UHGV virus genome: UHGV-0309262
Source: a virus
Reading direction: 5' to 3' (one strand)
DNA length: 18,505 nucleotides
Shown here piece by piece: positions 1 through 18,505 of this stretch. The notes beneath the pieces are model-generated. The model was not told the DNA's origin and ran no database searches. It saw only the letters and a program-made list of their open reading frames with translations. The translations under genes and the position numbers were made by a program. How positions within the stretch are numbered: position 1 is the first letter of the stretch; every line of letters starts with the position of its first letter.

Positions 1-20
1 GCATGGTGGCGTGCGACAGG

Positions 21-26
21 TATAAT
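21..26 (+). promoter_or_regulatory. Putative -10 hexamer (TATAAT) of the leuX promoter; the -35 would lie at or before the window start
   Basis: Perfect TATAAT at 21..26, about 30 nt upstream of the mature tRNA 5' end at 56. No -35 box is visible in the window. Confidence 0.3.
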
Positions 27-55
27 CCACAACGTTTTCCGCATACCTCTTCAGT

Positions 56-140
56 GCCGAAGTGGCGAAATCGGTAGACGCAGTTGATTCAAAATCAACC
101 GTAGAAATACGTGCCGGTTCGAGTCCGGCCTTCGGCACCA
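56..140 (+). tRNA. leuX: tRNA-Leu (anticodon CAA), 85 nt, ending in CCA
   Basis: Sequence GCCGAAGTGGCGAAATCGGTAGACGCAGTTGATTCAAAATCAACCGTAGAAATACGTGCCGGTTCGAGTCCGGCCTTCGGCACCA has cloverleaf features: anticodon stem GTTGA/TCAAC with loop TTCAAAA (anticodon CAA), a long variable arm, T-arm GGTTCGAGTCC and encoded CCA. Recognised from memory as E. coli leuX. Confidence 0.9.
110..140. repeat. attL core: 31-bp tRNA 3' end, repeated at 14568..14598
   Basis: CGTGCCGGTTCGAGTCCGGCCTTCGGCACCA occurs identically at 110..140 and 14568..14598. Flanking sequence diverges immediately outside the repeat. Confidence 0.8.
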
Positions 141-1276
141 AGTCACTAAATTCCTTACAATACAGCTAGTTAGACAATAAAATCTGTCTCTTTTGCCTGT
201 AAGAAATGCTCTGTTATGTCCCTTGAAAAAGCCGCTGTGGTTGATAGTGGTAATTGGGATGTTAACTCATAGCGGCGTGTAGTTCCAAGCGTCAAACACG
301 TACTGACTCAACTTGAAAGCTATGACGTAGCCACCGTCTCTAAACAATCCCAAAAACTTTTAGTGAAGCGCATTTTAGCCCGATGCCCCCGTTCTGTCGC
401 CGTCGCGAGACGCCGCAGGGGATAAACAGGTTATGGTGGTCACGGTACTTGCAGACCATATGCAAGCTCTGCCAGCGGTTCGGCCTCGCTCCCCTTGGGT
501 ACATGGTCATCCTGATAAGCCTTACTAACTGACATAACCTTGATGAAGTCGCCAGAGGCTCCGCTTGTTGTCTTACCACCAACGGGGCTAATGGTTGGTA
601 TTGCCAGATTACTTAGCAGAGGGGCATAAAGGCACTTCGGAGATCCCGTCCCAAGCGGCTCTCAGGGACTTGTGCGCATGAAGTAATGCGGTTGTACTGG
701 GTATGTGCGCACAACCTTCTACAAGCCGCATTCTACCGTTAGTCAGTAGCTGGCTCCCCGGCTTGAAAAATTGCACGCTTATGGTTGCCCCTCCCTCAAC
801 TCTATAGCTCGCCCGCGCCCCCGTGCACATGTGCGTGCCCGCGCGTCAGGGGTCGCTGAGAAAACCCTAAGATTTTGCTCATCCGAGGCAACCGTTGCAG
901 GCGCGAAATGCTGGACGATTGCTGCTGCCGAATGTGGGTGCGGGCGATTGATTTTCACTGTGTATCTGTACATCCCTCTAAAACGATCTGTGCCGCGTTC
1001 TACGGCGTCCTGTGCTTTCGGTGTGTGATTTAACGTCTGAGTGATTTCGTGATCGTGGCGGTGCCGTGGTGATCTGCTACGTGCGCCGTGGGGCTTTGCT
1101 GCTGTGGTGCGGTGCCAGTCTGTCGCGGCTGCGCCTGTCTCATTCGGGTATACCGCATTGTGATGTGCCGCCGCTGTCGCAATCAAATTTATTTTATACC
1201 CTATTGACCACGGTTTTTAAGTGTGATCTCCTTCATGTCGGGATGTGATACTTCACTGAGATTTGGAGGGGGAATC

Positions 1277-1906
1277 ATGAATAACGTTCGTCTGTATGCC
1301 CGGGCATCCACCGCCGAGCAACACGCCGACCGTGCCGTTCCTGCGCTGGAGGATTTCGCTAATGAGCGTGGTTGGTCTATTGCTGCGCGATACATCGAGA
1401 ACGCCAGCGGTGCGCGGCTGGAGCGTCCTGAACTGATGCGCCTGCTGGGTGAGGCGGAGGCTGGCGACGTTCTACTTGTTGAAAGCATAGACAGGCTAAG
1501 CCGCCTGACACAAAAGGAATGGGCAACACTGAAACAGAGGATTCAGGATAAGGGGCTGGTGATCGTCGCCGTTGACCTGCCAACCTCGTGGCAGTTGCTG
1601 AACGAAACCGCGTCAGAGCTAACCAGCGGCATCCTCAGAGCCGTTAACGCAATGCTGATCGATATTCTCGCTACAATGGCTCGCGTGGACTACGAGACGC
1701 GACTGATGCGCCAGCGGCAGGGCATCGCACGAGCCAAAGCTGAGGGGCTTTACCGTGGGAGCCAGAAGGATGTTGCTGCCCGCGAGACTGTCCGGGAAAT
1801 GCTGGGGCAGGGTGTGAAACCTGAGCGCATCATGAAAGCTGCCGGGATAAGCCGTGCAACGTTCTATCGCATCAAGCGAGAGCTGGCCGCCAGCGTTACG
1901 GAGTGA
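1277..1906 (+). CDS. Serine recombinase (resolvase/invertase family), 209 aa
   Basis: N-terminal VRLYARASTAEQ matches the catalytic-serine motif (Y-x-R-x-S-T-x-x-Q) of small serine recombinases. C-terminal ISRATFYRIKRE resembles a helix-turn-helix. SD GGAGGGGG at 1265..1272 precedes ATG 1277. The ORF track's upstream start at 1223 is in frame but less likely. Confidence 0.75.
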   Translation: MNNVRLYARASTAEQHADRAVPALEDFANERGWSIAARYIENASGARLERPELMRLLGEAEAGDVLLVESIDRLSRLTQKEWATLKQRIQDKGLVIVAVDLPTSWQLLNETASELTSGILRAVNAMLIDILATMARVDYETRLMRQRQGIARAKAEGLYRGSQKDVAARETVREMLGQGVKPERIMKAAGISRATFYRIKRELAASVTE

Positions 1907-2894
1907 TGGCCTACAAGCGAATAAGGTGCTATGACTGGCCGTTACTGGGCTGTGGGTGATGGATTACCTACAGCTTTCGTATTAATTTCAGAGCGTTATG
2001 TTATGCACGATGTCGTAATGCTATGATTTATAATGTATTTTCGTATTACTTGCGGCTCTCGATGTGAAGAGATGGCGGGGCTTTAGCCGTGCCAGACGAT
2101 GAACATCGAGATCAGATTGTGAATGTGATTTATCACTGAAACAATTCCCGGTTGGGGGCGGGGAAGGATTCAACGCTAATTGGTTATGTCGTGGTGCTGG
2201 GTTACATGCTGTTTCTATAGGCTTTTAATGATTTCAGCGTACACGTGTACACTTAACCAATTATCTATGGAGGTTCTTATCTGGTGTCATCTCCTAGATG
2301 GCAAGTGCTGCGCCTCAGTGACGCCGCTTTGCCCTAACGCGGAGACGTTCCGCCGTCTCCACACCTCTCGACGGTGCTGCGCTTCTCGCGTCCGCTAGTC
2401 CGCTTTCATTCGCCTTCGGCTCATTCATCGGCCTGCGTCCGCTGCTGATGCTCGGCCCTCCACGCAACCGTGCTTGCCGGGCAGTCAACGCGGCGGGGAT
2501 GTGTAGTGGAACGGTACTCTGTATCGGTATTACTTCTGTATTCCATCTTATCCTGATATCGGTACGGTATTCTTCATAACATCTTCAATTCATTTCTGTA
2601 GCATTCAATCATCTTCCTTGTTCGTTTCCTTCCAGATCTTAGCCGTTGGTCATTGGTCTTACTGCCAGCTATGGCACACCGTCACGGTCTACTGCTGTAC
2701 TATCTGTTACCTGTTACTACTGCCTTCACTGGTTTCCGGTTGTCAGTCCTACGGTCTGCCATCCGTCATCCGTTCGGCGCTCGCTTGTTTCGGCTGCGCC
2801 GCGCTCGCTCTGCGTATCTAGCGATACTATATCACTATAGACACTTTCATAATTATCTATTGATATCAGTAACTTATATTTTTAATTTTAAAGG

Positions 2895-3146
2895 CTACTA
2901 ATAAGGAGATATAGAGCATTACTTTCCCGCTTTTGACCGACAAAAAATCGAGTTGTTAAGTATTGCCAGCCCAGGCCCAGTAAGGCTTAGCGAGGTGGTG
3001 ATTAAAAATTGACCTAATAAAAGTATCTACTAAGGAGAAAGAATAACTCCCGAAGTGAGACAAACTCTCCGATTTTGAAAGTGACTATTAAGGCAGATAA
3101 AGACACTGACACTGTTGCCGACATGAAAACCTCTATAAGGGCAGAG
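2895..3146. repeat. Array of 4 degenerate direct repeats (consensus about CTAnTAAGGnAG) upstream of the helicase gene; possible iterons or operator sites
   Basis: CTACTAATAAGGAG (2895..2908), TCTACTAAGGAG (3027..3038), GACTATTAAGGCAG (3083..3096) and CTCTATAAGGGCAGAG (3131..3146). None is followed by an ORF, so they are unlikely to be ribosome-binding sites. Confidence 0.4.
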
Positions 3147-3215
3147 AGTCTGCCGCACCTGTACCACCGCCCCAACCTGAGCTAATACCTACCCCTATTT
3201 TCTGGAGATTTCACC

Positions 3216-5060
3216 ATGCCAACAAACCTACGCCGCCTGCTTGCGCAGGCTGCTGACGCCGAACCGCTGAACACTGCGATTGCCGAAGCTCAGCAATTGG
3301 TTGCGGAGAAGATCGTTATACCTCATTCCAAGTTATGCCCTGTCAAACAGCGACCTGTGAAGGCTGCGTTTAACACGGAGTCCGGGCAGTATTTCTACAA
3401 TGCAGATGGTTCCGTTATGTCGTTCCGTGAATGGAAAGAGGCGAACGGAATCGGACGCAAGACACACGCCCGCCGCGCTGATGCTGGGCTACGTCAGATT
3501 ATCCAGCCCGGCGACGCAATTCATTGTCAACGCGCTGAGATTGATCAATGGCTCAACAAGAAGCCTGCCCGGTACGCCGAACCGCTGCCGCCAGATTTTC
3601 CCGGCGTTCGCGTTGACGATGCCGCTCTGAAACCACGTGAGCACGCCATCCCGGAAGCGACCACGGGGCAAAACGCCTTTCTTAAAGCCTGTCGCGAGTT
3701 TCTGATTTGTGATGAGAAGACCATCCGCCGCATCAATCGTGGCATGAGCAAGCTGGAGGCGATGCGCCACGCTGACTTTGACACCCTCGGGGATAGCCCG
3801 GAGTTTCACCAGCTATGGGGCAGTGAGCTGAAATCCACTAAGGACAATTTCAACACGAAGAACCAACACTGTGACGTTGGCGGCGCTGACCTGCCGCCGT
3901 CCATCCCGCCTCTGGTTACAGCGCCGTACAGGTTCCGTGAGCTGGAGCAATGCGACCGCCCGGCATTCGTACCGTTACCGCCGCCAGATGGTCATGACTG
4001 GCGACCCGGTCAACTCGACGTGGCCGCCGCTGTGTTTGCCCGTGACCGCGATATGTTGGCCGTACTGCCGACCGGGTACGGAAAGACGGCTGCATTCACC
4101 TATGCCCTGCATTTTGAGTCTGATGCTGGCGAAGGTATGACCGTTATTGTCGTGCCGACGAACACTATCAAGCAGCAGGTGCTAGAGCAGTTAAGGGAGG
4201 CTGGCGTTCACGCTGTGGCATTTGGCGATAAACTACCGAAGCGGCGTAATGCGCAGCAACTTGCGGGGTTGGCTGCTGGTGCTTTCCGCGTCGCAGTCGT
4301 TTCGCCTGAACATCTGGTGCCGGGTAGTCAGGTGCTTGCCGCGCTGATGGCCGCTGGTGCGGACAGATTTATCATTGACGAGGTGCACACCGTTGATGAA
4401 TGGGAGTTCCGGGACGCTTTCCCTGCAATGAAGCACACCCTGCAAAATGCCTTCCCGGATGCTCAGCGGTGCGCGTTTACTGCGACCCTGCGAAAAGGTG
4501 ATGAGTCTGGCTTGATGAAAGAGCTTGGCTGTCGTGGCGAGTTCCTCACCTACCGCGCCAGTGCTGCCCGTGAAAACATCCAGCTTATTCCTGCTCAGCA
4601 ATGCGTAACTCCGCGCCGGGCTGCCGTTGGTCTGGTCAATGCGCTGCCGGAGAATGAAAAGACATTGGTGATGGTGGACAGCATAAAGATGCTGTATGCG
4701 TATCTCAACGAACTGGGAGACCGTGCCCGGCCTTATCATTCTGACGTTGAGCGACTGAGCCGCGATCAGCGGCACGCCAACGCAGAGTGGTTCTCCAGCA
4801 CGCCCGGCGCTGTTCTGGTGGCGACCAAAGCCTTTGGCCTCGGAGCCGATATTTCTGACGTGCGTAACGTAATTGTCACTTATGTTCCGGAAGACCTGCC
4901 CGATTTGGTGCAAATGGTTGGCCGTGCCGGGCGCGATGGTCAACCTGCCCGTGCTTTCATACTCTGGTCATCGTTGGCGCTGGGGGATGCGCCTGATGAT
5001 TTGGCGGCGTTGTACCAGCCCCACAATGCTAACTGGGGTTACATCTCCCGCTTCCTCTGA
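3216..5060 (+). CDS. RecQ-like SF2 DNA helicase with an ~270 aa N-terminal domain of unknown function (614 aa); probable replication or recombination protein of the element
   Basis: Helicase motifs read from the translation: motif I LPTGYGKT, motif II IIDEVH, motif III FTAT, and motif V/VI VATKAFGLGADISDVRNVI...QMVGRAGRDG, which closely resembles the RecQ signature QExGRAGRDG. SD GGAGA 7 nt upstream of ATG 3216. Confidence 0.8.
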   Translation: MPTNLRRLLAQAADAEPLNTAIAEAQQLVAEKIVIPHSKLCPVKQRPVKAAFNTESGQYFYNADGSVMSFREWKEANGIGRKTHARRADAGLRQIIQPGDAIHCQRAEIDQWLNKKPARYAEPLPPDFPGVRVDDAALKPREHAIPEATTGQNAFLKACREFLICDEKTIRRINRGMSKLEAMRHADFDTLGDSPEFHQLWGSELKSTKDNFNTKNQHCDVGGADLPPSIPPLVTAPYRFRELEQCDRPAFVPLPPPDGHDWRPGQLDVAAAVFARDRDMLAVLPTGYGKTAAFTYALHFESDAGEGMTVIVVPTNTIKQQVLEQLREAGVHAVAFGDKLPKRRNAQQLAGLAAGAFRVAVVSPEHLVPGSQVLAALMAAGADRFIIDEVHTVDEWEFRDAFPAMKHTLQNAFPDAQRCAFTATLRKGDESGLMKELGCRGEFLTYRASAARENIQLIPAQQCVTPRRAAVGLVNALPENEKTLVMVDSIKMLYAYLNELGDRARPYHSDVERLSRDQRHANAEWFSSTPGAVLVATKAFGLGADISDVRNVIVTYVPEDLPDLVQMVGRAGRDGQPARAFILWSSLALGDAPDDLAALYQPHNANWGYISRFL

Positions 5061-5103
5061 GCTAACTGGCTCGCCTGTTTAATTTCCTCTCTGGAGAATC
5101 CAC

Positions 5104-5535
5104 ATGCCTGATGAAACCGTGCGGCAACGCGCGGGGCGTTCTGACGCCCTGATTAATGCGCAGCTCGCTTACGCCCTGAACGGGTATTCATTTGATGGGT
5201 TGGCCGAACGTCATCGCAAGACCCTTAACCGGGAGGCCATCCTTCGCGAGGTGTCCACGCCGCTGGAGCGATATTGCCTTTTGAATGATTGCGAACCGTG
5301 GGAGTGTCTGGCCGCTGTGCTGAACCGCATGAAAAGGCCGGATGGCTCACGTTGCTGGAAAGCTGTCCGCCTGTCTGAGCGGGTTTTTAATGGTCGAGTG
5401 CATCCAGTGCGCAAGACACCTGATGAAGTTTACGCCGCCATTGCCCGCCGTTTATTTCTGCCGAAGCCCGTGCATCAAGAAGTGATACAGCACATCCGGG
5501 CGCTTGGCCTGTTACCAGTTGGAGATAACCATTAA
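5104..5535 (+). CDS. Hypothetical protein (143 aa), first gene of a coupled operon
   Basis: ORF with SD GGAGAA 6 nt upstream of the ATG. Its stop overlaps the next start (TAATG). No recognisable motif. Confidence 0.55.
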   Translation: MPDETVRQRAGRSDALINAQLAYALNGYSFDGLAERHRKTLNREAILREVSTPLERYCLLNDCEPWECLAAVLNRMKRPDGSRCWKAVRLSERVFNGRVHPVRKTPDEVYAAIARRLFLPKPVHQEVIQHIRALGLLPVGDNH

Positions 5536-5744
5536 TGACCAAAACCGAGTTTGAAGCTGGGACATGGGATATGCGGTGCCTGTTGCTGGAGGCGCTGACC
5601 CGCCGCCTGAAAGAGGACTCCGCTGGAGAATCCCGCATGGCTGCTGCCGAGCTGTCATCCTGCGTGAACTTCCTCAAGCAAAATGCCGCCGATGCGCCGG
5701 ACGCATCTTTCAATAACGTGTTCCCGGAGGATGACAACGAATGA
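5535..5744 (+). CDS. Hypothetical protein (69 aa), acidic C-terminus
   Basis: Start overlaps the preceding stop (TAATG) and the stop overlaps the next start (ATGA), indicating translational coupling. Confidence 0.45.
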   Translation: MTKTEFEAGTWDMRCLLLEALTRRLKEDSAGESRMAAAELSSCVNFLKQNAADAPDASFNNVFPEDDNE

Positions 5745-5932
5745 CGCCGCACCAGTTTAGAGCGTGGTTTAACTCGCTGCCTGAGAAGTACCAGAAGCAG
5801 GCCAAAGCCATGTACGACAACGCCCGGCGCGGCGGTGGTATCCATACCGCATCCAGCCTCGCTTTGATTAAAGACCTTGTAGAAGATTCGATTAACTTTG
5901 ATGGAGAGTTCCAGTATGACAACCACCAGTAA
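5741..5932 (+). CDS. Hypothetical protein (63 aa)
   Basis: ATGA overlap with the upstream gene; in-operon position and consistent coding composition. Confidence 0.45.
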   Translation: MTPHQFRAWFNSLPEKYQKQAKAMYDNARRGGGIHTASSLALIKDLVEDSINFDGEFQYDNHQ

Positions 5933-6494
5933 CGCAACCCTGACCCTGCGCGATATTCAGCTTATCAATAAACTGAGTATTGTTGACCACCTGAACAACG
6001 ATGAAATCTCTTCTCGCACTGGTTTCAGCCCGAGCGACATCGACCGTGTAATCCGTGGCGTCTATGTCGATGACTTGGCCGAACAGTGGAAAGACGATGC
6101 TGATATTACTCTGGCTGAATACAACGCCATCCGCAGCCGCTATAAGCCCGGCAAGCTGCACCGTGATACGGAATTTATGATTGCCCGCGATACGCTGATT
6201 CGCCCTGAAACCGTGCTGGCTATCGCTCATTCCAGATTCCAGAACGCCCACACTCACCCTGCGCCGAAAGCCGTTAAAGTGAAGCCGGAGAAAGCGAAAG
6301 CCATGCGCAAGCTGGTGCCTTCTGATTTGGATGAAATCCACAAGTTAGAGCGCTTTGGCTGGCCTGTCGCTGACATCGCCCAAAAGCTGGACGTTCCGCC
6401 AGAGGTGATCGCTTTCGTTAACCGCTGCTTAAAGAGCCGCTGGCCGTATGGTGACATTCTGGAAAATGTTAATGCGAAATGGGGAGCCGAGTGA
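5916..6494 (+). CDS. Hypothetical protein (~192 aa)
   Basis: ATG at 5916 is preceded by GGAGAG at 5902..5907. The ORF track's earlier TTG start at 5898 lacks an SD. Stop overlaps the next start (TGATG). Confidence 0.5.
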   Translation: MTTTSNATLTLRDIQLINKLSIVDHLNNDEISSRTGFSPSDIDRVIRGVYVDDLAEQWKDDADITLAEYNAIRSRYKPGKLHRDTEFMIARDTLIRPETVLAIAHSRFQNAHTHPAPKAVKVKPEKAKAMRKLVPSDLDEIHKLERFGWPVADIAQKLDVPPEVIAFVNRCLKSRWPYGDILENVNAKWGAE

Positions 6495-6724
6495 TGGAAG
6501 ATAACGACATCATTCACCCTGCAATTGACCCGACTCAATACGTCAACCTTGACGAGATGCGGGAAGGCTACGCCCCTGTTAAGCCGCAGGGGTGGGACAT
6601 CCTGACGCAGAATCTCCGAAGTGAGGCCGCACCCGAACAGCCAGTCACCGCCCGTGGACGCCGCCAGCGTCCGCGTGGCTCCGCTGGCGAGCGCCGTTGG
6701 CTACGCCGTCACGGGCTTATTTAA
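6494..6724 (+). CDS. Hypothetical protein (76 aa), Arg-rich C-terminus
   Basis: ATG 6494 overlaps the upstream stop; GGGGAG SD at 6481..6486. Confidence 0.45.
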   Translation: MEDNDIIHPAIDPTQYVNLDEMREGYAPVKPQGWDILTQNLRSEAAPEQPVTARGRRQRPRGSAGERRWLRRHGLI

Positions 6725-6738
6725 CTGAGGATTATTTC

Positions 6739-6978
6739 ATGAGCACCATCATTTTAATGGAGCCACGCCGCGCGGCTGATTGCGGGCAACAACTGAAATT
6801 CATTGCTGACGCCTTGAATCTTCGTCAAATCGACTTGGCTCGTGTGTACCAGATCGACAGACAAGATCTCGGCAAAGCGTACCACGGACAGAAGATGATT
6901 CCTGCCCGATGCGTACATGCGCACATGCTTTTACTTGAACTGGCGCACCGCCGAGTTACATCACAAGAGGTTGCATAA
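6739..6978 (+). CDS. Hypothetical small protein (79 aa)
   Basis: ATG 6739 is preceded by GAGG at 6727..6730. The track ORF starting at 6697 overlaps the previous gene and is less likely. Confidence 0.4.
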   Translation: MSTIILMEPRRAADCGQQLKFIADALNLRQIDLARVYQIDRQDLGKAYHGQKMIPARCVHAHMLLLELAHRRVTSQEVA

Positions 6979-6980
6979 TT

Positions 6981-7676
6981 ATGGCTGACAATCAAAACCC
7001 TTATCTCGCTGCTGGCGCTGATGCTGCATCGCAGCAATCGCCATACATGGCTGCACCTGTTGGAGCTGACAATGGGGCATCCCGCTTTAGCTCTGCGCCT
7101 GCTGATGCTGATTTCCTCCGTACCCAACCCGTTAACGGTAATGATGGCGGCCAATGGAATAATAGCAATATTGCTAATCAGCAAGACCAGAACGCGGACA
7201 GCGCCGGGGCGCAGGTGGGCGATACTATTCCCCTGATGGATGGAACAGCTATTGAGTACACCGCCGAGCTGCAAGGATTGATGGGGCAGTTTCACCAGTC
7301 TATAGAAAGCCAGCTCGGGCACGGAACAGTTGACGCTATGTTGCAGTACGCGGGCACGCTTGACGCCGGGACGCAATCCACCCTTGAACGTATGGTTATG
7401 TCTGGCGACCCTGCGCAGATGCAGCGGGCTGTTCAGTACCTGCAAGAGAGGATGGCCGCAGGCACTGCGACTGGTTATGTCCCGTCGCAGGGGAACACAT
7501 ATGGTCAGCCCGCCGCGCAACCTGTCGGAATGTCACACGCTGAATTCATCGCGGCGTACGATGCGCTGAATCAATGGGCTGCACAGACTGGCCGGGGTGC
7601 TGGCACGCGAGAATACGACCAGCAGTATCATGCGCTGGTTGCTCAACGCAGCGCCGGGAAGCGTGCCGGGCGCTAA
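6981..7676 (+). CDS. Hypothetical protein with a low-complexity Ala/Gln/Gly/Asn-rich N-terminal half (231 aa)
   Basis: Long ORF with no internal stops, in-operon position. The composition suggests a disordered region; no enzymatic motif recognised. Confidence 0.5.
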   Translation: MADNQNPYLAAGADAASQQSPYMAAPVGADNGASRFSSAPADADFLRTQPVNGNDGGQWNNSNIANQQDQNADSAGAQVGDTIPLMDGTAIEYTAELQGLMGQFHQSIESQLGHGTVDAMLQYAGTLDAGTQSTLERMVMSGDPAQMQRAVQYLQERMAAGTATGYVPSQGNTYGQPAAQPVGMSHAEFIAAYDALNQWAAQTGRGAGTREYDQQYHALVAQRSAGKRAGR

Positions 7677-7690
7677 CTGGAGAATTCCAT

Positions 7691-7954
7691 ATGTACGATG
7701 AGAATAGAATCCGAGTCCTGACCGAGGTAGAGAAACAATCTCACTCGGTCGATAGCATTCTTTCCATTCTGCTTGATAAATACCCCAGCACCAGCCCCGA
7801 CCATCTGACGCGTGTCGCTGAATGCCTCGTTACTTTTGGCTGGGGTGTTGCTGAATACGATGCGTACCGCGCCGGGATGCTTGGCGAAGAGAAGCGCCAG
7901 ACGATGGTCGCTTGGTTTACTGAGCGGAATTCCGCGCAACGCTGGGCTGCCTGA
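7691..7954 (+). CDS. Hypothetical protein (87 aa)
   Basis: ATG 7691 with GGAG SD 8 nt upstream, just after the upstream stop at 7674..7676. The ORF track's 7574 start lies inside the preceding gene. Confidence 0.45.
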   Translation: MYDENRIRVLTEVEKQSHSVDSILSILLDKYPSTSPDHLTRVAECLVTFGWGVAEYDAYRAGMLGEEKRQTMVAWFTERNSAQRWAA

Positions 7955-8224
7955 TTCCGATGCCAGCGCCTGACGGTGCATTGTGGGCTGCAAGTCCGAC
8001 TGGACACCTGACCCTGCGAATTAACTACTTACTGTCCACTAATCGCTGAGAGCCGCGCCAATTCTGGCCTAGCAAAGCCAGTTTCGGGTACTCGGAGACT
8101 TTTCTATCAATCTGCTTTAACCCTGATTTTCCATCTCTCTGAATCCTGCCACGGCGGGAGGATTACGCACGCCTGCACCATGACGATGGCGCGGGCTTCA
8201 TCAACCTACGTAGGAGTTTTGTTT

Positions 8225-9220
8225 ATGGCTGATACTTCGTACAGTCCCGATCTGTTTCGCCCACATTATGGCGGGGTGGAATCCGACAATGATATTCACA
8301 TCGAGGCTTATGACCGGGATGTCCAGACCCGTTTAGAGTCCAAATCCGTATTTCTGGCCGAGGGGCTGTCTACATACAGGCCGCTGAAAGGCAGCAACCA
8401 ATACCGCATTGATCGCCTGAGTGGTGATCTTGAGGTGAAGGGCAGAACCGCAGGGCAATCGCTGGAGCCTACCGCCGTTAAGTCGGACAAGCTGATCATC
8501 TCTGTGGATACTCTGAGCTATATCCGCATCCCGATTGATTATCAAGATGACTGGACTGCACCCACCTTTCGCGCCGAGCTGAGCCGCAACATGGGGACAG
8601 CCCATGCGAAGTTTTACGACGAAGCGCACACCATCCAGTTAATCAAAGCGACTGACTTTGTACCGCCGCCGACACTGCAACCAACGTTTAACCCGCTTAC
8701 GGGCAATGTTGTCTCGCTCGACCTGACAGCGGGGAGCGAAGAGGACGCCGCAAAAGAGCTGGTTCACGCTATCAAAGCTGCTGTTGATCGGTTCCTGACT
8801 GAGAAAGATATTCCGGTGGTGGAGTTGTGTCTTCTCATCGACCCGGCTTGGTTCAGCATCCTGATGGAACACAAGAAGCTGATGAACGTCCGTTATAGCC
8901 GGGATAGTGGCAACGATTACGCGTGGCGGCGCATCGGTTACGTGGCCGGGGTGCGAGTCATTGAGCTGAACAGTTACCCGCAGGAAGCCATTACCGGGCA
9001 TGAGCTGGGCGCTGATTATGACGTTACCGCAGAGGAAGCGCTGACGAGGGCGACGCTGTTTAAACCCTCCTCGGTACTGTTGACGGTCGAAGCACAGAGC
9101 GTCATCAATCGCCAGTGGGATGATGAACGCGAAATGACGGTGGTGATGGACTCATATCGCCTGTTCAACGTTGGGCTGCGTCGTCCTGATTGCGTTATCA
9201 ATTTCCGACAATCTGCGTAA
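8225..9220 (+). CDS. Hypothetical protein (331 aa); possibly structural, but this is a weak guess
   Basis: ATG 8225 preceded by AGGAG at 8210..8214, following a 270-bp intergenic gap. Size and position after a low-complexity protein loosely resemble a scaffold/capsid arrangement, but no motif confirms it. Confidence 0.5.
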   Translation: MADTSYSPDLFRPHYGGVESDNDIHIEAYDRDVQTRLESKSVFLAEGLSTYRPLKGSNQYRIDRLSGDLEVKGRTAGQSLEPTAVKSDKLIISVDTLSYIRIPIDYQDDWTAPTFRAELSRNMGTAHAKFYDEAHTIQLIKATDFVPPPTLQPTFNPLTGNVVSLDLTAGSEEDAAKELVHAIKAAVDRFLTEKDIPVVELCLLIDPAWFSILMEHKKLMNVRYSRDSGNDYAWRRIGYVAGVRVIELNSYPQEAITGHELGADYDVTAEEALTRATLFKPSSVLLTVEAQSVINRQWDDEREMTVVMDSYRLFNVGLRRPDCVINFRQSA

Positions 9221-9236
9221 CTGGAGGGGCTGGGTC

Positions 9237-9746
9237 ATGGTTAATGATACTTACGCCCCTGAGCTGTTGCGATCCCTTTTCCTGTACGACCCGGTGACAG
9301 GTCGCCTGCACCATAAAGCTAACCGACGCCGGGTTAAGGCTGGCTCCTGTGCTGACTCCACCCGTCGAGCTGATGGCTATCGTCAAGTTGCCCTGCGACT
9401 GGATGGCAAGCAGTACCAGCTAAAAGCCCACCGCGTGGCGTGGATTCTTGCGCATGGCGCTATTCCTGATGGTCTGCAAGTTGACCACATCAACGGTATC
9501 CGTGACGACAACCGCCTATGCAATCTGCGCTTGGTTACGCAGCGGGAAAACGACCAGAACCGACGCAGGGCAAAGGGTTGTAGCTGGAATAAGGGCTGTA
9601 GCAAATGGGAGGCTTACATTCGCGTTAATGGTGTACGCCATCACCTTGGCTTATTCACTAGCGAAGCGGCGGCGCGTGCTGCTTACCTGAAAGCAAAAGC
9701 CAGATACCATCCCTCGACCCCAGTCGATTTGTTAAATGCTGCTTAA
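9237..9746 (+). CDS. HNH endonuclease with AP2-like DNA-binding domain (169 aa)
   Basis: AHRVAWILAHGAIPDGLQVDHINGIRDDNRLCNLRLVTQRENDQNR matches the phage-type HNH_3 signature (H...DH.NG...DNR..NL......N). WEAYIRVNGVRHHLGLFTSEAAARAAY matches an AP2 domain. SD GGAGGGG 6 nt upstream. Confidence 0.7.
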   Translation: MVNDTYAPELLRSLFLYDPVTGRLHHKANRRRVKAGSCADSTRRADGYRQVALRLDGKQYQLKAHRVAWILAHGAIPDGLQVDHINGIRDDNRLCNLRLVTQRENDQNRRRAKGCSWNKGCSKWEAYIRVNGVRHHLGLFTSEAAARAAYLKAKARYHPSTPVDLLNAA

Positions 9747-9764
9747 ACTTTGGAGACGTAGTTT

Positions 9765-10199
9765 ATGGGGACTAAAAAGCAGGGTAGAGCAATCCGAGTG
9801 CTGCCAGATGATGACCCACGTCGCCAGCGGTACGCCGAACTGTTGGCGCAGGCTGGCCGGATGACTGTCCCCCGGTTGCATCCGGGAGACGCTAACAGCG
9901 TAATGAGCCAGCTCGCGACGATGCTTGGCGCACCAGTCCCGATAGTCGGCACTATGACGGAGCACGCCGCCGCATGGCGGACCTGCCTGCTGGAGCAAGG
10001 ACTTGGCGATCTGCTGGCTGGCTTGAGTAAGCAGGTACTGACCGTCTTCTTTCTGCTTTGCTGGAGAGACAGCGCCTTGCGGCAGGTTGGCAAGGAGCGG
10101 GAACGGCTTACGGCGGCCAGCGAAGGCTTGACCATTGAACAGTATCGGGCAATGCGCTCGGCTTACAGAGAGAATAAAGAAGATGATGACCACGATTAA
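9765..10199 (+). CDS. Hypothetical protein (144 aa)
   Basis: ORF with GGAGACG SD upstream of ATG 9765; in-operon position. Confidence 0.45.
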   Translation: MGTKKQGRAIRVLPDDDPRRQRYAELLAQAGRMTVPRLHPGDANSVMSQLATMLGAPVPIVGTMTEHAAAWRTCLLEQGLGDLLAGLSKQVLTVFFLLCWRDSALRQVGKERERLTAASEGLTIEQYRAMRSAYRENKEDDDHD

Positions 10200-10482
10200 A
10201 TTAAGGTGGCGGTACATCGATCCGCCGCCAATGGCTGGCGCACTCGCTGACCTGAAAGTGTGGGTAATGGATACCGGAGAGCCTGAGCTGGAAGCTGAAT
10301 TTCGTAAGCTGCTGGGGTTAATGCGCCGCAACGGTATCAGTGACGAACGCGTTAATGCGATGGCTGATGAGCTTTATGTTCTGGTACGGCAACGGCAGCG
10401 CGAAGAATACGAAGCCTGCAAGCGGGCTGCATCTGACAATGGAGACTTTGAATCATGGTTACACGGACAGACCAGCTACTAA
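10183..10482 (+). CDS. Hypothetical protein (~99 aa)
   Basis: ATG 10183 overlaps the end of the upstream gene. The 5' part of the track ORF (from 10135) overlaps that gene and is rejected. Confidence 0.4.
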   Translation: MMTTIKLRWRYIDPPPMAGALADLKVWVMDTGEPELEAEFRKLLGLMRRNGISDERVNAMADELYVLVRQRQREEYEACKRAASDNGDFESWLHGQTSY

Positions 10483-10883
10483 GAAAAGCTATGCGGGGCT
10501 ATCTGGAACACCTCGGCAACATGCCGTTGGCGGAACGGATTACAAACACTGCTGCATTCGAAGATGTGTATCGCTTCCTGTTGAATGGTTCCGGGCGTCT
10601 GGAGCTGCGTCGTGCTGATGTGGCCGCTGTCCGTTTCTTCTTGTGGAATTATCAATACCGCCGCTGTGCGGTGACAGGTAAGCCGCTGCGCCTTACGTCT
10701 GCCGTATTAGATCACTGCCACCGAACCGGGCGCGTGCGTGCTGTGGTGCATCGCTCTGCTAACGCTGCTGAGGGTGGCTACCATGCTGGGCGTTTGTGTG
10801 GGCTGTCGCCTAGCAGCATGAACGCGATGCTGGCGAGCTACCGCCAACAAAACCAAGGGCTGGGCGTTGTTTATCCGGGGTGA
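10455..10883 (+). CDS. Endonuclease VII-like (Holliday-junction/branched-DNA nuclease family) protein (142 aa)
   Basis: C-terminal CAVTGKPL...LDHCHRTGRVRAVVHRSANAAEG matches the Endonuclease_7 pattern (C..C...DH.H.TG.VR.....N...G). GGAGA SD upstream of ATG 10455. Confidence 0.6.
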   Translation: MVTRTDQLLRKAMRGYLEHLGNMPLAERITNTAAFEDVYRFLLNGSGRLELRRADVAAVRFFLWNYQYRRCAVTGKPLRLTSAVLDHCHRTGRVRAVVHRSANAAEGGYHAGRLCGLSPSSMNAMLASYRQQNQGLGVVYPG

Positions 10884-10895
10884 TGAGTTCTCGCT

Positions 10896-10917
10896 GCGCC
10901 GGGTTTGCACCCGGCAC
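10896..10917. terminator. Putative bidirectional hairpin between convergent transcription units
   Basis: GCCGGGT-TTGC-ACCCGGC stem-loop in the 55-bp gap between the plus-strand operon (ends 10883) and the minus-strand R gene (ends 10939). Weak U-tract. Confidence 0.3.
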
Positions 10918-10938
10918 AAAAGATGTTTAGCCCACTAG

Positions 10939-12015
10939 TCAGTGGGTTACGCAGTTTTCCATAAACGCATTAAGGAATTGATCTGTAATTCCTTGTGGTT
11001 TGCGTCGTTCACAAAGAGAATACAATTCTTCGACTGCTGAGTACGGGAAGAATTTTGTGTCCAGCTCTCGGAATTGCGGCATATTCGCAAACTCAATGAC
11101 TTTAGCACGATATTCATCGGGGGCTACGATTGTCCATCTGATATCTTGAAGCCGTGGGGCATAGTCACAAAAATTCTTCATCCGGGTTAACCCGCTTTTA
11201 ATCCCAGTGCTGTGCTCAATTTCCATCACGGCGGGCATTAATTTTCCATTTCTAAACCAAATGCAATCTATTAGTTTTGCACCGTCAATGGCCTCGCTGT
11301 ACGAGCTTAATACCTTTTCATTTGAGAGGCTATCAATTACCCCATCCATTTGAGCAATGACTTTTCCGTTATATTTAAGTCCGCGATCATTAGCTGCCAC
11401 CCATGTTCTGTAGCCTAAGTGGTGGCCGATTTTTACTAATGCAATCTGGATTTGTGCATGTCTTCTTGATTCTTCAATCGACATGCCCTCAACTGGGCGG
11501 ATCGTTTCCAGATCAACGCTTTGATATACAACCTCTGTTTTCATCTCTGATATTACAATATTAGCTTTGTATTCAGAGAGCTTACCGTTTTCGTGTGGCG
11601 AATTGGGTAAGTACACAAGATGCTTGTGGCCTTTCTTTACCGTCTGTTTAGTGTTAATAACTTCTAAACGGTCGAGTTTACACCAATAAAATTGCGGTGT
11701 GTGTGCAAGTAAACTCTCAATAACGGAACGGGAGTTATAGCTTGCACCAAGCACTCTATCTAAATTGATAGGTGCATCCTCTTGAATTGCATTAGCCAAA
11801 CGCCAAAGCATCTGGCTAGAGATGCTGTCTATTTTTGCATCTTTAAGCGTCTCGCCTTTGGTCGGATTAAAACGCTTAAAGCGTATCGGGCCTTGTGGTG
11901 ACTTAATCGAGTCGACGACAATCTTCCCAGCATTACTTTCATTCACATAATCAAACTGCCTGTTTTTGGGCAGGTTGGCTATCGCATTCACAAGATTCAT
12001 TGCTGTCAAATTCAT
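10939..12015 (-). CDS. Putative type II restriction endonuclease (358 aa), cognate to the adjacent methyltransferase
   Basis: Immediately downstream of, and overlapping by 65 nt, a C5-cytosine methyltransferase gene on the same strand. Similar low GC. AGGGA SD upstream of ATG 12015. The function is inferred from position only; no catalytic motif recognised. Confidence 0.5.
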   Translation of the reverse strand: MNLTAMNLVNAIANLPKNRQFDYVNESNAGKIVVDSIKSPQGPIRFKRFNPTKGETLKDAKIDSISSQMLWRLANAIQEDAPINLDRVLGASYNSRSVIESLLAHTPQFYWCKLDRLEVINTKQTVKKGHKHLVYLPNSPHENGKLSEYKANIVISEMKTEVVYQSVDLETIRPVEGMSIEESRRHAQIQIALVKIGHHLGYRTWVAANDRGLKYNGKVIAQMDGVIDSLSNEKVLSSYSEAIDGAKLIDCIWFRNGKLMPAVMEIEHSTGIKSGLTRMKNFCDYAPRLQDIRWTIVAPDEYRAKVIEFANMPQFRELDTKFFPYSAVEELYSLCERRKPQGITDQFLNAFMENCVTH

Positions 12016-13090
12016 CTTTTATCCCTAAATGCTCTAATATAGATTTTGCTATTCCGAAGGCTGCAAGGTAAGGAACACCATTACCAACAGTTTTGAACAT
12101 ATTTGAAAGAGTCATATAAGATGGCAATTCAAACTCTTTCGGCAAAGACTGAATGGCAAGCGCTTCTGCAACTGTTATTCTGCGTGGCTTATATGGATGT
12201 AAATGAACCTCGTTATTACCATAAGCAGCAGTCGGCGAATATCTCCAGCGGTGGAGGCGCTTGTAAGATTTTTTACTATCGTCACCTTCTGCAACAGCCT
12301 TGAAGCGTACTAATCCAGCTCTGGCCGTAAATACATGCTTCGCGTTCACATGTTCAGAAACATTATTTTTCTTAAACCAGTAATCAACAGTTAATTCTTG
12401 TGGGAGTGACTCTGGCATTGCAAGTGTAGAGTCCTCGGAAAATTCATTTGTTGTTGGCCAACTGTAACTAAAGGCATTACGATCCGGGTATAATCTGCCA
12501 CTCCAATTAAATGACTTGGCTAGTCTCTTACTTTGGAAACCCAATAGAATAATGCGCTCTCGGTCTTGCGGAGCACCGTATTCAATCGAATTAATCAACC
12601 TTTCATGAAGAGTGTAACCCACATCCATCAACTGCTCTTTGAGATGCTCAAAAAACTCGCGATGCTTGAGTGTGCGATATAACCCCTTGACGTTCTCGAA
12701 CAAGAAGAAGTCAGGTTTCATCTCTACAATTATATCAATGTAGCTTTGGGACAGCTTACCATTCTCCCCATCGCGCCCTTTGTTTTTGCCCGCAACGGAG
12801 AAGTCGGGGCAAGGTGGGCCACCAATGAAGCCAATCAGTCTTTTTTCTTTCTTGAGTGTTTTAATAGCGTCTTTCAACTGCTTGTGATCAACTTCCTCTA
12901 TGCTCTTTTCGGCATAGCCAAAACGAGGGATAGGCTTGTTCATTACCGCACGCGAGTGCTTGTAAGCATCCATAAACGGCGGGTGAAATTCATTCACAAA
13001 AACCACTTCGTAGCCTGAGTTTTCAAAGCCAAGGTCTAAAAAGCCTGAGCCGGAAAAGAAAGAGAAGATGGCGGGTTTAAGTGTGGACAT
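11951..13090 (-). CDS. DNA (cytosine-5)-methyltransferase (379 aa)
   Basis: C5-MTase motifs in the expected order: motif I FSGSGF (F-x-G-x-G), motif IV GGPPCP (the catalytic Pro-Cys), motif VI ENV (FLFENVKGL), motif VIII QDRER, motif X GNGVP near the C-terminus. Confidence 0.8.
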   Translation of the reverse strand: MSTLKPAIFSFFSGSGFLDLGFENSGYEVVFVNEFHPPFMDAYKHSRAVMNKPIPRFGYAEKSIEEVDHKQLKDAIKTLKKEKRLIGFIGGPPCPDFSVAGKNKGRDGENGKLSQSYIDIIVEMKPDFFLFENVKGLYRTLKHREFFEHLKEQLMDVGYTLHERLINSIEYGAPQDRERIILLGFQSKRLAKSFNWSGRLYPDRNAFSYSWPTTNEFSEDSTLAMPESLPQELTVDYWFKKNNVSEHVNAKHVFTARAGLVRFKAVAEGDDSKKSYKRLHRWRYSPTAAYGNNEVHLHPYKPRRITVAEALAIQSLPKEFELPSYMTLSNMFKTVGNGVPYLAAFGIAKSILEHLGIKDEFDSNESCECDSQPAQKQAV

Positions 13091-13225
13091 TTTTTACCTA
13101 TTGCTGATCATTAAGACATGCGAAAACGCCCCTGCATCTTAACAGATGAGGGGGTCATTGCAACGGATTGCGGGGAGCTGTAGCGATGAGCTGGCTCAGA
13201 TGAACGATTCAAACATCCATTAAAT

Positions 13226-14434
13226 TTAAAGGGCTATTTGATGGTTCACAAACTCCACGTAGCGTGATAGTTCGGCTGGGGCTGCTGCGTTTTTCGAATA
13301 TGTTTTGAAGCTCTCCGTGTTACCTCGCTCATGGCCGACGAGCAGGGCAATGCGATCCTCTGGCACTTGAGCACGGTCGAGCTGTTGCACAAACGCATGG
13401 CGGAGTGAATGAAACACTTTTCTCTCTGCGGCAGGCTCGCCAAGAGCTTTACGCTTTGCTCGCGTGAATTGTTGCGTATGCCACGTTGAGCGCTTCCCAT
13501 CGGCCCGGTCTGTAATAGATGCGTGATAGAACAGAAAACCGCTATGTGTGGTTTTGAGCAATGATTTCATGAGGGGGATTAACTTGCTGTGTACAGGGAC
13601 AATTCGCGCTGCGCTCTTAGTTTTCCCCTCGGTGATCTCAAAGCACAATATCCCCTCGATAGTTTTAATGCTGCTTTCACGTAGCGTACATATCTCATTG
13701 ATCCGCATACCGCTGTATGCACCAATAGCCGTTACCGCCTTCATCTCATCATCAAGCAAAGCATAGACCTTTGCCAGCTCACCCGGTGCGAAGACTTCAT
13801 AGCTGACCTTGCTGCTTTTTGCTTCGAGCGCATGACCGCGCCAAGGATTGTCTTGTGGCGCATCGTGATAGCGATTGCGTGCCAGATCCCATATCTGCGC
13901 CAGTGCGCTTATATAGTTTTGAATAGTTTGGGGCGCTCGCTCAGTTTTGAGCTTATCTAACCAGCCTGTAACTATGGTTCGGTTAATATCCCGCAACTGA
14001 ACATCTTTCTTTTTCAGGTGGGTTAACAGCACCTCTACGGCTTTGTTGGTCTTAGATAGCGTTGTTAGCTTTCTCTTCTCGCTGTATTGGAGAAGATACA
14101 GATCGCGCATTTTAAGTAGGGAGGGGCAAGCCTGAACCGATGCACCAAATGATGCGGGGGCTTCCTTGGCATATACACTGACACGGCGTAGCTCATCAAT
14201 GATTTGATCGACGGATGAGCCGCCTTGCGGTTTTAGCAGATTCCGTAAGCGAGTCCATTCCAGAGCAATAGCATCGCGAAACAAACGCGCTTGCCGTATG
14301 TCGCGTGTCCCTGTGCTTTTCATAAAGTAGCGCTTCCCTTGGAACAGGTGACGCATATAGCTGGGGATAGCTATCCGCACGAGGTAATTACCGCAGGGAT
14401 CTAAAACTAGATAACGATCTCTCTTGAAACTCAT
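13226..14434 (-). CDS. Tyrosine recombinase / phage-type integrase of the inserted element (402 aa)
   Basis: C-terminal catalytic signature: R in YSGMRINEI, HSLRHAF (H-x-x-R box), LLVGH, and the nucleophile Y in TESFKTYSKN. Lies next to the right direct repeat. Confidence 0.8.
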   Translation of the reverse strand: MSFKRDRYLVLDPCGNYLVRIAIPSYMRHLFQGKRYFMKSTGTRDIRQARLFRDAIALEWTRLRNLLKPQGGSSVDQIIDELRRVSVYAKEAPASFGASVQACPSLLKMRDLYLLQYSEKRKLTTLSKTNKAVEVLLTHLKKKDVQLRDINRTIVTGWLDKLKTERAPQTIQNYISALAQIWDLARNRYHDAPQDNPWRGHALEAKSSKVSYEVFAPGELAKVYALLDDEMKAVTAIGAYSGMRINEICTLRESSIKTIEGILCFEITEGKTKSAARIVPVHSKLIPLMKSLLKTTHSGFLFYHASITDRADGKRSTWHTQQFTRAKRKALGEPAAERKVFHSLRHAFVQQLDRAQVPEDRIALLVGHERGNTESFKTYSKNAAAPAELSRYVEFVNHQIAL

Positions 14435-14567
14435 ACAAACCCCGGTTATGTTGTCGGGGCTTTTTCATGGCTAAACAGTCTGTGAAATGTGCCGGGGTTA
14501 TGAGCTTTAGTCTCGCTGGTTCAATGATTTAACAATGATTCTTGAAGCAAGCTAAGCCGCCTAAACC

Positions 14568-14598
14568 CGTGCCGGTTCGAGTCCGGCCTTCGGCACCA
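14568..14598. repeat. attR core: displaced original 3' end of leuX
   Basis: Identical 31-bp copy of tRNA positions 110..140, located ~165 bp upstream of the P4-like integrase where an intact leuX would normally sit. Confidence 0.8.
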
Positions 14599-14710
14599 TT
14601 AGTACTTCCAAGACCATCCGAGAAAGTCCAATTATTCCTTAAAAATCAATGATTTAAGCGATTTTTACGTCCTGAGTCGTCCGAGGTTGTCCGTTGAAAT
14701 CCGGATGTCA

Positions 14711-14764
14711 TTGGGGGCATAATTGGGGGCATCTTAACTTCGATTAGAAATGTGCCCCCAAATG
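14711..14764. promoter_or_regulatory. Direct and inverted repeats of a TTGGGGGC motif upstream of and overlapping the intB start; putative integrase operator or arm-type site
   Basis: TTGGGGGCAT (14711..14720) and TTGGGGGCAT (14723..14732) are direct repeats. Their reverse complement GCCCCCAA sits at 14753..14760, overlapping the start codon. Confidence 0.3.
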
Positions 14765-16027
14765 AAGCTCAACGCCAGACAGGTCGAGACCGCAAAGCCA
14801 AAAGACAAAACCTATAAAATGGCCGATGGCGGCGGTTTGTATCTCGAGGTTTCGGCCAAGGGTTCTAAATACTGGCGCATGAAATACAGACGCCCCTCAG
14901 ACAAAAAAGAGGATCGCCTCGCTTTTGGTGTTTGGCCTACTGTGACGCTTGCTCAGGCAAGAGCAAAGCGCGACGAAGCTAAAAAGCTGTTAGTGCAGGG
15001 CATTGACCCAAAAGCCGAACTGAAAGAAGCTCAGGCCGAGAATTCGGGGGCATATACTTTCGAAACCATTGGCCGTGAATGGCATGCCAGTAACAAGCGC
15101 TGGAGTGAAGACCATCGATCACGCGTTCTTCGCTATCTTGAGCTTTATATCTTCCCTCATATCGGTTCGTCCGACATTCGCCAGCTCAAAACTAGCCACC
15201 TGTTAGCCCCGATTAAAAAAGTTGATGCCAGTGGAAAGCATGACGTCGCTCAGCGCTTGCAACAGCGCGTTACGGCCATTATGCGTTATGCCGTACAGAA
15301 CGATTACATCGACTCAAATCCAGCCAGTGATATGGCCGGTGCGCTATCGACAACCAAAGCGCGGCACTATCCTGCTTTGCCCTCTAGCCGCTTCCCAGAG
15401 TTTCTTGCTCGTCTTGCTGCATATCGTGGCCGTGTAATGACACGGATCGCGGTCGAGCTTTCCTTACTCACTTTTGTACGTTCCAGTGAGTTACGTTTCG
15501 CGCGTTGGGATGAATTCGACTTCGATAAATCTCTTTGGCGTATACCGGCAAAACGAGAAGAAATTAAAGGCGTGCGTTACTCGTATCGTGGCATGAAAAT
15601 GAAAGAGGAGCATATTGTTCCTCTCAGTCGGCAGGCGATGGTTTTATTAGAGCAGCTCAAGCAAATTAGTGGTGATAAAGAGCTGCTGTTCCCGGGAGAT
15701 CATGACGCAACTAAGGTTATGAGTGAAAACACGGTAAACAGTGCATTGCGTGCAATGGGATATGACACGAAAACTGAGGTCTGTGGGCATGGGTTCAGAA
15801 CGATGGCGCGTGGTGCTATGGGTGAGTCAGGGTTGTGGAGTGATGACGCGATAGAGCGACAGCTGAGCCATTCAGAACGTAATAACGTGCGTGCAGCTTA
15901 TATTCATACTTCTGAGCATTTGGATGAGCGACGTTTAATGATTCAGTGGTGGGCTGATTATCTTGATGAGTTAAATAATAATTACATTACTCCATTTGAT
16001 TTCGCTAAAATACAAAAAAATTATTAA
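14762..16027 (+). CDS. intB: P4-family tyrosine integrase (421 aa)
   Basis: N-terminus MKLNARQVETAKPKDKTYKMADGGGLYLEV is the hallmark P4-like integrase arm-binding signature (AKPK..Y...DGGGLYL). Typical position just downstream of the leuX 3' end. The in-frame ATG at 14750 is an alternative start. Confidence 0.85.
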   Translation: MKLNARQVETAKPKDKTYKMADGGGLYLEVSAKGSKYWRMKYRRPSDKKEDRLAFGVWPTVTLAQARAKRDEAKKLLVQGIDPKAELKEAQAENSGAYTFETIGREWHASNKRWSEDHRSRVLRYLELYIFPHIGSSDIRQLKTSHLLAPIKKVDASGKHDVAQRLQQRVTAIMRYAVQNDYIDSNPASDMAGALSTTKARHYPALPSSRFPEFLARLAAYRGRVMTRIAVELSLLTFVRSSELRFARWDEFDFDKSLWRIPAKREEIKGVRYSYRGMKMKEEHIVPLSRQAMVLLEQLKQISGDKELLFPGDHDATKVMSENTVNSALRAMGYDTKTEVCGHGFRTMARGAMGESGLWSDDAIERQLSHSERNNVRAAYIHTSEHLDERRLMIQWWADYLDELNNNYITPFDFAKIQKNY

Positions 16028-16038
16028 TATTTACATGG

Positions 16039-16062
16039 AAGGGCTGAAAGAACAGCCCTTCT
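16039..16062. terminator. Bidirectional rho-independent-type terminator between intB and the convergent AT-rich locus
   Basis: Perfect 9-bp stem GAAGGGCTG / CAGCCCTTC with loop AAAGAA, flanked by T-rich sequence on both strands. Confidence 0.5.
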
Positions 16063-16070
16063 AATATATT

Positions 16071-16327
16071 TAATTATTTTTCAGTAATCCTTTATCTTCT
16101 AATTCTGTATAGATAGCTAGCGGTAATTTTAAGGAATCATAATCATTATTCCTTAACCATTCCTTCGCCGCACTTACCGAAGGGTTTGAGTTTGGAATGA
16201 TATTCTCTAGATACGATGCTGTAATTCTAGATAACCCTAGTTCGATGAATACTTGCCCTGCGATAGATGAAACCCCTAGTTCAAGTGATAATGGAAAATC
16301 ATAGATTTCTTCAGATTTTTTTCTTGG
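16071..16327 (-). other. Start-less 84-codon open frame overlapping the helicase 3' end; possible frameshifted C-terminal extension or gene remnant
   Basis: My translation of the minus strand gives ...KSEEIYDFPLSLELGVSSIAGQVFIELGLSRITASYLENIIPNSNPSVSAAKEWLRNNDYDSLKLPLAIYTELEDKGLLKNN* with no ATG, GTG or TTG. It is in the -1 frame relative to the helicase and begins at an A7 tract (plus-strand T7 at 16306..16312). Confidence 0.3.
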
Positions 16328-18345
16328 TTATTTTCAATTAAAGCTTGGCGCAATAAGTCAATATATGCCTTGCCAAGTTGCACATATTTGAATCGCAAGT
16401 TATCTTCCACGAAATCAAAAACCTCTCTTACAGCTCTGTCCACATTTACAGGCCTAGTGGAGTTTTTTTCTTTTTTCTTATTTATGGAGAGAGAGATTAT
16501 CTCCGGCAGAGATTTACCCCTCATCCAATTCAAAGCCATTGAAGTTAGATAGTTAGAAAATTTAGATGTATTATGGTTAAGGATGTATTTATTTATTCTG
16601 CTAAAAACACCAACGTAATTTTTGTAAACATCACCTGAAGGATGGCGAGGTATAAGTTCGTCAACTTTACCTTCCTTTATTTTCTGGATAAATCTATTGT
16701 ACAATCGTTCCTGTCCAAATGGATCAACTGTCCAGTTCAGAGTTAAAACCTCATGAGGTATTTTAAGTGATTCTAATGAGATATAAGTGGCATTTTCAAT
16801 AGTTTCAAGTTTTGATTTGTCAGATATAGTTCGAAATAATCTTTTAAGAAAATTATGCAAATCTCCTTTTGCGGCTCTGGAGATTAAAAGGCCTGCCGCT
16901 GCATCAATATTACTATATGGCGTCACTCCTGAATGATTATTTTTGTCTAATCGTGATATTACTGTGTCAAAATCTTCATTAATTACTTTCTTAAAAGATG
17001 AAGTAATTTTGAAGTCTATTTTGGAATCTAAAGGCTTGGTTACCCAATCATCATAGTCAATAAGATAAACATTTCCCGAAAATGCATAACCTAATCTACC
17101 TGCCCGCCCTGCGAAATTCCATAGCGATGCTGGATCTAATTTTTCTCCCCTGTTTCCTCGTGTAGGTGTATCAATAAAAACATTCTTTGCAGGCAGATTA
17201 ACCCCTTGAAAAAGGGTTGTTGTGCAAACTAAAAACTTCAGTTTATTATTCGTGAAATTTTTTTCTAATGTTTCTCTTAATAAGCTTGGCATTTTACCAT
17301 AATGGTATCCAACCCCTCTCAATACGAGGTTTGCAAGAGAGTAATCCTTGTGGACATGTTTTTTTATAAATTTTGAGAGCTCTTGTAATTCACTGTCATC
17401 CTCTAAAAGAGGTAATCCAGAAGATATTTGCTTAGCTACATCTTCTGCATTGGCAGCTCCGGTTCCGTAAACTAAAGACCCCTCATTTTTTCCTAATTCT
17501 AATGCGACAGCCGCCAATCTTGTATTTTCATTGGCGAAACCCCTTGTCGATTCTATTTCTCCGATCGGTAATATGTTTGAATTGTCTAATAATGATAATT
17601 GTAAGTTGTTTTCTTTTGATGGATCAACTTTGACGATAATTTTGTTTTGAACTACAGGAGATAGATTTGTTTTTTCAATATGGATTGCATCGATTCCAAT
17701 AATATCTGCTAAATCATCAAAACCTTCAGCACCAGGCGCGAGGAAAACATATTTTGCATTAGGGTTTTGTGTGCTAATTTTATCAAGGCAGTCCTGTAAT
17801 ATCATCCCCCTAATTTCGTCAGAAATTGATTGTGCTTCGTCAATAACTACCAAGTCTATTTTTTCTTCAAAATTATCAAGCAATACTTGAAGTCTTTCCT
17901 GTGTTAAAACAAATATCTGCTTATTATATTCGTTATTAATTGTTGGTATGGATGTTACTCTGACTTCATTTTGATATGGTAAAGTCTTGATTATAAATTT
18001 TTGTGTTATTTCATTTACTAAAGCACGGGTTGGTGCTATATAAATGGCGGAATTTAATTCGCCGCTAATTATTCTGTTGGCGAGCATTTCCACAACTAAG
18101 AACGATTTTCCGGCTGATGTTGGAGCTGATATAGCTTGAGGGACATTCGAGTGCAATGACTCCCATACTCTTTTCTGAAAGTTTGTTAATGTTATTTCTT
18201 TGTTGGAGATCTTTATTTTATTTTCATTTTCTATGAAAGATCTTTTTAAGAAGGCATAAAAACTTTCTGGTATAAATCCATTTTCTTGTTGAAGATAAGT
18301 TGCTCCAGGGAAGTTGCCCAAAACTCTTAAAAGATTTTCTGACAT
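16276..18345 (-). CDS. Ski2/Hel308-like superfamily 2 DExx-box helicase (~689 aa) in very AT-rich DNA; candidate anti-phage defence gene
   Basis: Motif I APTSAGKS, motif II VVIDEAQ, motif VI FAGRAGRLG, and a Ski2/Hel308-like block GVGYHYGKMPSLLRETLEKNF...LKFLVCTTTLFQGVNLPAKNV. Start taken as ATG 18345 (MSENLL...). The ORF track's TTG start at 18381 lies inside the IS1 inverted repeat and is rejected. Confidence 0.7.
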   Translation of the reverse strand: MSENLLRVLGNFPGATYLQQENGFIPESFYAFLKRSFIENENKIKISNKEITLTNFQKRVWESLHSNVPQAISAPTSAGKSFLVVEMLANRIISGELNSAIYIAPTRALVNEITQKFIIKTLPYQNEVRVTSIPTINNEYNKQIFVLTQERLQVLLDNFEEKIDLVVIDEAQSISDEIRGMILQDCLDKISTQNPNAKYVFLAPGAEGFDDLADIIGIDAIHIEKTNLSPVVQNKIIVKVDPSKENNLQLSLLDNSNILPIGEIESTRGFANENTRLAAVALELGKNEGSLVYGTGAANAEDVAKQISSGLPLLEDDSELQELSKFIKKHVHKDYSLANLVLRGVGYHYGKMPSLLRETLEKNFTNNKLKFLVCTTTLFQGVNLPAKNVFIDTPTRGNRGEKLDPASLWNFAGRAGRLGYAFSGNVYLIDYDDWVTKPLDSKIDFKITSSFKKVINEDFDTVISRLDKNNHSGVTPYSNIDAAAGLLISRAAKGDLHNFLKRLFRTISDKSKLETIENATYISLESLKIPHEVLTLNWTVDPFGQERLYNRFIQKIKEGKVDELIPRHPSGDVYKNYVGVFSRINKYILNHNTSKFSNYLTSMALNWMRGKSLPEIISLSINKKKEKNSTRPVNVDRAVREVFDFVEDNLRFKYVQLGKAYIDLLRQALIENNQEKNLKKSMIFHYHLN

Positions 18346-18367
18346 TTGTTTCAAATAATCATCACCG

Positions 18368-18505
18368 GGTGATGCTGCCAACTTACTGATTTAGTGTATG
18401 ATGGTGTTTTTGAGGTGCTCCAGTGGCTTCTGTTTCTATCAGCTGTCCCTCCTGTTCAGCTACTGACGGGGTGGTGCGTAACGGCAAAAGCACCGCCGGA
18501 CATCA
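18368..18505 (+). mobile_element. IS1 insertion sequence, left end (IRL plus 5' region), truncated by the window edge
   Basis: GGTGATGCTGCCAACTTACTGATTTAGTGTATGATGGTGTTTTTGAGGTGCTCCAGTGGCTTCTGTTTCTATCAGCTGTCCC... matches the IS1 left terminus and insA leader as recalled from memory. Composition jumps abruptly from ~30% GC to ~50% GC at 18367/18368. Confidence 0.8.
18423..18505 (+). CDS. insA: IS1 InsA, N-terminal fragment (continues beyond the window)
   Basis: GTG start followed by a translation [27 protein letters not shown], the zinc-finger-containing N-terminus of InsA. Confidence 0.7.

Follow-up and report, generated by a model that had tools for sequence, protein, structure and literature searches.

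A putative phage-satellite family with its own capsid gene, integrated at leuX beside a P4-like satellite

On balance, we favor the view that positions 141-14598 of UHGV virus genome UHGV-0309262 represent a previously unrecognized family of phage satellites, whose helpers would be T7-like podophages with a virulent lifestyle and genomes of ~42 kb (genus Bonnellvirus, Autographiviridae), and which here adjoins an older P4-like satellite at leuX. Helper dependence on Bonnellvirus is what we infer from sequence comparisons, and we found no description of such a family in the literature searched. The features of the window, by which we mean the whole stretch of 18,505 nucleotides that was analyzed, are collected in Table 1.

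Integration at leuX and the P4-like neighbor

A repeat finder and direct reading both showed the 3' end of leuX to be repeated directly and without mismatch over 31 bp (CGTGCCGGTTCGAGTCCGGCCTTCGGCACCA; 110-140 and 14568-14598), and the two copies bracket an element of 14,458 bp (141-14598). The repeat lengthens to 57 nt at 81% identity (84-140 versus 14542-14598), and by our own arithmetic the number of perfect 31-bp repeats expected by chance in 18.5 kb is about 1e-10. An initial annotation of this DNA had described such a repeat around a block with its own tyrosine integrase, and both the repeat and the integrase were confirmed. The other genes that it named (a serine recombinase, a RecQ-like helicase, nucleases, a restriction-modification [R-M] module, and a second integrase) were likewise all present.

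A search for empty-site alleles had been set beforehand as a check. Our query was a synthetic junction in which window positions 1-140 were fused to 14599-14998, an in silico excision that leaves leuX followed by intB. Of 5426 complete E. coli genomes, 688 contained this junction without interruption, and in strain 1368KP it was present in one piece at 100% identity over 540 nt, the sole case of 100% identity. Independent copies were also found. The element core occurred once per genome in 59 of the 5426 E. coli genomes, enteropathogenic strain EPEC E2348/69 among them, and family members were present in Enterobacter, Kluyvera, Kosakonia, and Trabulsiella as well (five genera with Escherichia). 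In 22AR0118 and E2348/69 the element lies at leuX without an adjoining P4-type integrase, other copies adjoin different P4-like elements, and one is located at a tRNA-Gly with a different integrase; near-identical copies were found across genera and contexts. Given the 31-bp repeat, the exact empty site, and the independent copies, the block appears to be an integrative element that is both inserted and excisable, having its own integrase and att sites that remain intact, as a satellite should.

The island downstream of the empty site in 1368KP contains intB, the Hachiman genes hamAB, ogr/delta, psu, a sid-like gene, an icd-like gene, and the alpha primase, and it matches the right flank of the window at 99.9% identity. 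Judged by this match, the right neighbor is a genuine P4-like satellite, in agreement with the initial annotation. Because the element sits between leuX and this older satellite, leuX would hold two different satellites in tandem. The proposal of a second, later integration into the tRNA thus stands as far as the tandem array is concerned, since the searches for empty sites and for independent copies were both positive, and the same two results uphold the suggestion of an undescribed family of integrative element or satellite. That the element arrived later than its neighbor is likely, although the reverse order, with the P4-like element inserting second at the attR copy, is conceivable.

Table 1. 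Features of the window (positions in the 18,505-nucleotide stretch)
Feature	Position	Strand	Remarks
tRNA-Leu(CAA), leuX	56-140	+	ARAGORN; attL core is its last 31 nt (110-140)
Conserved attL-proximal arm	141-600		98% conserved in leuX copies; 346-605 92% conserved in tRNA-Gly copy
Cargo hotspot 1	601-755		Almost empty here; DUF3800, TIR, and other genes in relatives
Segment A	756-843	+	Copy of the Bonnellvirus site directly after the last late gene (endolysin)
Small serine recombinase	1223/1283-1906	+	Resolvase/invertase type (Resolvase + HTH_7; ~200 aa)
Conserved non-coding region, 1.3 kb	1907-3215	+	No gene annotated there in any relative
Segment B	2693-2878	+	84-95% identical to Bonnellvirus terminal/early control region
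Candidate rightward phage-RNA-polymerase promoter motifs	2889-2909, 3017-3029, 3075-3087, weaker ~3123-3146 (cluster 2889-3146)	+
SF2 RecQ/DpdF-like DEAD helicase	3216-5060	+	Orphan 255-aa N-terminal domain
Conserved core protein, 143 aa	5104-5535	+
Small-terminase (TerS)-like protein, 69 aa	5535-5744	+	Homologous to N-terminal half of Bonnellvirus TerS
Four conserved small core genes	5741-5932, 5916-6494, 6494-6724, 6739-6978	+	Weak HTH signals in 5916-6494
Short scaffolding-protein homologue, 231 aa	6981-7676	+	Phage protein ~410 aa
Small variable gene	7691-7954	+	Between scaffold and capsid genes
Major capsid protein	8225-9220	+	HK97 fold, T7/phiKMV type
HNH_3 (homing-type) endonuclease	9237-9746	+
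Two conserved core genes	9765-10199, 10183-10482	+
Endonuclease VII-like nuclease	10455-10883	+	Distant relative of Bonnellvirus endonuclease
Cargo hotspot 2	10939-13090	-	Type II R-M module; low GC
Type II restriction enzyme, NmeDI-like	10939-12015	-	PADLOC REase_II 8.5e-123; NmeDI_C
C5-cytosine methylase	11951-13090	-
Tyrosine integrase, leuX-specific	13226-14434	-	DUF6538 + Phage_integrase
attR	14542-14598	+	Element-borne tRNA-like stretch (14542-14567), then 31-bp core (14568-14598); doubles as attL of P4-like element
P4-type integrase (intB)	14750-16027	+	Resident P4-like satellite
hamB (Hachiman helicase)	16276-18367	-	P4 defense hotspot; 5' part removed by IS1 beginning about 18368

Phage-related genes and non-coding segments

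The case for a satellite rests on the capsid, scaffold, and terminase genes together with the cis-site evidence, all of which the initial annotation had overlooked: it missed the capsid, scaffold-like, and TerS-like genes as well as the phage-derived non-coding segments. The element's capsid protein is 57% identical to the major capsid protein of Bonnellvirus podophages (E 2e-133). Identity is at least 87% within the main element lineage and at most 59% to a divergent element lineage and to any phage, the range across sequenced phages being 51-59%. At this distance, the actual helper may be missing from the sequenced phages, or the capsid protein may serve a different purpose. The C-terminal ~100 aa of the scaffold homologue can be aligned to the very end of Autographiviridae scaffolding proteins, with a profile-profile probability of 97.2% (E 3.9e-11; controls at or below 2.2%), and the gene has a dN/dS of ~0.1. 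The similarity of the TerS-like family to phage TerS is short and weak (HMM E 4.6e-6 and 6e-5; hhalign 84.7%); all 11 of the family members examined match PF11123 only, and a database-wide tblastn search returned no match for the protein. The endonuclease VII-like nuclease matches the phage endonuclease at about 1e-4. Searches against phage by tblastx and HMM found no homologues of portal, large terminase (TerL), tail, or DNA or RNA polymerase genes in the element, and with its virion and replication gene set incomplete, it cannot form particles alone.

Flanking the recombinase gene of the element are two non-coding segments, A and B, that share 75-95% identity with the terminal/early control region of Bonnellvirus; in the phage, the counterparts of both are enclosed by the endolysin gene on one side and the early promoters on the other. 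A core of ~45 nt in segment A is kept in all family members, including the lineage in which capsid identity falls to 59%, and the segment matches only 9 of 50,697 phage records. All 9 are Bonnellvirus-like: those with an assigned genus belong to Bonnellvirus, and the others bear the same closest capsid gene. Segment A is taken as a candidate for the left boundary of the phage terminal repeat, or for a packaging site. Fifteen Bonnellvirus-type phages have matches to segment B (84-95% identity, E down to 1e-70). Its allelic types are common to phages and elements, with megetsur, glasur, and HHU8 corresponding to type 2 and altidsur and LF82-23 to type 1. As in the phage, a leftward promoter-like motif lies within segment B (2850-2838 on the minus strand). 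Many copies that are otherwise 99% identical carry an unrelated module in its place, for which we found no phage match. The candidate promoter motif occurs 5 times per phage versus 0.4 expected and 3 times in the element versus 0.2 expected, and the element's copies cluster immediately upstream of the helicase ATG. The names "terminal-repeat boundary" and "promoter" are provisional and reflect our reading of the sequence rather than mapped physical termini or promoters of Bonnellvirus. The conserved non-coding region that includes segment B gave no Rfam match and is a candidate origin and control region. Taken together, the homologues of capsid protein, scaffold C-terminus, and TerS N-terminus and the segments common with Bonnellvirus suggest that the element carries functions and sites that would engage the packaging or assembly machinery of a helper.

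The RecQ-like helicase is presumed to be the replication protein. It matches the PADLOC model "DpdF" (PDLC02858, 1045 bits); a Dpd (7-deazaguanine) defense system was ruled out, as dpdA/B/C and other dpd genes are absent and the helicase match stands by itself. The serine recombinase is present in every member, but its alleles are highly divergent (28-98% identical). Hotspot 2 is filled with other cargo in relatives, and across the family the two hotspots hold R-M, TIR, AbiTii, and DUF3800 defense genes. A Pfam scan found no gene in the attL-proximal arm, which in a circular form would lie upstream of int, across attP.

Family conservation and comparison with known satellites

More than 20 copies from five genera share an identical gene order and size, and none has portal, terminase ATPase, tail, or polymerase genes. 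Element size was 14.46-15.40 kb in nine copies although the cargo varies, and this narrow range suggests a packaging constraint. All core genes tested had dN/dS values of 0.05-0.4, those of the capsid gene being 0.07-0.17, which indicates purifying selection. Full synteny, steady size, and low dN/dS argue that the element is not a decaying remnant. In IMG/VR we found two matches, both integrated or provirus calls (L020 provirus), and no encapsidated form. The excess of contigs of 10-20 kb probably reflects assembly breaks at the 31-bp repeat.

The initial annotation had noted that the gene set resembles neither canonical P4 nor PICI layouts, and the comparison with known systems bears this out. 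The cf-PICIs (e.g., EcCIEDL933) encode a full head and packaging set (portal, protease, head-tail connectors, TerS, and TerL), take only tails, rely on temperate siphophages, and use AlpA-type regulation (10.1101/2022.09.08.507074). Like them, the element is an integrative element of Enterobacteriaceae of ~10-15 kb with its own HK97-fold capsid protein and small terminase, presumably with satellite-sized capsids, and with near-identical copies across genera; unlike them, it has only a capsid protein, a scaffold, and a TerS fragment, and its phage relatives are virulent T7-like podophages. We rejected a cf-PICI assignment on the absence of portal, prohead protease, head-tail connectors, and TerL (Pfam, PHROG, and NCBIfam on all open reading frames; tblastx and HMM versus phage), and neither an AlpA regulator nor a primase domain (Pri-Rep module) of PICIs is present, the replication candidate being the helicase. 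P4-like satellites have a defense-gene hotspot adjoining the integrase (PMC9122126), an arrangement that the element shares, along with the targeting of the same leuX 3' end and a size about one third of the helper genome. However, the helper of P4 is P2 rather than, as proposed here, Bonnellvirus, and P4 places an external scaffold, Sid, on the helper capsid and carries the helper cos site. A P4-like identity for 141-14567 was rejected because psu, sid, delta/ogr, the alpha primase-helicase, and a P4-type integrase are missing there and all present in the neighbor (as seen in 1368KP).

Satellites of virulent phages are represented by PLE in Vibrio cholerae and by PICMI/VEIME in marine vibrios (PMC10945586, PMC10803314, PMC9618062). 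The element resembles these in its proposed parasitism of a strictly lytic phage, in presumably being induced by infection rather than by the SOS response, and in its core nucleases. PLEs, in contrast, integrate by a large serine recombinase, remodel the helper coat with TcaP, and encode no capsid protein, and PICMI/VEIME are smaller, lack capsid genes, and fill heads of full size with concatemers. Both assignments were rejected: the element uses a tyrosine integrase, with a serine recombinase of the ~200-aa resolvase type, in place of the large serine recombinase and RepA_N of the Vibrio/ICP1 system, and at 14.5 kb with a capsid gene it is not a minimal, capsid-less satellite.

Two further systems resemble parts of the element. 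The SaPI protein CpmB is reportedly, from work by Dearborn et al. in 2017, a competing scaffold that redirects capsid size. The likeness lies in a short satellite protein with the coat-binding C-terminus of the helper scaffold and in a genome about 35% the size of the helper's; SaPIs differ in using the helper capsid protein, where the element brings its own, and in having temperate Staphylococcus siphophages as helpers. The ~15 kb of the element amounts to about 35% of the genome of the proposed helper, a proportion like that in the P4/P2 and SaPI/80alpha pairs. For T7 "pac" plasmids, Chung and Hinkle are said to have found in 1990 that a concatemer junction plus a phage origin/promoter suffice for packaging. 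Those plasmids, like the element, are DNA with copies of helper terminal-region sequence and a phage-promoter-like site, but they are laboratory constructs packaged as full-length concatemers, whereas the element is natural and has its own capsid genes.

Alternative explanations and the proposed life cycle

The element could instead be a non-transducing integrative defense island, spread by other means and never packaged, in which the phage-like DNA sites and the homologues of capsid protein, scaffold, and TerS have been exapted as decoys. Such decoys would disrupt the assembly of Bonnellvirus capsids, sequester the phage's terminase or RNA polymerase, or serve to detect infection. The defense genes in both hotspots, the HNH and endonuclease VII nucleases in the core, the distance of the capsid protein from every phage counterpart, the truncated TerS-like protein, and the IMG/VR result are all consistent with this idea. 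We nevertheless consider it unlikely, given that the size range suggests a packaging constraint, that a complete capsid protein and a scaffold with a coat-binding end are under strong purifying selection, and that near-identical copies are dispersed across genera and contexts without a conjugation or mobilization gene in the element (Pfam found no relaxase). Interference is also typical of true satellites, which makes this alternative partly a subset of the satellite reading. Less probable still is that the same satellite design serves another, unsampled phage (e.g., a podophage, temperate or virulent, whose capsid protein is closer), and that occasional recombination brought in the Bonnellvirus-like segments. 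The gap in capsid identity and the many copies without segment B, whose replacement module has no phage match, point in that direction, but every family member has segment A, whose matches are confined to Bonnellvirus-like phages, the allele types of segment B track those of Bonnellvirus, and Bonnellvirus is the nearest phage group for all four protein homologies.

Phage genes and an integrase beside a tRNA might also suggest the decayed prophage of a temperate T7-like phage, or phage genes that came together by chance in a genomic island at leuX and do not now function as a unit, and automated tools do call such regions "prophage" (as in the L020 call). This is very improbable and already contradicted by the comparative data, in that the gene order, size, and missing genes are the same in all of the >20 copies, the att sites remain intact and the cis sites conserved, and dN/dS is about 0.1. 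An Autographiviridae prophage was specifically rejected: the single-subunit RNA polymerase, DNA polymerase, portal, tail tube, and terminase are absent, and homologies to Lidtsur/altidsur are limited to the capsid, TerS-like, and endonuclease proteins.

Under the satellite model that we favor, the element would rest integrated by means of its own tyrosine integrase. Upon Bonnellvirus infection, the phage RNA polymerase would read the promoter-like motifs upstream of the 3216-10883 operon, and the element would excise and then replicate with the help of the helicase and the conserved non-coding region. To judge by homology and the size constraint, its own capsid protein and a shortened scaffold that keeps the coat-binding C-terminus would build capsids sized for ~15 kb, while the TerS-like protein and segments A and B would steer the helper's large terminase and portal to satellite DNA. 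The helper would supply the portal, terminase ATPase, internal core, and tail, for which the element has no genes. The two nucleases (HNH and endonuclease VII) would hinder the helper or other phages, as would the cargo of the hotspots, which in this copy is an R-M module.

Site-specific insertion at leuX and the spread of the family

The 3' end of leuX and a second copy at the far end of the element form a perfect 31-nt direct repeat, with 14,458 bp between the two copies and similarity that widens to 57 nt at 81%. The initial annotation had read this arrangement as a tandem island, and every gene that it placed between the repeats was located there (see the table). A P4-type integrase and a helicase gene of low GC content follow the second repeat on its right. 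We joined window 1-140 to 14599-14998, giving a 540-nt in-silico excision junction, and searched it against 5426 complete E. coli genomes. The junction was contiguous in 688 of them, and in strain 1368KP it was 100% identical over all 540 nt. In that strain leuX is followed by a complete P4-like satellite (intB, hamB/hamA [Hachiman] in the P4 hotspot, ogr/delta, psu, sid-like, icd-like and alpha primase genes), which is 99.9% identical to the right flank of the window up to 18368.

Independent copies were found as well: the element sits at leuX without an adjoining P4-type integrase in strains 22AR0118 and E2348/69, other copies adjoin other P4-like elements, and one copy occupies tRNA-Gly with a different integrase. 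The empty site, these copies and the P4-like neighbor alone at leuX together bear out the proposed site-specific insertion in a tandem array. The further claim that the element arrived last is likely, since the P4-like element exists alone in near-identical form, although this order is not strictly proven. The tRNA-like DNA that adjoins the attR core on its left belongs to the element, and an attP mimicking the tRNA would be expected to carry it.

The right neighbor (window 14599-18367; in the compared locus L010, 16304-27810) is a genuine P4-like satellite with Hachiman (hamAB) in its defense hotspot, and one tRNA gene therefore carries two unrelated satellites, stacked. An IS1 splits hamB in the window, matching the IS1 end in E. 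coli S1 at 100% over 139 nt; the Hachiman system of this P4-like satellite is probably inactive.

Features of the window and of the element that it carries
Feature	Position (nt)	Remark
tRNA-Leu(CAA), leuX	56-140	ARAGORN
31-nt repeat, leuX copy	110-140	leuX 3' end
Element	141-14598
Segment A	756-843	Bonnellvirus-like, non-coding
Serine recombinase, resolvase type	1283-1906	in initial gene list
Segment B	2693-2878	Bonnellvirus-like, non-coding
ATGAARGTRWCTR copy, leftward	2850-2838	inside segment B
ATGAARGTRWCTR copies, rightward	3017, 3075
ATGAARGTRWCTR copies, weaker	2889, 3123
Helicase, RecQ-like, DEAD-box	3216-5060	in initial gene list
TerS-like protein	5535-5744	69 aa
Scaffold-like protein	6981-7676	231 aa
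Major capsid protein (MCP)	8225-9220
Core protein	10183-10482	99 aa
HNH_3 endonuclease		in initial gene list
Endonuclease VII		in initial gene list
NmeDI-like type II restriction enzyme and C5 methylase		in initial gene list
Tyrosine integrase		inward from right end; in initial gene list
tRNA-like element DNA	14542-14567	left of attR core
31-nt repeat, right copy	14568-14598
P4-like satellite	14599-18367
IS1	18368-18505

The core of the element was present in 59 of the 5426 complete E. coli genomes, always one per genome and including that of EPEC E2348/69, and with unchanged gene order in Enterobacter spp., Kluyvera, Kosakonia and Trabulsiella. Capsid proteins of this main lineage are at least 87% identical to one another, at most 59% identical to any other sequence and at most 57% identical to that of any phage. 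A deeper lineage in Enterobacter hormaechei has the same layout and a capsid protein that is 59% identical; its representative (L130, Logan SRR35738729, 796-13363) has in addition, upstream of the helicase, a further HNH gene and a regulator of the pRha family, and it keeps the core of segment A. The capsid gene has a dN/dS of 0.07-0.17, the scaffold-like and TerS-like genes about 0.1, and the other core genes tested 0.05-0.4.

Despite unrelated cargo, the att-to-att length stays within 14.46-15.40 kb (n = 9 copies). The element has about 35% of the length of the proposed helper genome, and the satellite/helper ratio is likewise about 35% for P4/P2 and SaPI1/80alpha. Cargo occupies two hotspots. 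The one between the left arm and segment A is empty in the window and holds DUF3800, TIR and other genes in relatives, while the one between endonuclease VII and the integrase holds the restriction-modification (R-M) genes in the window and TIR, AbiTii, PvuII-like R-M and other genes elsewhere. In one near-identical copy (L109, 12729-15767), which adjoins a relaxase-bearing (TraI_2) element, the second hotspot contains a PvuII-like R-M system with its controller (C) protein, and the integrase is different. A family member in E. coli UTME-7 (4229-17349) lies at tRNA-Gly beside the ETT2 secretion locus and has a different tyrosine integrase, a truncated capsid gene and no HNH gene. It looks to be decaying, and it argues that integrase modules are exchangeable. 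The small serine recombinase is found in every copy, with alleles only 28-35% identical among otherwise similar elements; resolution of multimers or cointegrates is a possible role.

Capsid, packaging and helicase genes

An open reading frame that the initial annotation overlooked encodes a major capsid protein. It matched PHROG 267 at 1.9e-70, four solved podophage capsid proteins at 1e-57 to 1e-81, and the capsid protein of Escherichia phage Lidtsur at 57% identity (E 2e-133). Its nearest phage relatives are all Bonnellvirus, virulent phiKMV-like Autographiviridae of ~42 kb with E. coli K-12, Enterobacter, Kosakonia, Pantoea and Cronobacter as isolation hosts. The scaffold-like protein is encoded directly before the capsid region, and its last ~100 residues align with the very C-terminus of scaffolding proteins from Autographiviridae (hhalign probability 97.2%, E 3.9e-11), and controls with the reversed sequence and ten other families all gave at most 2.2%.

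The TerS-like protein resembles the N-terminal half of the Bonnellvirus TerS (pairwise E 6e-6). A family HMM searched against all six-frame ORFs of two phages gave 4.6e-6 and 6e-5, and hhalign gave a probability of 84.7%. The signal is weak: tblastn of the 69-aa protein against all phages found no match, and the homology is detectable only by profiles. PF11123, the T7-type small-terminase family, was the sole match of the family members (11/11). The 99-aa core protein showed a weak, non-significant similarity to the central part of the Bonnellvirus TerS (hhalign 5.8%, P 0.0065; HMM E 0.02-0.2) and might be a second terminase-related fragment. In profile comparison, the endonuclease VII of the element matched the phage endonuclease at about 1e-4. 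Searches by tblastx and HMM revealed no portal, large terminase, tail, core, or DNA or RNA polymerase homologues in the element, and Pfam searches no relaxase.

In a search of 5.8 billion proteins, the 255-aa N-terminal domain of the helicase was confined to the family; it had no PDB match, and an HTH-like core protein had no significant one. The helicase matched the PADLOC model PDLC02858 ('DpdF') over its full length at 1045 bits, and this model was therefore evidently built from the satellite family of the element; outputs of defense finders may mislabel family elements as partial Dpd systems.

Non-coding DNA shared with Bonnellvirus phages

Against 50,697 phage records, the only matches of segments A and B were to Bonnellvirus DNA. 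Nine Bonnellvirus-like phages matched segment A at 76-82%, and Lidtsur at 72.7%; all family members retain the ~45-nt core of this segment, CCCGGCTTGAAAAATTGCACGCTTATGGTTGCCCCTCCCTC, even those of the lineage with the divergent capsid protein. Fifteen Bonnellvirus-type phages matched segment B at 84-95% (E down to 1e-70), whereas the capsid genes reach no more than ~70% at the nucleotide level. The phages have A 36-45 nt past the endolysin gene, the last late gene, and B ~440 nt beyond A; the first early gene and the sigma-70 early promoters come right after B. In the element they are ~1.9 kb apart, with the serine recombinase gene between them.

The terminal repeat of T7-like genomes is located in the region between the last late gene and the early promoters. 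Homology between phage and element begins exactly at the start of segment A (CCCCGGCTTGAAAA) and ends exactly at the end of segment B (...CAGTAACTTAT), and we predict a Bonnellvirus terminal repeat that runs from CCCCGGCTTGAAAA to near ...CAGTAACTTAT. In a search for a Bonnellvirus record showing physical termini, that of glasur was found to open inside segment B, without duplicated ends, and the paper on the LF82 phage does not give termini.

Segment B occurs as two allelic types, each in both phages and elements: type 1 in phages altidsur, LF82-23, Kc261 and ROV85 and in the window, 22AR0118 and Kluyvera copies, and type 2 in phages glasur, megetsur and HHU8 and in the S1, WP8, E2348/69 and one metagenome copy. 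The B of an element can resemble that of a phage (about 90%) more than that of another element (about 81%), which implies that elements have repeatedly exchanged sequence with particular helpers or been matched to them. Many otherwise near-identical copies have segment B swapped for an unmatched module, and this replacement may reflect specificity for a different helper. In loci L107-L114, which share 99.2% identity with the window across 3196-14597, a different 1.5-kb module (3438-4970) that includes a called 100-aa ORF takes the place of window 2181-3196; the module had no match in the phage collection.

The motif ATGAARGTRWCTR, often extended by CTAAGGA, occurs five times per Bonnellvirus genome at no more than one mismatch (0.4 expected), and four of these are on the coding strand. 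One copy directly follows the RNA polymerase gene, one precedes the replication genes and one lies leftward within segment B, and the motif co-varies between phages. The element has three copies against 0.2 expected; every rightward copy lies no more than 330 nt ahead of the helicase start codon and is kept in relatives. These candidate promoters suggest that the helper RNA polymerase may transcribe the operon at 3216-10883. In altidsur (31205-31244 and 10717-10755), ~30 nt around the promoter-like motif of segment B recur inverted, directly after the RNA polymerase gene, and the equivalent pair in Lidtsur co-varies; the pair may define the Bonnellvirus promoter.

A 1.3-kb non-coding region ahead of the helicase gene is conserved in all copies. 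An Rfam scan of the window returned the tRNA only, scanned sigma-70 promoters and terminators were not in excess over shuffled sequence, and a search for iterons or repeats in 560-3300 gave nothing convincing.

A satellite reading and its alternatives

The element integrates site-specifically and has spread horizontally, selection has kept a partial head and packaging module while the remaining virion and replication genes are absent, and its protein and DNA homology is specific to one phage genus, Bonnellvirus. These features are consistent with a satellite that lives off virulent phages of the Bonnellvirus type. In such a satellite the helicase would replicate the element, and the HNH and endonuclease VII nucleases and the cargo would serve interference. 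Our fullest version of this reading, to which we give somewhat less than an even chance, makes the family the first satellites of virulent T7-like coliphages (Autographiviridae). In it, the RNA polymerase of the helper would itself directly switch on the chromosomal element. The element's MCP and short, truncated scaffold would build one-third-size heads, combining a CpmB-like competing scaffold with a cf-PICI-like capsid of its own. Segments A and B would mimic both boundaries of the helper terminal repeat so that element DNA is cut and, with the TerS-like protein, packaged by the helper portal and TerL motor, and the tail would come from the helper.

Several observations limit the satellite reading: the MCP is far from known phage capsid proteins, the TerS signal is weak, and segment B is not universal. 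Neither the IMG/VR matches nor contigs with the exact capsid protein revealed an excised or encapsidated element; an excess of 10-20 kb contigs among the latter was rejected as evidence of excision, since assembly with k=31 would end contigs at the repeat of 31 bp. The chief alternative is a defense island, with R-M, TIR and Abi genes as its business and the phage-like parts merely decoys; set beside the selection on the head module, we consider it unlikely. Less probable again is a helper outside the sampled phages, an idea to be weighed with the distance of the MCP on one side and the close matches of segment B on the other. A prophage remnant is contradicted by the comparative data and is highly improbable.

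Among known systems, cf-PICI was rejected (the element has no portal, protease, connectors, TerL or AlpA), as were P4-like, PLE, PICMI/VEIME and prophage, whose defining features the element lacks. A Dpd system was rejected too, the helicase being the sole component with a match. The satellite that we propose resembles cf-PICI in having its own capsid, SaPI in its short scaffold with a helper-like C-terminus, and PLE and PICMI in its virulent helper. We rate it a new family within the phage satellites. Within the subset of journals covered, we found no description of it in literature on Autographiviridae or Bonnellvirus satellites, on the E2348/69 leuX island or under RefSeq protein accessions, and no satellites of T7-like phages in the literature searched.

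With the element in the reference EPEC strain E2348/69 and Bonnellvirus phages isolated on E. coli K-12, every proposed step is directly testable. T7-like phages are the best-studied virulent phages and common therapy candidates. If the satellite reading is true, these phages would activate a resident element that in turn blocks them and rides on them, which would explain strain-specific resistance to this phage group. The element would also represent a new intermediate between capsid-stealing satellites and those encoding all capsid parts, a natural system for terminal-repeat recognition in T7-type packaging, and a vehicle for R-M, TIR and Abi defense genes among Escherichia, Enterobacter, Kluyvera, Kosakonia and Trabulsiella.

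Follow-up and report, generated by a model that had tools for sequence, protein, structure and literature searches.

The window considered here, by which is meant the whole stretch of 18,505 nucleotides analysed from the virus genome UHGV-0309262, contains an integrated island that starts at a leucine tRNA gene and is bounded by direct repeats of the 3' end of that gene. The attachment features and the genes that could be assigned are as follows:

56–140, plus strand: tRNA-Leu(CAA) (ARAGORN, Rfam), the 3' end of which (110–140) is the attL core
141–14598, no strand: integrated satellite-like island of 14,458 bp, measured from the start of one att repeat to the start of the other
1223–1906, plus strand: serine recombinase of the resolvase/invertase type (Pfam Resolvase, 6e-25, and HTH_7; PHROG DNA invertase)
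1907–3215, no strand: non-coding control region of 1309 bp, with no conserved open reading frame
3216–5060, plus strand: RecQ-family SF2 helicase, first gene of a plus-strand operon (Pfam DEAD and Helicase_C; RecQ matches in the PDB and NCBIfam)
8180–9220, plus strand: major capsid protein homologue (BLASTP 3e-134, 57% identical to the Bonnellvirus capsid; PHROG 267)
9171–9746, plus strand: HNH endonuclease (Pfam HNH_3, 1e-19; annotated homologue of 169 aa)
10455–10883, plus strand: Endonuclease VII-like protein (Pfam, PHROG)
11951–13090, minus strand: C-5 cytosine DNA methyltransferase (Dcm), carried as cargo (Pfam, 5e-53)
13226–14434, minus strand: tyrosine integrase of the island (Pfam Phage_integrase; annotation)
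14568–14598, plus strand: attR core, the direct repeat of 110–140

Several small proteins without assignment are also encoded in the island, and the RecQ-like helicase has a unique N-terminal region of 260 residues. Searches of Pfam, PHROGs and NCBIfam found in the island no portal, terminase, tail or scaffold protein (nor did tblastn against the phage glasur), no gene for a relaxase, a rolling-circle Rep or conjugation, and no recognisable replication initiator, primase, DnaB-like protein or SF3 helicase. With the capsid homologue standing alone among virion and packaging genes, the island must borrow the rest. An integrase and att repeats of its own, few virion genes and a length about one third that of a Bonnellvirus genome (42.4 kb, range 42.2–42.5 kb) are the general marks of a phage satellite, and, judged from its sequence, the island looks like a satellite-like parasite of the virulent, T7-like Bonnellvirus phages. 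No markers of P4 (alpha, sid, psu, delta, or a P2-type cos) or of PICIs were found inside it. The only P4 match in the window, at 14575–16027, lies outside the island and corresponds to the int/attP of a neighbouring element.

Of 5426 complete E. coli genomes, 58 (about 1%), EPEC E2348/69 among them, have the island at this same tRNA-Leu site, and it has relatives in Enterobacter, Trabulsiella and Rosenbergiella. The 51-nt core described below is also carried by 13 metagenome contigs, of which several bear the label human gut; all 13 are integrated copies or fragments that have no terminal overlaps, none being a virion-derived contig with island termini. Similarly, in IMG/VR the helicase had no match, while the capsid matched two island contigs and phages, with no packaged or excised form among them.

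The subject of the present analysis is the control region between the recombinase and helicase genes, which an earlier note, made from the letters alone, had singled out as an interval of 1.3 kb that is free of genes and contains a tract of about 440 bp dominated on the plus strand by C and T. Both observations hold. Purines make up 36.7% of 2390–2830 (A 14.5, C 30.2, G 22.2, T 33.1%), and a recount of 2581–2640, for which about 27% purine and 8% G had been claimed, gave 26.7% and 8.3%. The features of the region on which the argument depends are these:

2046–2122, plus strand: conserved hairpin upstream of the tract, with helices 2053–2065/2103–2115 and 2073–2081/2086–2094
2274–2889, plus strand: pyrimidine-rich, A-poor tract, enclosing 2390–2830 (maximal-segment scan and sliding windows)
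2376–2535, no strand: C-rich module conserved across the family (BLAST and alignment of 16 copies), situated where the phage has its terminal repeat
2695–2878, no strand: helper-like block, 85–95% identical to non-coding DNA of the Bonnellvirus left end (megablast; 14-copy alignment)
2777–2827, no strand: 51-nt core of the block (alignment; sequence read directly)
2830–2852, minus strand: 23-nt copy of a putative Bonnellvirus RNA-polymerase promoter, TTATGAAAGTGTCTATAGTGATA, directed leftward into the tract
2853–2885, no strand: A+T-rich stretch lying upstream of the leftward promoter (composition; alignment)
about 2889–2909, 3018–3038, 3076–3097 and 3123–3147, plus strand: four repeats of the form AAAG..CTAnTAAGG(N)AGA (repeat search)

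In sliding windows of 60, 100, 200 and 440 bp alike, the purine minimum of the whole window falls within the tract, the value at 440 bp being 0.359 against a window mean of 0.491 (sd 0.038). The edges given above come from a maximal-segment scan, in which 2274–2889 (616 bp, 37.2% purine) emerged as the strongest pyrimidine-excess segment, scoring 42.3 against 15.7 ± 3.0 for 500 block shuffles, none of which exceeded 30.8. The next three segments all lie within minus-strand genes; of the top segments this one alone is non-coding. Three overlapping open reading frames, one in each plus frame (2618–2821, 2646–2840 and 2653–2901), do run through the tract as previously described, and they can be taken as spurious, as had been supposed, because homologues of the region differ from one another by single-nucleotide indels. 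Within 1850–3260 there are no sigma-70-like promoters (2.1 expected), and a repeat search of the region found no tandem repeats and only weak short dispersed ones.

The asymmetry is not peculiar to this copy. It is present in all 16 other copies of the element that were examined, the lowest purine fraction per 300 bp ranging from 0.31 to 0.41 over the 17, and five phages share it in the corresponding homologous region, where the minimum is 0.35–0.37. The suggestion that this is not ordinary intergenic DNA is thus borne out: what lies here is a conserved, strand-asymmetric non-coding element of functional appearance. The module at 2376–2535 retains 80–97% identity among the 16 aligned copies even where both of its flanks have been replaced. 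The hairpin at 2046–2122 is a separate matter, lying in the same gene-free interval yet outside the tract; it has six compensatory pairs with 97.5% of cells paired, a result equalled in none of 500 shuffles, and slid controls gave 0–3.

What could not be seen from the letters of the window alone is the satellite-like nature of the element and the fact that the tract, in its right-hand part, is a copy of DNA from the left end of Bonnellvirus phages. Bonnellvirus comprises virulent Autographiviridae of 42 kb with a phiKMV-like gene order. The best phage matches to the island capsid by tblastn (56–57% identity) are Bonnellvirus-type genomes, and when all open reading frames were compared in this way the capsid proved to be the sole protein that the island and glasur have in common. 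At the nucleotide level the block at 2695–2878 (about 175 bp, forming the right-hand end of the tract) is the only match to these phages in the entire 18.5-kb window, and the homology stops abruptly at 2878. Capsid and block are, at the level of sequence comparison, links to a single phage genus that are independent of each other.

The block is likewise non-coding in the phages, where it lies between the endolysin gene, which is the last gene, and the sigma-70 early promoters. Its relation to the genome end can be given by reference to J8-65, which has an annotated direct terminal repeat of 259 bp and is the only Bonnellvirus record found to include both copies of the repeat: when aligned to J8-65 the block begins some 130 bp rightward of the repeat, within unique sequence of the left end, and spans roughly 130–300 bp inward. 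In glasur the purine fraction reaches its lowest value for the whole genome at the position of the block (0.335; genome mean 0.519, sd 0.040), so that the asymmetry is common to the phage left end and to the copy of it in the island; the adjoining terminal-repeat region of glasur is the adenine minimum, with 2–5% A. No counterpart of the repeat itself was detected in the island, a sensitive BLAST of 1900–3220 against the phage junctions having returned the 175-bp block alone; the module at 2376–2535, despite its position, is not similar to the repeat. At the repeat boundary all five phages have ATCT(G/A)TC followed by a T-run, which in the islands occurs sporadically and at another position. 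A T7-like pause site, ATCTGTT, was considered at 2702–2708 and rejected, as it is not conserved among the islands.

The anatomy of the block was established from an alignment of 14 copies, namely eight from islands, five from phages and that of the window. From left to right it consists of a variable C/T-rich part, the 51-nt core, TATCACTATAG, and then A+T-rich DNA. The core is identical in all eight satellite copies and in four of the five phage copies, barring a variant 4-nt spacer in two of the satellite copies (L093 and L098), and with this same proviso TATCACTATAG is also constant, whereas the flanks vary. Within the core are two 9-nt direct repeats, GCGCTCGCT, at 2777–2785 and 2801–2809 and hence with a period of 24 nt, as well as an inverted repeat, GTATC-N4-GATAC.

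Immediately to the right of the core, the minus strand at 2830–2852 reads TTATGAAAGTG(A/T)CTATAGTGATA. On the plus strand of glasur the same 23-mer directly follows the RNA-polymerase gene, before the structural genes begin, and a variant of it follows a hairpin ahead of the glasur primase gene. Matches to the motif number four in glasur (0.04 expected) and two in the island (0.02 expected). Two of the four in glasur, those after the polymerase gene and before the primase gene, are where a promoter would be expected, while another, together with its counterpart in J8-65, overlaps the start of a gene. Moreover, the copy at the left end and that after the polymerase gene covary between phages, both being GTGACTAT in glasur and GTAACTGT in J8-65, and in the Rosenbergiella island the leftward and rightward variants also match one another, both being TATTACAG. 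It is from this combination of position and covariation that we infer the motif to be a promoter for the phage RNA polymerase. If T7 promoter geometry applies, the predicted leftward start is near 2835, and transcription from there, with the pyrimidine-rich strand as its template, would yield a purine-rich RNA. The alternative of treating TATCACTATAG as a T7-like promoter on the plus strand was rejected, given that the 23-nt identity to the motif after the polymerase gene is on the minus strand.

The four plus-strand repeats between about 2889 and 3147 resemble the phage promoter motif, one of them giving an actual motif match at 3076–3092, and they lie upstream of the helicase operon at positions that are conserved in other island copies. 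Counts using regular expressions and degenerate patterns gave no clean statistic for these repeats.

Comparison of the block across islands is informative as to its history. In the window and in three other copies (L003, L096 and L098) it is 92–96% identical to that of the phages LF82-23 and altidsur, while in the copy from E2348/69 and the one most common in E. coli (L094 and L095) it is about 95% identical to that of glasur, and in a further three (L097, L099 and L014) 91–92% identical to glasur. Between themselves the two haplotypes are just 80–89% identical. By strain, the glasur-type block is found for example in WP8-S17-ESBL-12 and that of the window's type in 22AR0118. Since the flanking modules of L095 and L096 are almost identical and yet their blocks differ in type, exchange with phages was recurrent and restricted to the block. 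E. coli genomes that have the block number at least 51; in the Enterobacter, Trabulsiella and Rosenbergiella copies the sequence at this place is unrelated to that of the window, and neither the Enterobacter/Trabulsiella type nor the Rosenbergiella type has a match among GenBank phages or in IMG/VR. These copies nonetheless preserve the pyrimidine-rich composition beside the motif, and the same order of elements, pyrimidine-rich DNA being followed by (C)GATAC, the promoter-like motif and A+T-rich DNA. An arrangement of pyrimidine-rich, promoter-like and A+T-rich DNA is thus seen in three unrelated block types and in two phages.

The explanation that we prefer, and to which we would give about an even chance of being correct, is that the tract is a cis-acting mimic of the left end of the helper phage, the function of which is to have the helper package the island or, alternatively, replicate it. 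In its packaging form the proposal is that the mimic would be recognised by the DNA maturation and packaging machinery of the helper. After infection, the helper RNA polymerase would fire leftward from about 2835 over the pyrimidine-rich template, giving a purine-rich RNA, and the polymerase and the core sequence together would recruit the helper terminase, as happens at the concatemer junction of T7. Replicated island DNA would then be cut and enclosed by packaging, probably in small capsids constructed with the island's own capsid protein, while the same polymerase, acting at the four promoter-like repeats at 2889–3147, may turn on the island operon.

Several considerations favour recognition for packaging. 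Satellites generally copy the packaging site of their helper, and no terminase is encoded by this island. With direct repeats spaced along it, the core has the look of a protein-binding site. In T7 the recognition sequences for packaging are close to the termini, and gp18 and gp19 are recruited by RNA polymerase that has paused at the concatemer junction. It is also relevant that plasmids equipped with a T7 origin, a pac site and a terminal repeat are packaged by T7 (PMC13236587), and that satellites typically have a third of their helpers' size (PMC9618062), so that in its length the present island fits the usual rule for small capsids. On the other hand, the lack from the island of the phage repeat and its boundary signal leaves the cut sites unexplained if the mimic serves for packaging. 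The same lack, and the absence of a packaged form among the contigs, also weigh against the replication-origin reading considered next, and the want of any match among GenBank phages or in IMG/VR for the other block types counts against the mimic as well.

The principal alternative, unlikely in our view although a serious competitor, is that the region acts as a helper-dependent replication origin, at which purine-rich RNA from the leftward promoter would stay paired with its pyrimidine-rich template as an R-loop and prime the helper DNA polymerase, with the RecQ-like helicase of the island assisting. The secondary origins of T7 are promoters near the genome ends, and the region would be their counterpart. 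The lack of a recognisable initiator favours such a scheme, as does the presence of a RecQ-family helicase gene beside the region; in addition, a phage-type promoter here adjoins an A+T-rich stretch, the strand composition is of a kind that favours a stable RNA:DNA hybrid, and T7 phagemids are known to require the T7 origin (PMC13236587). The geometry, however, fits poorly. What lies downstream of the promoter is the G+C-rich invariant core, the A+T-rich DNA being upstream and so on the wrong side, which weakens the case. An origin of the promoter type would need only some 23 bp, rather than an invariant core of 51 nt with direct repeats. Finally, a position beside the terminal repeat would suit packaging equally well.

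A second alternative dispenses with both replication and packaging, and supposes that the region is simply a transcription unit that senses the helper, from which a leftward regulatory or antisense RNA would act, for instance, against the recombinase gene or against read-through. The presence of promoter-like motifs on both strands and the absence of any sigma-70 promoter are in keeping with this, and a leftward transcript would indeed be antisense to 1223–1906. It must be remembered, however, that the phages themselves retain the leftward motif and the core, aimed at the end of the genome where there is no gene to regulate. The predicted leftward transcript, when 133 nt and 461 nt of the minus strand were folded, showed no unusual structure (z-scores of –1.3 and –1.2), and neither the conservation of the core nor the sharing of haplotypes is accounted for. 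We therefore consider this reading to be distinctly improbable.

It could also be argued that the block is no more than a scar of neutral recombination, gained from phages or given to them, without function and owing its asymmetry to the phage sequence from which it came. T7-like infections are highly recombinogenic, and the sharp right-hand boundary of homology at 2878 is what such an event might leave. Against this, the block occurs in those 51 or more E. coli genomes and the core in 13 metagenome contigs, the core is conserved over 14 copies, haplotypes have been exchanged repeatedly and within the block only, and composition and layout persist even in copies of unrelated sequence. Taken together, these observations make a functionless scar very unlikely.

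The earlier note had itself offered two more specific interpretations. That the tract encodes a structured non-coding RNA might seem attractive for a region that is conserved and non-coding and has a hairpin supported by covariation nearby (2046–2122), but a covariance-model search found no Rfam match in 1900–3220, either at the gathering score or at E ≤ 1, the module at 2376–2535 has no compensatory pairs and an unfavourable covariation term in RNAalifold, and the folding, as just described, is unremarkable; there is accordingly very little to be said for this idea, and we give it hardly any weight. As to an oriT or a single-strand origin, that is to say a nick site belonging to some plasmid-like or conjugative element, the general notion of a site for origin function or DNA processing is of the right kind, but the specific proposal, for which strand asymmetry is the sole argument, is barely credible in an island without genes for a relaxase, a rolling-circle Rep or conjugation and where the homology is to the end region of a phage.

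Returning to the left-end mimic, comparison with better-known systems helps to show where it would and would not be expected to conform. The closest parallels are the concatemer junctions of T7 and T3 and the phagemids derived from T7, which similarly involve non-coding DNA beside a terminal repeat together with the phage's own RNA polymerase, and in which such DNA allows foreign DNA to be replicated and packaged by the phage. The pause site at the T7 junction has a sequence of the ATCTGTT type, to be compared with the ATCTGTC and T-run at the repeat boundary in the Bonnellvirus phage copies. There are, however, clear differences. The island has only the part that lies 130–300 bp inside the repeat, and lacks the repeat and the boundary signal. 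Its promoter points toward the end, whereas the end-proximal promoters of T7 point rightward, and its A+T-rich stretch is upstream of the promoter rather than downstream as at the T7 origin. T7 phagemids are, moreover, engineered plasmids, whereas this is a natural element.

Among satellites, P4 with the cos site of P2, and the SaPIs and PICIs of both cos and pac types, carry packaging recognition DNA of their helpers and redirect capsid assembly. The island resembles them in being integrated, in amounting to about a third of its putative helper's size and in having a copy of helper DNA (here a candidate packaging site), but their helpers are temperate phages that use cos or headful packaging, rather than a virulent phage with a terminal repeat and its own RNA polymerase. 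In lifestyle, which is the only respect in which the two were compared, the island is reminiscent of PLE, the satellite of Vibrio cholerae that parasitises ICP1, given a putative helper that is strictly lytic, the serine recombinase, the nucleases and the proposed helper-dependent activation; yet PLE remodels the coat protein of its helper where the island encodes a capsid homologue, and ICP1, a myovirus, lacks a single-subunit RNA polymerase. The cf-PICIs do encode their own major capsid protein, but as part of a full head module comprising capsid, portal, protease, connectors and small terminase, whereas in the island no gene of such a module other than that for the capsid can be recognised.

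Most of the known satellites have temperate helpers of the cos or headful type, PLE and ICP1 being the main case with a virulent helper. In the literature searched, the coverage of which was incomplete, no description was found of a satellite of Bonnellvirus, of Autographiviridae or of any T7-like helper in enterobacteria, so that the novelty of a satellite of T7-like phages is probable rather than proven. Somewhat more tentatively than for the mimic itself, we would suggest that the region may be the central cis-acting element in a family of satellites, as yet undescribed, that live on virulent T7-like (Bonnellvirus) coliphages. Such an element would be silent until the single-subunit RNA polymerase of a helper arrives, whereupon it would be switched on through its phage-type promoters, copied and, by way of its left-end mimic, packaged, probably in small capsids of its own protein; it would in effect be a natural phagemid of the T7 type, its mimic having been repeatedly updated by recombination with phages.

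T7-like phages serve in phage therapy and in synthetic biology. If this picture is right, some E. coli, among them EPEC E2348/69 as well as urinary and ESBL isolates, would carry an element capable of hijacking or blocking infection by Bonnellvirus, and one that is activated directly by the phage RNA polymerase. The region of about 175 bp, with its 51-nt core, would then be a candidate packaging or replication signal for this group of phages, and its traffic between phages and islands would constitute a clear case of a non-coding recognition site being exchanged between a helper and its parasite.

Within the gene-free interval that also holds the pyrimidine-rich tract, two features on the plus strand can be set out as follows:

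2046-2122, plus strand: conserved hairpin with covariation, upstream of the tract
2889-3147, plus strand: four repeats preceding the helicase operon, of the form AAAG..CTAnTAAGG(N)AGA

The case for the hairpin rests on covariation: it shows six compensatory pairs, a number matched by none of 500 shuffles, and in the Rosenbergiella copy the stem CTCGATGT/ACATCGAG is replaced by AAGGTGCC/GGCACCTT. Because a G-U pair is invariant, a plus-strand RNA is favoured over one read from the minus strand. A search of Rfam with this hairpin gave no match.

The four repeats keep their positions in other island copies, and they look like the phage promoter motif (that is, the putative promoter of the Bonnellvirus RNA polymerase) and like the initiation region of T7 type. 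Counts of the pattern did not give a clean significance. Since these promoter-like repeats are present and there is no sigma-70-like promoter, the sequence suggests that the helicase operon may be driven by the RNA polymerase of the helper. Some island copies have one more gene, encoding about 145 aa, between the repeats and the helicase gene (L093, 9587-10024; L010, 9542-9977); it is missing from the window.

On the phage side, all five Bonnellvirus junctions compared (2878-2895 in phage sequence L002, 270-290 in phage sequence L007, and those of glasur, Kc261 and altidsur) carry ATCT(G/A)TC and then a run of T. In each case this lies some 13 nt past the right end of the terminal repeat, an end placed by mapping from J8-65. 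The pause signal at the concatemer junction of T7 is ATCTGTT, which the Bonnellvirus signal matches in both position and form; among the islands it is not conserved. The terminal-repeat region of the phages is very poor in A (2-7%) and rich in G and T (phage sequence L005, 42055-42400; L007, 1-259). It also contains many GCTGGTG-like words, which in sequence resemble Chi.

Further features lie to the right, in the island or beyond its attR:

10939-13090, minus strand: Dcm-type cytosine methyltransferase overlapping a 358-aa protein
14575-16027: P4-type integrase with attP-like arm repeats, directly after the island attR, 90% identical to phage P4
16276-18381, minus strand: 701-aa DEAD-box helicase-like ORF, after the integrase
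18365-18505: IS1, likewise after the integrase

Family searches found no match for the 358-aa protein; it and the methyltransferase that overlaps it may form a cargo pair that serves restriction-modification or defence. Given an integrase of P4 type with attP-like arms right after attR, the sequence indicates a second leuX-targeting element in tandem with the island. At the left, the segment from attL to the recombinase (141-1222) varies among island copies, others of which have a 304-aa minus-strand ORF there; in the window strong skew appears here for a second time, with A falling to a minimum of 9% at about 984-1183. The probable cause is an ORF on the minus strand, at 779-1186, that has no family match.

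As regards the conserved core of the helper-like block (2695-2878), the metagenome contigs that carry its exact 37-nt sequence are island copies in 13 cases out of 13 (L105-L117), none being phage, and several are labelled human gut; matches to the 37-mer in IMG/VR comprise one island contig and one phage contig of 42.7 kb. On these counts, the island version of the core seems to be commoner in assembled metagenomes than the phage version.

Follow-up and report, generated by a model that had tools for sequence, protein, structure and literature searches.

We found that the DNA upstream of a RecQ-like helicase gene carries four short repeats that resemble promoters for the RNA polymerase (RNAP) of a family of virulent phages. 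We conclude that this locus is probably the control region and first gene of a satellite that parasitizes virulent Bonnellvirus-type phages (phiKMV/LIMEzero-like) through a promoter array serving multiple helpers. The original prediction had read the repeats as iterons and the helicase as the initiator of an autonomous replication module. Because the repeats resemble helper-polymerase promoters, we interpret the region as a satellite switch and not as a classic initiator-plus-iteron origin.

The helicase gene lies on a chromosomal island. Within the window (the whole 18.5-kb stretch of DNA that was analyzed), two att repeats formed by the 3' end of a tRNA-Leu gene enclose 14,458 bp, about one third of the size of a helper genome (Table 1). 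Satellite-like behavior had been suggested for this element, and its content bears that out. The att-bounded island encodes an integrase, an incomplete virion module with a helper-related capsid protein and scaffold-like and TerS-like products, and it contains a cis sequence up to 95% identical to that of helper phages. The capsid protein is 55-57% identical to the capsids of Bonnellvirus, a phiKMV-like genus of the T7 supergroup. The TerS-like product is 48% identical to J8-65 TerS over 40 aa (pairwise E 1e-6), and its match to PF11123 was weak and below the cut-off (E 0.0098). The scaffold-like product is 28% identical to the helper scaffolding protein over 96 aa (pairwise E 0.003) and may be a short scaffold. 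Pfam and PHROG searches recognized no genes for a portal, protease, head-tail connector, tail, or large terminase in the island, and no replication protein other than the helicase in the satellite; several small open reading frames are left unassigned. Relatives of the serine recombinase are annotated as 'recombinase family protein', and other islands have TIR, YafO, or GNAT genes at the position of the restriction-modification cargo. The tRNA was the sole Rfam match in the whole window at E<=1. The terminal overlap of a 14.8-kb Logan contig was considered as a sign of a circular form; the overlap is merely the att core and therefore does not prove one.

Table 1. Features of the window with their positions, strands, and supporting evidence.
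Feature	Coordinates	Strand	Evidence
tRNA-Leu(CAA)	56..140	+	ARAGORN; Rfam tRNA 59.4 bits
Left att repeat (3' 30 nt of tRNA-Leu)	111-140	+	Direct repeat with 14569-14598
Serine recombinase (resolvase) gene, uncertain start codon	1223..1906	+	Pfam Resolvase E 6.1e-25 and HTH_7
Conserved non-coding block	2376..2535	.	Near-invariant in alignments A1 and A2
Helper-derived non-coding segment, 175 bp	2704..2878	.	blastn against phage collection, 84-95% identity to Bonnellvirus left end
Leftward helper-type promoter, TGAAAG-TGT-CTATAGT-GA	2832..2849	-	Top PWM match in window, 21.9 bits
Promoter-like site 1, TAAAGG-CTA-CTAATAA-GG, triplet CTA (Kc261/usur class)	2889..2906	+	9.4 bits, rank 12
Promoter-like site 2, TAAAAG-TAT-CTACTAA-GG, triplet TAT (J8-65: TAA/TAT)	3018..3035	+	14.7 bits, rank 3
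Promoter-like site 3, TGAAAG-TGA-CTATTAA-GG, triplet TGA (ROV85/RZ4/forsur class)	3076..3093	+	20.2 bits, rank 2
Promoter-like site 4, TGAAAA-CCT-CTATAAG-GG, triplet CCT	3124..3141	+	13.7 bits, rank 5
Helicase N-terminal domain (residues 1-260), orphan	3216..3995	+	Pfam, phmmer, AlphaFold, Foldseek
Minimal RecQ-type SF2 helicase core (residues 261-586), 28-aa tail, and stop	3996..5060	+	Pfam, PDB, NCBIfam
TerS-like 69-aa protein, resembles N-terminal half of helper small terminase subunit	5535..5744	+	J8-65 TerS comparison
Scaffold-like 231-aa protein	6981..7676	+	C-terminus resembles that of 406-aa helper scaffolding protein
Major capsid protein, T7/phiKMV type	8225..9220	+	phrog_267, E 1.9e-70
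HNH endonuclease	9237..9746	+	Pfam HNH_3, E 1.2e-19; phrog_99
Endonuclease VII-like, last gene of rightward operon	10455..10883	+	Pfam Endonuclease_7; phrog_423; similarity to J8-65 endonuclease VII
Cargo: type II restriction enzyme and C5 methyltransferase	10939..13090	-	PADLOC REase_II and MTase_II
Tyrosine integrase of island	13226..14434	-	Pfam Phage_integrase, E 1.1e-16
Right att repeat (copy of tRNA-Leu 3' end)	14569..14598	+	Direct repeat

The island family was found on chromosomes only, in Escherichia, Citrobacter, Cronobacter, Enterobacter, Kosakonia, Kluyvera, and Trabulsiella. These genera overlap the recorded hosts of Bonnellvirus-like phages (Escherichia, Enterobacter, Kosakonia, Cronobacter, and Pantoea). 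In every island examined, including a 46%-identical lineage, the helicase gene is core and syntenic and lies outside the variable cargo slots. Literature searches in a collection with few subscription journals turned up neither satellites of Bonnellvirus or T7-like phages nor satellites driven by phage RNAP promoters. We could not find a publication on the family.

We examined the repeats upstream of the helicase gene. Four related motifs are present as originally described, all on the + strand, and they occur far above chance, but the consensus first given for them, CTAnTAAGGnAG, is exact only in the copy at 3085. Allowing one mismatch added only an unrelated minus-strand site at 10699 to the matches in the window and still did not fit the other three copies. 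With one exact and one chance match the literal pattern is not significant as written, and we therefore adopted a description based on register. The cores lie at 2898, 3027, 3085, and 3133, within units of ~18 nt located 75-327 nt ahead of the helicase ATG, at irregular intervals of 129, 58, and 48 nt. The relaxed core CTA-N0-2-TAAGG occurs four times in 2851-3216 (shuffle mean 0.10; 0 of 2000 dinucleotide shuffles reached four) and nowhere else on either strand of the window. All four copies are retained in islands with a helicase gene only about 78% identical. The central triplet differs between copies (CTA, TAT, TGA, CCT), and in the close relatives examined the triplet of each copy is unchanged. 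The repeat region is AT-rich, with a GC content of 0.44-0.49 versus about 0.56 in the genes that follow. A scan of 1850-3300 for sigma-70-like promoters found 0, versus 2.2 expected. The leader RNA of the helicase gene shows no excess structure (z +1.34), so we abandoned a riboswitch or ncRNA reading. No small open reading frames were supported in 2400-3216, where start codons do not follow the TAAGGAG cores.

A motif with the same architecture recurs in the helper phages. TGAAAG-NNN-CT(A/G)TAGTG is found on the + strand directly after the RNAP gene and ahead of DNA-metabolism genes, and it appears inverted at the left end of the phage genome; each helper genome examined has only about 4-5 such sites. 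The NNN triplet, which we take to be where T7-type polymerases read promoter identity, falls into one class per genome in 4 of 4 complete phages: TGT in LF82-23 and altidsur, CTA in Kc261, and TAA in J8-65, the last with TAT at one site. In further phages, the class was read from the left-end site only (TGT in megetsur, HHU8, and BHUENT7; CTA in usur; TGA in ROV85, RZ4, and forsur). A site inside the internal-virion-protein gene, ATGAGGG-NNN-CTACTAAGGAAGG, changes from CTA to TGT in step with class at the cost of two amino acids. RNAP differences between promoter classes cluster immediately before the AAAIAPNFVHAMD motif, the place of the T7 specificity loop. IMG/VR scans for the phage motifs yielded one Bonnellvirus contig only. 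We infer that this is the Bonnellvirus RNAP promoter motif; the one outside support for this reading is a 'putative phage specific promoter' that the GenBank record of LIMEzero, from a related genus, lists at the matching position and register.

The four repeats fit this predicted helper promoter without gaps, as T(G/A)AA(A/G)G - NNN - CTAnnnn - G(G/A). We built a promoter matrix solely from 12 phage sites, masking the triplet, and scored about 37,000 positions in the window. The best match was a minus-strand site in the neighboring helper-derived DNA, and the repeats ranked 2, 3, 5, and 12. In the related locus L038, the five best matches to the phage-only matrix all lie upstream of the helicase gene. 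In 8 further species, the 450 nt of + strand upstream of the helicase (3,600 positions in all) held 16 matches of at least 11 bits, compared with 10 among 122,088 positions elsewhere, an enrichment of about 54-fold. The repeats are oriented toward the helicase operon, for which no host-type promoter was found. Two triplets, CTA and TGA, are also promoter classes in other lineages of Bonnellvirus, and TAT is similar to the TAA/TAT class seen in J8-65. Arrays of more distant islands have unlike triplets as well (TGT, CTA, TCA, TAA, and CAT). With their irregular spacing, copy-specific central block of 3 nt, and gap-free alignment to the helper motif, the repeats look more like helper-RNAP promoters facing the operon than like the iterons they were taken for.

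Several observations fit this reading less well. Site 1 scores low; its counterpart in L002 reads TAAAAG-CTA. The CCT triplet has no counterpart among phages in the collections searched, and TAT occurs at only one site of J8-65, a phage with CTG instead of CTA. The TGT class is present in the window's island in leftward orientation only, which counts against the promoter reading. The satellite initiation region, CTAnTAA|GG, differs from that of the main phage class, CTATAGT|GA, and matches a single internal phage site only. That site, CTACTAAGG, is shared with site 2, and it is the only place, once per phage, where the repeat motif itself recurs in helper genomes. What links the repeats to the phage sites is thus the common upstream half and the register, and not recurrence of the whole motif. 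In a distant lineage (L010, L039), 10-12 ACTAAGG units are spaced roughly 33-40 nt apart, with one 91-nt gap. This layout is more iteron-like and its matching helper is not known, which also counts against promoters.

Next to the repeats lies a segment derived from the helper left end. Its phage counterpart, whose position was read in LF82-23, altidsur, and Kc261, sits between the terminal repeat, with its array of short repeats, and the early sigma-70 promoters. The segment is a candidate packaging or origin mimic. It includes the leftward promoter-type site ranked first in the window, which is identical to the version in LF82-23 and altidsur and is found reversed in the same way at the left end of 10 phages.

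The description of the helicase as a minimal RecQ-type core with a GRAGRDG motif and no RQC or HRDC region was confirmed. The gene (3216..5060, + strand) starts with an ATG preceded 9 nt upstream by GGAG and encodes 614 aa. Pfam detected only DEAD (residues 264-426, E 5.8e-19), Helicase_C (478-575, E 1.7e-15), and ResIII, with no match to RecQ_Zn_bind (PF16124), RQC (PF09382), or HRDC (PF00570) anywhere in the protein. Among solved structures, 1oyw (E. coli RecQ core; E 8.5e-24, residues 261-585) is the best match, ahead of WRN, RECQ1, and BLM. Core motifs 0, I, II (DExH), and VI (GRAGRDG, residues 569-575) are present; the C-terminal RecQ region is absent, and the protein ends just 28 residues after the core. 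Among the database matches, true RecQ proteins do carry Zn-binding, winged-helix, and HRDC domains. Scores fell below the NCBIfam cut-offs for the RecQ family, at 135.8 versus 219.8 bits for recQ_fam (TIGR00614) and 137.7 versus 640.2 for TIGR01389. RefSeq labels relatives of the protein 'DEAD/DEAH box helicase'.

The N-terminal domain of about 260 aa belongs to no recognizable family. Pfam returned nothing for residues 1-260 even at E<=10. A phmmer search with this domain alone against 1.84 billion representatives gave 14 matches, all from the same family or fragments of it. The only NCBIfam match, to topA at 0.037, was judged noise. In phage and plasmid collections, tblastn found weak matches (~25-31% identity) to the helicase core and none to the N-terminal domain; the sole strong 'plasmid' match is a 4.9-Mb chromosome. 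Two AlphaFold runs gave mean pLDDT values of 57.6 and 56.3, and the best Foldseek match in the PDB had an E value of 0.97. No DNA-binding or initiator fold was detectable by Pfam, phmmer, AlphaFold, or Foldseek.

These results suggest a model in which the single-subunit RNA polymerase produced by an infecting helper would fire the array promoters and switch on the whole operon, from the helicase through endonuclease VII. Because each site has a different triplet, the array could work as a set of keys, one for each helper promoter class, and one satellite could thereby answer several helper lineages. Each promoter being tuned to its own class, the satellite would read out which helper has infected the cell. 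By analogy with T7, whose origins are phage promoters adjoining AT-rich DNA, the array transcripts may also prime replication of the satellite by the helper replisome, although this step is more weakly indicated. So are the possible contributions of the helicase, the only DNA-unwinding enzyme that the satellite encodes: it might assist replication or product processing, for instance by opening R-loops or D-loops on an excised circle, and its orphan N-terminal domain might confer target or partner specificity. The fuller proposal, that these are apparently undescribed satellites of virulent T7-supergroup phages in which the array serves as both helper-class readout and transcription-primed origin and the helicase as the satellite's own replication factor, is one we put forward tentatively.

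We weighed this model against others. The repeats could be iterons bound by the helicase N-terminal domain in an autonomous origin-plus-initiator module. They lie directly upstream of the sole helicase gene, in AT-rich DNA, on a satellite with no other recognizable replication protein, and the Rep proteins of SaPIs and PICIs, P4 alpha, and PLE RepA are initiators paired with nearby repeats. The closely spaced ACTAAGG units of the distant lineage also agree with this layout. Iteron origins are expected to have near-identical, regularly spaced repeats, and here the intervals are uneven and the conserved triplets are specific to each copy, which would be unexpected if one protein bound them all. 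A matrix built from phage sites alone finds the copies, in register with helper promoters, and no initiator fold was seen in the N-terminal domain. We are also aware of no origin-binding initiator among SF2 RecQ-type helicases. We consider the iteron model quite unlikely.

A decoy function, in which the array would mainly soak up helper RNA polymerase and lower helper late expression, with operon drive secondary, would suit an array of tandem promoter-like sites, which number up to 10-12 in the distant lineage, facing helpers with so few sites of their own. One copy of the array makes a weak sink until the satellite has replicated, a given polymerase should bind only one or two of the unlike triplets well, and all of the sites are co-oriented with the operon, so we regard a decoy as highly improbable. 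Alternatively, the sites could be helper promoters that drive the helicase as an interference or defense effector against the helper instead of a replication protein, for instance one that unwinds or stalls intermediates of helper replication or recombination, in analogy to PsyrT/RqlH and DpdF. Satellites often interfere with their helpers, these islands carry defense cargo, and PADLOC models for DpdF and PsyrT match the helicase core at 161 and 116.5 bits. One DpdF model, PDLC02858, reaches 1045 bits over residues 112-614. This model was evidently built from the present satellite helicase family, and the DpdF name is thus a label that cannot be transferred. Membership in a Dpd system was rejected: dpdA, dpdB, dpdC, and other dpd genes are absent from the window and related islands. 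No PsyrA-like partner was found near the helicase, and the conserved position of the gene outside the cargo slots also argues against an effector role, which we judge unlikely.

We compared the promoter-array model with known systems. The sites share with T7 origins and promoters (the phi1.1A/phi1.1B primary origin and class II phi2.5) a length of ~18-23 nt, an AT-rich upstream part, a short specificity block, a CTA/TATA-type melting region with a G start, and co-orientation with downstream genes. Tandem phage promoters beside AT-rich DNA are another common feature, and in T7 such promoters double as origins. Unlike those of T7, the satellite sites lie on a chromosomal island, have four different triplets, and are known from sequence alone. 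Like the proposed satellite, SaPIs and PICIs (Pri-Rep with ori), P4 (alpha with ori/crr), and PLE (RepA with iterons) are integrated, helper-dependent islands of about 10-18 kb with a large helicase-type gene beside a repeat array and their own size-control or packaging genes; P4 is also about one third the size of its helper, P2. Known satellites are induced when a helper protein lifts repression or through transactivator cross-talk, whereas induction here would use the RNA polymerase of a virulent T7-supergroup podophage. Their helicases are also of the SF3/SF4 or RepA_N type and not an SF2 RecQ core, and the repeats here are promoter-like. The capsid-forming PICIs (cfPICIs) similarly encode an HK97-fold major capsid protein and packaging-related proteins. 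They differ in helper family and regulation, and the present island has a T7/phiKMV-type capsid and no recognized portal, protease, head-tail connector, or large terminase. The helicase resembles E. coli RecQ, WRN, and BLM in its FRPGQ-like motif 0 (WRPGQ), DEVH, and GRAGRDG and in two RecA-like lobes that align over 261-586, but it lacks their C-terminal domains and has the orphan N-terminal fusion. With DpdF, a protein of the Dpd system for 7-deazaguanine modification and restriction, it shares the RecQ-like SF2 core, without the dpd neighborhood. The labels 'DpdF' and 'RecQ' from current pipelines are thus misleading for this protein.

If the model is correct, helper-polymerase promoters in several specificity versions would represent a different and very direct induction logic, and well-defined satellites would extend to virulent coliphages of the T7 type, a group with uses in phage therapy and biotechnology. 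The islands may alter the outcome of therapy with Bonnellvirus-like phages and could offer natural orthogonal promoter/polymerase pairs. The array triplets could also record helper promoter classes, including some not yet isolated (CAT, CCT, and TCA).

A further point against the promoter reading is that near-identity of the non-coding region between islands could come from recent recombination instead of selection. The non-coding block upstream of the helper-derived segment is 98% identical in L011, in which the downstream sequence has diverged, and 92% identical in L038.

The 3' end of a tRNA-Leu(CAA) gene (111-140) is duplicated at 14569-14598, so these att repeats delimit an island of 14,458 bp. 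A serine recombinase gene lies close to the tRNA and a tyrosine integrase gene at the far end, and every gene from 3216 to 10883 points rightward. The closest relatives of the island's capsid protein (55-57% identity) belong to the Bonnellvirus phages Lidtsur, glasur, altidsur, J8-65, LF82-23, and Kc261. These virulent podophages of 41-42.5 kb belong to the T7 supergroup and carry an RNA polymerase gene of their own. The presence of TerS-like and scaffold-like proteins and a dedicated capsid gene in a genome one-third the size of the helper's suggests that the element redirects packaging into small capsids. A 175-bp segment (2704-2878) shares 84-95% identity with non-coding DNA of 15 of these phages, in which it is flanked by the terminal repeat and its array of short repeats on one side and the early sigma-70 promoters on the other. 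The segment contains a leftward phage promoter-like site that, in the phage, is directed towards the terminal repeat. The satellite may have copied this segment as a signal for packaging or end processing. These features support the satellite-like behaviour proposed in the original prediction.

Features of the island and cargo slots of related islands (window coordinates unless an island is named; bits and ranks from the phage promoter matrix)
Feature	Position	Strand	Description
Leftward site, helper-derived segment	2849	-	TGAAAG-TGT-CTATAGT-GA; 21.9 bits, rank 1
Repeat site	2889	+	TAAAGG-CTA-CTAATAA-GG; 9.4 bits, rank 12
Repeat site	3018	+	TAAAAG-TAT-CTACTAA-GG; 14.7 bits, rank 3
Repeat site	3076	+	TGAAAG-TGA-CTATTAA-GG; 20.2 bits, rank 2
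Repeat site	3124	+	TGAAAA-CCT-CTATAAG-GG; 13.7 bits, rank 5
Helicase ORF	3216-5060	+	ATG start, 614 aa
TerS-like protein, 69 aa	5535-5744	+	One of the small ORFs after the helicase; like the helper small terminase N-terminal half, 48% over 40 aa; weak PF11123
Scaffold-like protein, 231 aa	6981-7676	+	C-terminal similarity to the C-terminal end of the 406-aa phage scaffolding protein
Major capsid protein	Rightward operon	+	phrog_267, E 1.9e-70
HNH endonuclease and endonuclease VII	Rightward operon, up to 10883	+	Domain/family matches
Cargo type II RM	10939-13090		Slot between endonuclease VII and integrase
Cargo slots, other islands	L002 22828-24170; L011 18045-18657; L038 12423-13186		TIR-domain, YafO toxin or GNAT genes
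Second cargo slot, beside tRNA	L013 576-2431		Eco29kI-type RM

The satellite family was found in chromosomes only. It occurs in 58 of 5,426 complete E. coli genomes and also in Citrobacter, Cronobacter, Enterobacter, Kosakonia, Kluyvera, and Trabulsiella. The slot that precedes the integrase, on the endonuclease VII side, is variable, with defence or toxin cargo that differs by island. Both this slot and the one beside the tRNA are hotspots for defence genes. In many public assemblies the element stands alone as a contig of 14-15 kb. One Logan contig (L013, 14,774 bp) has the att core at both ends with a 25-nt overlap, which fits an excised circle and an assembly break at the repeat equally well.

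The helicase ORF is confirmed, and its start codon is preceded by GGAG at 9 nt. In related islands of E. coli, RefSeq labels the protein a 'DEAD/DEAH box helicase'. Its Pfam matches are limited to DEAD (residues 264-426), Helicase_C (478-575), and ResIII. Its nearest solved structures are RecQ cores, led by E. coli RecQ (1oyw, E 8.5e-24, residues 261-585) and followed by WRN, RECQ1, and BLM. The score against RecQ family models falls well under threshold (135.8 bits; cut-off 219.8), no Zn-binding, RQC, or HRDC module was found in the protein, and the chain extends only 28 residues beyond the core. The earlier description of a minimal RecQ-type core is therefore correct. Residues 1-260 are conserved inside the family (alignment A3) and have no Pfam match at E<=10. 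Searching with this N-terminal domain alone gave nothing outside the family: all 14 phmmer matches among 1.84 billion representative proteins were members or fragments of its own family, and tblastn against phage and plasmid collections returned none. Two AlphaFold runs reached a pLDDT of only 56-58, and a Foldseek search turned up nothing (best E 0.97).

We identified a putative polymerase promoter, T(G/A)AA(A/G)G-NNN-CT(A/G)nnnn-G, in the helper-type phages. In Kc261, ATGAAAG-CTA-CTATA(G/T)TG is repeated on the + strand directly after the RNA polymerase gene and ahead of the DNA-metabolism genes, with a reverse copy at the left end. Other phages share this arrangement. The central triplet is uniform by class at all sites in the four complete phage genomes; for the remaining phages, class was taken from the left-end site only. 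The classes are TGT (LF82-23, altidsur, megetsur, HHU8, BHUENT7), CTA (Kc261, usur), TGA (ROV85, RZ4, forsur), and TAA/TAT (J8-65). A site within the internal-virion-protein gene, ATGAGGG-NNN-CTACTAAGGAAGG (phage genomes L003 33170, L007 39012), changes from CTA to TGT with the other sites at the price of two amino acids. RNA polymerase differences among the CTA, TGT, and TAA classes are concentrated immediately before the AAAIAPNFVHAMD motif, the location of the specificity loop in T7 RNA polymerase. For LIMEzero, a related phage, the GenBank entry marks a 'putative phage specific promoter' whose location and register are the same. We take the motif to be a promoter because of its layout, the co-varying internal site, the polymerase differences, and the LIMEzero annotation. 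One phage gene starts with ATGAAAG-NNN-CTACTATGGG (L003 20046, L007 25888, L008 31501), in which NNN follows promoter class; a promoter-like site thus overlaps its start codon.

The original prediction described four iteron-like repeats upstream of the helicase. Four + strand copies do exist, with cores at 2898, 3027, 3085, and 3133, but the consensus as written is exact in only one. A relaxed core is present four times within 2851-3216 (0.10 expected; none of 2,000 shuffles reached four) and nowhere else in the window. All four copies match the phage promoter register without gaps. We trained a matrix on phage sites alone (12 sites, triplet masked) and used it to score about 37,000 window positions (Table). 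In the related island L038, the top five matches all lie upstream of the helicase. Across eight further species, 16 matches of at least 11 bits fell within 3,600 + strand positions up to 450 nt upstream of the helicase versus 10 in 122,088 positions elsewhere, an enrichment of about 54-fold. The sites of one array have unlike triplets, and a given site has the same triplet across the close relatives examined. In more distant arrays the triplets are TGT, CTA, TCA, TAA, and CAT. CAT also occurs at the helper-derived leftward site of one island, which suggests an unsampled helper class. The non-coding region from about 2370 to 3216 is near-invariant between islands whose helicase genes are only about 78% identical. 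We found no sigma-70-like promoter in 1850-3300 and no structure in the operon leader. By sequence, the four 'iterons' are sites of the putative helper-polymerase promoter type.

Building on the observed anatomy and sequence relationships of the satellite and its array, we propose that, upon infection, the helper polymerase would fire the array site matching its specificity and transcribe the operon, with its helicase, capsid, scaffold-like, and TerS-like genes. Packaging or end-processing signals would probably come from the helper-derived segment, which includes the leftward promoter. T7-type origins are phage promoters adjoining AT-rich DNA. Since nothing on the island's operon side is as AT-rich as the array region, array transcripts might, more tentatively, also prime replication by the helper replisome, and the RecQ-like helicase might assist. 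Classic iterons served by an initiator, as originally proposed, are a less likely explanation, given that the repeats match the phage motif, carry site-specific triplets, and lie at intervals of 129, 58, and 48 nt. The main caveat to the promoter reading is the more iteron-like layout of a distant lineage, in which 10-12 ACTAAGG units with roughly 33-40-nt spacing and one 91-nt gap (L010 8436-8841, L039 4072-4412) lie upstream of an HNH-orf-helicase operon whose helicase is 46-48% identical. No helper matching this lineage was found in the phage collection. A Rha-family gene lies ahead of its array.

Only PADLOC labels suggest that the helicase is a defence or interference protein. The 'DpdF' model PDLC02858 scores 1045 bits over residues 112-614, evidently because the satellite helicase family is its source or is included in it, and no dpd partner genes are present. 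The protein also appears in some sources as 'ATP-dependent DNA helicase RecQ'; this name and 'DpdF' are likely misleading for automated annotation.

The full-text literature, within its incomplete coverage, yielded no account of satellites of Bonnellvirus or T7-like phages or of satellites driven by phage-polymerase promoters. We regard the element as a putative phage satellite whose helper type and induction logic would be new and whose helicase is unusual.

Further non-coding blocks lie between the resolvase gene and the array. A GC-rich block (2376-2535) is 98% identical in the related island L011 despite diverged flanking non-coding DNA, and the pyrimidine-rich stretch after it contains short repeats, including GTATCGGTA twice. 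Downstream of the resolvase gene, conserved non-coding DNA (2040-2150) forms a long hairpin with the stem TCTCGATGT/ACATCGAGA (MFE -39.4 kcal/mol, z -3.89; no shuffle equalled the fold). A TATAAT lies just upstream, near 2030. The hairpin may represent a small RNA or serve as a recombinase site. Beyond the island, a second tandem island (14750-18381) carries a P4-type integrase gene (14750-16027), its GC content falls to about 0.33, and 16276-18381 encodes a HamB-like helicase of the Hachiman defence system (PADLOC, 1042 bits).

Follow-up and report, generated by a model that had tools for sequence, protein, structure and literature searches.

The DNA analyzed here (the window) is a stretch of 18,505 nucleotides. 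An array of 13 co-directional open reading frames (ORFs) at positions 5104-10883 lies within a 14,458-bp island, measured repeat to repeat, between 31-nt tRNA-Leu direct repeats. The array contains the following features, with its genes numbered g1 to g13:

5104..5535, + strand: g1, 143 aa, island-specific
5535..5744, + strand: g2, 69 aa, shortened T7-type small terminase homologue, gp18 family (BLASTP, HMM)
5741..5932, + strand: g3, 63 aa
5916..6494, + strand: g4, 192 aa, three helix-turn-helix (HTH)-like units (AF2 model)
6494..6724, + strand: g5, 76 aa (76-81 aa; alternative start 6479), basic C-terminus
6739..6978, + strand: g6, 79 aa
6981..7676, + strand: g7, 231 aa, shortened capsid scaffolding protein (hhalign, family HMM, tblastn)
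7691..7954, + strand: g8, 87 aa, in a slot of variable content that follows the scaffold gene and precedes the capsid gene
8026..8056, + strand: 31-nt conserved motif upstream of the capsid gene (repeat search)
8225..9220, + strand: g9, 331 aa, full-length HK97-fold Autographiviridae-type major capsid protein (PHROG, BLAST and PDB matches)
9237..9746, + strand: g10, 169 aa, HNH_3 homing-type endonuclease with an AP2-like C-terminal region
9765..10199, + strand: g11, 144 aa, all-helical, island-specific
10183..10482, + strand: g12, 99 aa
10455..10883, + strand: g13, 142 aa, Endonuclease VII-type nuclease with an N-terminal extension

The ORFs form two tightly coupled blocks, 5104-7954 and 8225-10883, with junction gaps of -28 to +18 nt except for the 270 nt (7955-8224) before g9, and a GGAG Shine-Dalgarno sequence is found at nearly every start. 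All of them have orthologues in at least nine related islands, with median dN/dS values of 0.09-0.38, which indicates that they are real genes under purifying selection. A preliminary description of this segment had reported twelve packed genes flanked by nucleases; the compact co-directional arrangement stands, as do the overlapping stop and start codons (TAATG and ATGA types, at g1/g2 and g2/g3), but we counted 13 genes, the 270-nt gap splits what had been seen as one block, and the nucleases are the tenth and the last gene rather than the flanks. Its HNH call was borne out (Pfam HNH_3, E=1e-19), as was its endonuclease VII-like call (Endonuclease_7, PF02945, E=3e-6; phrog_423, E=1e-15), and the Ala/Gln/Asn-rich protein that it noted is present as described in the 231-aa product. 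The 331-aa protein was also correctly described, except that it does carry a recognizable signature, and the capsid, scaffold and small-terminase homologues had been missed among products regarded as unrecognizable. Most products other than the capsid and the nucleases had no match in Pfam, NCBIfam or PADLOC, and the suggestion that the 331-aa and 231-aa proteins be examined for capsid or scaffold folds was well aimed, as the former is a capsid protein and the latter a scaffold.

The capsid assignment of g9 rests on matches to phrog_267 (major head protein, E=1.7e-69) and to solved podophage capsid proteins (E=9e-81), and the protein is 56-57% identical to Bonnellvirus capsids over 98% of its length. 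In the capsid tree, the capsids of the islands are monophyletic, with Bonnellvirus plus Waewaevirus as their sister group, and all other capsid matches lie in ~41-45 kb phages or fragments with portal and tail-tube genes alongside. The C-terminal ~100 aa of g7 are homologous to Autographiviridae scaffolds (hhalign against a phage scaffold, probability 94%, E=1.4e-7, C-terminus on C-terminus), and its N-terminal part is of low complexity and rich in Q, A and N. The g7 family HMM matches 58 scaffold ORFs of phages that immediately precede capsid genes, and tblastn gave 177 weak matches, all on scaffolding genes among the matches listed. The small-terminase homologue g2 aligns with Lidtsur TerS at 48% over 42 aa (BLASTP, E=6e-6) with a ~25-aa internal deletion relative to the small terminase, and its family HMM finds a match in the Lidtsur proteome at E=2.5e-7; the only Pfam match of the family is PF11123, in 8 of 9 island orthologues and always under the gathering score. 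The 31-nt motif, which recurs in other islands and has an inverted copy in this one, was not found in phage Lidtsur, and its copy at 8026..8056 is a candidate promoter or regulatory site.

Among the remaining genes, g1 occurs in clades 1 and 2 of the islands (dN/dS 0.10) and had no match in family and PDB searches, and g3 is conserved in both clades, likewise with no match in the searches made. The AF2 model of g4 (pLDDT 78.9) has three 3-helix units; Foldseek returned generic HTH proteins only (E>=0.3), sequence matches to HTH_38 and phrog_517 were weak, and the remote matches were HTH-repeat proteins, suggesting that g4 is probably a DNA-binding regulator or site-recognition factor. Conservation is seen at g5 (dN/dS 0.27) and g6 (dN/dS 0.09); family searches with g6 gave no match, and by eye its sequence could be read as a small HTH protein of the Cro/Xre type. 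In the slot of g8, other islands have one of two different genes, and g11 was not detected in clade 2, where g12 is conserved. The g12 product shows a weak resemblance to the small-terminase segment that g2 matches (E=0.009 for the HMM on Lidtsur TerS), and g13, which matches 61 phage Endo VII ORFs at E~1e-10, is presumed to be a junction resolvase. In addition to its Pfam match, g10 matches phrog_99 (8e-58) and PADLOC HEase. Because its position varies among lineages, with relocation in clade 2, and its phage homologues adjoin capsid genes, g10 behaves as a mobile homing endonuclease and is most likely selfish or co-opted rather than a packaging factor, so the earlier rationale that the HNH protein assists a terminase found no support.

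Beyond the array, the following features lie in the island or at its edges:

56..140, + strand: tRNA-Leu(CAA) (ARAGORN, Rfam)
110-140: attL, the 3' 31 nt of tRNA-Leu (direct-repeat search, blastn)
141..604, no strand: attL-proximal arm, 97-99% identity across genera
655..685, - strand: inverted copy of the 31-nt motif (repeat search)
757..843, + strand: ~87-nt non-coding mimic of the Bonnellvirus genome end (concatemer junction) (BLAST to the phage group, J8-65 termini)
1277..1906, + strand: small serine recombinase of the resolvase/invertase type (Pfam Resolvase 4e-25, HTH_7)
1907..3215, no strand: non-coding region, 1.3 kb, with patchy conservation and an AT-rich stretch
3216..5060, + strand: RecQ-family SF2 helicase (Pfam DEAD, Helicase_C)
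10939..13090, - strand: cargo slot, here with a Type II restriction-modification (RM) pair, GC ~42%
10939-12015, - strand: REase (PADLOC REase_II, 8.5e-123)
11951-13090, - strand: C5-methyltransferase (Pfam DNA_methylase, 5e-53)
13226..14434, - strand: tyrosine integrase of the island (Pfam Phage_integrase and DUF6538; phrog_1)
14568..14598, + strand: attR, an exact 31-nt copy of the tRNA-Leu 3' end (direct-repeat search, blastn)

The attL-proximal arm co-varies with the integrase type and is missing from island L006, whose integrase is only 39% identical, and the serine recombinase type also differs among islands (28-98% identity). The helicase has a 255-aa N-terminal domain with no family assignment; it matches PADLOC PDLC02858 at 1045 bits, and in NCBIfam TIGR00614 recQ_fam falls under the cutoff and DpdF reaches 116 bits against a cutoff of 550 bits. 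We presume that it serves island replication or recombination, although it is an atypical replication initiator for a satellite, which counts against reading the island as one. The adjacent non-coding region is a candidate origin or regulatory region; we found no iterons and no Rfam match in it and identified no origin. The island's only promoter-like sequence of the T7 class, at 2818-2843 inside this region, does not fit Bonnellvirus and is at chance level taken alone, and a Bonnellvirus-type promoter could neither be defined nor found in the island; these results, too, count against the satellite reading.

In a BLAST search of 2.3 Gb, the sequence at 757-843 matched only Bonnellvirus-group phages (13 records, one place each, E down to 6e-9), in which its counterpart sits directly after the last late gene, the endolysin gene. 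J8-65 was deposited with identical 259-bp direct terminal repeats, its termini being the depositors' annotation with the method of determination absent from the paper, and the left boundary falls within the core shared with 757-843. The equivalent of this boundary in the island is a predicted cut between 795 and 796, which would separate …CCCCTCCC from TCAAC…, and no similarity to the right boundary or the remainder of the terminal repeat was found in the island, which weighs against the satellite reading. Across all clade-1 islands the mimic core keeps 95-100% identity, and it is the sole non-coding match to clade 2 islands, whose proteins are only 36-59% identical. The possession of a genome-end site copied from a specific phage group implies the use of that phage's terminase. 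The strongest evidence (the genome-end mimic, the att repeats and the integrase) lies outside the 5104-10883 segment of the preliminary description.

Taken together, we consider it probable that these 13 genes make up the conserved core of an integrative satellite parasitizing the Bonnellvirus group of Autographiviridae, which are virulent podophages of the T7-like kind. The preliminary description had put first a phage-satellite module for packaging or hijacking, and the capsid, scaffold and small-terminase homologues support it; nor did all products turn out to be prophage housekeeping proteins of a known family with conserved synteny, which it had named as the contrary outcome. Its alternative, an uncharacterized conflict system, survives as a possible secondary role, as satellites interfere with their helpers, but the recognizable defence genes are cargo in the separate slot at 10939-13090, outside the operon. 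In other islands, the same slot holds AbiTii, another RM pair, a ThsB-like TIR gene, unknown genes or nothing, and such a variable defence-cargo slot, being typical of satellites, counts in favor of the satellite reading.

The island could instead be a defence island and no mobile satellite. In this reading, the capsid, scaffold and small-terminase homologues would be dominant-negative decoys, poisoning the head assembly of the helper and its packaging, while the copied genome end would titrate or misdirect the terminase and the nucleases would attack phage DNA, so that the population would be protected and the island not transduced. This fits the presence of nucleases and a defence-cargo slot, the truncation of scaffold and small terminase, and a long, divergent capsid branch consistent with a changed function, and packaging of the satellite is inferred rather than directly seen. 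We nevertheless find it unlikely. The eight islands measured span only 14,458-15,379 bp although their cargo ranges from 0 to 2.4 kb, which amounts to 34-37% of a ~42-kb phage genome (helper-group phages, 41.0-42.5 kb), and a tight size range near one third of the helper genome is predicted by a packaging constraint but not by pure defence. The capsid is of full length, and its dN/dS of 0.095 points to strong purifying selection. Synteny is kept in Enterobacter, Kluyvera, Kosakonia, Trabulsiella, E. coli and further genera, and occurrence in many genera together with an integrase of its own calls for a transfer route; moreover, all known satellites combine interference with transfer, and the two roles are not exclusive. 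In E. coli, 59 of 5,426 complete genomes have the island, and the host genera common to phages and islands are Escherichia, Enterobacter, Kosakonia and Cronobacter.

Autographiviridae homologues exist for five of the 13 array products, namely the capsid, the scaffold, the small terminase, the HNH protein and Endo VII, and temperate or integrase-bearing T7-like phages such as LUZ100 are known, so the array might be read as leftover morphogenesis genes of a decayed temperate T7-like prophage. This is very improbable, as the same gene set, order and size recur across Enterobacteriaceae in two or more fully sampled lineages (with a third seen from its capsid only) despite the low protein identity given above, and the dN/dS values of 0.09-0.38 and lack of pseudogenes do not fit decay, which should be idiosyncratic. 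For portal, large terminase, tail, RNA polymerase and DNA polymerase, no island ORF is large enough or similar, and no fragments of these genes are present; phages have no counterpart of eight of the genes or of the RecQ-like helicase, and no intact integrated relative was found in genome and viral collections. An autonomous, helper-free mini-virus or gene-transfer-agent-like element is hardly credible, for although the eight products with no assigned function (g1, g3, g4 in part, g5, g6, g8, g11 and g12) could include novel structural proteins of an unrecognized particle, at 63-192 aa none is large enough for a portal (~520 aa) or for the ATPase of a large terminase (~580 aa) or resembles either, and the genome-end site implies use of the terminase of the phage group from which it was copied.

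For a satellite of T7-like phages, we infer a cycle of induction, excision, amplification, small capsids, packaging and transfer. Helper infection would lead to excision and amplification of the island through its integrase, perhaps with the serine recombinase, and the RecQ-like helicase and Endonuclease VII-type resolvase would turn replication or recombination intermediates into packageable concatemers. Logan contigs of island length simply stop where the assembly breaks, at the att repeat. The satellite capsid and short scaffold would build on the helper portal, and the resulting capsids, probably of T=4 and not T=7 size, would be unable to hold the 42-kb genome of the helper, although the large internal core of T7-like heads might not fit a T=4 shell, which counts against this step. 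Steering the helper large terminase to the genome-end mimic would then fall to the small-terminase homologue g2, perhaps together with g12 and with g4 and its three HTH units, and tails would come from the helper.

Several known satellites share parts of this plan. The capsid-forming PICIs (cf-PICIs) of Enterobacteriaceae are likewise integrative ~15-kb elements of the same host family with their own capsid protein, small terminase and HNH, and rely on the helper for only a part of the virion. According to the literature, however, their head and packaging genes form a complete HK97-type module (with capsid, protease, portal and head-tail connectors), and all that they steal is tails, which come from temperate siphophages, whereas the present island has only T7-type capsid, scaffold and small-terminase homologues, lacks portal, protease and connectors, and has its match in virulent podophages. 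Like the island, P4 (whose helper is P2) and the SaPIs/PICIs (with 80alpha and other phages as helpers) have genomes about one third of the helper's, an integrase with att at a tRNA or other fixed site, a defence-cargo hotspot, and a helper-type packaging site and/or small terminase that redirects packaging; P4 and SaPI genomes, ~0.35 of the helper genome, are packed in T=4 capsids. They differ in remodelling the helper capsid protein by Sid or CpmAB with no capsid protein of their own, in their primase-helicase replication module and in their temperate helpers, and family searches of the island detected none of psu, sid, delta, alpha, Pri-Rep and AlpA. PLE (helper ICP1) and PICMI are also chromosomal islands exploiting strictly lytic phages, and PLE manipulates packaging, has a domesticated homing endonuclease and makes small capsids through its own scaffold (TcaP), but both have Vibrio hosts, myovirus helpers and use of the helper coat protein, and no homologous genes were detected. 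Chung and Hinkle reportedly found in 1990 that T7 packages plasmids with a T7 origin plus a T7 concatemer junction, so that a non-phage replicon with concatemer-junction and terminal-repeat boundary sequences is said to be packageable by a T7-type terminase. That was reportedly a laboratory construct, carried as multimers in full-size T7 heads, whereas the island is a natural element that combines the site with its own capsid, scaffold and small terminase. The Streptomyces satellites MiniFlayer and MulchMansion (PMC10690885) have their own encapsidation genes, including a capsid protein, and the MiniFlayer helper is lytic, but their hosts are Actinobacteria, their helpers siphoviruses and their genes unrelated, and MiniFlayer is not integrative.

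We found no prior description of such an island in the literature searched, and it looks like a new, undescribed family of capsid-encoding phage satellites. If this is true, infection by the helper would transfer the island together with its defence cargo, and the yield of the helper would be reduced.

The region 5104-10883 had been taken in the preliminary description for a compact, co-directional operon of twelve genes with overlapping stop and start codons, flanked by two nucleases. The array is indeed compact and lies entirely on the + strand, but it contains 13 ORFs (g1-g13) instead of twelve:

5104-5535, + strand: g1, 143 aa
5535-5744, + strand: g2, 69 aa, predicted shortened T7-type small terminase
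5741-5932, + strand: g3, 63 aa
5916-6494, + strand: g4, 192 aa, three predicted helix-turn-helix (HTH) units
6494-6724, + strand: g5, 76 aa
6739-6978, + strand: g6, 79 aa
6981-7676, + strand: g7, 231 aa, shortened scaffolding protein
7691-7954, + strand: g8, 87 aa
8225-9220, + strand: g9, 331 aa, major capsid protein
9237-9746, + strand: g10, 169 aa, homing-type HNH
9765-10199, + strand: g11, 144 aa
10183-10482, + strand: g12, 99 aa, weak likeness to small terminase
10455-10883, + strand: g13, 142 aa, Endonuclease VII type

Stops and starts do overlap (TAATG, ATGA), with GGAG ribosome-binding sites, and neighbouring genes are spaced by -28 to +18 nt at every junction except the one before g9, where 270 nt intervene. 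Both nucleases were recovered (HNH_3, E=1e-19; Endonuclease_7, E=3e-6, with phrog_423, E=1e-15), but they are genes 10 and 13 and therefore do not flank the array. Orthologues of each of the 13 exist in related islands, with median pairwise dN/dS of 0.09-0.38, and all are genuine genes.

Two products had been singled out as possible capsid or scaffold proteins, and both suspicions were borne out. PHROG identifies the 331-aa g9 as a major capsid protein (match to phrog_267 "major head protein", E=1.7e-69), with 55-57% identity over 98% of the length to capsids of Lidtsur, forsur, J8-65 and other Bonnellvirus phages, which are virulent ~42-kb coliphages of the Autographiviridae, and it matches solved podophage capsid proteins over its full length (E=9e-81). 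The 231-aa Ala/Gln/Asn-rich g7 is a shortened scaffolding protein, whose last ~100 residues align to the extreme C-terminus of Autographiviridae scaffolds (hhalign probability 94%, E=1.4e-7). Its family HMM matched 58 phage ORFs, each directly upstream of a capsid gene, and tblastn gave 177 weak matches, of which those listed lie on scaffolding genes. Bonnellvirus scaffolds measure 411 aa and those of Drulisvirus about 280 aa, against 231 aa here.

By sequence, g2 is predicted to be a shortened small terminase (TerS) of the T7 type, homologous to that of Bonnellvirus, with an internal deletion of ~25 aa relative to phage TerS. It is 48% identical to Lidtsur TerS over 42 aa, and its family HMM finds a match in the Lidtsur proteome at E=2.5e-7. 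PF11123 was the sole Pfam match in 8 of the 9 island orthologues, with the gathering score unreached in all, and tblastn against all phages gave no match, so the homology is visible only by pairwise and profile comparison. A weak likeness of g12 to TerS concerns the TerS segment that g2 matches too (E=0.009). The g13 family matched phage Endonuclease VII genes. When the Lidtsur proteome was compared with the island by tblastn and HMM, the only counterparts were capsid, TerS, scaffold and Endo VII.

In clade 1, the lineage of the island in the window, the HNH gene comes after that for the capsid (9237-9746), and in clade 2, the lineage of locus L104, it lies upstream of the helicase gene (3727-4218); related HNH loci are L016 2395-2655 and L062 ~2536. 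Since its position shifts between clades and its phage homologues lie beside or between scaffold, capsid and tail-tube genes, the most plausible reading of g10 is a mobile homing endonuclease, which could cut in the helper near the helper's capsid gene.

No relatives of g1, g3, g5, g6, g8 or g11 were detected beyond this island family in Pfam, PHROG, NCBIfam and profile searches, and structure prediction for g11 was of low confidence and gave no match. The AF2 model of g4 (pLDDT 78.9) has three HTH units; a fold search with it gave no specific structural neighbour, and a remote profile search returned island orthologues and generic HTH-repeat proteins, nothing else. PDB sequence searches with the helicase N-terminus, g1, g7, the g2 profile and g13 gave no useful match. 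The interval between scaffold and capsid genes (7677-8224; L001 17518-18500, L009 9427-10001, L104 9339-10001) holds one of three unrelated small genes, encoding the 87-aa g8 (window), a 137-200-aa 'MSTCNFHAVE…' protein or a 115-160-aa 'MTLLTPENVAAARA…' protein, the last found in clade 2 too. No known family was found for any of the three.

Apart from the capsid gene, the sole DNA of the window that resembles phage DNA is a segment at 757-843, upstream of the recombinase gene. It matches 13 records, all of Bonnellvirus-group phages and at one place in each, with 73-82% identity over ~66-88 nt (best E 6e-9 in a search space of 2.3 Gb). The phage site lies 40-50 nt past the last late gene (endolysin), at the start of a ~1.5-kb non-coding stretch before the first early gene. 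The deposit of the type phage J8-65 has identical 259-bp direct terminal repeats, its termini being the depositors' annotation, for which its paper states no method. The left genome end begins TCGACCCGAAGG…, and at the right-hand repeat copy the upstream sequence continues as …CCCGGCTTGAAAATTGACTATTTGTGCGTGGGCCTCCC/TCGACCCG…. The shared core therefore straddles the left edge of the terminal repeat precisely, covering ~38 nt of unique right-end sequence and the first 45-50 nt of the repeat; the equivalent point in the window is between 795 and 796. In a concatemer of the T7 type, this boundary must be where terminase acts. Clade-1 islands all share the 44-nt core at 95-100% identity, including those in which both flanks differ, and it is the sole non-coding likeness to the second lineage, whose proteins are 36-59% identical. 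Nothing resembling the right boundary of the phage repeat, or any other non-coding phage DNA, was found in the island.

The island itself is bounded by the last 31 nt of tRNA-Leu(CAA), at 110-140 (attL), which are repeated exactly at 14568-14598 (attR) with a spacing of 14,458 bp. Outside the array it contains the following:

1277-1906: small serine recombinase, attL side
1907-3215: non-coding region of 1.3 kb, attL side
3216-5060: RecQ-family helicase, attL side
10939-13090: Type II restriction-modification (RM) pair, low GC, between g13 and the integrase
13226-14434, - strand: tyrosine integrase, adjoining attR

We found no homologue of portal, large terminase, tail, lysis or polymerase genes in the island, and no ORF of fitting size. 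The 460 nt beside attL (141-604) are 97-99% identical across genera, far above the coding genes. The segment is missing from L006, the sole island with a different integrase, and it behaves as the attP arm of the integrase module.

No iterons or origin were found in 1907-3215, Rfam returned tRNA only, and a scan for sigma-70 promoters and terminators gave nothing exceeding shuffled expectation; a repeated-motif search in Lidtsur yielded no usable Bonnellvirus-specific promoter. At 2818-2843, ~380 nt ahead of the helicase gene, with AT-rich DNA after it to ~3100, lies a T7-class promoter-like sequence, CGATACTATATCACTATAGACAC, in a layout that resembles the T7 primary origin; it is present in six islands with a homologous region and missing elsewhere and in Lidtsur. 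A single TCACTATAG at 2832 was dropped as evidence of a phage promoter: the 9-mer is no commoner than expected by chance, Lidtsur lacks it, and it is kept only where the surroundings are homologous. Ahead of the capsid gene is a 31-nt motif, TACTTACTGTCCACTAATCGCTGAGAGCCGC (8026-8056, +), with an inverted copy at 655-685 (-), ~70 nt left of the segment matching the phage repeat boundary. Other islands have one or two copies at the same places (~9310-9854 in L005-L008), none was found in Lidtsur, and the motif could be a promoter or binding site.

Past attR a second island follows in tandem (14750-18505, GC 33-39%), to which the P4-type integrase belongs:

14750-16027, + strand: P4-type integrase
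16276-18381, - strand: Hachiman HamB helicase (PADLOC, 1042 bits)

HamA would lie beyond the window end.

Among 5,426 complete E. coli genomes, 59 share the architecture of the first island, which occupies leuX in the copy examined (ARS-C101). The architecture recurs in genomes of Enterobacter spp., Kluyvera, Kosakonia and Trabulsiella, and g4 and g11 orthologues are on record for Klebsiella, Cronobacter, Citrobacter and Phytobacter. Gene order is recombinase, helicase, g1-g7, variable slot, capsid, HNH, g11, g12, Endo VII, cargo slot and integrase. In the second lineage, represented by L104 of E. hormaechei, the helicase, g1-g7, capsid, g12, g13 and integrase are retained at 36-59% identity, and a third capsid lineage is present (P0115). 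In a neighbour-joining tree the island capsids are monophyletic, with long branches, and sister to Bonnellvirus plus Waewaevirus, which suggests one old capsid capture and then diversification within islands. Measured att to att, eight islands span 14,458-15,379 bp despite a cargo slot of 0 to 2.4 kb, or 34-37% of the phage genomes (41.0-42.5 kb).

The cargo slot may be empty or hold either of two different RM systems, AbiTii, unknown single genes, or a ThsB-like TIR gene accompanied by one for a membrane protein. The Type II RM proteins encoded at 10939-13090 share 98-99% identity with their counterparts in the islands of Trabulsiella (L011), of an uncultured Enterobacter MAG (L009) and of a metagenome contig (L025). 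E. coli ARS-C101 has this cassette outside its island, past the integrase (L001 24338-26489), so the cassette moves between contexts. Other short IMG/VR contigs with related capsids were all phage fragments with portal and tail-tube genes. Island-length Logan contigs end at the att repeat and are therefore assembly breaks, not excised or packaged forms; no permuted or terminally redundant island was found in public contigs. In a survey of the E. cloacae mobilome, 0.8% of 'prophages' were assigned to Autographiviridae (PMC13612085), calls that these capsid-bearing islands could explain.

Satellites in general are discrete integrative elements that lack genes for an autonomous virion and have packaging determinants matched to a helper. 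The island has 31-nt tRNA-Leu repeats with a tyrosine integrase at attR, no autonomous-virion genes and, judged by sequence, a cis site (757-843) and a TerS homologue (g2) that match the helper. None of the groups compared below fits it. Whereas cf-PICIs have portal, prohead protease and head-tail connector genes beside the capsid gene, Pfam and PHROGs found none of these in any ORF of the island. Classical PICIs and SaPIs have a Pri-Rep primase-helicase, an AlpA/Stl-type regulator and no capsid; the island instead has a RecQ-like SF2 helicase, no primase or AlpA match, and a capsid. Matches to psu, sid, delta and alpha primase of P4-like satellites were absent in PHROG, Pfam and NCBIfam. With capsid genes of their own, cf-PICIs and Streptomyces MiniFlayer-type satellites would be closest to the island in the way they work; PLE and PICMI share the virulent helper inferred here, and P4 and SaPI the logic of a one-third genome size. 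Full-text literature searches turned up no satellite described as having an Autographiviridae capsid or a Bonnellvirus helper, which does not prove that none exists.

The helicase covers the full length of the PADLOC DpdF model PDLC02858 (residues 112-614, 1045 bits). Against NCBIfam DpdF it scores 116 bits (cutoff 550), and RecQ models score higher, also below their cutoffs. A Dpd (7-deazaguanine) defence system was rejected, given that score and no Dpd match in neighbouring genes.

A purely defensive island, with capsid, scaffold and small-terminase homologues acting as decoy subunits, is consistent with the nucleases and truncated proteins, yet it leaves the size constraint, an intact capsid under selection and the spread across genera unexplained, and interference is expected of a satellite anyway. 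Decay of a T7-like prophage is contradicted by an architecture conserved under purifying selection in divergent lineages; there are no remnants of other phage genes, no intact integrated relative was found, and the single-subunit RNA polymerase, DNA polymerase, portal, tail tube and large terminase of an Autographiviridae prophage are missing. A helper-independent particle producer is in practice excluded, as there is no candidate portal or large terminase.

Gene content, boundaries, conservation, size and the helper-matched cis site are direct observations, and we consider the island a likely satellite of virulent, Bonnellvirus-like podophages. After helper infection it would excise and be amplified, with the RecQ-like helicase and the Endo VII-type resolvase helping to make and debranch concatemers. 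Island capsid and short scaffold would then form small heads on the helper portal, probably T=4 by analogy, because P4 and SaPI genomes, which are packaged in T=4 capsids, are likewise about 0.35 of the helper's. The small terminase homologue g2, perhaps with g12 and the three-HTH g4, would steer the helper large terminase to the mimic of the terminal-repeat boundary, and tails would come from the helper. Chung and Hinkle reportedly saw in 1990 that plasmids with a T7 concatemer junction were packaged by T7, a precedent for such redirection. The eight unknown proteins may include new anti-T7 takeover or sensing factors, for example for surviving the host-DNA degradation and host shut-off imposed by a phage that needs less than 20 minutes to kill. 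For this detailed scheme of small capsids and redirected terminase the chances are evenly balanced. We lean towards regarding these islands as the first satellites of Autographiviridae phages, half-head parasites of a strictly lytic phage that would build small heads from their own capsid and shortened scaffold on a stolen portal and core, and capture the helper large terminase with a truncated small terminase and a boundary mimic.

Phages for a direct test of the system in E. coli are available. Bonnellvirus phages that infect E. coli K-12 (J8-65, Lidtsur) are isolated and sequenced, offering a tractable system for capsid-size determination and terminase recognition. Islands labelled "capsid protein plus hypothetical proteins" pose an annotation problem, as they may count as Autographiviridae prophages, and the helicase match to the PADLOC DpdF model means that defence-finder output may mislabel them. 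T7-like phages are the textbook fast, strictly lytic phages, widely used in therapy and biotechnology, and their pac requirements are still poorly defined. The literature searched records no satellite for them. In phage therapy of Enterobacter and E. coli, such islands could cut phage yield and spread during treatment. If our reading is true, satellite biology extends to the Autographiviridae, and lytic phages would drive the horizontal spread of defence systems such as RM, AbiTii and TIR.

Follow-up and report, generated by a model that had tools for sequence, protein, structure and literature searches.

The viral genome UHGV-0309262, analysed here as a single stretch of 18,505 nucleotides (the window), carries two overlapping genes of low GC content next to a gene for an integrase. 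The first encodes a C5-cytosine DNA methyltransferase (M) and the second a protein of 358 residues (R). This arrangement raises the question of whether the pair constitutes a working restriction-modification (R-M) system and, if so, of what kind it is and what it may do for the element in which it resides. From the sequence, the genomic distribution of the pair and a structural model of R, the locus is very probably a functional two-gene Type II R-M cassette of the NmeDI family. The coordinates of all features are collected in Table 1.

Table 1. Features of the integrative element, its cargo slot and the M-R pair (positions in the window; evidence or remark in the last column)
Feature	Position	Strand	Evidence or remark
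attL, 3' part of tRNA-Leu(CAA) (tRNA 56-140)	84-140	+	ARAGORN; direct repeat
Serine recombinase	1223-1906		element gene
DEAD-box helicase	3216-5060		element gene
Lone major head protein	8180-9220		phrog_267, 1.9e-70
HNH endonuclease	9171-9746		element gene
EndoVII-like protein	10455-10883		element gene
Variable cargo slot, EndoVII-like gene to integrase	10884-13225		comparison of related elements
R gene, NmeDI-family Type II restriction endonuclease, 358 aa, ATG start	10939-12015	-	PADLOC REase_II
Mobile M-R cassette	10952-13174	-	similarity limits vs RM10042 and Citrobacter sp. NCU1
R C-terminal PD-(D/E)XK nuclease domain, residues ~180-340	10996-11478	-	predicted structure
Putative catalytic motif of R, Asp250 ... 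Glu265-Ile-Glu267(-His268)	11215-11268	-	invariant in 38 diverse homologues
R N-terminal domain, residues 1-135, putative DNA-recognition domain	11611-12015	-	
M gene, C5-cytosine DNA methyltransferase, 379 aa, ATG start	11951-13090	-	PF00145; PADLOC MTase_II
Overlap of M 3' end and R 5' end, 65 nt, different frames	11951-12015	-	ORF list
Shine-Dalgarno-like AGGGA, 6 nt 5' of R start, within M coding sequence	12022-12026	-	read from sequence; function inferred
M motif IV, catalytic Pro93-Cys94-Pro95 (PCP, not PCQ)	12806-12814	-	read from sequence
Tyrosine integrase	13226-14434	-	PF00589, 1.1e-16; DUF6538
attR, duplicated tRNA-Leu 3' end, closes the element	14542-14598	+	direct repeat

A preliminary description of this DNA had proposed an R-M module with overlapping genes of low GC content beside an integrase, and its account of the layout is borne out in each respect. 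Both open reading frames are found on the minus strand, where they overlap, and the integrase gene is located directly upstream on the same strand. M (0.429) and R (0.422) have a lower GC content than the core of the element (0.558) and the adjoining integrase gene (0.495). The Shine-Dalgarno-like sequence that precedes R, in the form AGG(G/A)A, is kept together with the ATG of R and the position of the M stop codon in five diverged copies of the pair, down to a DNA identity of ~70%. This conservation supports the ATG at 12015 as the start of R and suggests that translation of R is coupled to that of M. A search upstream of M on the minus strand, near 13091-13225, revealed no promoter, the matches being at chance level. 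A hairpin within the M/R overlap (11973-11956) was considered as an attenuator of R and rejected; the stem is not kept in other copies, and terminator-like matches are no more common than in shuffled sequence.

The surroundings of the pair define the kind of element in which it resides. The two att repeats (57 nt, 81% identity, no differences in the final 31 nt) delimit an integrative element of 14.5 kb at tRNA-Leu (leuX). Podophages of ~42 kb with related capsids are candidate helper phages for this island. The same element with the same cassette is found at 93-96% DNA identity in Escherichia (E.) coli 22AR0118, in Trabulsiella odontotermitis and in an Enterobacter metagenome-assembled genome (MAG), and related elements are found in 59 E. 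coli genomes; no named satellite family matching the element was found in a search of the literature. In sister elements the similarity to the window is lost at ~10801-10876 and found again from 13278 onwards, i.e., around a slot that harbors a YafO-family toxin gene in E. coli LR-33 and a gene for a hypothetical protein of 300 residues in E2348/69. The cassette itself is also found in unrelated contexts. Relative to the copies in E. coli RM10042 and Citrobacter sp. NCU1, the similarity ends at 10952 or 10956 on one side and at 13174 on the other, and these limits define a mobile unit of ~2.2 kb, in which M is preceded by 84 bp. The cassette is present without the element in E. coli RM10042 and VCSW7, beside the remnant of an insertion sequence at leuX, while E. 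coli IAI1 harbors, next to a different integrase at leuX, a variant with 70% identity, and a plasmid of Enterobacter cloacae carries a copy with 89% protein identity. A comparison of the cassette with phage genomes gave no DNA match. The M-R pair is a low-GC, foreign and swappable cargo located beside the integrase of a capsid-encoding, satellite-like island.

Such a mobile unit could be maintained for more than one reason. Type II R-M systems are known to cause post-segregational killing, and the cassette might be mainly a selfish addiction module, for which this killing is the selected property and anti-phage defence a by-product. The presence of a YafO-family toxin gene in the same slot of a sister element is consistent with this explanation, as is the transfer of a well-defined 2.2-kb unit among unrelated contexts, each within a leuX island. 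However, a near-full-length match to the cassette is found in 43 of 5426 complete E. coli genomes, i.e., the pair does not propagate itself strongly in this species, and the sequence cannot separate killing from defence, two roles that can coexist. We regard addiction as the main function of the cassette as possible but doubtful.

The preliminary description had taken R for the cognate restriction endonuclease (REase) on the basis of gene order, and several lines of evidence now support this assignment. R matches the PADLOC REase_II profile PDLC03534 (8.5e-123) from position 5 to 350 of 351, collinearly over the full length. A search of 5.8 billion proteins yielded 1779 homologues of R; among the matches listed, the precomputed domain PF27126 is present on all of them, and their names include "restriction endonuclease", "type II restriction enzyme" and "Putative type II restriction enzyme NmeDIP". 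An E. coli copy of R with 86.6% DNA identity (WP_001308314.1) is named "type II restriction enzyme NmeDI-related protein" in RefSeq. The family that R matches is thus one of nucleases, and a PD-(D/E)XK domain is also seen in the structural model discussed below. There was no match of R to the library copies of Pfam and NCBIfam, of which the Pfam copy is older than PF27126, or to the sequences in the PDB, and no member of this REase family has a solved structure. By its profile match and the curated names, R is a member of the NmeDI-type REase family; this membership rests on the profile and the names rather than on pairwise identity to R.NmeDI (AJ238948). Relatives of the family found in a scan of genomes, described below, are 51-62% identical to R of the window.

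An AlphaFold2 model of R, based on 38 diverse homologues (mean pLDDT 82.6, pTM 0.58), predicts two domains joined by a linker of low confidence at residues ~136-179. In the model, the elements of the C-terminal domain follow the order alpha-beta-beta-beta-alpha-beta. The best fold matches of this domain are the cleavage domains of N.BspD6I, the small subunit of R.BspD6I and FokI. A Foldseek search of the PDB gave no significant match. Asp250 is found at the start of a predicted strand (251-255), and Glu265-x-Glu267 on the next strand (263-266). Judging from their invariance and their placement in the model, Asp250, Glu265 and Glu267 would form a D...ExE variant of the catalytic motif, i.e., a non-canonical motif in which the third putative catalytic position is Glu and not Lys. 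When used alone as a query (tblastn), the C-terminal domain matches plasmid genes in many cases (28-36% identity), and about half of the matches listed are annotated as type II restriction endonucleases. This similarity suggests that the domain is a shared cleavage module. The combination of a putative recognition domain with a Type IIS-like cleavage domain, as predicted by the model, fits an NmeDI-like mode of cutting at a distance.

The prototype of the family also offers a candidate for the target sequence, for which the preliminary description had given no specificity. R.NmeDI is a characterised enzyme of 351 residues from Neisseria (N.) meningitidis that recognises RCCGGY (Kwiatek and Piekarowicz 2007, PMC2095814). 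It needs two sites, is active as a tetramer and cleaves the two strands on either side of its target (12/7) such that 25 bp are excised; NmeDI was suggested to resemble the Type IIS enzymes while recognising a palindrome (PMC2095814), a suggestion that the predicted architecture of R also fits. By analogy, RCCGGY would also be the probable target of the pair in the window.

The distribution of this sequence in the element is unusual. Within the element (141-14541) none of the 63 CCGG sites is an RCCGGY site, whereas RCCGGY accounts for 19-30% of the CCGG sites in the flanking E. coli chromosome. For the entire att-bounded element, simulation gave an expected number of 16.3 +/- 4.1 RCCGGY sites against one observed, which is located in attR. 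The non-palindromic forms ACCGGC and GCCGGT are together the most depleted of 32 comparable classes (0 observed, 8.3 expected). The depletion extends to other sequences, with 105 hexamer palindromes in the element compared with 225 expected and 26 of the 64 absent, and a single CCWGG where 27 are expected. Sister elements that lack the cassette are also depleted in RCCGGY (0 of 40 and 1 of 49 CCGG sites), and the avoidance was rejected as proof of the specificity of the cassette. From the general avoidance of palindromes and the depletion in these sister elements it becomes clear that the avoidance belongs to the element family as a whole; an RCCGGY-specific system would fit it but is not demonstrated by it.

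These data bear on a second explanation, in which the cassette is a conventional Type IIP system, i.e., an R homodimer cuts within its palindrome, or the target differs from RCCGGY, such that neither the cleavage geometry nor the specificity of NmeDI is transferable. The identity within the family is 51-62%, a distance at which the specificity of an REase can change, and the avoidance of RCCGGY is not specific to the elements that carry the cassette. Furthermore, the methylase of an NmeDI relative is predicted to recognise RCCGGB (PMC2095814). On the other hand, R is predicted to have a two-domain architecture with a long, low-confidence linker (residues 136-179), the best fold matches are of the Type IIS type and suit cleavage at a distance, and R is collinear with the 351-position profile along its entire length. 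This explanation is unlikely, and an NmeDI-like R remains the preferred interpretation.

Whether the two genes form a functional unit can be addressed by comparing their occurrence across genomes. A scan of one genome per species, covering 185,579 species, revealed 218 stretches with relatives of R; the comparison was continued with the best 80 of them. In 78 of these best 80 of 218 loci a homologue of M is found immediately upstream of R on the same strand; the remaining two start at the end of a contig, within or just before R, such that M is next to R in 78 of the 78 informative loci among the best 80 of 218. The linked loci are distributed over Proteobacteria, Bacteroidota, Bacillota, Cyanobacteria, Verrucomicrobia, Elusimicrobia, Actinomycetota, Chloroflexi and candidate phyla. 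The stop codon of M overlaps or abuts the projected start of R in 72 of the 78 loci, with overlaps ranging from the 4-nt ATGA type to 122 nt. Each of the 43 E. coli genomes with a near-full-length match carries M together with R. Relative to the copy in E. coli RM10042, the dN/dS ratio is 0.036 for M and 0.030 for R (dS 0.77-1.15, overlap excluded), and no internal stop codon is found in any of the copies compared. The linkage, the low dN/dS ratios and the lack of internal stops indicate that both genes are intact and under strong purifying selection.

The same data address the scenario of an orphan regulatory methyltransferase located beside an unrelated or decayed gene. An orphan C5-methyltransferase specific for RCCGGY does exist, namely VchM of Vibrio cholerae (PMC4654547), and the lack of a match of R in the Pfam and NCBIfam library copies would be consistent with a VchM-like case. 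However, R accompanies M in every informative locus and in every matching E. coli genome, is intact with a dN/dS ratio of 0.03, matches an REase profile and has a predicted nuclease fold. The methylase is not an orphan in the related genomes, and a merely regulatory role beside an unrelated gene is very unlikely.

The methylase is the more readily identified of the two partners. M matches Pfam PF00145 (5.1e-53) practically end to end (profile positions 3-323 of 324), TIGR00675 (7.9e-48) and the PADLOC MTase_II profile PDLC03355 (5.6e-164), and a sequence search also identified the structures of the HaeIII and HhaI methylases. The translation contains the motifs I (FSGSG), IV (GGPPCPDFS), VI (ENV), VIII (QDRER), IX (RRITVAEALAIQSLP) and X (GNGVP), in agreement with the preliminary statement that all key motifs are present. 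That description had also pointed out, as a minor oddity, that the catalytic Pro-Cys is followed by Pro instead of the usual Gln. The substitution is real in M; it is not a peculiarity of this copy, as PCPDFS is found in 119 of the 120 closest homologues of M. In the sequences compared, Pro after the catalytic Cys is a clade-wide trait of methylases paired with the NmeDI-type REase family, and no lesion. M also matches the PADLOC profile for DruM2 (PDLC00030, 1.3e-139), but the possibility that it acts as DruM in a Druantia type II system can be set aside as practically negligible, since the MTase_II profile scores higher, genes of the size of DruE, DruF or DruG and a large helicase-like partner are absent in and near the cassette, which holds only two genes within its limits, and the DruM match in the absence of other Druantia genes reflects methylase similarity only.

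Taken together, these observations suggest the following model for the function of the cassette. M would transfer methyl groups from S-adenosylmethionine to form 5-methylcytosine at a short palindrome, by analogy most likely RCCGGY (or RCCGGB), in the DNA of both the host and the element. R, with its predicted N-terminal DNA-binding domain, flexible linker and C-terminal Type IIS-like PD-(D/E)XK cleavage domain, would bind sites that are unmethylated, probably as a tetramer that bridges two sites. If it acts like the prototype, R would then cut outside of the site, on both sides (12/7), with release of a fragment of ~25 bp. No separate controller protein is encoded. R would instead be translated from a start located 65 nt inside the 3' end of M, using its own conserved ribosome-binding site, and because the start of R is found inside M, synthesis of R is tied to transcription of M and probably also to its translation. 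The preliminary description had attributed both defence and stabilisation to the pair; in terms of this model, the cassette should restrict incoming unmodified phage and plasmid DNA, and it may also penalise loss of the island.

In a wider and less probable interpretation, the locus would have one of two additional meanings. The pair would be one swappable weapon in the integrase-adjacent slot of an undescribed family of capsid-encoding, satellite-like elements whose genomes have lost RCCGGY, CCWGG and roughly half of their hexamer palindromes, or it would represent an enterobacterial branch in which the specificity or the cleavage geometry is not that of NmeDI; we consider this proposal improbable. 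If the former were true, the lack of internal RCCGGY sites would make an RCCGGY-specific, double-cutting nuclease safe for the DNA of the element itself, even before methylation, and the nuclease could act on helper phages, on competitor phages and on hosts from which the element is lost.

Returning to the preferred interpretation of an NmeDI-family cassette, its consequences are of a practical kind. Many copies of R in RefSeq are still annotated as "hypothetical protein" and can be re-annotated as restriction endonucleases of the NmeDI family that are paired with a cognate C5-methylase. Strains that carry the cassette are expected to methylate cytosines and to restrict incoming DNA, which bears on the genetic manipulation of these Enterobacteriaceae. 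If the first C of RCCGGY is the one methylated, an RmC target for McrBC would arise. The locus also adds a further example of an R-M cassette in the variable slot of a leuX island, in a position that harbors a toxin gene in a sister element.

Phage satellites, for example P4-like ones, and integrative islands have hotspots for defence or addiction cargo. The element in the window resembles them in that a slot beside the integrase is occupied by an R-M pair here, by a YafO toxin gene in LR-33 and by another gene in E2348/69. The host element, which encodes a lone major head protein, a DEAD-box helicase, an EndoVII-like protein and an HNH endonuclease, could be assigned to no named satellite family.

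At the level of the nuclease, R resembles the Type IIS enzymes (N.BspD6I, the small subunit of R.BspD6I and FokI) in the predicted fold of its C-terminal domain. Cfr10I and Bse634I, which belong to the Cfr10I/Bse634I/NgoMIV family of CCGG-recognising enzymes, share the sequence RCCGGY with NmeDI; the members of this family differ in that they cut within the site. Homology of R to the CCGG-family REases with solved structures, such as Cfr10I and NgoMIV, was not found in the search of PDB sequences, and NmeDI is likewise reported to lack homology to Cfr10I or BsrFI (PMC2095814).

The closest parallel is NmeDI itself. [quoted passage not shown] The window shows the same arrangement, i.e., a gene for a C5-methylase followed on the same strand by a gene for an REase of ~350 residues that starts within the methylase 3' end, and the REase profile matched by R equals R.NmeDI in length (351 positions). 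The differences concern the details and the genomic setting. The overlap is 65 nt in the window compared with nine codons in NmeDI, and the Neisseria locus includes a Vsr repair endonuclease (PMC7973814), whereas the cassette of the window holds no such open reading frame. Furthermore, NmeDI is located between pheS and pheT on the Neisseria chromosome, while the pair in the window is the cargo of an integrative island. By its profile match and the curated names, the pair belongs to an already characterised kind of system, that of the NmeDI type.

The integrative element at tRNA-Leu(CAA)/leuX carries genes for a serine recombinase and a tyrosine integrase, together with those for a lone major head protein, an EndoVII-like protein, an HNH endonuclease and a DEAD-box helicase; the helicase matches the PADLOC DpdF profile PDLC02858 (E=0). 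The element looks like a phage satellite; no match to a named satellite family was found for it. Of 5426 E. coli genomes, 59 have a relative of the element, EPEC E2348/69 among them. Lytic phages of Escherichia and Enterobacter with genomes of ~42 kb (glasur, forsur, Lidtsur, usur and others) have capsid proteins that share 54−57% identity with the major head protein, and these phages are possible helpers of the element.

Coordinates of the features discussed (window positions, except for the two sister-element loci)
Feature	Position	Remarks
Integrative element	141-14598	14.5 kb, at tRNA-Leu(CAA)/leuX
Major head protein	8180-9220	
R C-terminal nuclease domain	10996-11478	residues about 181-330
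RCCGGY site, GCCGGT	113	tRNA-Leu gene
RCCGGY site, GCCGGT	14571	attR, duplicated tRNA-Leu 3' end
Second island	14750-18381	directly right of attR; GC ~0.33
P4-like integrase	14750-16027	PRK09692, 4.5e-80
Hachiman HamB-type helicase	16276-18381	PADLOC HamB1, E=0
YafO-family toxin gene	L083 12012-12485	E. coli LR-33, slot equivalent to R-M position
Uncharacterised 300-aa gene, WP_000013890.1	L084 11712-12614	E2348/69, slot equivalent to R-M position

Because the second island adjoins attR of the element, the two islands form a tandem array at leuX. HamA, the partner of the HamB-type helicase, would be expected past the end of the window.

The slot filled by the restriction-modification (R-M) genes in the window has other occupants in the sister elements: a YafO-family toxin gene in LR-33 and the gene of WP_000013890.1 in E2348/69, of which the latter may be further defence or addiction cargo.

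Short palindromes are strongly avoided across the element (window 141-14541), where 105 hexamer palindromes were observed vs 225 expected and 26 of the 64 possible ones are absent. Over the same interval CCWGG occurs once (~27 expected) and GGCC 43 times (vs 68), while RCCGGY, the likely target of R, is not found at all. The avoidance of RCCGGY and CCWGG is seen equally in sister elements that do not carry the R-M genes. RCCGGY is associated with the element at just two sites, both GCCGGT, one in the tRNA-Leu gene and one in attR, and both fall where the element cannot alter the sequence.

Among the E. coli RefSeq copies of the R gene (H1-H88), most are annotated as "hypothetical protein", and the name "NmeDI-related protein" is found on only two records, VCSW5 and VCSW7. 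The C-terminal nuclease domain of R by itself has relatives (28−36% identity) on many plasmids of Sphingomonadaceae, Ralstonia, Deinococcus and Burkholderia, and, among the matches listed, about half of these relatives carry the annotation of a type II restriction endonuclease. Such relatives of the nuclease domain alone suggest that the domain is one cleavage module common to enzymes with differing recognition domains.

What the first reader, a model, noticed from the sequence alone, without database searches (positions are those of the whole stretch)
16028..18367. AT-rich Ski2/Hel308-like helicase as cargo next to a P4-like integrase: candidate anti-phage system
A ~690 aa SF2 helicase sits convergent to the P4-family integrase, in DNA of ~30% GC by eye against ~50% for the surroundings. 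That compositional contrast is the signature of recently acquired cargo. Integrase-proximal cargo slots of P4-like elements are known hotspots for anti-phage systems, and several defence families use a Ski2-like or DExD/H helicase as effector or sensor, usually with a partner gene (for example Hachiman HamA/HamB). Only one intact gene is visible here, so this is either a single-gene system or the surviving half of a two-gene system.
Basis: partly seen in the sequence, partly recalled or inferred. Interest (0 to 1): 0.75.

Follow-up and report, generated by a model that had tools for sequence, protein, structure and literature searches.

The report
Broken Hachiman defence helicase gene (hamB)
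The AT-rich helicase next to the P4-type integrase is hamB, the sensor helicase of the already known two-gene Hachiman anti-phage system, but this copy is a dead remnant: an IS1 element has cut off its front end and partner gene, and a one-base deletion disrupts its tail.

Summary
The ORF is real: minus strand, 16276-18381, 689 aa from ATG 18345, 34% GC against 48-55% around it, convergent with a P4-family integrase. It is not an unknown candidate system and it is not intact.

PADLOC scores it as Hachiman HamB (PDLC00187, 1042 bits), but only over profile positions 83-774 of 851. E. coli 1368KP carries the same DNA (99.92% over 3.8 kb) as an intact P4-like satellite at tRNA-Leu (leuX). Its order is int, hamB (852 aa), hamA (346 aa, PF08878), delta/psu, primase.

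Against that copy the window has two lesions:
- An IS1 left end starts at 18368. It cuts off hamB codons 1-87, the promoter and hamA. The contig ends 138 nt into IS1.
- A one-base deletion in an A8 run (16316-16322) shifts the frame at codon 771. The last 82 codons (16070-16315) are left out of frame.

The single-gene option and "intact" are not.

This is a known system in a known hotspot. Interest is low.

The parts
14568..14598 (+). 31-bp copy of the 3' end of tRNA-Leu(CAA) (leuX). It is the left attachment site of the P4-like element and the right boundary of the unrelated island 141-14567.
   Evidence: Exact 31-bp direct repeat of 110-140. The tRNA is at 56-140. Homology to the 1368KP P4-like satellite starts exactly here, inside that strain's tRNA-Leu.
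14750..16027 (+). P4-family tyrosine integrase, intact (RefSeq start corresponds to 14762, 421 aa).
   Evidence: PF13356 + PF22022 + PF00589. NF007246 at 269 bits (4.5e-80), below that model's curated cut-off of 434. No nucleotide difference from the 1368KP integrase.
16036..16063 (.). 11-bp-stem G+C-rich hairpin in the 42-bp gap between the convergent int and hamB stops. Likely a shared, bidirectional terminator.
   Evidence: Terminator-like site. Position relative to the int stop (16027) and the true hamB stop (16070). Function is inferred.
16070..16315 (-). Displaced 3' end of hamB: codons 771-852 plus the true stop (TAA, 16070-16072). It is out of frame with the rest of the gene.
   Evidence: Frame translation gives ...KKSEEIYDFPLSLELGV...KGLLKNN*, identical to the C-terminus of intact HamB.
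16316..16322 (-). Frameshift site: an A7 run on the coding strand where the intact allele has A8 (GAA AAA AAA TCT becomes GAA AAA AAT CTG).
   Evidence: The only gap in the 3.8-kb alignment to L001. Sequence read.
16276..18367 (-). Open part of the hamB remnant: codons 88-770 of the 852-codon gene, then 13 aberrant codons (NLKKSMIFHYHLN) and a premature stop at 16276-16278. It holds the helicase core: Walker A AGKS 172-175, motif II DEAQ 263-266, motif VI GRAGR 507-511 (intact-protein numbering).
   Evidence: PADLOC HamB1 PDLC00187, 1042 bits, profile 83-774/851. Residue mapping and motifs. Two substitutions against the intact allele, S597L and T732A.
18368..18505 (+). Left end of IS1: terminal inverted repeat GGTGATGCTGCC... 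and the start of the insA region, reading away from hamB. The window and the source contig end here.
   Evidence: 138/138 identity to the end of an annotated IS1 in E. coli 744, L003 9747-9884. Homology to intact hamB stops at 18367. The source contig is 18,506 bp.

Best explanation
This is an inactivated copy of hamB, the Ski2-like sensor helicase of a type I (I-A-like) Hachiman anti-phage system. It is carried as cargo in the int-proximal variable slot of a P4-like phage satellite integrated at leuX. In the intact form, hamA (a DUF1837 PD-(D/E)xK nuclease) and hamB are co-transcribed towards int. From published work on other Hachiman systems, HamB holds HamA through its N-terminal helical domain. 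It surveys DNA, and when it loads on damaged DNA or free DNA ends its ATP-driven movement activates HamA. HamA then degrades phage and host DNA alike, which is abortive infection. In this window the system is broken in two places. An IS1 insertion after codon 87 separates the helicase core from its start codon, its promoter, most of its N-terminal domain and hamA. A -1 frameshift in an A8 run removes the last 82 residues. The remaining 689-codon ORF starts at an internal Met and has no recognisable promoter or ribosome-binding site. It is most likely a non-functional pseudogene. Shown: the identity as HamB, both lesions, the architecture of the intact locus and the mobile-element context. Inferred: the mechanism of the intact system (by homology), the loss of function, and the role of the lost N-terminal segment in HamA binding.
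For:: HamB1 PDLC00187, 1042 bits, but only profile positions 83-774 of 851; the next non-Hachiman model (PDC-M23B) scores 134 bits; window 14568-18367 matches E. coli 1368KP at 99.92% (2 mismatches, 1 gap), and the match ends exactly at the IS1 terminus; that locus reads tRNA-Leu, int, hamB (852 aa, profile 1-849/851, 1224 bits), hamA (346 aa, PDLC00172 468 bits, PF08878 6e-43), ogr/delta, psu, icd-like, primase, which is a P4-like satellite; the downstream frame encodes the authentic HamB C-terminus, and the shift lies in an A8-to-A7 run; 138/138 identity to annotated IS1; no promoter-like site reads out of IS1 into the remnant; the only one at the junction (18375-18402, + strand) points into IS1; the exact 689-aa product is on 3 contigs, while the intact 852-aa protein is on 89. 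(PMC12278908, PMC11914072): the HamB N-terminal helical domain binds HamA, both proteins and their complex are required for defence, and deleting either gene abolishes it. Hachiman is reported in P4 satellites, and the psu-int slot is a documented defence hotspot.
Against: The window stops 138 nt into IS1, so hamA and the 5' end of hamB may survive on the far side; what lies there is unknown. The source is a short-read metagenome assembly (k141 contig). The homopolymer deletion could therefore be a sequencing or assembly error, and the IS1 junction could belong to only part of the population. The N-terminal domain of this HamB (residues 1 to about 142) does not align by sequence to any solved HamB, so its HamA-binding role rests on analogy. 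No expression or phenotype data exist.
Confidence: 0.92

Rival explanations
1. The system is intact in the organism, and the lesions are artefacts of metagenome assembly. Under this reading the A7 run is a homopolymer error, and the IS1 junction comes from a minority strain or a graph mis-join, so a working hamAB pair is present.
For: The source is an ENA metagenome contig named k141_59542. The name suggests an assembly k-mer of 141 nt, and the contig ends 138 nt into a multi-copy IS, about one such k-mer, which is the usual place for an assembly to break. The rest of the element differs from an intact isolate at only two bases.
Against: Sequence spanning the hamB/IS1 junction must exist in the reads for the contig to extend 138 nt into IS1. 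The identical 689-aa product, which needs the frameshift, is recorded on three contigs. Independent IS1 insertions and frameshifts in this same gene are common in finished E. coli genomes, so decay here is plausible biology.
Confidence: 0.05
2. It is a functional stand-alone (single-gene) helicase defence system. Under this reading the 689-aa protein, made from Met95, acts as sensor and effector without a partner.
For: The ORF is long and open, and it keeps Walker A, DEAQ and motif VI. Some defence systems are single helicase-containing proteins (own knowledge).
Against: It carries no effector domain: Pfam finds only helicase-type matches, chiefly the two RecA-like domains. Its full-length relatives in the loci I read are 852 aa and paired with HamA, and the HamB PADLOC profiles are 709-1163 positions long. 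The ATG is internal, with about 20 nt to the IS1 end, and I saw no clear Shine-Dalgarno sequence or promoter. Published deletions of hamA abolish Hachiman defence (PMC12278908).
Confidence: 0.02
3. It is a housekeeping Hel308/RadD-like DNA-repair helicase of the host chromosome.
For: Weak sequence similarity to Hel308 equivalog models (1e-23 to 1e-26) and to Hel308, Ski2 and Pol-theta helicase structures.
Against: The scores of 83-90 bits are ten-fold below the curated cut-offs of 887-1200. The gene is present in only 130 of 5426 complete E. coli genomes, in one copy each on the chromosome. In the loci read it lies beside a P4-type integrase, at the leuX tRNA-Leu gene where the flanks show it. 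It has 34% GC. The HamB profile scores 1042 bits.
Confidence: 0.01

Closest known systems
Hachiman hamAB of the P4-like satellite at leuX in E. coli 1368KP (NZ_CM173843.1; HamB WP_119912875.1, HamA WP_089518975.1)
   Same: The DNA is 99.92% identical from the att site through int to hamB codon 88. It has the same integrase, the same convergent arrangement and the same low GC (hamB 33.8%, hamA 35.4%, against 50% for the P4 core).
   Different: The window copy has IS1 after codon 87, a -1 frameshift at codon 771, and substitutions S597L and T732A. hamA and the P4 core are not visible. The element sits in tandem behind another island instead of directly at the tRNA.
Decayed hamAB remnant carried by about 118 complete E. 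coli genomes (for example W5-6, NZ_CP032992.1)
   Same: It is the same allele family (98.8-99.1% identity) beside the same integrase type. It is also pseudogenised, and some strains carry extra IS1 insertions inside hamB.
   Different: The lesions are different and independent: 1-bp deletions near hamB codon 722 and in the 3' part of hamA. The P4 core is replaced by IS debris. The window copy derives from the intact 1368KP-like allele, not from this lineage.
E. coli ECOR31 HamAB (PDB 8VX9, 8VXA, 8VXC, 8VXY; PMC12278908)
   Same: It is the same system type: a DUF1837 nuclease plus a Ski2-like helicase with an N-terminal helical HamA-binding domain. This is the source of the mechanism adopted here.
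   Different: It is a distant relative. ECOR31 HamB is 1174 aa, and it matches only within RecA2 at E = 6.8e-7. HamA of the 1368KP-type system has no sequence-detectable solved relative.
AbpAB, or type I-B Hachiman, of E. coli K-12 (PDB 8ZUE; PMC11914072)
   Same: The HamB-type helicase has an N-terminal TPR-like domain that binds the DUF1837 domain. Walker A is needed for defence.
   Different: There, HamA carries an extra N-terminal Cap4 nuclease domain. Here HamA is DUF1837 only, so type I-A in that paper's scheme. Helicase similarity is limited to RecA2 (E = 1e-19).
PDB 9WH1 chain B (853 aa, deposited as 'DNA polymerase theta (Helicase domain only)')
   Same: It is the closest solved sequence: E = 1.6e-36 over the whole helicase core (query 49-430), and its length is nearly the same as intact HamB.
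   Different: The identity is modest. The N- and C-terminal domains do not align. I could not establish what the entry is or whether it contains a HamA partner.

Membership tests
Hachiman type I (HamA + HamB) | An SF2 Ski2-like helicase that matches HamB profiles | tested here: met
   PDLC00187 HamB1, E = 0, 1042 bits. Twenty-two of the 25 models listed are HamB models; the best non-Hachiman model scores 134 bits.
Hachiman type I (HamA + HamB) | An adjacent hamA gene (DUF1837 / PF08878) upstream in the same operon | tested here: not met
   No hamA is in the window, because IS1 starts at 18368 and the contig ends at 18505. In the 99.9%-identical intact locus, hamA (346 aa, PF08878 6e-43, PDLC00172 468 bits) overlaps the hamB start. 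Whether hamA lies beyond the IS1 here cannot be seen.
Hachiman type I (HamA + HamB) | Full-length HamB with the N-terminal helical domain that binds HamA | tested here: not met
   The profile match begins at position 83 of 851. Codons 1-87 of 852 are absent. The helicase core begins near residue 143, so about 60% of the N-terminal domain is lost. Its HamA-binding role comes from PMC12278908 and PMC11914072, by analogy.
Hachiman type I (HamA + HamB) | An uninterrupted reading frame through the C-terminal domain | tested here: not met
   A -1 frameshift in the A8 run at codon 771 leaves the last 82 codons out of frame.
Hachiman type I (HamA + HamB) | Catalytic helicase motifs (Walker A, DExx, motif VI) | tested here: met
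   AGKS 172-175, DEAQ 263-266 and GRAGR 507-511 are retained in the remnant.
Hachiman type I (HamA + HamB) | Protection against phage through DNA degradation or abortive infection | not testable with these tools
   This needs plaque assays. Published data exist only for other Hachiman loci.
P4-like phage satellite (defence hotspot between int and psu) | A P4-type tyrosine integrase integrated at the 3' end of a tRNA gene | tested here: met
   Arm-DNA-bind_3 + Phage_int_M + Phage_integrase. A 31-bp leuX 3'-end repeat lies at 14568-14598, about 150 bp upstream of int.
P4-like phage satellite (defence hotspot between int and psu) | P4 core genes (psu, delta, sid, alpha primase-helicase) beyond the cargo | tested here: inconclusive
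   None lies in the window, which ends in IS1. In the near-identical 1368KP element they follow hamA: ogr/delta, two psu-family genes, icd-like and primase.
IS1 | IS1 terminal inverted repeat and adjoining sequence | tested here: met
   138/138 identity to the end of an annotated IS1 (L003 9747-9884), starting GGTGATGCTGCC. The transposase genes and the other end lie outside the window.
Hel308 / archaeal-type repair helicase | A score above the curated equivalog cut-off | tested here: not met
   82.6-90.5 bits against cut-offs of 887-1200.

The most novel reading that the evidence does not exclude
The damage to this Hachiman allele may not be accidental. Among complete E. coli genomes, the >=98.8%-identical copies (120 of the 130 carriers) are, with at most a few exceptions, frameshifted or IS-interrupted, through at least three independent routes. 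The window adds a fourth. Such a pattern would point to recurrent selection against an active HamAB, for example self-DNA degradation triggered by ordinary DNA damage. That would be a counter-example to the recent claim that defence genes in P4 satellites are swapped before they decay. A more speculative variant is that the HamA-free helicase core (residues 95-770) is still expressed and has some activity of its own.
Probability: 0.06. Interest if true: 0.4.

Novelty: already known. Interest (0 to 1): 0.12.

Why it matters
It matters little beyond correct annotation. Hachiman, its HamA/HamB mechanism and the P4 int-psu defence hotspot are all published, and standard tools (PADLOC) recognise this gene at once. 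The useful outcome is negative: this locus should not be scored as a candidate new or single-gene defence system, and it should not be counted as an active Hachiman. One small point is worth keeping. The >=98.8%-identical copies of this hamAB allele in finished E. coli genomes are mostly pseudogenised by independent events, which bears on the fitness cost and turnover of satellite-borne defence systems.

Tried and rejected
- **Housekeeping Hel308/RadD helicase:** rejected, because the NCBIfam scores are ten-fold below their cut-offs and the gene is rare and island-borne.
- **Other helicase-containing defence families:** the only non-Hachiman PADLOC family in the list is PDC-M23B at 134 bits, against 1042 for HamB.
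- **Finding the source genome beyond IS1:** the exact-protein look-up returned only the same 18.5-kb metagenome contig and two collapsed look-alikes. No complete E. coli genome covers more than 70% of the window. The far side of the IS1 therefore stays unknown.
- **A promoter reading out of IS1 into the remnant:** none was found. Promoter-like sites in the region were no more frequent than in shuffles, 9 against 9.5.
- **A solved structure for the partner HamA by sequence:** no hit.
- **A sequence match between the HamB N-terminal domain and solved HamB structures:** none; only the helicase core aligns. The HamA-interface loss is therefore argued by analogy.
- **Searches not run:** Family identity was already unambiguous and an intact, near-identical reference locus was in hand.
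Full report
**Observation.** The window holds a long minus-strand ORF at 16276-18381. It is 701 aa from an upstream TTG and 689 aa from the ATG at 18345.
- It carries the two RecA-like SF2 helicase domains (PF00270, PF00271).
- Its nearest non-defence relatives are Hel308, Ski2 and Pol-theta-type helicases.
- It runs convergent to a P4-family tyrosine integrase at 14750-16027 (Arm-DNA-bind_3, Phage_int_M, Phage_integrase).
- GC content is 34.3% over 16028-18367, against 48.0% for the integrase and 54.5% for the first 10.9 kb.

The description of what is there is therefore essentially right. The claim that the gene is intact is not.

**Identity.** Against PADLOC the protein scores 1042 bits (E = 0) on HamB1 model PDLC00187. 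Twenty-two of the 25 listed matches are HamB models, and the best non-Hachiman family reaches 134 bits. The match covers only profile positions 83-774 of 851, so both ends of the protein are missing. Hel308 equivalog models score 83-90 bits against cut-offs of 887-1200. A housekeeping repair helicase is excluded.

**The intact counterpart.**
- megablast against 5426 complete E. coli genomes finds this DNA in 130 of them, once each and always on the chromosome.
- The best match, strain 1368KP, is identical to window 14568-18367 except for two substitutions and one single-base gap, which is 99.92% identity.
- That locus reads: tRNA-Leu, P4-type integrase, hamB (852 aa, minus strand), hamA (346 aa, overlapping the hamB start), ogr/delta-like, two psu-family genes, an HTH regulator, icd-like, DUF5375 and a primase-helicase. 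This is a P4-like satellite with its cargo in the integrase-proximal slot.
- The 852-aa protein fills the HamB profile end to end (1-849/851, 1224 bits).
- The 346-aa protein is a full HamA (PDLC00172 468 bits; PF08878 6e-43). It contains a GLDG...LESK stretch that fits the D-E(X)K nuclease motif.
- HamA has only the DUF1837 domain, so it is type I-A in the scheme of PMC11914072.
- hamB and hamA are 34-35% GC against 50% for the P4 core. The compositional contrast is a property of the cargo module.

**Lesion 1, IS1.** Homology to intact hamB stops at 18367. From 18368 the window reads GGTGATGCTGCCAACTTACTGAT..., which is 138/138 identical to the end of an annotated IS1 in E. coli 744.
- The break corresponds to codon 87/88 of hamB.
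- The start codon, the promoter, the first 87 codons and hamA are therefore all separated from the helicase core.
- I saw no clear ribosome-binding site in the roughly 20 nt between it and IS1.
- No promoter-like site reads out of the IS1 end towards it. The only one at the junction points into IS1.
- The window is essentially a whole metagenome contig (ENA ERZ27268480, k141_59542, 18,506 bp). It ends 138 nt into IS1, where an assembly would break on a repeat. What lies beyond is unknown.

**Lesion 2, frameshift.** The single alignment gap falls in a homopolymer: T7 at 16316-16322, against T8 in 1368KP.
- On the coding strand, GAA AAA AAA TCT (E769 K770 K771 S772) becomes GAA AAA AAT CTG.
- This gives 13 aberrant residues and a stop at 16276-16278.
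- The authentic C-terminus (…KKSEEIYDFPLSLELGV…KGLLKNN*) is still readable in another frame down to the true stop at 16070-16072.
The in-frame part equals HamB residues 88-770.
- The helicase motifs survive: AGKS 172-175, DEAQ 263-266, GRAGR 507-511.
- The two base substitutions are both nonsynonymous, S597L and T732A. This is compatible with relaxed constraint, but two events are too few to argue from.
- The exact 689-aa product is recorded on three metagenome contigs, and the intact 852-aa protein on 89 contigs. This argues that the frameshift is real rather than a one-off error.

**How it works, and why this copy should not.** The mechanism is taken from published work on other Hachiman systems, so it is inferred for this allele.
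- HamA and HamB form a 1:1 complex through an N-terminal helical bundle (TPR-like domain) of HamB.
- On damaged DNA or DNA ends, its ATP-driven ratcheting remodels the interface and activates HamA.
- HamA then degrades phage and host DNA alike, which is abortive infection.
- Deleting either gene, killing either active site, or disrupting the interface abolishes defence (PMC12278908; PMC11914072).

In the 852-aa protein the helicase core starts near residue 143. The IS1 insertion therefore removes about 60% of the N-terminal domain, along with the gene's expression signals and its linkage to hamA. The frameshift removes the last 82 residues. Either lesion alone would probably be disabling. Together they make a functional Hachiman, or a functional single-gene system, very unlikely.

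**Context.**
- The tRNA-Leu(CAA) gene is at 56-140.
- Its last 31 nt recur at 14568-14598. Positions 141-14567 are therefore a separate 14.4-kb island, and the P4-like element sits behind it in tandem.
- Each element occupies leuX alone in other strains: the island in 22AR0118 and the satellite in 1368KP.
- The psu-int slot of P4-like satellites is a documented defence hotspot (PMC9122126).
- Hachiman is explicitly listed among P4-borne systems (bioRxiv 10.64898/2026.02.27.708500).

**Population picture.**
- Of the 130 E. coli carriers, about 118 hold a form 99.1% identical to 1368KP. In the copy I aligned (L002, strain W5-6) both genes carry 1-bp deletions, at hamB near codon 722 and at hamA near codon 290, and the flanks are full of IS fragments.
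- At least two genomes have IS1 inside hamB at other positions.
- About ten carry an 84%-identical allele annotated as one uninterrupted helicase gene plus hamA. I did not inspect those copies.
- 1368KP is the only one confirmed intact among the 98.8-100%-identical copies; two others (ETEC1702, C21) are annotated without a split helicase but were not read.
- The window's copy descends from the intact 1368KP-like allele and was disabled independently.
- This sits somewhat awkwardly with the preprint's statement that defence pseudogenes are rare in P4 elements. It may reflect a cost of this system. I did not test that.

**Verdict.** Novelty: already known. Interest: low.

Noticed in passing
window 141-14567 (bounded by 110-140 and 14568-14598): A separate 14.4-kb integrative island lies in tandem at leuX, flanked by a 31-bp direct repeat of the tRNA 3' end. 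It encodes a serine recombinase (1223-1906), a 614-aa helicase (3216-5060), an HK97-type major head protein (8180-9220), an HNH endonuclease (9171-9746), an endonuclease VII (10455-10883), a type II R-M pair, and a DUF6538-type tyrosine integrase (13226-14434, minus strand). It looks like a capsid-gene-bearing satellite-like element. It occurs alone at leuX in E. coli 22AR0118 at 94% identity. I did not classify it.
   Followed up: partly
window 10939-13090 (minus strand): A lower-GC (42.6%) type II restriction-modification module sits inside that island. The C-5 cytosine methyltransferase (11951-13090; PF00145, PDLC03355 544 bits) overlaps by 65 nt a 358-aa restriction enzyme (10939-12015; PDLC03534 408 bits; NmeDI_C in the contig's precomputed Pfam). 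It appears intact, so the window does carry one apparently complete defence system.
   Followed up: partly
L002 9001-12700 (E. coli W5-6) and about 118 similar genomes; L003 (strain 744): The widespread E. coli form of this hamAB allele is itself dead. It has 1-bp deletions in both hamB (split into 726 + 124 aa) and hamA (300 instead of 346 aa), it lies in an IS-riddled P4 remnant, and some strains carry further IS1 insertions. These are several independent inactivations of one Hachiman allele. They contrast with a 2026 preprint's claim that defence pseudogenes are rare in P4.
   Followed up: partly
window 16434 and 16838: The only two base substitutions against the intact 1368KP element over 3.8 kb both fall in hamB, and both change the protein (T732A, S597L). 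The integrase is identical. This is suggestive of relaxed constraint but statistically meaningless (n = 2).
   Followed up: no
window 16036-16063: An 11-bp-stem hairpin (GGAAGGGCTG...CAGCCCTTC) fills the 42-bp gap between the convergent int and hamB stop codons. It is probably a shared bidirectional terminator, and it is conserved in 1368KP.
   Followed up: no
PDB 9WH1/9WHK/9WHU chain B: The closest solved sequence to this HamB (E = 1.6e-36, 853 aa, almost the same length) is deposited under the name 'DNA polymerase theta (Helicase domain only)'. It may be a bacterial HamB-like defence helicase under a misleading label. I could not check the entry.
   Followed up: no

What the first reader, a model, noticed from the sequence alone, without database searches (positions are those of the whole stretch)
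16071..16330. Possible frameshift at an A7 tract truncating the helicase C-terminus
An 84-codon open frame with no canonical start codon lies in the -1 frame relative to the helicase, overlapping its last ~17 codons and running to the terminator hairpin. In DNA this AT-rich, stop codons are frequent, so 84 stop-free codons is unlikely to be chance. The frame opens at a homopolymeric A7 run (plus-strand T7 at 16306..16312). A one-base indel there would fuse it to the helicase, giving a ~770 aa protein. The gene may therefore be a slippage-inactivated pseudogene, use programmed frameshifting, or be phase-variable.
Basis: seen in the sequence. Interest (0 to 1): 0.5.

Follow-up and report, generated by a model that had tools for sequence, protein, structure and literature searches.

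The report
Frameshifted, IS1-truncated Hachiman helicase pseudogene
The open frame is the real C-terminus of a phage-defence helicase (HamB), cut off from the rest of the gene by loss of one A from an A8 run; the gene is also truncated at its start by an IS1 insertion, so this is an ordinary decaying pseudogene.

Summary
On the minus strand the helicase ORF (16276..18381) stops at TAG 16276-16278. A start-less frame of 85 codons (16327..16073, stop TAA 16072-16070) lies in the -1 frame and opens at an A7 run.

The helicase is HamB of a type I Hachiman defence system, carried as cargo next to a P4-type integrase at leuX. A 99.9 % identical E. coli allele (strain 1368KP) has A8 at the tract. It encodes one 852-aa protein whose C-terminus matches the window's "extension" residue for residue. 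Homologues down to about 40 % identity are all single ORFs of 844-888 aa with this C-terminus strongly conserved, and none has the EKK/A8 sequence.

So the window carries a 1-nt deletion in a homopolymer. It removes the last 82 residues of HamB and adds 13 aberrant ones. An IS1 end (18368..18505) also removes the first 86 codons.

Programmed frameshifting is not supported: the site is not conserved and has no stimulatory structure. Phase variation is weakly suggested by A7-A10 polymorphism among E. coli genomes, but those variants sit in alleles already broken elsewhere.

Ordinary; low interest.

The parts
16276..18367 (-). hamB (Hachiman helicase) pseudogene, main frame. It covers codons ~87-770 of the intact 852-aa protein, then 13 out-of-frame codons and TAG (16276-16278).
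   Evidence: DEAD + Helicase_C. PADLOC HamB1 PDLC00187, profile positions 91-774 of 851, E = 0; 99.9 % identical to intact hamB of E. coli 1368KP from window 18368 downward.
16316..16322 (-). A7 homopolymer (plus-strand T7), the site of the frameshift. The intact allele has A8 (CAA GAA AAA AAA TCT = QEKKS).
   Evidence: coordinates; window A7; L001, L002 and L003 A8; L004 A7; L005 A9; L006 A10.
16070..16327 (-). Displaced C-terminal coding segment of hamB in the -1 frame. 85 sense codons (16327..16073) match residues 768-852 of intact HamB, of which the last 82 (771-852) are the ones lost from the product. Stop TAA at 16072-16070.
   Evidence: translation; identical to the C-terminus of the intact 852-aa protein. 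HamB1 profile positions 769-849, E = 2.7e-25; invariant residues L782, E783, G785, G798, S800, R801 and E842 across 87 homologues.
16036..16063 (.). GC-rich hairpin (11-bp stem) between the convergent hamB and integrase genes. Likely a shared or bidirectional terminator.
   Evidence: terminator-like site called on the + strand. It lies 6 nt beyond the hamB TAA and 8 nt beyond the integrase stop.
18368..18505 (-). End of an IS1 element (terminal inverted repeat GGTGATGCTGCCAAC...) replacing the first 86 codons of hamB. The contig ends inside it.
   Evidence: window 18368-18505 is 100 % identical to the end of an annotated IS1 in strain 744. Homology to hamB starts at 18368, which corresponds to L001 4001; hamB starts at L001 3742.
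14750..16027 (+). P4-type tyrosine integrase, convergent with hamB. It marks the integrase side of the P4-like psu-int defence hotspot.
   Evidence: Arm-DNA-bind_3, Phage_int_M and Phage_integrase domains; in strain 1368KP the order is psu, psu, ogr/delta, hamA, hamB, int, tRNA-Leu.
14568..14598 (+). 31-bp copy of the 3' end of tRNA-Leu(CAA). It is the attachment-site remnant next to the P4-type integrase.
   Evidence: exact repeat of 110..140; tRNA-Leu at 56..140.

Best explanation
The region is the 3' part of hamB, the sensor helicase gene of a type I Hachiman (HamA nuclease + HamB helicase) anti-phage system. The system is low-GC cargo in the defence hotspot of a P4-like satellite remnant integrated at leuX.

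In this strain hamB is a pseudogene with two independent lesions.

1. One A was lost from an A8 run (A8 to A7 at 16316..16322). The most likely cause is replication slippage in the homopolymer. Translation shifts after Lys770, adds 13 aberrant residues and stops at TAG 16276. The last 82 conserved residues, a small alpha-helical C-terminal domain, stay stranded in the -1 frame without a start codon.

2. An IS1 insertion replaces the first 86 codons. These belong to the N-terminal helical bundle, which in solved Hachiman complexes binds HamA.

The stranded frame is still open because the deletion is very recent: the allele differs from an intact one by 2 substitutions in 2.47 kb.

Shown: identity of the gene, the A8 reference state, conservation of the C-terminus, the IS1 junction.
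Inferred: replication slippage as the cause, loss of function, and the order of the two lesions.
For: - The intact allele in E. coli 1368KP is 99.9 % identical. It differs by 2 substitutions and 1 indel in 2,470 nt, and the indel is A8 versus A7 at the tract.
- Its 852-aa product ends ...ENNQEKKSEEIYDFPLSLELGV...KGLLKNN, identical to the window's -1 frame.
- The two window frames match consecutive parts of one PADLOC HamB1 profile, positions 91-774 and 769-849 of 851.
- Full-length single-ORF homologues of 844-888 aa, with query coverage of 92 % or more, occur in Pectobacterium, Enterobacter, Verrucomicrobia, Acidobacteria, Burkholderiales and others.
- The C-terminal 75 residues are among the best-conserved parts: YDFPLxLELGVS...ELGLSRITAS, invariant in 87 sequences at L782, E783, G785, G798, S800, R801 and E842.
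- An AlphaFold model of the 84 % identical orthologue is confident (pLDDT 89.7). It shows residues 778-845 as a helical domain with pLDDT 83-92. The best fold matches are solved HamB (8vxa, TM 0.73), then Hel308, Hjm and Pol-theta helicase.
- The exact truncated product occurs on 3 ENA contigs. The TTG-start version, which includes IS1-derived codons, is listed for a Logan contig. The allele is therefore real and not a one-off assembly error.
- IS1 junction.
- HamA and HamB are both required for defence, and the HamB N-terminal bundle binds HamA (PMC12278908; PMC11914072).
- A and T runs are hypermutable by replication slippage (PMC1088944).
Against: - No reads are available, so mixed A7/A8 populations in the metagenome sample cannot be excluded.
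- A low level of transcriptional or ribosomal slippage at A AAA AAU could yield traces of in-frame product.
- Loss of function was not tested experimentally.
- The contig ends in IS1, so it is unknown whether hamA and the 5' end of hamB survive on the other side.
- Independence of the samples behind the 3 ENA contigs is unknown.
Confidence: 0.92

Rival explanations
1. Phase-variable (contingency) switch. The A8 tract toggles Hachiman ON (A8) and OFF (A7 or A9) by reversible slippage, which would let lineages escape the cost or autoimmunity of the system.
For: - Tract length is polymorphic in 119 complete E. coli genomes carrying this gene: about 114 have A8, 2 have A7, 1 has A9, and 2 records of one strain have A10.
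- Hachiman is reported to be mildly toxic (PMC12278908).
Against: - All A7, A9 and A10 variants in complete genomes lie in the allele class that carries another frameshift 140 nt upstream (loss of C at the window-equivalent of 16462). This was sequence-checked for ETEC1702, 1297KP and C21 and inferred from the shared C-type SNP for VE-V11-M. Their tract changes switch nothing.
- Some of these variants may be long-read homopolymer errors.
- The tract is absent from orthologues. Salmonella (92 % identical) has QAEKAEE and Pectobacterium has LVHKSGE.
- The window allele also carries an irreversible IS1 truncation.
- A8 is short compared with classical contingency tracts.
Confidence: 0.03
2. Programmed -1 ribosomal frameshifting or transcriptional slippage at A AAA AAU restores a full-length C-terminus, so both frames are used by design.
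For: - The zero-frame sequence GAA AAA AAU contains an X XXY YYZ-type heptamer, A AAA AAU (read from the sequence).
- It resembles the IS1 and dnaX slippery sites (from general knowledge).
Against: - All homologues encode the two parts in one frame.
- The nearest allele is in frame with A8.
- The heptamer is not conserved.
- The 100 nt downstream fold no better than shuffles (z = 0.02).
- The gene lacks its first 86 codons.
- A7 is below the 9-nt runs used in PMC1088944 as the search criterion for transcriptional-slippage candidates.
Confidence: 0.02
3. Sequencing or assembly artefact. The organism has A8, and the MEGAHIT contig miscalled the homopolymer.
For: - The window is a short-read metagenome contig, ERZ27268480 k141_59542.
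- Homopolymers are error-prone.
Against: - The identical 689-aa truncated product is on 3 ENA contigs (longest 36 kb), and the 701-aa version is listed for a Logan contig.
- A7 also occurs in two complete genomes of a different allele class.
Confidence: 0.03

Closest known systems
Intact E. coli hamB allele (WP_119912875.1 in strain 1368KP, NZ_CM173843.1). An intact 852-aa E. coli HamB of the same 90 % cluster (P0123) is on 89 contigs.
   Same: Same gene, 99.9 % nucleotide identity. Same neighbours: P4-type integrase and the leuX attachment site.
   Different: The window has A7 instead of A8, one extra non-synonymous change (S to L at 16838) and an IS1 in place of codons 1-86.
Common split hamB of E. 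coli (WP_001352286.1, 726 aa, plus the 'hypothetical protein' WP_001446910.1, 124 aa), for example strain W5-6
   Same: Same gene at 98.8 % identity, also inactivated by a single-base deletion near an A run, with the C-terminus stranded as a separate small ORF.
   Different: A different lesion: loss of C at the window-equivalent of 16462, about 140 nt upstream. A8 is retained. hamA is 5'-truncated by IS remnants.
Hachiman HamAB of E. coli ECOR31 (PDB 8VX9, 8VXA; Tuck et al. 2024)
   Same: Same system type and fold: N-terminal helical bundle, two RecA domains, C-terminal helical region. Best Foldseek match, TM 0.73.
   Different: Only about 15-16 % sequence identity. 1,174 aa versus 852 aa, and the ECOR31 protein ends in an OB-like barrel. 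The window copy is a pseudogene.
Hel308 / Hjm / Pol-theta helicase-domain (Ski2-like SF2 helicases)
   Same: Shared helicase core and overall architecture. The stranded C-terminal helical domain occupies the position of Hel308 domain 5; this is an inference and was not tested at domain level.
   Different: These are DNA-repair enzymes with no HamA partner and no N-terminal HamA-binding bundle.
IS1 insAB' and dnaX -1 frameshift sites (A AAA AAC / A AAA AAG)
   Same: An A-rich X XXY YYZ heptamer at the junction of two overlapping frames.
   Different: Here the site is a recent mutation of an in-frame A8. It is not conserved and has no stimulator.

Membership tests
Hachiman HamB helicase (type I) | SF2 DEAD/DEAH helicase core (RecA1 + RecA2) | tested here: met
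   PF00270 E = 2.2e-15 and PF00271 E = 8.8e-09.
Hachiman HamB helicase (type I) | End-to-end match to a HamB profile | tested here: met
   PADLOC PDLC00187: main ORF matches positions 91-774, the -1 frame peptide matches 769-849 of 851. The intact allele matches 1-849.
Hachiman HamB helicase (type I) | Adjacent hamA (DUF1837 nuclease) gene | not testable with these tools
   The contig ends inside IS1 upstream of hamB. In the 99.9 % identical locus of strain 1368KP, hamA lies directly upstream (HamA1 PDLC00172, E = 3.8e-141).
Hachiman HamB helicase (type I) | Fold similar to solved HamB | tested here: met
   The model of the 84 % identical orthologue (pLDDT 89.7) has HamB 8vxa_A as top PDB hit, E = 8.9e-24, TM 0.73.
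Hachiman HamB helicase (type I) | Intact, translatable full-length gene | tested here: not met
   A8 to A7 frameshift, plus IS1 replacing codons 1-86.
Programmed -1 frameshift / transcriptional slippage site | Slippery heptamer or long homopolymer at the frame junction | tested here: met
   A AAA AAU in the zero frame, within an A7 run.
Programmed -1 frameshift / transcriptional slippage site | Two-frame arrangement and slippery site conserved in homologues | tested here: not met
   All homologues are single ORFs. No orthologue has the EKK/A8 motif.
Programmed -1 frameshift / transcriptional slippage site | Downstream stimulatory RNA structure | tested here: not met
   MFE -14.8 kcal/mol against a shuffle mean of -14.85, z = 0.02.
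Phase-variable contingency locus | Tract-length polymorphism among close relatives | tested here: met
   A7, A8, A9 and A10 are seen among 119 complete E. coli genomes. Some of this may be sequencing error.
Phase-variable contingency locus | Length changes switch an otherwise intact gene ON and OFF | tested here: not met
   The variants in complete genomes belong to the allele class already frameshifted upstream (sequence-checked in three of the four variant strains). The window allele is also cut by IS1.
Phase-variable contingency locus | Within-population heterogeneity of tract length | not testable with these tools
   No reads are available.
P4-like satellite defence hotspot (psu-int) | Cargo lies between psu/delta and the P4-type integrase next to a tRNA att site | tested here: inconclusive
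   The integrase and the att copy are present (14750..16027 and 14568..14598). The psu side lies beyond the contig end. The full arrangement is seen in strain 1368KP. The hotspot concept is from PMC9122126.

The most novel reading that the evidence does not exclude
The A8 run in this E. coli hamB allele acts as a simple contingency tract. Reversible A8 to A7 or A9 slippage would switch a costly, autoimmunity-prone Hachiman system off and on within a lineage, and the window would capture an OFF phase that was later locked in by IS1.
Probability: 0.03. Interest if true: 0.45.

Novelty: already known. Interest (0 to 1): 0.1.

Why it matters
Its main value is for annotation. The start-less open frame, and the 124-aa "hypothetical protein" annotated in many E. 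coli genomes, are simply the C-terminus of HamB. This copy of Hachiman should be scored as non-functional in defence-system inventories.

It also illustrates how defence cargo in P4-like hotspots decays. This one gene has been inactivated independently by two different single-base deletions next to A runs and by IS1 insertions at two or more sites. No new mechanism is implied.

Tried and rejected
- Pfam and NCBIfam scans of the 85-aa peptide found nothing. Only the PADLOC HamB profiles recognise it.
- An exact search for the IS1-hamB junction in GTDB species-representative genomes gave 0 hits, so the source strain and the sequence beyond IS1 remain unknown.
- Look-up of the 701-aa TTG-start product in the look-up of encoding contigs found no record, although the cluster table lists it on one Logan contig.
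- No complete E. coli genome carries the same IS1 junction. The 100 %-coverage hits are multi-piece matches to IS1 copies elsewhere in those genomes.
- The RNA fold downstream of the tract showed no structure, which counts against programmed frameshifting.
- An independent small gene in the open frame was considered and rejected. It has no start codon, and the frame is contiguous with HamB in every homologue.
- The second structure job and a domain-level fold search of the C-terminal 82 aa were not run. The equivalence to Hel308 domain 5 therefore remains an inference.

Full report
**Observation**

On the minus strand an ORF runs from 18381 to 16276 (701 codons from a TTG, TAG at 16276-16278). 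It carries DEAD (PF00270) and Helicase_C (PF00271) domains.

One base back from this frame, a stretch of 85 sense codons is open from 16327 to 16073. It reads PRKKSEEIYDFPLSLELGV...AIYTELEDKGLLKNN and ends at TAA 16072-16070. No ATG, GTG or TTG in that frame gives an ORF of 20 aa or more.

The frame opens two codons before an A7 run. The frame ends 6 nt before an 11-bp GC-rich hairpin (16036..16063), which sits between the helicase gene and a convergent integrase gene.

The open stretch is not a chance event. Elsewhere in this gene, off-frame stop-free runs average 9.2 codons with a maximum of 50. A composition model gives P about 0.001, and 81 of 100,000 shuffles of the segment are stop-free.

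**What the gene is**

A megablast search against 5,426 complete E. coli genomes finds the region in about 120-130 of them (119 carry the tract segment). It is annotated as a DEAD/DEAH helicase preceded by a "HamA C-terminal domain-containing protein" and followed by a tyrosine integrase and tRNA-Leu.

In strain 1368KP (locus L001) the gene order is psu, psu, ogr/delta, hamA, hamB, int, tRNA-Leu. This is the psu-int defence hotspot of P4-like satellites described in PMC9122126.

PADLOC profiles identify the window ORF as HamB1 (PDLC00187, E = 0, profile positions 91-774 of 851). They identify the neighbouring 1368KP protein as HamA1 (E = 3.8e-141). The region has 33 % G+C against 48-57 % in the rest of the window, as expected for horizontally acquired cargo.

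**The frameshift**

The 1368KP allele is 99.9 % identical to the window over 2,470 nt, with two substitutions and one indel. The indel lies in the A run: 1368KP has A8 and the window has A7.

The 1368KP gene is one ORF of 852 codons. It reads ...ALIENNQEKKSEEIYDFPLSLELGVSSIAGQVFIELGLSRITASYLENIIPNSNPSVSAAKEWLRNNDYDSLKLPLAIYTELEDKGLLKNN*. From Ser772 onward this is identical to the window's -1 frame.

The 85-aa peptate-free check by profile agrees: the 85-aa peptide alone matches positions 769-849 of the same HamB1 profile with E = 2.7e-25. The two frames therefore cover consecutive parts of one protein.

The window reads CAA GAA AAA AAT CTG..., which gives 13 aberrant residues (NLKKSMIFHYHLN) and then a stop. 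The last 82 residues of HamB are lost from the product.

**Conservation of the lost part**

A search of 5.8 billion proteins returned 1,585 relatives. The full-length ones are single proteins of 844-888 aa with query coverage of 92 % or more, and they go down to about 40 % identity. They come from Pectobacterium, Enterobacter, Paraburkholderia, Undibacterium, Chromobacterium, Pseudomonas, Brevundimonas, Verrucomicrobia and Acidobacteria.

In alignments of 15 and 87 sequences the C-terminal segment is among the most conserved regions. The consensus is YDFPLALELGVSS.AGQ.FIELGLSRITAS. Residues L782, E783, G785, G798, S800, R801 and E842 are invariant in all 87 sequences.

No orthologue has the Glu-Lys-Lys that creates the A8 run: Salmonella (92 % identical) has QAEKAEE and Pectobacterium has LVHKSGE.

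An AlphaFold model of the 84 % identical orthologue is confident (pLDDT 89.7, pTM 0.88). Residues 778-845 form a small bundle of short helices with pLDDT 83-92. Its best PDB matches are solved HamB from E. coli ECOR31 (8vxa_A, E = 8.9e-24, TM 0.73), followed by Hel308, Hjm and Pol-theta helicase domains.

**A second lesion**

The last 138 bases of the window (18368..18505) are 100 % identical to the end of an annotated IS1. Homology to hamB begins at 18368, which corresponds to position 260 of the intact gene. The first 86 codons are therefore replaced by IS1, and the listed TTG start lies inside the IS1 inverted repeat.

In solved Hachiman complexes the N-terminal helical bundle of HamB is the HamA-binding surface. 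Deleting it prevents complex formation, and both proteins are required for defence (PMC12278908; PMC11914072).

The window is a MEGAHIT metagenome contig (ENA ERZ27268480, k141_59542) that breaks inside the IS1. What lies beyond the IS1 is unknown.

**Is the allele real?**

The exact 689-aa truncated product occurs on three ENA contigs, the longest of 36 kb. The 701-aa version, which includes IS1-derived codons, is listed on a Logan contig. An intact 852-aa E. coli HamB of the same 90 % cluster is on 89 contigs. An assembly error is therefore unlikely, though reads were not available to check.

**Rival readings**

*Programmed frameshifting.* The zero-frame A AAA AAU is formally a slippery heptamer. 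However:
- the site is a very recent derivative of an in-frame A8;
- it is not conserved in orthologues;
- no homologue uses two frames;
- the 100 nt downstream fold no better than shuffles (z = 0.02).

*Phase variation.* Among the 119 complete genomes that carry this segment the census is as follows:

| Tract length | Genomes or records |
|---|---|
| A8 | about 114 |
| A7 | 2 (ETEC1702, VE-V11-M) |
| A9 | 1 (1297KP) |
| A10 | 2 records of the same strain, C21 |

All of these variants belong to the common allele class. That class is already broken about 140 nt upstream by loss of a C next to another A run (window-equivalent 16462). It is annotated as a 726-aa helicase plus a 124-aa hypothetical protein. 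The upstream lesion was checked in sequence for five loci, including three of the four variant strains.

The tract is therefore a mutational hotspot, or a sequencing-error hotspot, as expected for A and T runs (PMC1088944). There is no evidence that it switches an intact gene. Only one of the 119 complete genomes retains an uninterrupted hamB.

**Verdict**

This is a recently inactivated hamB pseudogene. A single-A deletion in an A8 run has stranded its conserved C-terminal domain in the -1 frame, and an IS1 insertion has truncated its 5' end. It sits in a decaying P4-like satellite remnant at leuX.

It is a known gene of a known system, inactivated in an ordinary way. Interest is low. The residual novel reading, a contingency tract controlling Hachiman, has a probability of about 3 %.

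Noticed in passing
window 18368..18505: The contig ends in the terminal part of an IS1 element that replaces the first 86 codons of hamB. The TTG start of the listed 701-aa ORF lies inside the IS1 inverted repeat. The metagenome contig probably breaks here because IS1 is a repeat.
   Followed up: yes
window 56..140 and 14568..14598 (island 141..14598): A 31-bp exact direct repeat of the 3' end of tRNA-Leu(CAA) (leuX) brackets a ~14.4-kb island. The island sits in tandem between leuX and the P4-type integrase. It encodes a serine recombinase/invertase-like protein (1223..1906), a helicase/primase-like protein (3216..5060), a major head protein (8180..9220), an HNH endonuclease, an endonuclease VII and a tyrosine integrase (13226..14434, -). 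It looks like a capsid-encoding satellite or PICI-like element.
   Followed up: partly
window 10939..13090 (- strand): A likely type II restriction-modification pair inside that island: a C-5 cytosine methyltransferase (11951..13090) overlapping a gene whose product hits PF27126 NmeDI_C (10939..12015). G+C is 43 % against ~55 % for the rest of the island.
   Followed up: no
L002 5881..5931 (window-equivalent 16462); also L003-L006: Most E. coli carriers of this hamB have an independent frameshift: loss of a C immediately after an A6-G-A7 stretch. It splits the gene into a 726-aa helicase and a 124-aa 'hypothetical protein' (WP_001446910.1), which is really the HamB C-terminus. Their hamA is also shortened next to IS remnants.
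   Followed up: partly
L003 4602..5371 (E. coli strain 744): A separate IS1 insertion in the middle of hamB. The flanking matches overlap by 9 bp, consistent with the 9-bp target duplication of IS1. This shows repeated IS1 hits on the gene.
   Followed up: partly
L004, L005, L006 at ~3515..3555: The homopolymer is A7 in ETEC1702 (and by alignment length in VE-V11-M), A9 in 1297KP and A10 in strain C21. Whether these are real slippage events or long-read homopolymer errors could not be determined.
   Followed up: partly
PDB 9wh1_B: The closest solved sequence relative of this HamB is an 853-aa chain labelled 'DNA polymerase theta (Helicase domain only)' (profile E = 1.8e-57, aligned over positions 138-799). 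Its length and similarity suggest a HamB-like defence helicase rather than Pol theta. The entry was not examined.
   Followed up: no
window 16001..18368 versus the rest: There is a sharp compositional break: hamB has 33-35 % G+C, while the adjacent integrase has ~48 % and the upstream island 43-58 %. This is consistent with hamAB being foreign cargo in the hotspot.
   Followed up: no

Follow-up and report, generated by a model that had tools for sequence, protein, structure and literature searches.

Hachiman type I is a two-gene defence system composed of HamA, a DUF1837 nuclease, and HamB, a Ski2-like helicase. In its representative from E. coli ECOR31, defence is lost on deletion of either component, and an N-terminal helical bundle specific to HamB is the site contacted by HamA (PMC12278908). 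In P4-like satellites, psu and int flank the defence hotspot (Rousset et al. 2022, PMC9122126). Classical inactivation by IS1 involves a 768-bp element that generates target duplications of 8–9 bp and has a preference for AT-rich DNA (PMC5009759, PMC12428005). IS1 is also named, in the passage of a review that cites Prentki et al. 1986 (PMC9330008), among the elements that form fusion promoters.

The window analysed here (the whole 18,505-nt stretch of virus genome UHGV-0309262) was found to carry a truncated helicase gene that abuts the left end of an IS1 element. Overall, this is best explained, with a probability of about 0.9, by IS1 lying inside hamB of a Hachiman operon carried by a P4-like satellite, the gene being a doubly inactivated pseudogene. 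According to the proposed mechanism, IS1 would have transposed into the hamB coding sequence at nt 261 (codon 87). The gene encodes the sensor helicase of the two-gene Hachiman operon hamA-hamB, which occupies the integrase-proximal defence hotspot in a P4-like satellite integrated at tRNA-Leu. The window holds the promoter-distal hamB remnant, with the codon of Met95 as the first usable ATG, and a separate 1-bp deletion in a run of eight adenines (A8) further breaks the gene by a frameshift after residue 770. There is nothing unusual in such an event: a defence gene already described, on a mobile element of a known type, has been disrupted by IS1, and the phenomenon is already known. The locus should accordingly be scored as a Hachiman pseudogene; annotation as an orphan helicase, as an IS-activated gene or as a new single-gene defence system would be wrong. 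Together with the several independent lesions found in related strains, it is a further example of how defence cargo of P4-like satellites decays via IS1 and homopolymer slippage.

The hamB remnant and the native operon

The remnant occupies positions 16276–18367 on the minus strand and extends from nt 261 of the 2559 nt of native hamB to a premature stop. Read from the internal ATG at 18345 (Met95), it encodes native residues 95–770 followed by a 13-aa frameshift tail, 689 aa in total. This open reading frame matched the PADLOC HamB model PDLC00187 with 1034.5 bits and includes the Pfam domains DEAD (2.2e-15) and Helicase_C (8.5e-09). As residue 2 of the open reading frame aligned to position 91 of the 851 positions of the profile, the match gave the first sign that approximately 90 N-terminal residues were missing.

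Among 5,426 complete E. coli genomes, 130 matched the sequence of window positions 16000–18367, strain 1368KP most closely (99.9%). In this genome (locus L001), an 852-aa DEAD/DEAH helicase is encoded at 8071–10629 and a 346-aa HamA (annotated 'HamA C-terminal domain') at 10610–11650, such that hamA overlaps the start of hamB by 20 nt. The two genes are flanked on one side by a tyrosine integrase gene beside tRNA-Leu, and on the other by ogr/delta, two psu genes and a primase-helicase gene. Five more loci (L021–L025), retrieved by searching for HamA of identical sequence, share the order psu-psu-delta-hamA(346)-hamB(852)-int. All six IS-free loci are 99.75–99.92% identical to window 16000–18367 and colinear with it up to 18367, where the window turns to IS1, and in each of them hamB starts 260 nt beyond the junction and directs the synthesis of an 852-aa product. 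The HamB match and the DEAD and Helicase_C domains liken the remnant to Hachiman type I systems such as ECOR31 HamAB (PMC12278908), and its intact relatives have the canonical hamA-hamB operon, whereas the window copy is without hamA on the contig, has lost residues 1–94 and ends in a frameshifted C-terminus.

Alignment to L001 placed the breakpoint at hamB nt 261, the third base of codon 87, with one base remaining ambiguous. The initial annotation had placed IS1 ahead of the helicase gene, at a distance of approximately 22 bp from its start codon. However, the ATG at 18345 is that of the internal Met95, and IS1 is inside the coding sequence. A position for IS1 in the leader of an intact helicase gene that truly starts at 18345 draws on the single fact that this is the first ATG after the junction. 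It is refuted by the six near-identical loci, in which the frame extends for another 94 codons to give 852 aa, and by the HamB profile match from position 91, and is practically impossible. Two other possibilities raised at the outset, namely that IS1 had cut off the 5' end of the helicase gene or had parted it from an upstream partner gene and promoter, were both borne out and describe one event. Indeed, the homologues in IS-free loci do not start at the same ATG, which favours decapitation, and the partner gene, hamA, overlaps the hamB start in those loci.

The window lacks both hamA and the promoter of the operon; of hamB, it is missing the ribosome-binding site and the first 86 codons, including the start codon. 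HamB is thus not full-length, as residues 1–94 of 852 are absent and residues 771–852 are lost to the frameshift. Searches with Pfam and PADLOC profiles found no hamA in the window, either adjacent to the remnant or elsewhere on the contig; in the source genome hamA may lie beyond IS1.

In native HamB the Pfam DEAD domain starts near residue 148 (after applying the 94-residue offset), and the lost residues 1–94 therefore make up most of the N-terminal region that precedes the helicase. Judging from position alone, the missing residues would belong to the HamA-binding helical bundle. Placement of the lost N-terminus on a solved structure by sequence was attempted and abandoned, as the N-terminal 145 aa of this HamB had no PDB sequence match and the full-length protein matched helicase cores only. 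The best PDB sequence match to full-length HamB (L001 8071–10629) was to 9wh1_B, a chain of 853 aa whose deposited name is 'DNA polymerase theta (helicase domain only)', and was confined to the helicase core (E 2.4e-36). This subtype of HamB is thus distant from solved structures, and also from the characterised ECOR31 HamB, which was not among the PDB matches at E <= 1e-10.

The IS1 end and the origin of the junction

The left end of IS1 occupies 18368–18505 on the plus strand and stops at the contig end. It includes the left inverted repeat (IRL, GGTGATGCTGCCAACTTACTGAT, 18368–18390), which is an exact match to the characteristic 23-bp terminal repeat, a promoter-like site reading inward that was detected by promoter scan (18375–18402), and the GTG start codon of insA (18423, plus strand), placed from locus L003, where the annotated insA begins at IS1 nt 56. 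The segment 18368–18505 is identical at 138 of 138 positions to the complete 768-bp IS1 of E. coli strain 744 (L006), and at 137 of 138 to the IS1 copies in loci L003 and L004, from which one base differs. The identification of the terminal ~138 bp as IS1 consequently stands, and the left repeat begins at 18368, 22 nt from the ATG at 18345, as originally described.

The exact 689-aa product mapped to contig k141_59542 (18,506 nt) of ENA assembly ERZ27268480, with the gene 161 nt from the contig end, and the window is the whole of this MEGAHIT (k=141) metagenome contig. It ends 138 nt into IS1 because the contig broke at a multi-copy repeat, as expected at k=141. The stop point inside IS1 is without biological meaning, and a contig that ends in an IS element says nothing of the sequence beyond.

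The locus resembles classical IS1 inactivation in the identical left end, the AT-rich target, the position within a coding sequence and the polar effect on the 3' part of the gene. It differs in that the contig includes no more than 138 nt of the element, the right end and the duplication being outside it, and in that the native target 7-mer is the reverse complement of the IS1 tip. The presumptive 9-bp target site, TCATCACCG, lies at 18359–18367 and corresponds to hamB nt 261–269, with the breakpoint taken from the alignment to the uninterrupted locus L001; under simple insertion this site would recur on the far side of IS1. The junction base G18368 is ambiguous, as it fits IS1 and the uninterrupted locus alike. 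A perfect palindrome, CATCACC-C-GGTGATG, spans the junction at positions 18360–18374; it arises because the seven terminal nucleotides of IS1 were already present, as their reverse complement, in the native hamB target. The palindrome may be due to chance or may hint at a target choice guided by end homology. It was also considered as a terminator or structural element and rejected, since its predicted fold (−7.6 kcal/mol, z = 0.78 vs shuffles) is not that of an unusually stable RNA.

Neither junction of the element was recovered elsewhere at the DNA level. The hamB-IS1 junction was absent from the 5,426 complete E. coli genomes, and the exact junction DNA of both sides was absent from the viral, JGI metagenome and GTDB-representative collections, outside which the ENA source sample falls. 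A junction query (window 18250–18505) matched 9,316 E. coli records, nearly all of them via the IS1 part alone, and two apparent full-length junction matches in complete genomes proved to be two-piece artefacts with IS1 in hamA. For the reciprocal junction, fusion proteins were predicted in which HamB residues 1–89/90 read into the IS1 right end, allowing for duplications of 8, 9 or 10 bp and two IS1 variants; an exact-sequence look-up found none of them in a collection of 15 billion proteins. A search with HamB residues 1–89 returned 7 clusters, and no IS1-derived tail was seen among the listed members.

These results bear on whether the junction was made by insertion or by an IS1-mediated adjacent deletion or inversion, through intramolecular transposition or IS1-IS1 recombination. 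In the latter case the 5' end of hamB would be gone or moved, as would hamA and perhaps also the remainder of the satellite, and there would be no target duplication here. Such an origin is possible, though the lesser candidate: IS1 is known to cause deletions after which the element lacks direct repeats (review PMC9330008), the reciprocal junction was not found in the collections searched, and in a lineage of the W5-6 type the same satellite is replaced by IS debris beside hamA. However, the searches were hardly able to reveal the reciprocal junction, given that the source sample is outside the DNA collections and the protein look-ups were exact or confined to listed members, and the three other IS1 copies known in this operon are all simple insertions with 9-bp duplications. 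On balance simple insertion is probably the event that occurred, in which case hamA and the 5' end of hamB would be intact beyond IS1.

The window being a MEGAHIT metagenome contig, the junction could also be conceived as a misassembly at the 7-nt GGTGATG/CATCACC similarity, the native target containing the reverse complement of the IS1 tip, and the frameshift downstream as a homopolymer error. A 7-nt overlap is unable to join k=141 paths, and the exact 689-aa product is present on three ENA contigs. In addition, gene calling in a separate Logan assembly independently yielded a 701-aa form that spans the junction, with its start at a TTG inside IS1 and the same premature stop at its end. Both lesions thus recur in independent assemblies and a sequencing error is unlikely; misassembly of the junction is accordingly very improbable.

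The frameshift and expression of the remnant

The second lesion, which was missing from the initial annotation, lies in a T7 homopolymer at 16316–16322 (A7 in the coding strand) that is T8 in the six intact loci, the alignment showing one gap in every case. As a result of this 1-bp deletion (A8 to A7), the hamB frame shifts after residue 770 and acquires 13 aberrant residues up to a stop at 16276, as opposed to the native stop at 16070. The 3' part of hamB persists out of frame at 16070–16315 on the minus strand, covering native codons 772–852 and the stop, and when translated it gives the same sequence as the C-terminus of HamB from L001. As the last 81 native codons are still uninterrupted in their own frame, the frameshift is recent. 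It is a lesion independent of IS1.

On the other side of the gene, the helicase frame on the minus strand is open to the junction, as was first reported, and continues across it as far as the TTG at 18381 within IS1. The 22 nt between IS1 and the ATG at 18345, CGGTGATGATTATTTGAAACAA, contain no GGAG, GAGG or AGGA core, in agreement with the earlier statement that no Shine-Dalgarno sequence is present there. As in IS1 fusion promoters, a −35-like hexamer near the tip of the element faces outward: read in this direction, the tip has TTGGCA (5/6 matches to the −35 hexamer) 8 nt from its end. The best hybrid promoter that could be composed by hand is TTGGCA-N15-GATTAT, with 9/12 matches and an off-optimal spacer, while the −10 partners in the flank at 16- and 18-nt spacing are only 3/6 hexamers. 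A standard scan with a 16–18-nt spacer detected no minus-strand promoter. Unlike the described fusion promoters, the one conceivable here has no properly spaced −10 and no Shine-Dalgarno sequence, and the gene downstream is truncated and frameshifted.

The third possibility put forward initially was that IS1 supplies an outward promoter and has rewired the locus; an N-truncated HamB, translated from Met95, would then act as a free helicase with a new or residual function. The hybrid promoter described above and the listing of IS1 among fusion-promoter elements (PMC9330008) speak for it, as does the solubility of HamB alone (PMC12278908). Against this stand the empty minus-strand scan, the missing Shine-Dalgarno sequence before the ATG, the loss from the product of 94 conserved N-terminal residues and of the last 82 native residues (771–852), and the absence of the effector gene hamA from the contig. 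Rewiring is therefore highly unlikely, and of what was first proposed the decapitation and the separation from the partner gene are retained.

Returning to the reading of the locus as a doubly inactivated pseudogene, neither HamA nor HamB is dispensable for Hachiman, and the N-terminal bundle of HamB is where HamA docks; we conclude from this that the system is inactive and the remnant a pseudogene. With no promoter, start codon, Shine-Dalgarno sequence or hamA on the contig, and with the frameshift in addition, the remnant is presumably not expressed.

The satellite, its neighbour and decay of the locus in other E. coli

The satellite bearing hamAB is recognised in the window by a P4-type tyrosine integrase next to a tRNA att site. 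The integrase gene (14750–16027, plus strand) encodes the Pfam domains Arm-DNA-bind_3, Phage_int_M and Phage_integrase, and the same gene lies beside tRNA-Leu in L001. The left boundary of the P4-like satellite is a 31-bp copy of the tRNA-Leu 3' end (att repeat, 14568–14598, plus strand), an exact repeat of positions 110–140 within the tRNA-Leu(CAA) gene (56–140). The genes psu, delta/ogr and the alpha primase-helicase gene are present in loci L001, L013 and L021–L025, which are 99.7–99.9% identical to the satellite part of the window; in the satellite of the window they would be situated past IS1. In keeping with the P4 satellite hotspot, the IS-free relatives carry hamAB exactly between ogr/delta-psu and the integrase at tRNA-Leu, whereas the window shows only the integrase and the hamB remnant and has an unrelated second island of 14.4 kb between the tRNA gene and the satellite.

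Other copies of the same locus have decayed as well. IS1 is inserted at hamB nt ~1853 in strain 744 (L006 6777–7544), with the 9-bp duplication GTGATTCTA, and at hamA nt ~743 in P50 and 23CRST051 (L003 12657–13422 and L004 12657–13424, respectively), with the 9-bp duplication CATTAGAGT. All three of these copies are simple insertions with 9-bp duplications and have the same orientation as the IS1 of the window. In approximately 119 of the 130 complete genomes with the allele, those of the W5-6 type (L002 8071–11648), another homopolymer, at the window equivalent of 16463–16469, has lost 1 bp, and hamB is split as a result. HamA of this type has 300 aa vs 346 aa, and debris of IS1, IS3, IS30, IS911 and IS100 is found in place of the rest of the satellite. 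Given this proportion of decayed alleles, decay of this Hachiman locus is common in E. coli. The G+C content across hamB is 0.33–0.36 vs ~0.49 in neighbouring genes, and an AT-rich hamB (33–36% G+C) fits the preference of IS1 for AT-rich targets.

A broader interpretation is that the loss is recurrent and non-random, with IS1 capturing its target by end homology and with selection to shed an autoimmunity-prone P4-satellite Hachiman, as opposed to neutral decay. It draws on the three independent IS1 sites, the two independent homopolymer frameshifts, the shortened hamA and the target 7-mer that is the reverse complement of the IS1 tip, and we regard it as unlikely.

Dozens of draft assemblies contain short contigs (~1.3–2.9 kb; L007–L020 are draft or Logan sequences) that carry hamA and end within hamB at nt 150–250; these were seen through exact-length look-ups. 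The N-terminal HamB fragments listed in two of the clusters have 50–83 aa. A shared IS1 junction behind the short contigs was considered and rejected, as the contig ends are native hamB sequence without IS1 and reflect ordinary assembly fragmentation, perhaps due to low coverage of AT-rich DNA.

Two elements are arranged in tandem at tRNA-Leu(CAA) (window 56–14598), the 31-bp repeat (110–140 and 14568–14598) bounding the ~14.4-kb island that lies ahead of the satellite. Genes of this island encode a serine recombinase, a DEAD-box helicase, a capsid-like protein, HNH and EndoVII-like nucleases, a type II restriction-modification pair (REase, 10939–12015, and C5-methylase, 11951–13090) and the island's own integrase (13226–14434). 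The 614-aa DEAD-box helicase (3216–5060, plus strand) matched the PADLOC 'DpdF' model with 1045 bits, over the full length of that model, and no other dpd (7-deazaguanine modification) genes were found near it; it may be the replication helicase of the island rather than a defence component. The same island sits alone in leuX of E. coli 22AR0118 (L026), and in other strains genes annotated as encoding TIR-domain, AbiTii-domain or DUF3800-domain proteins occur within matches to the island.
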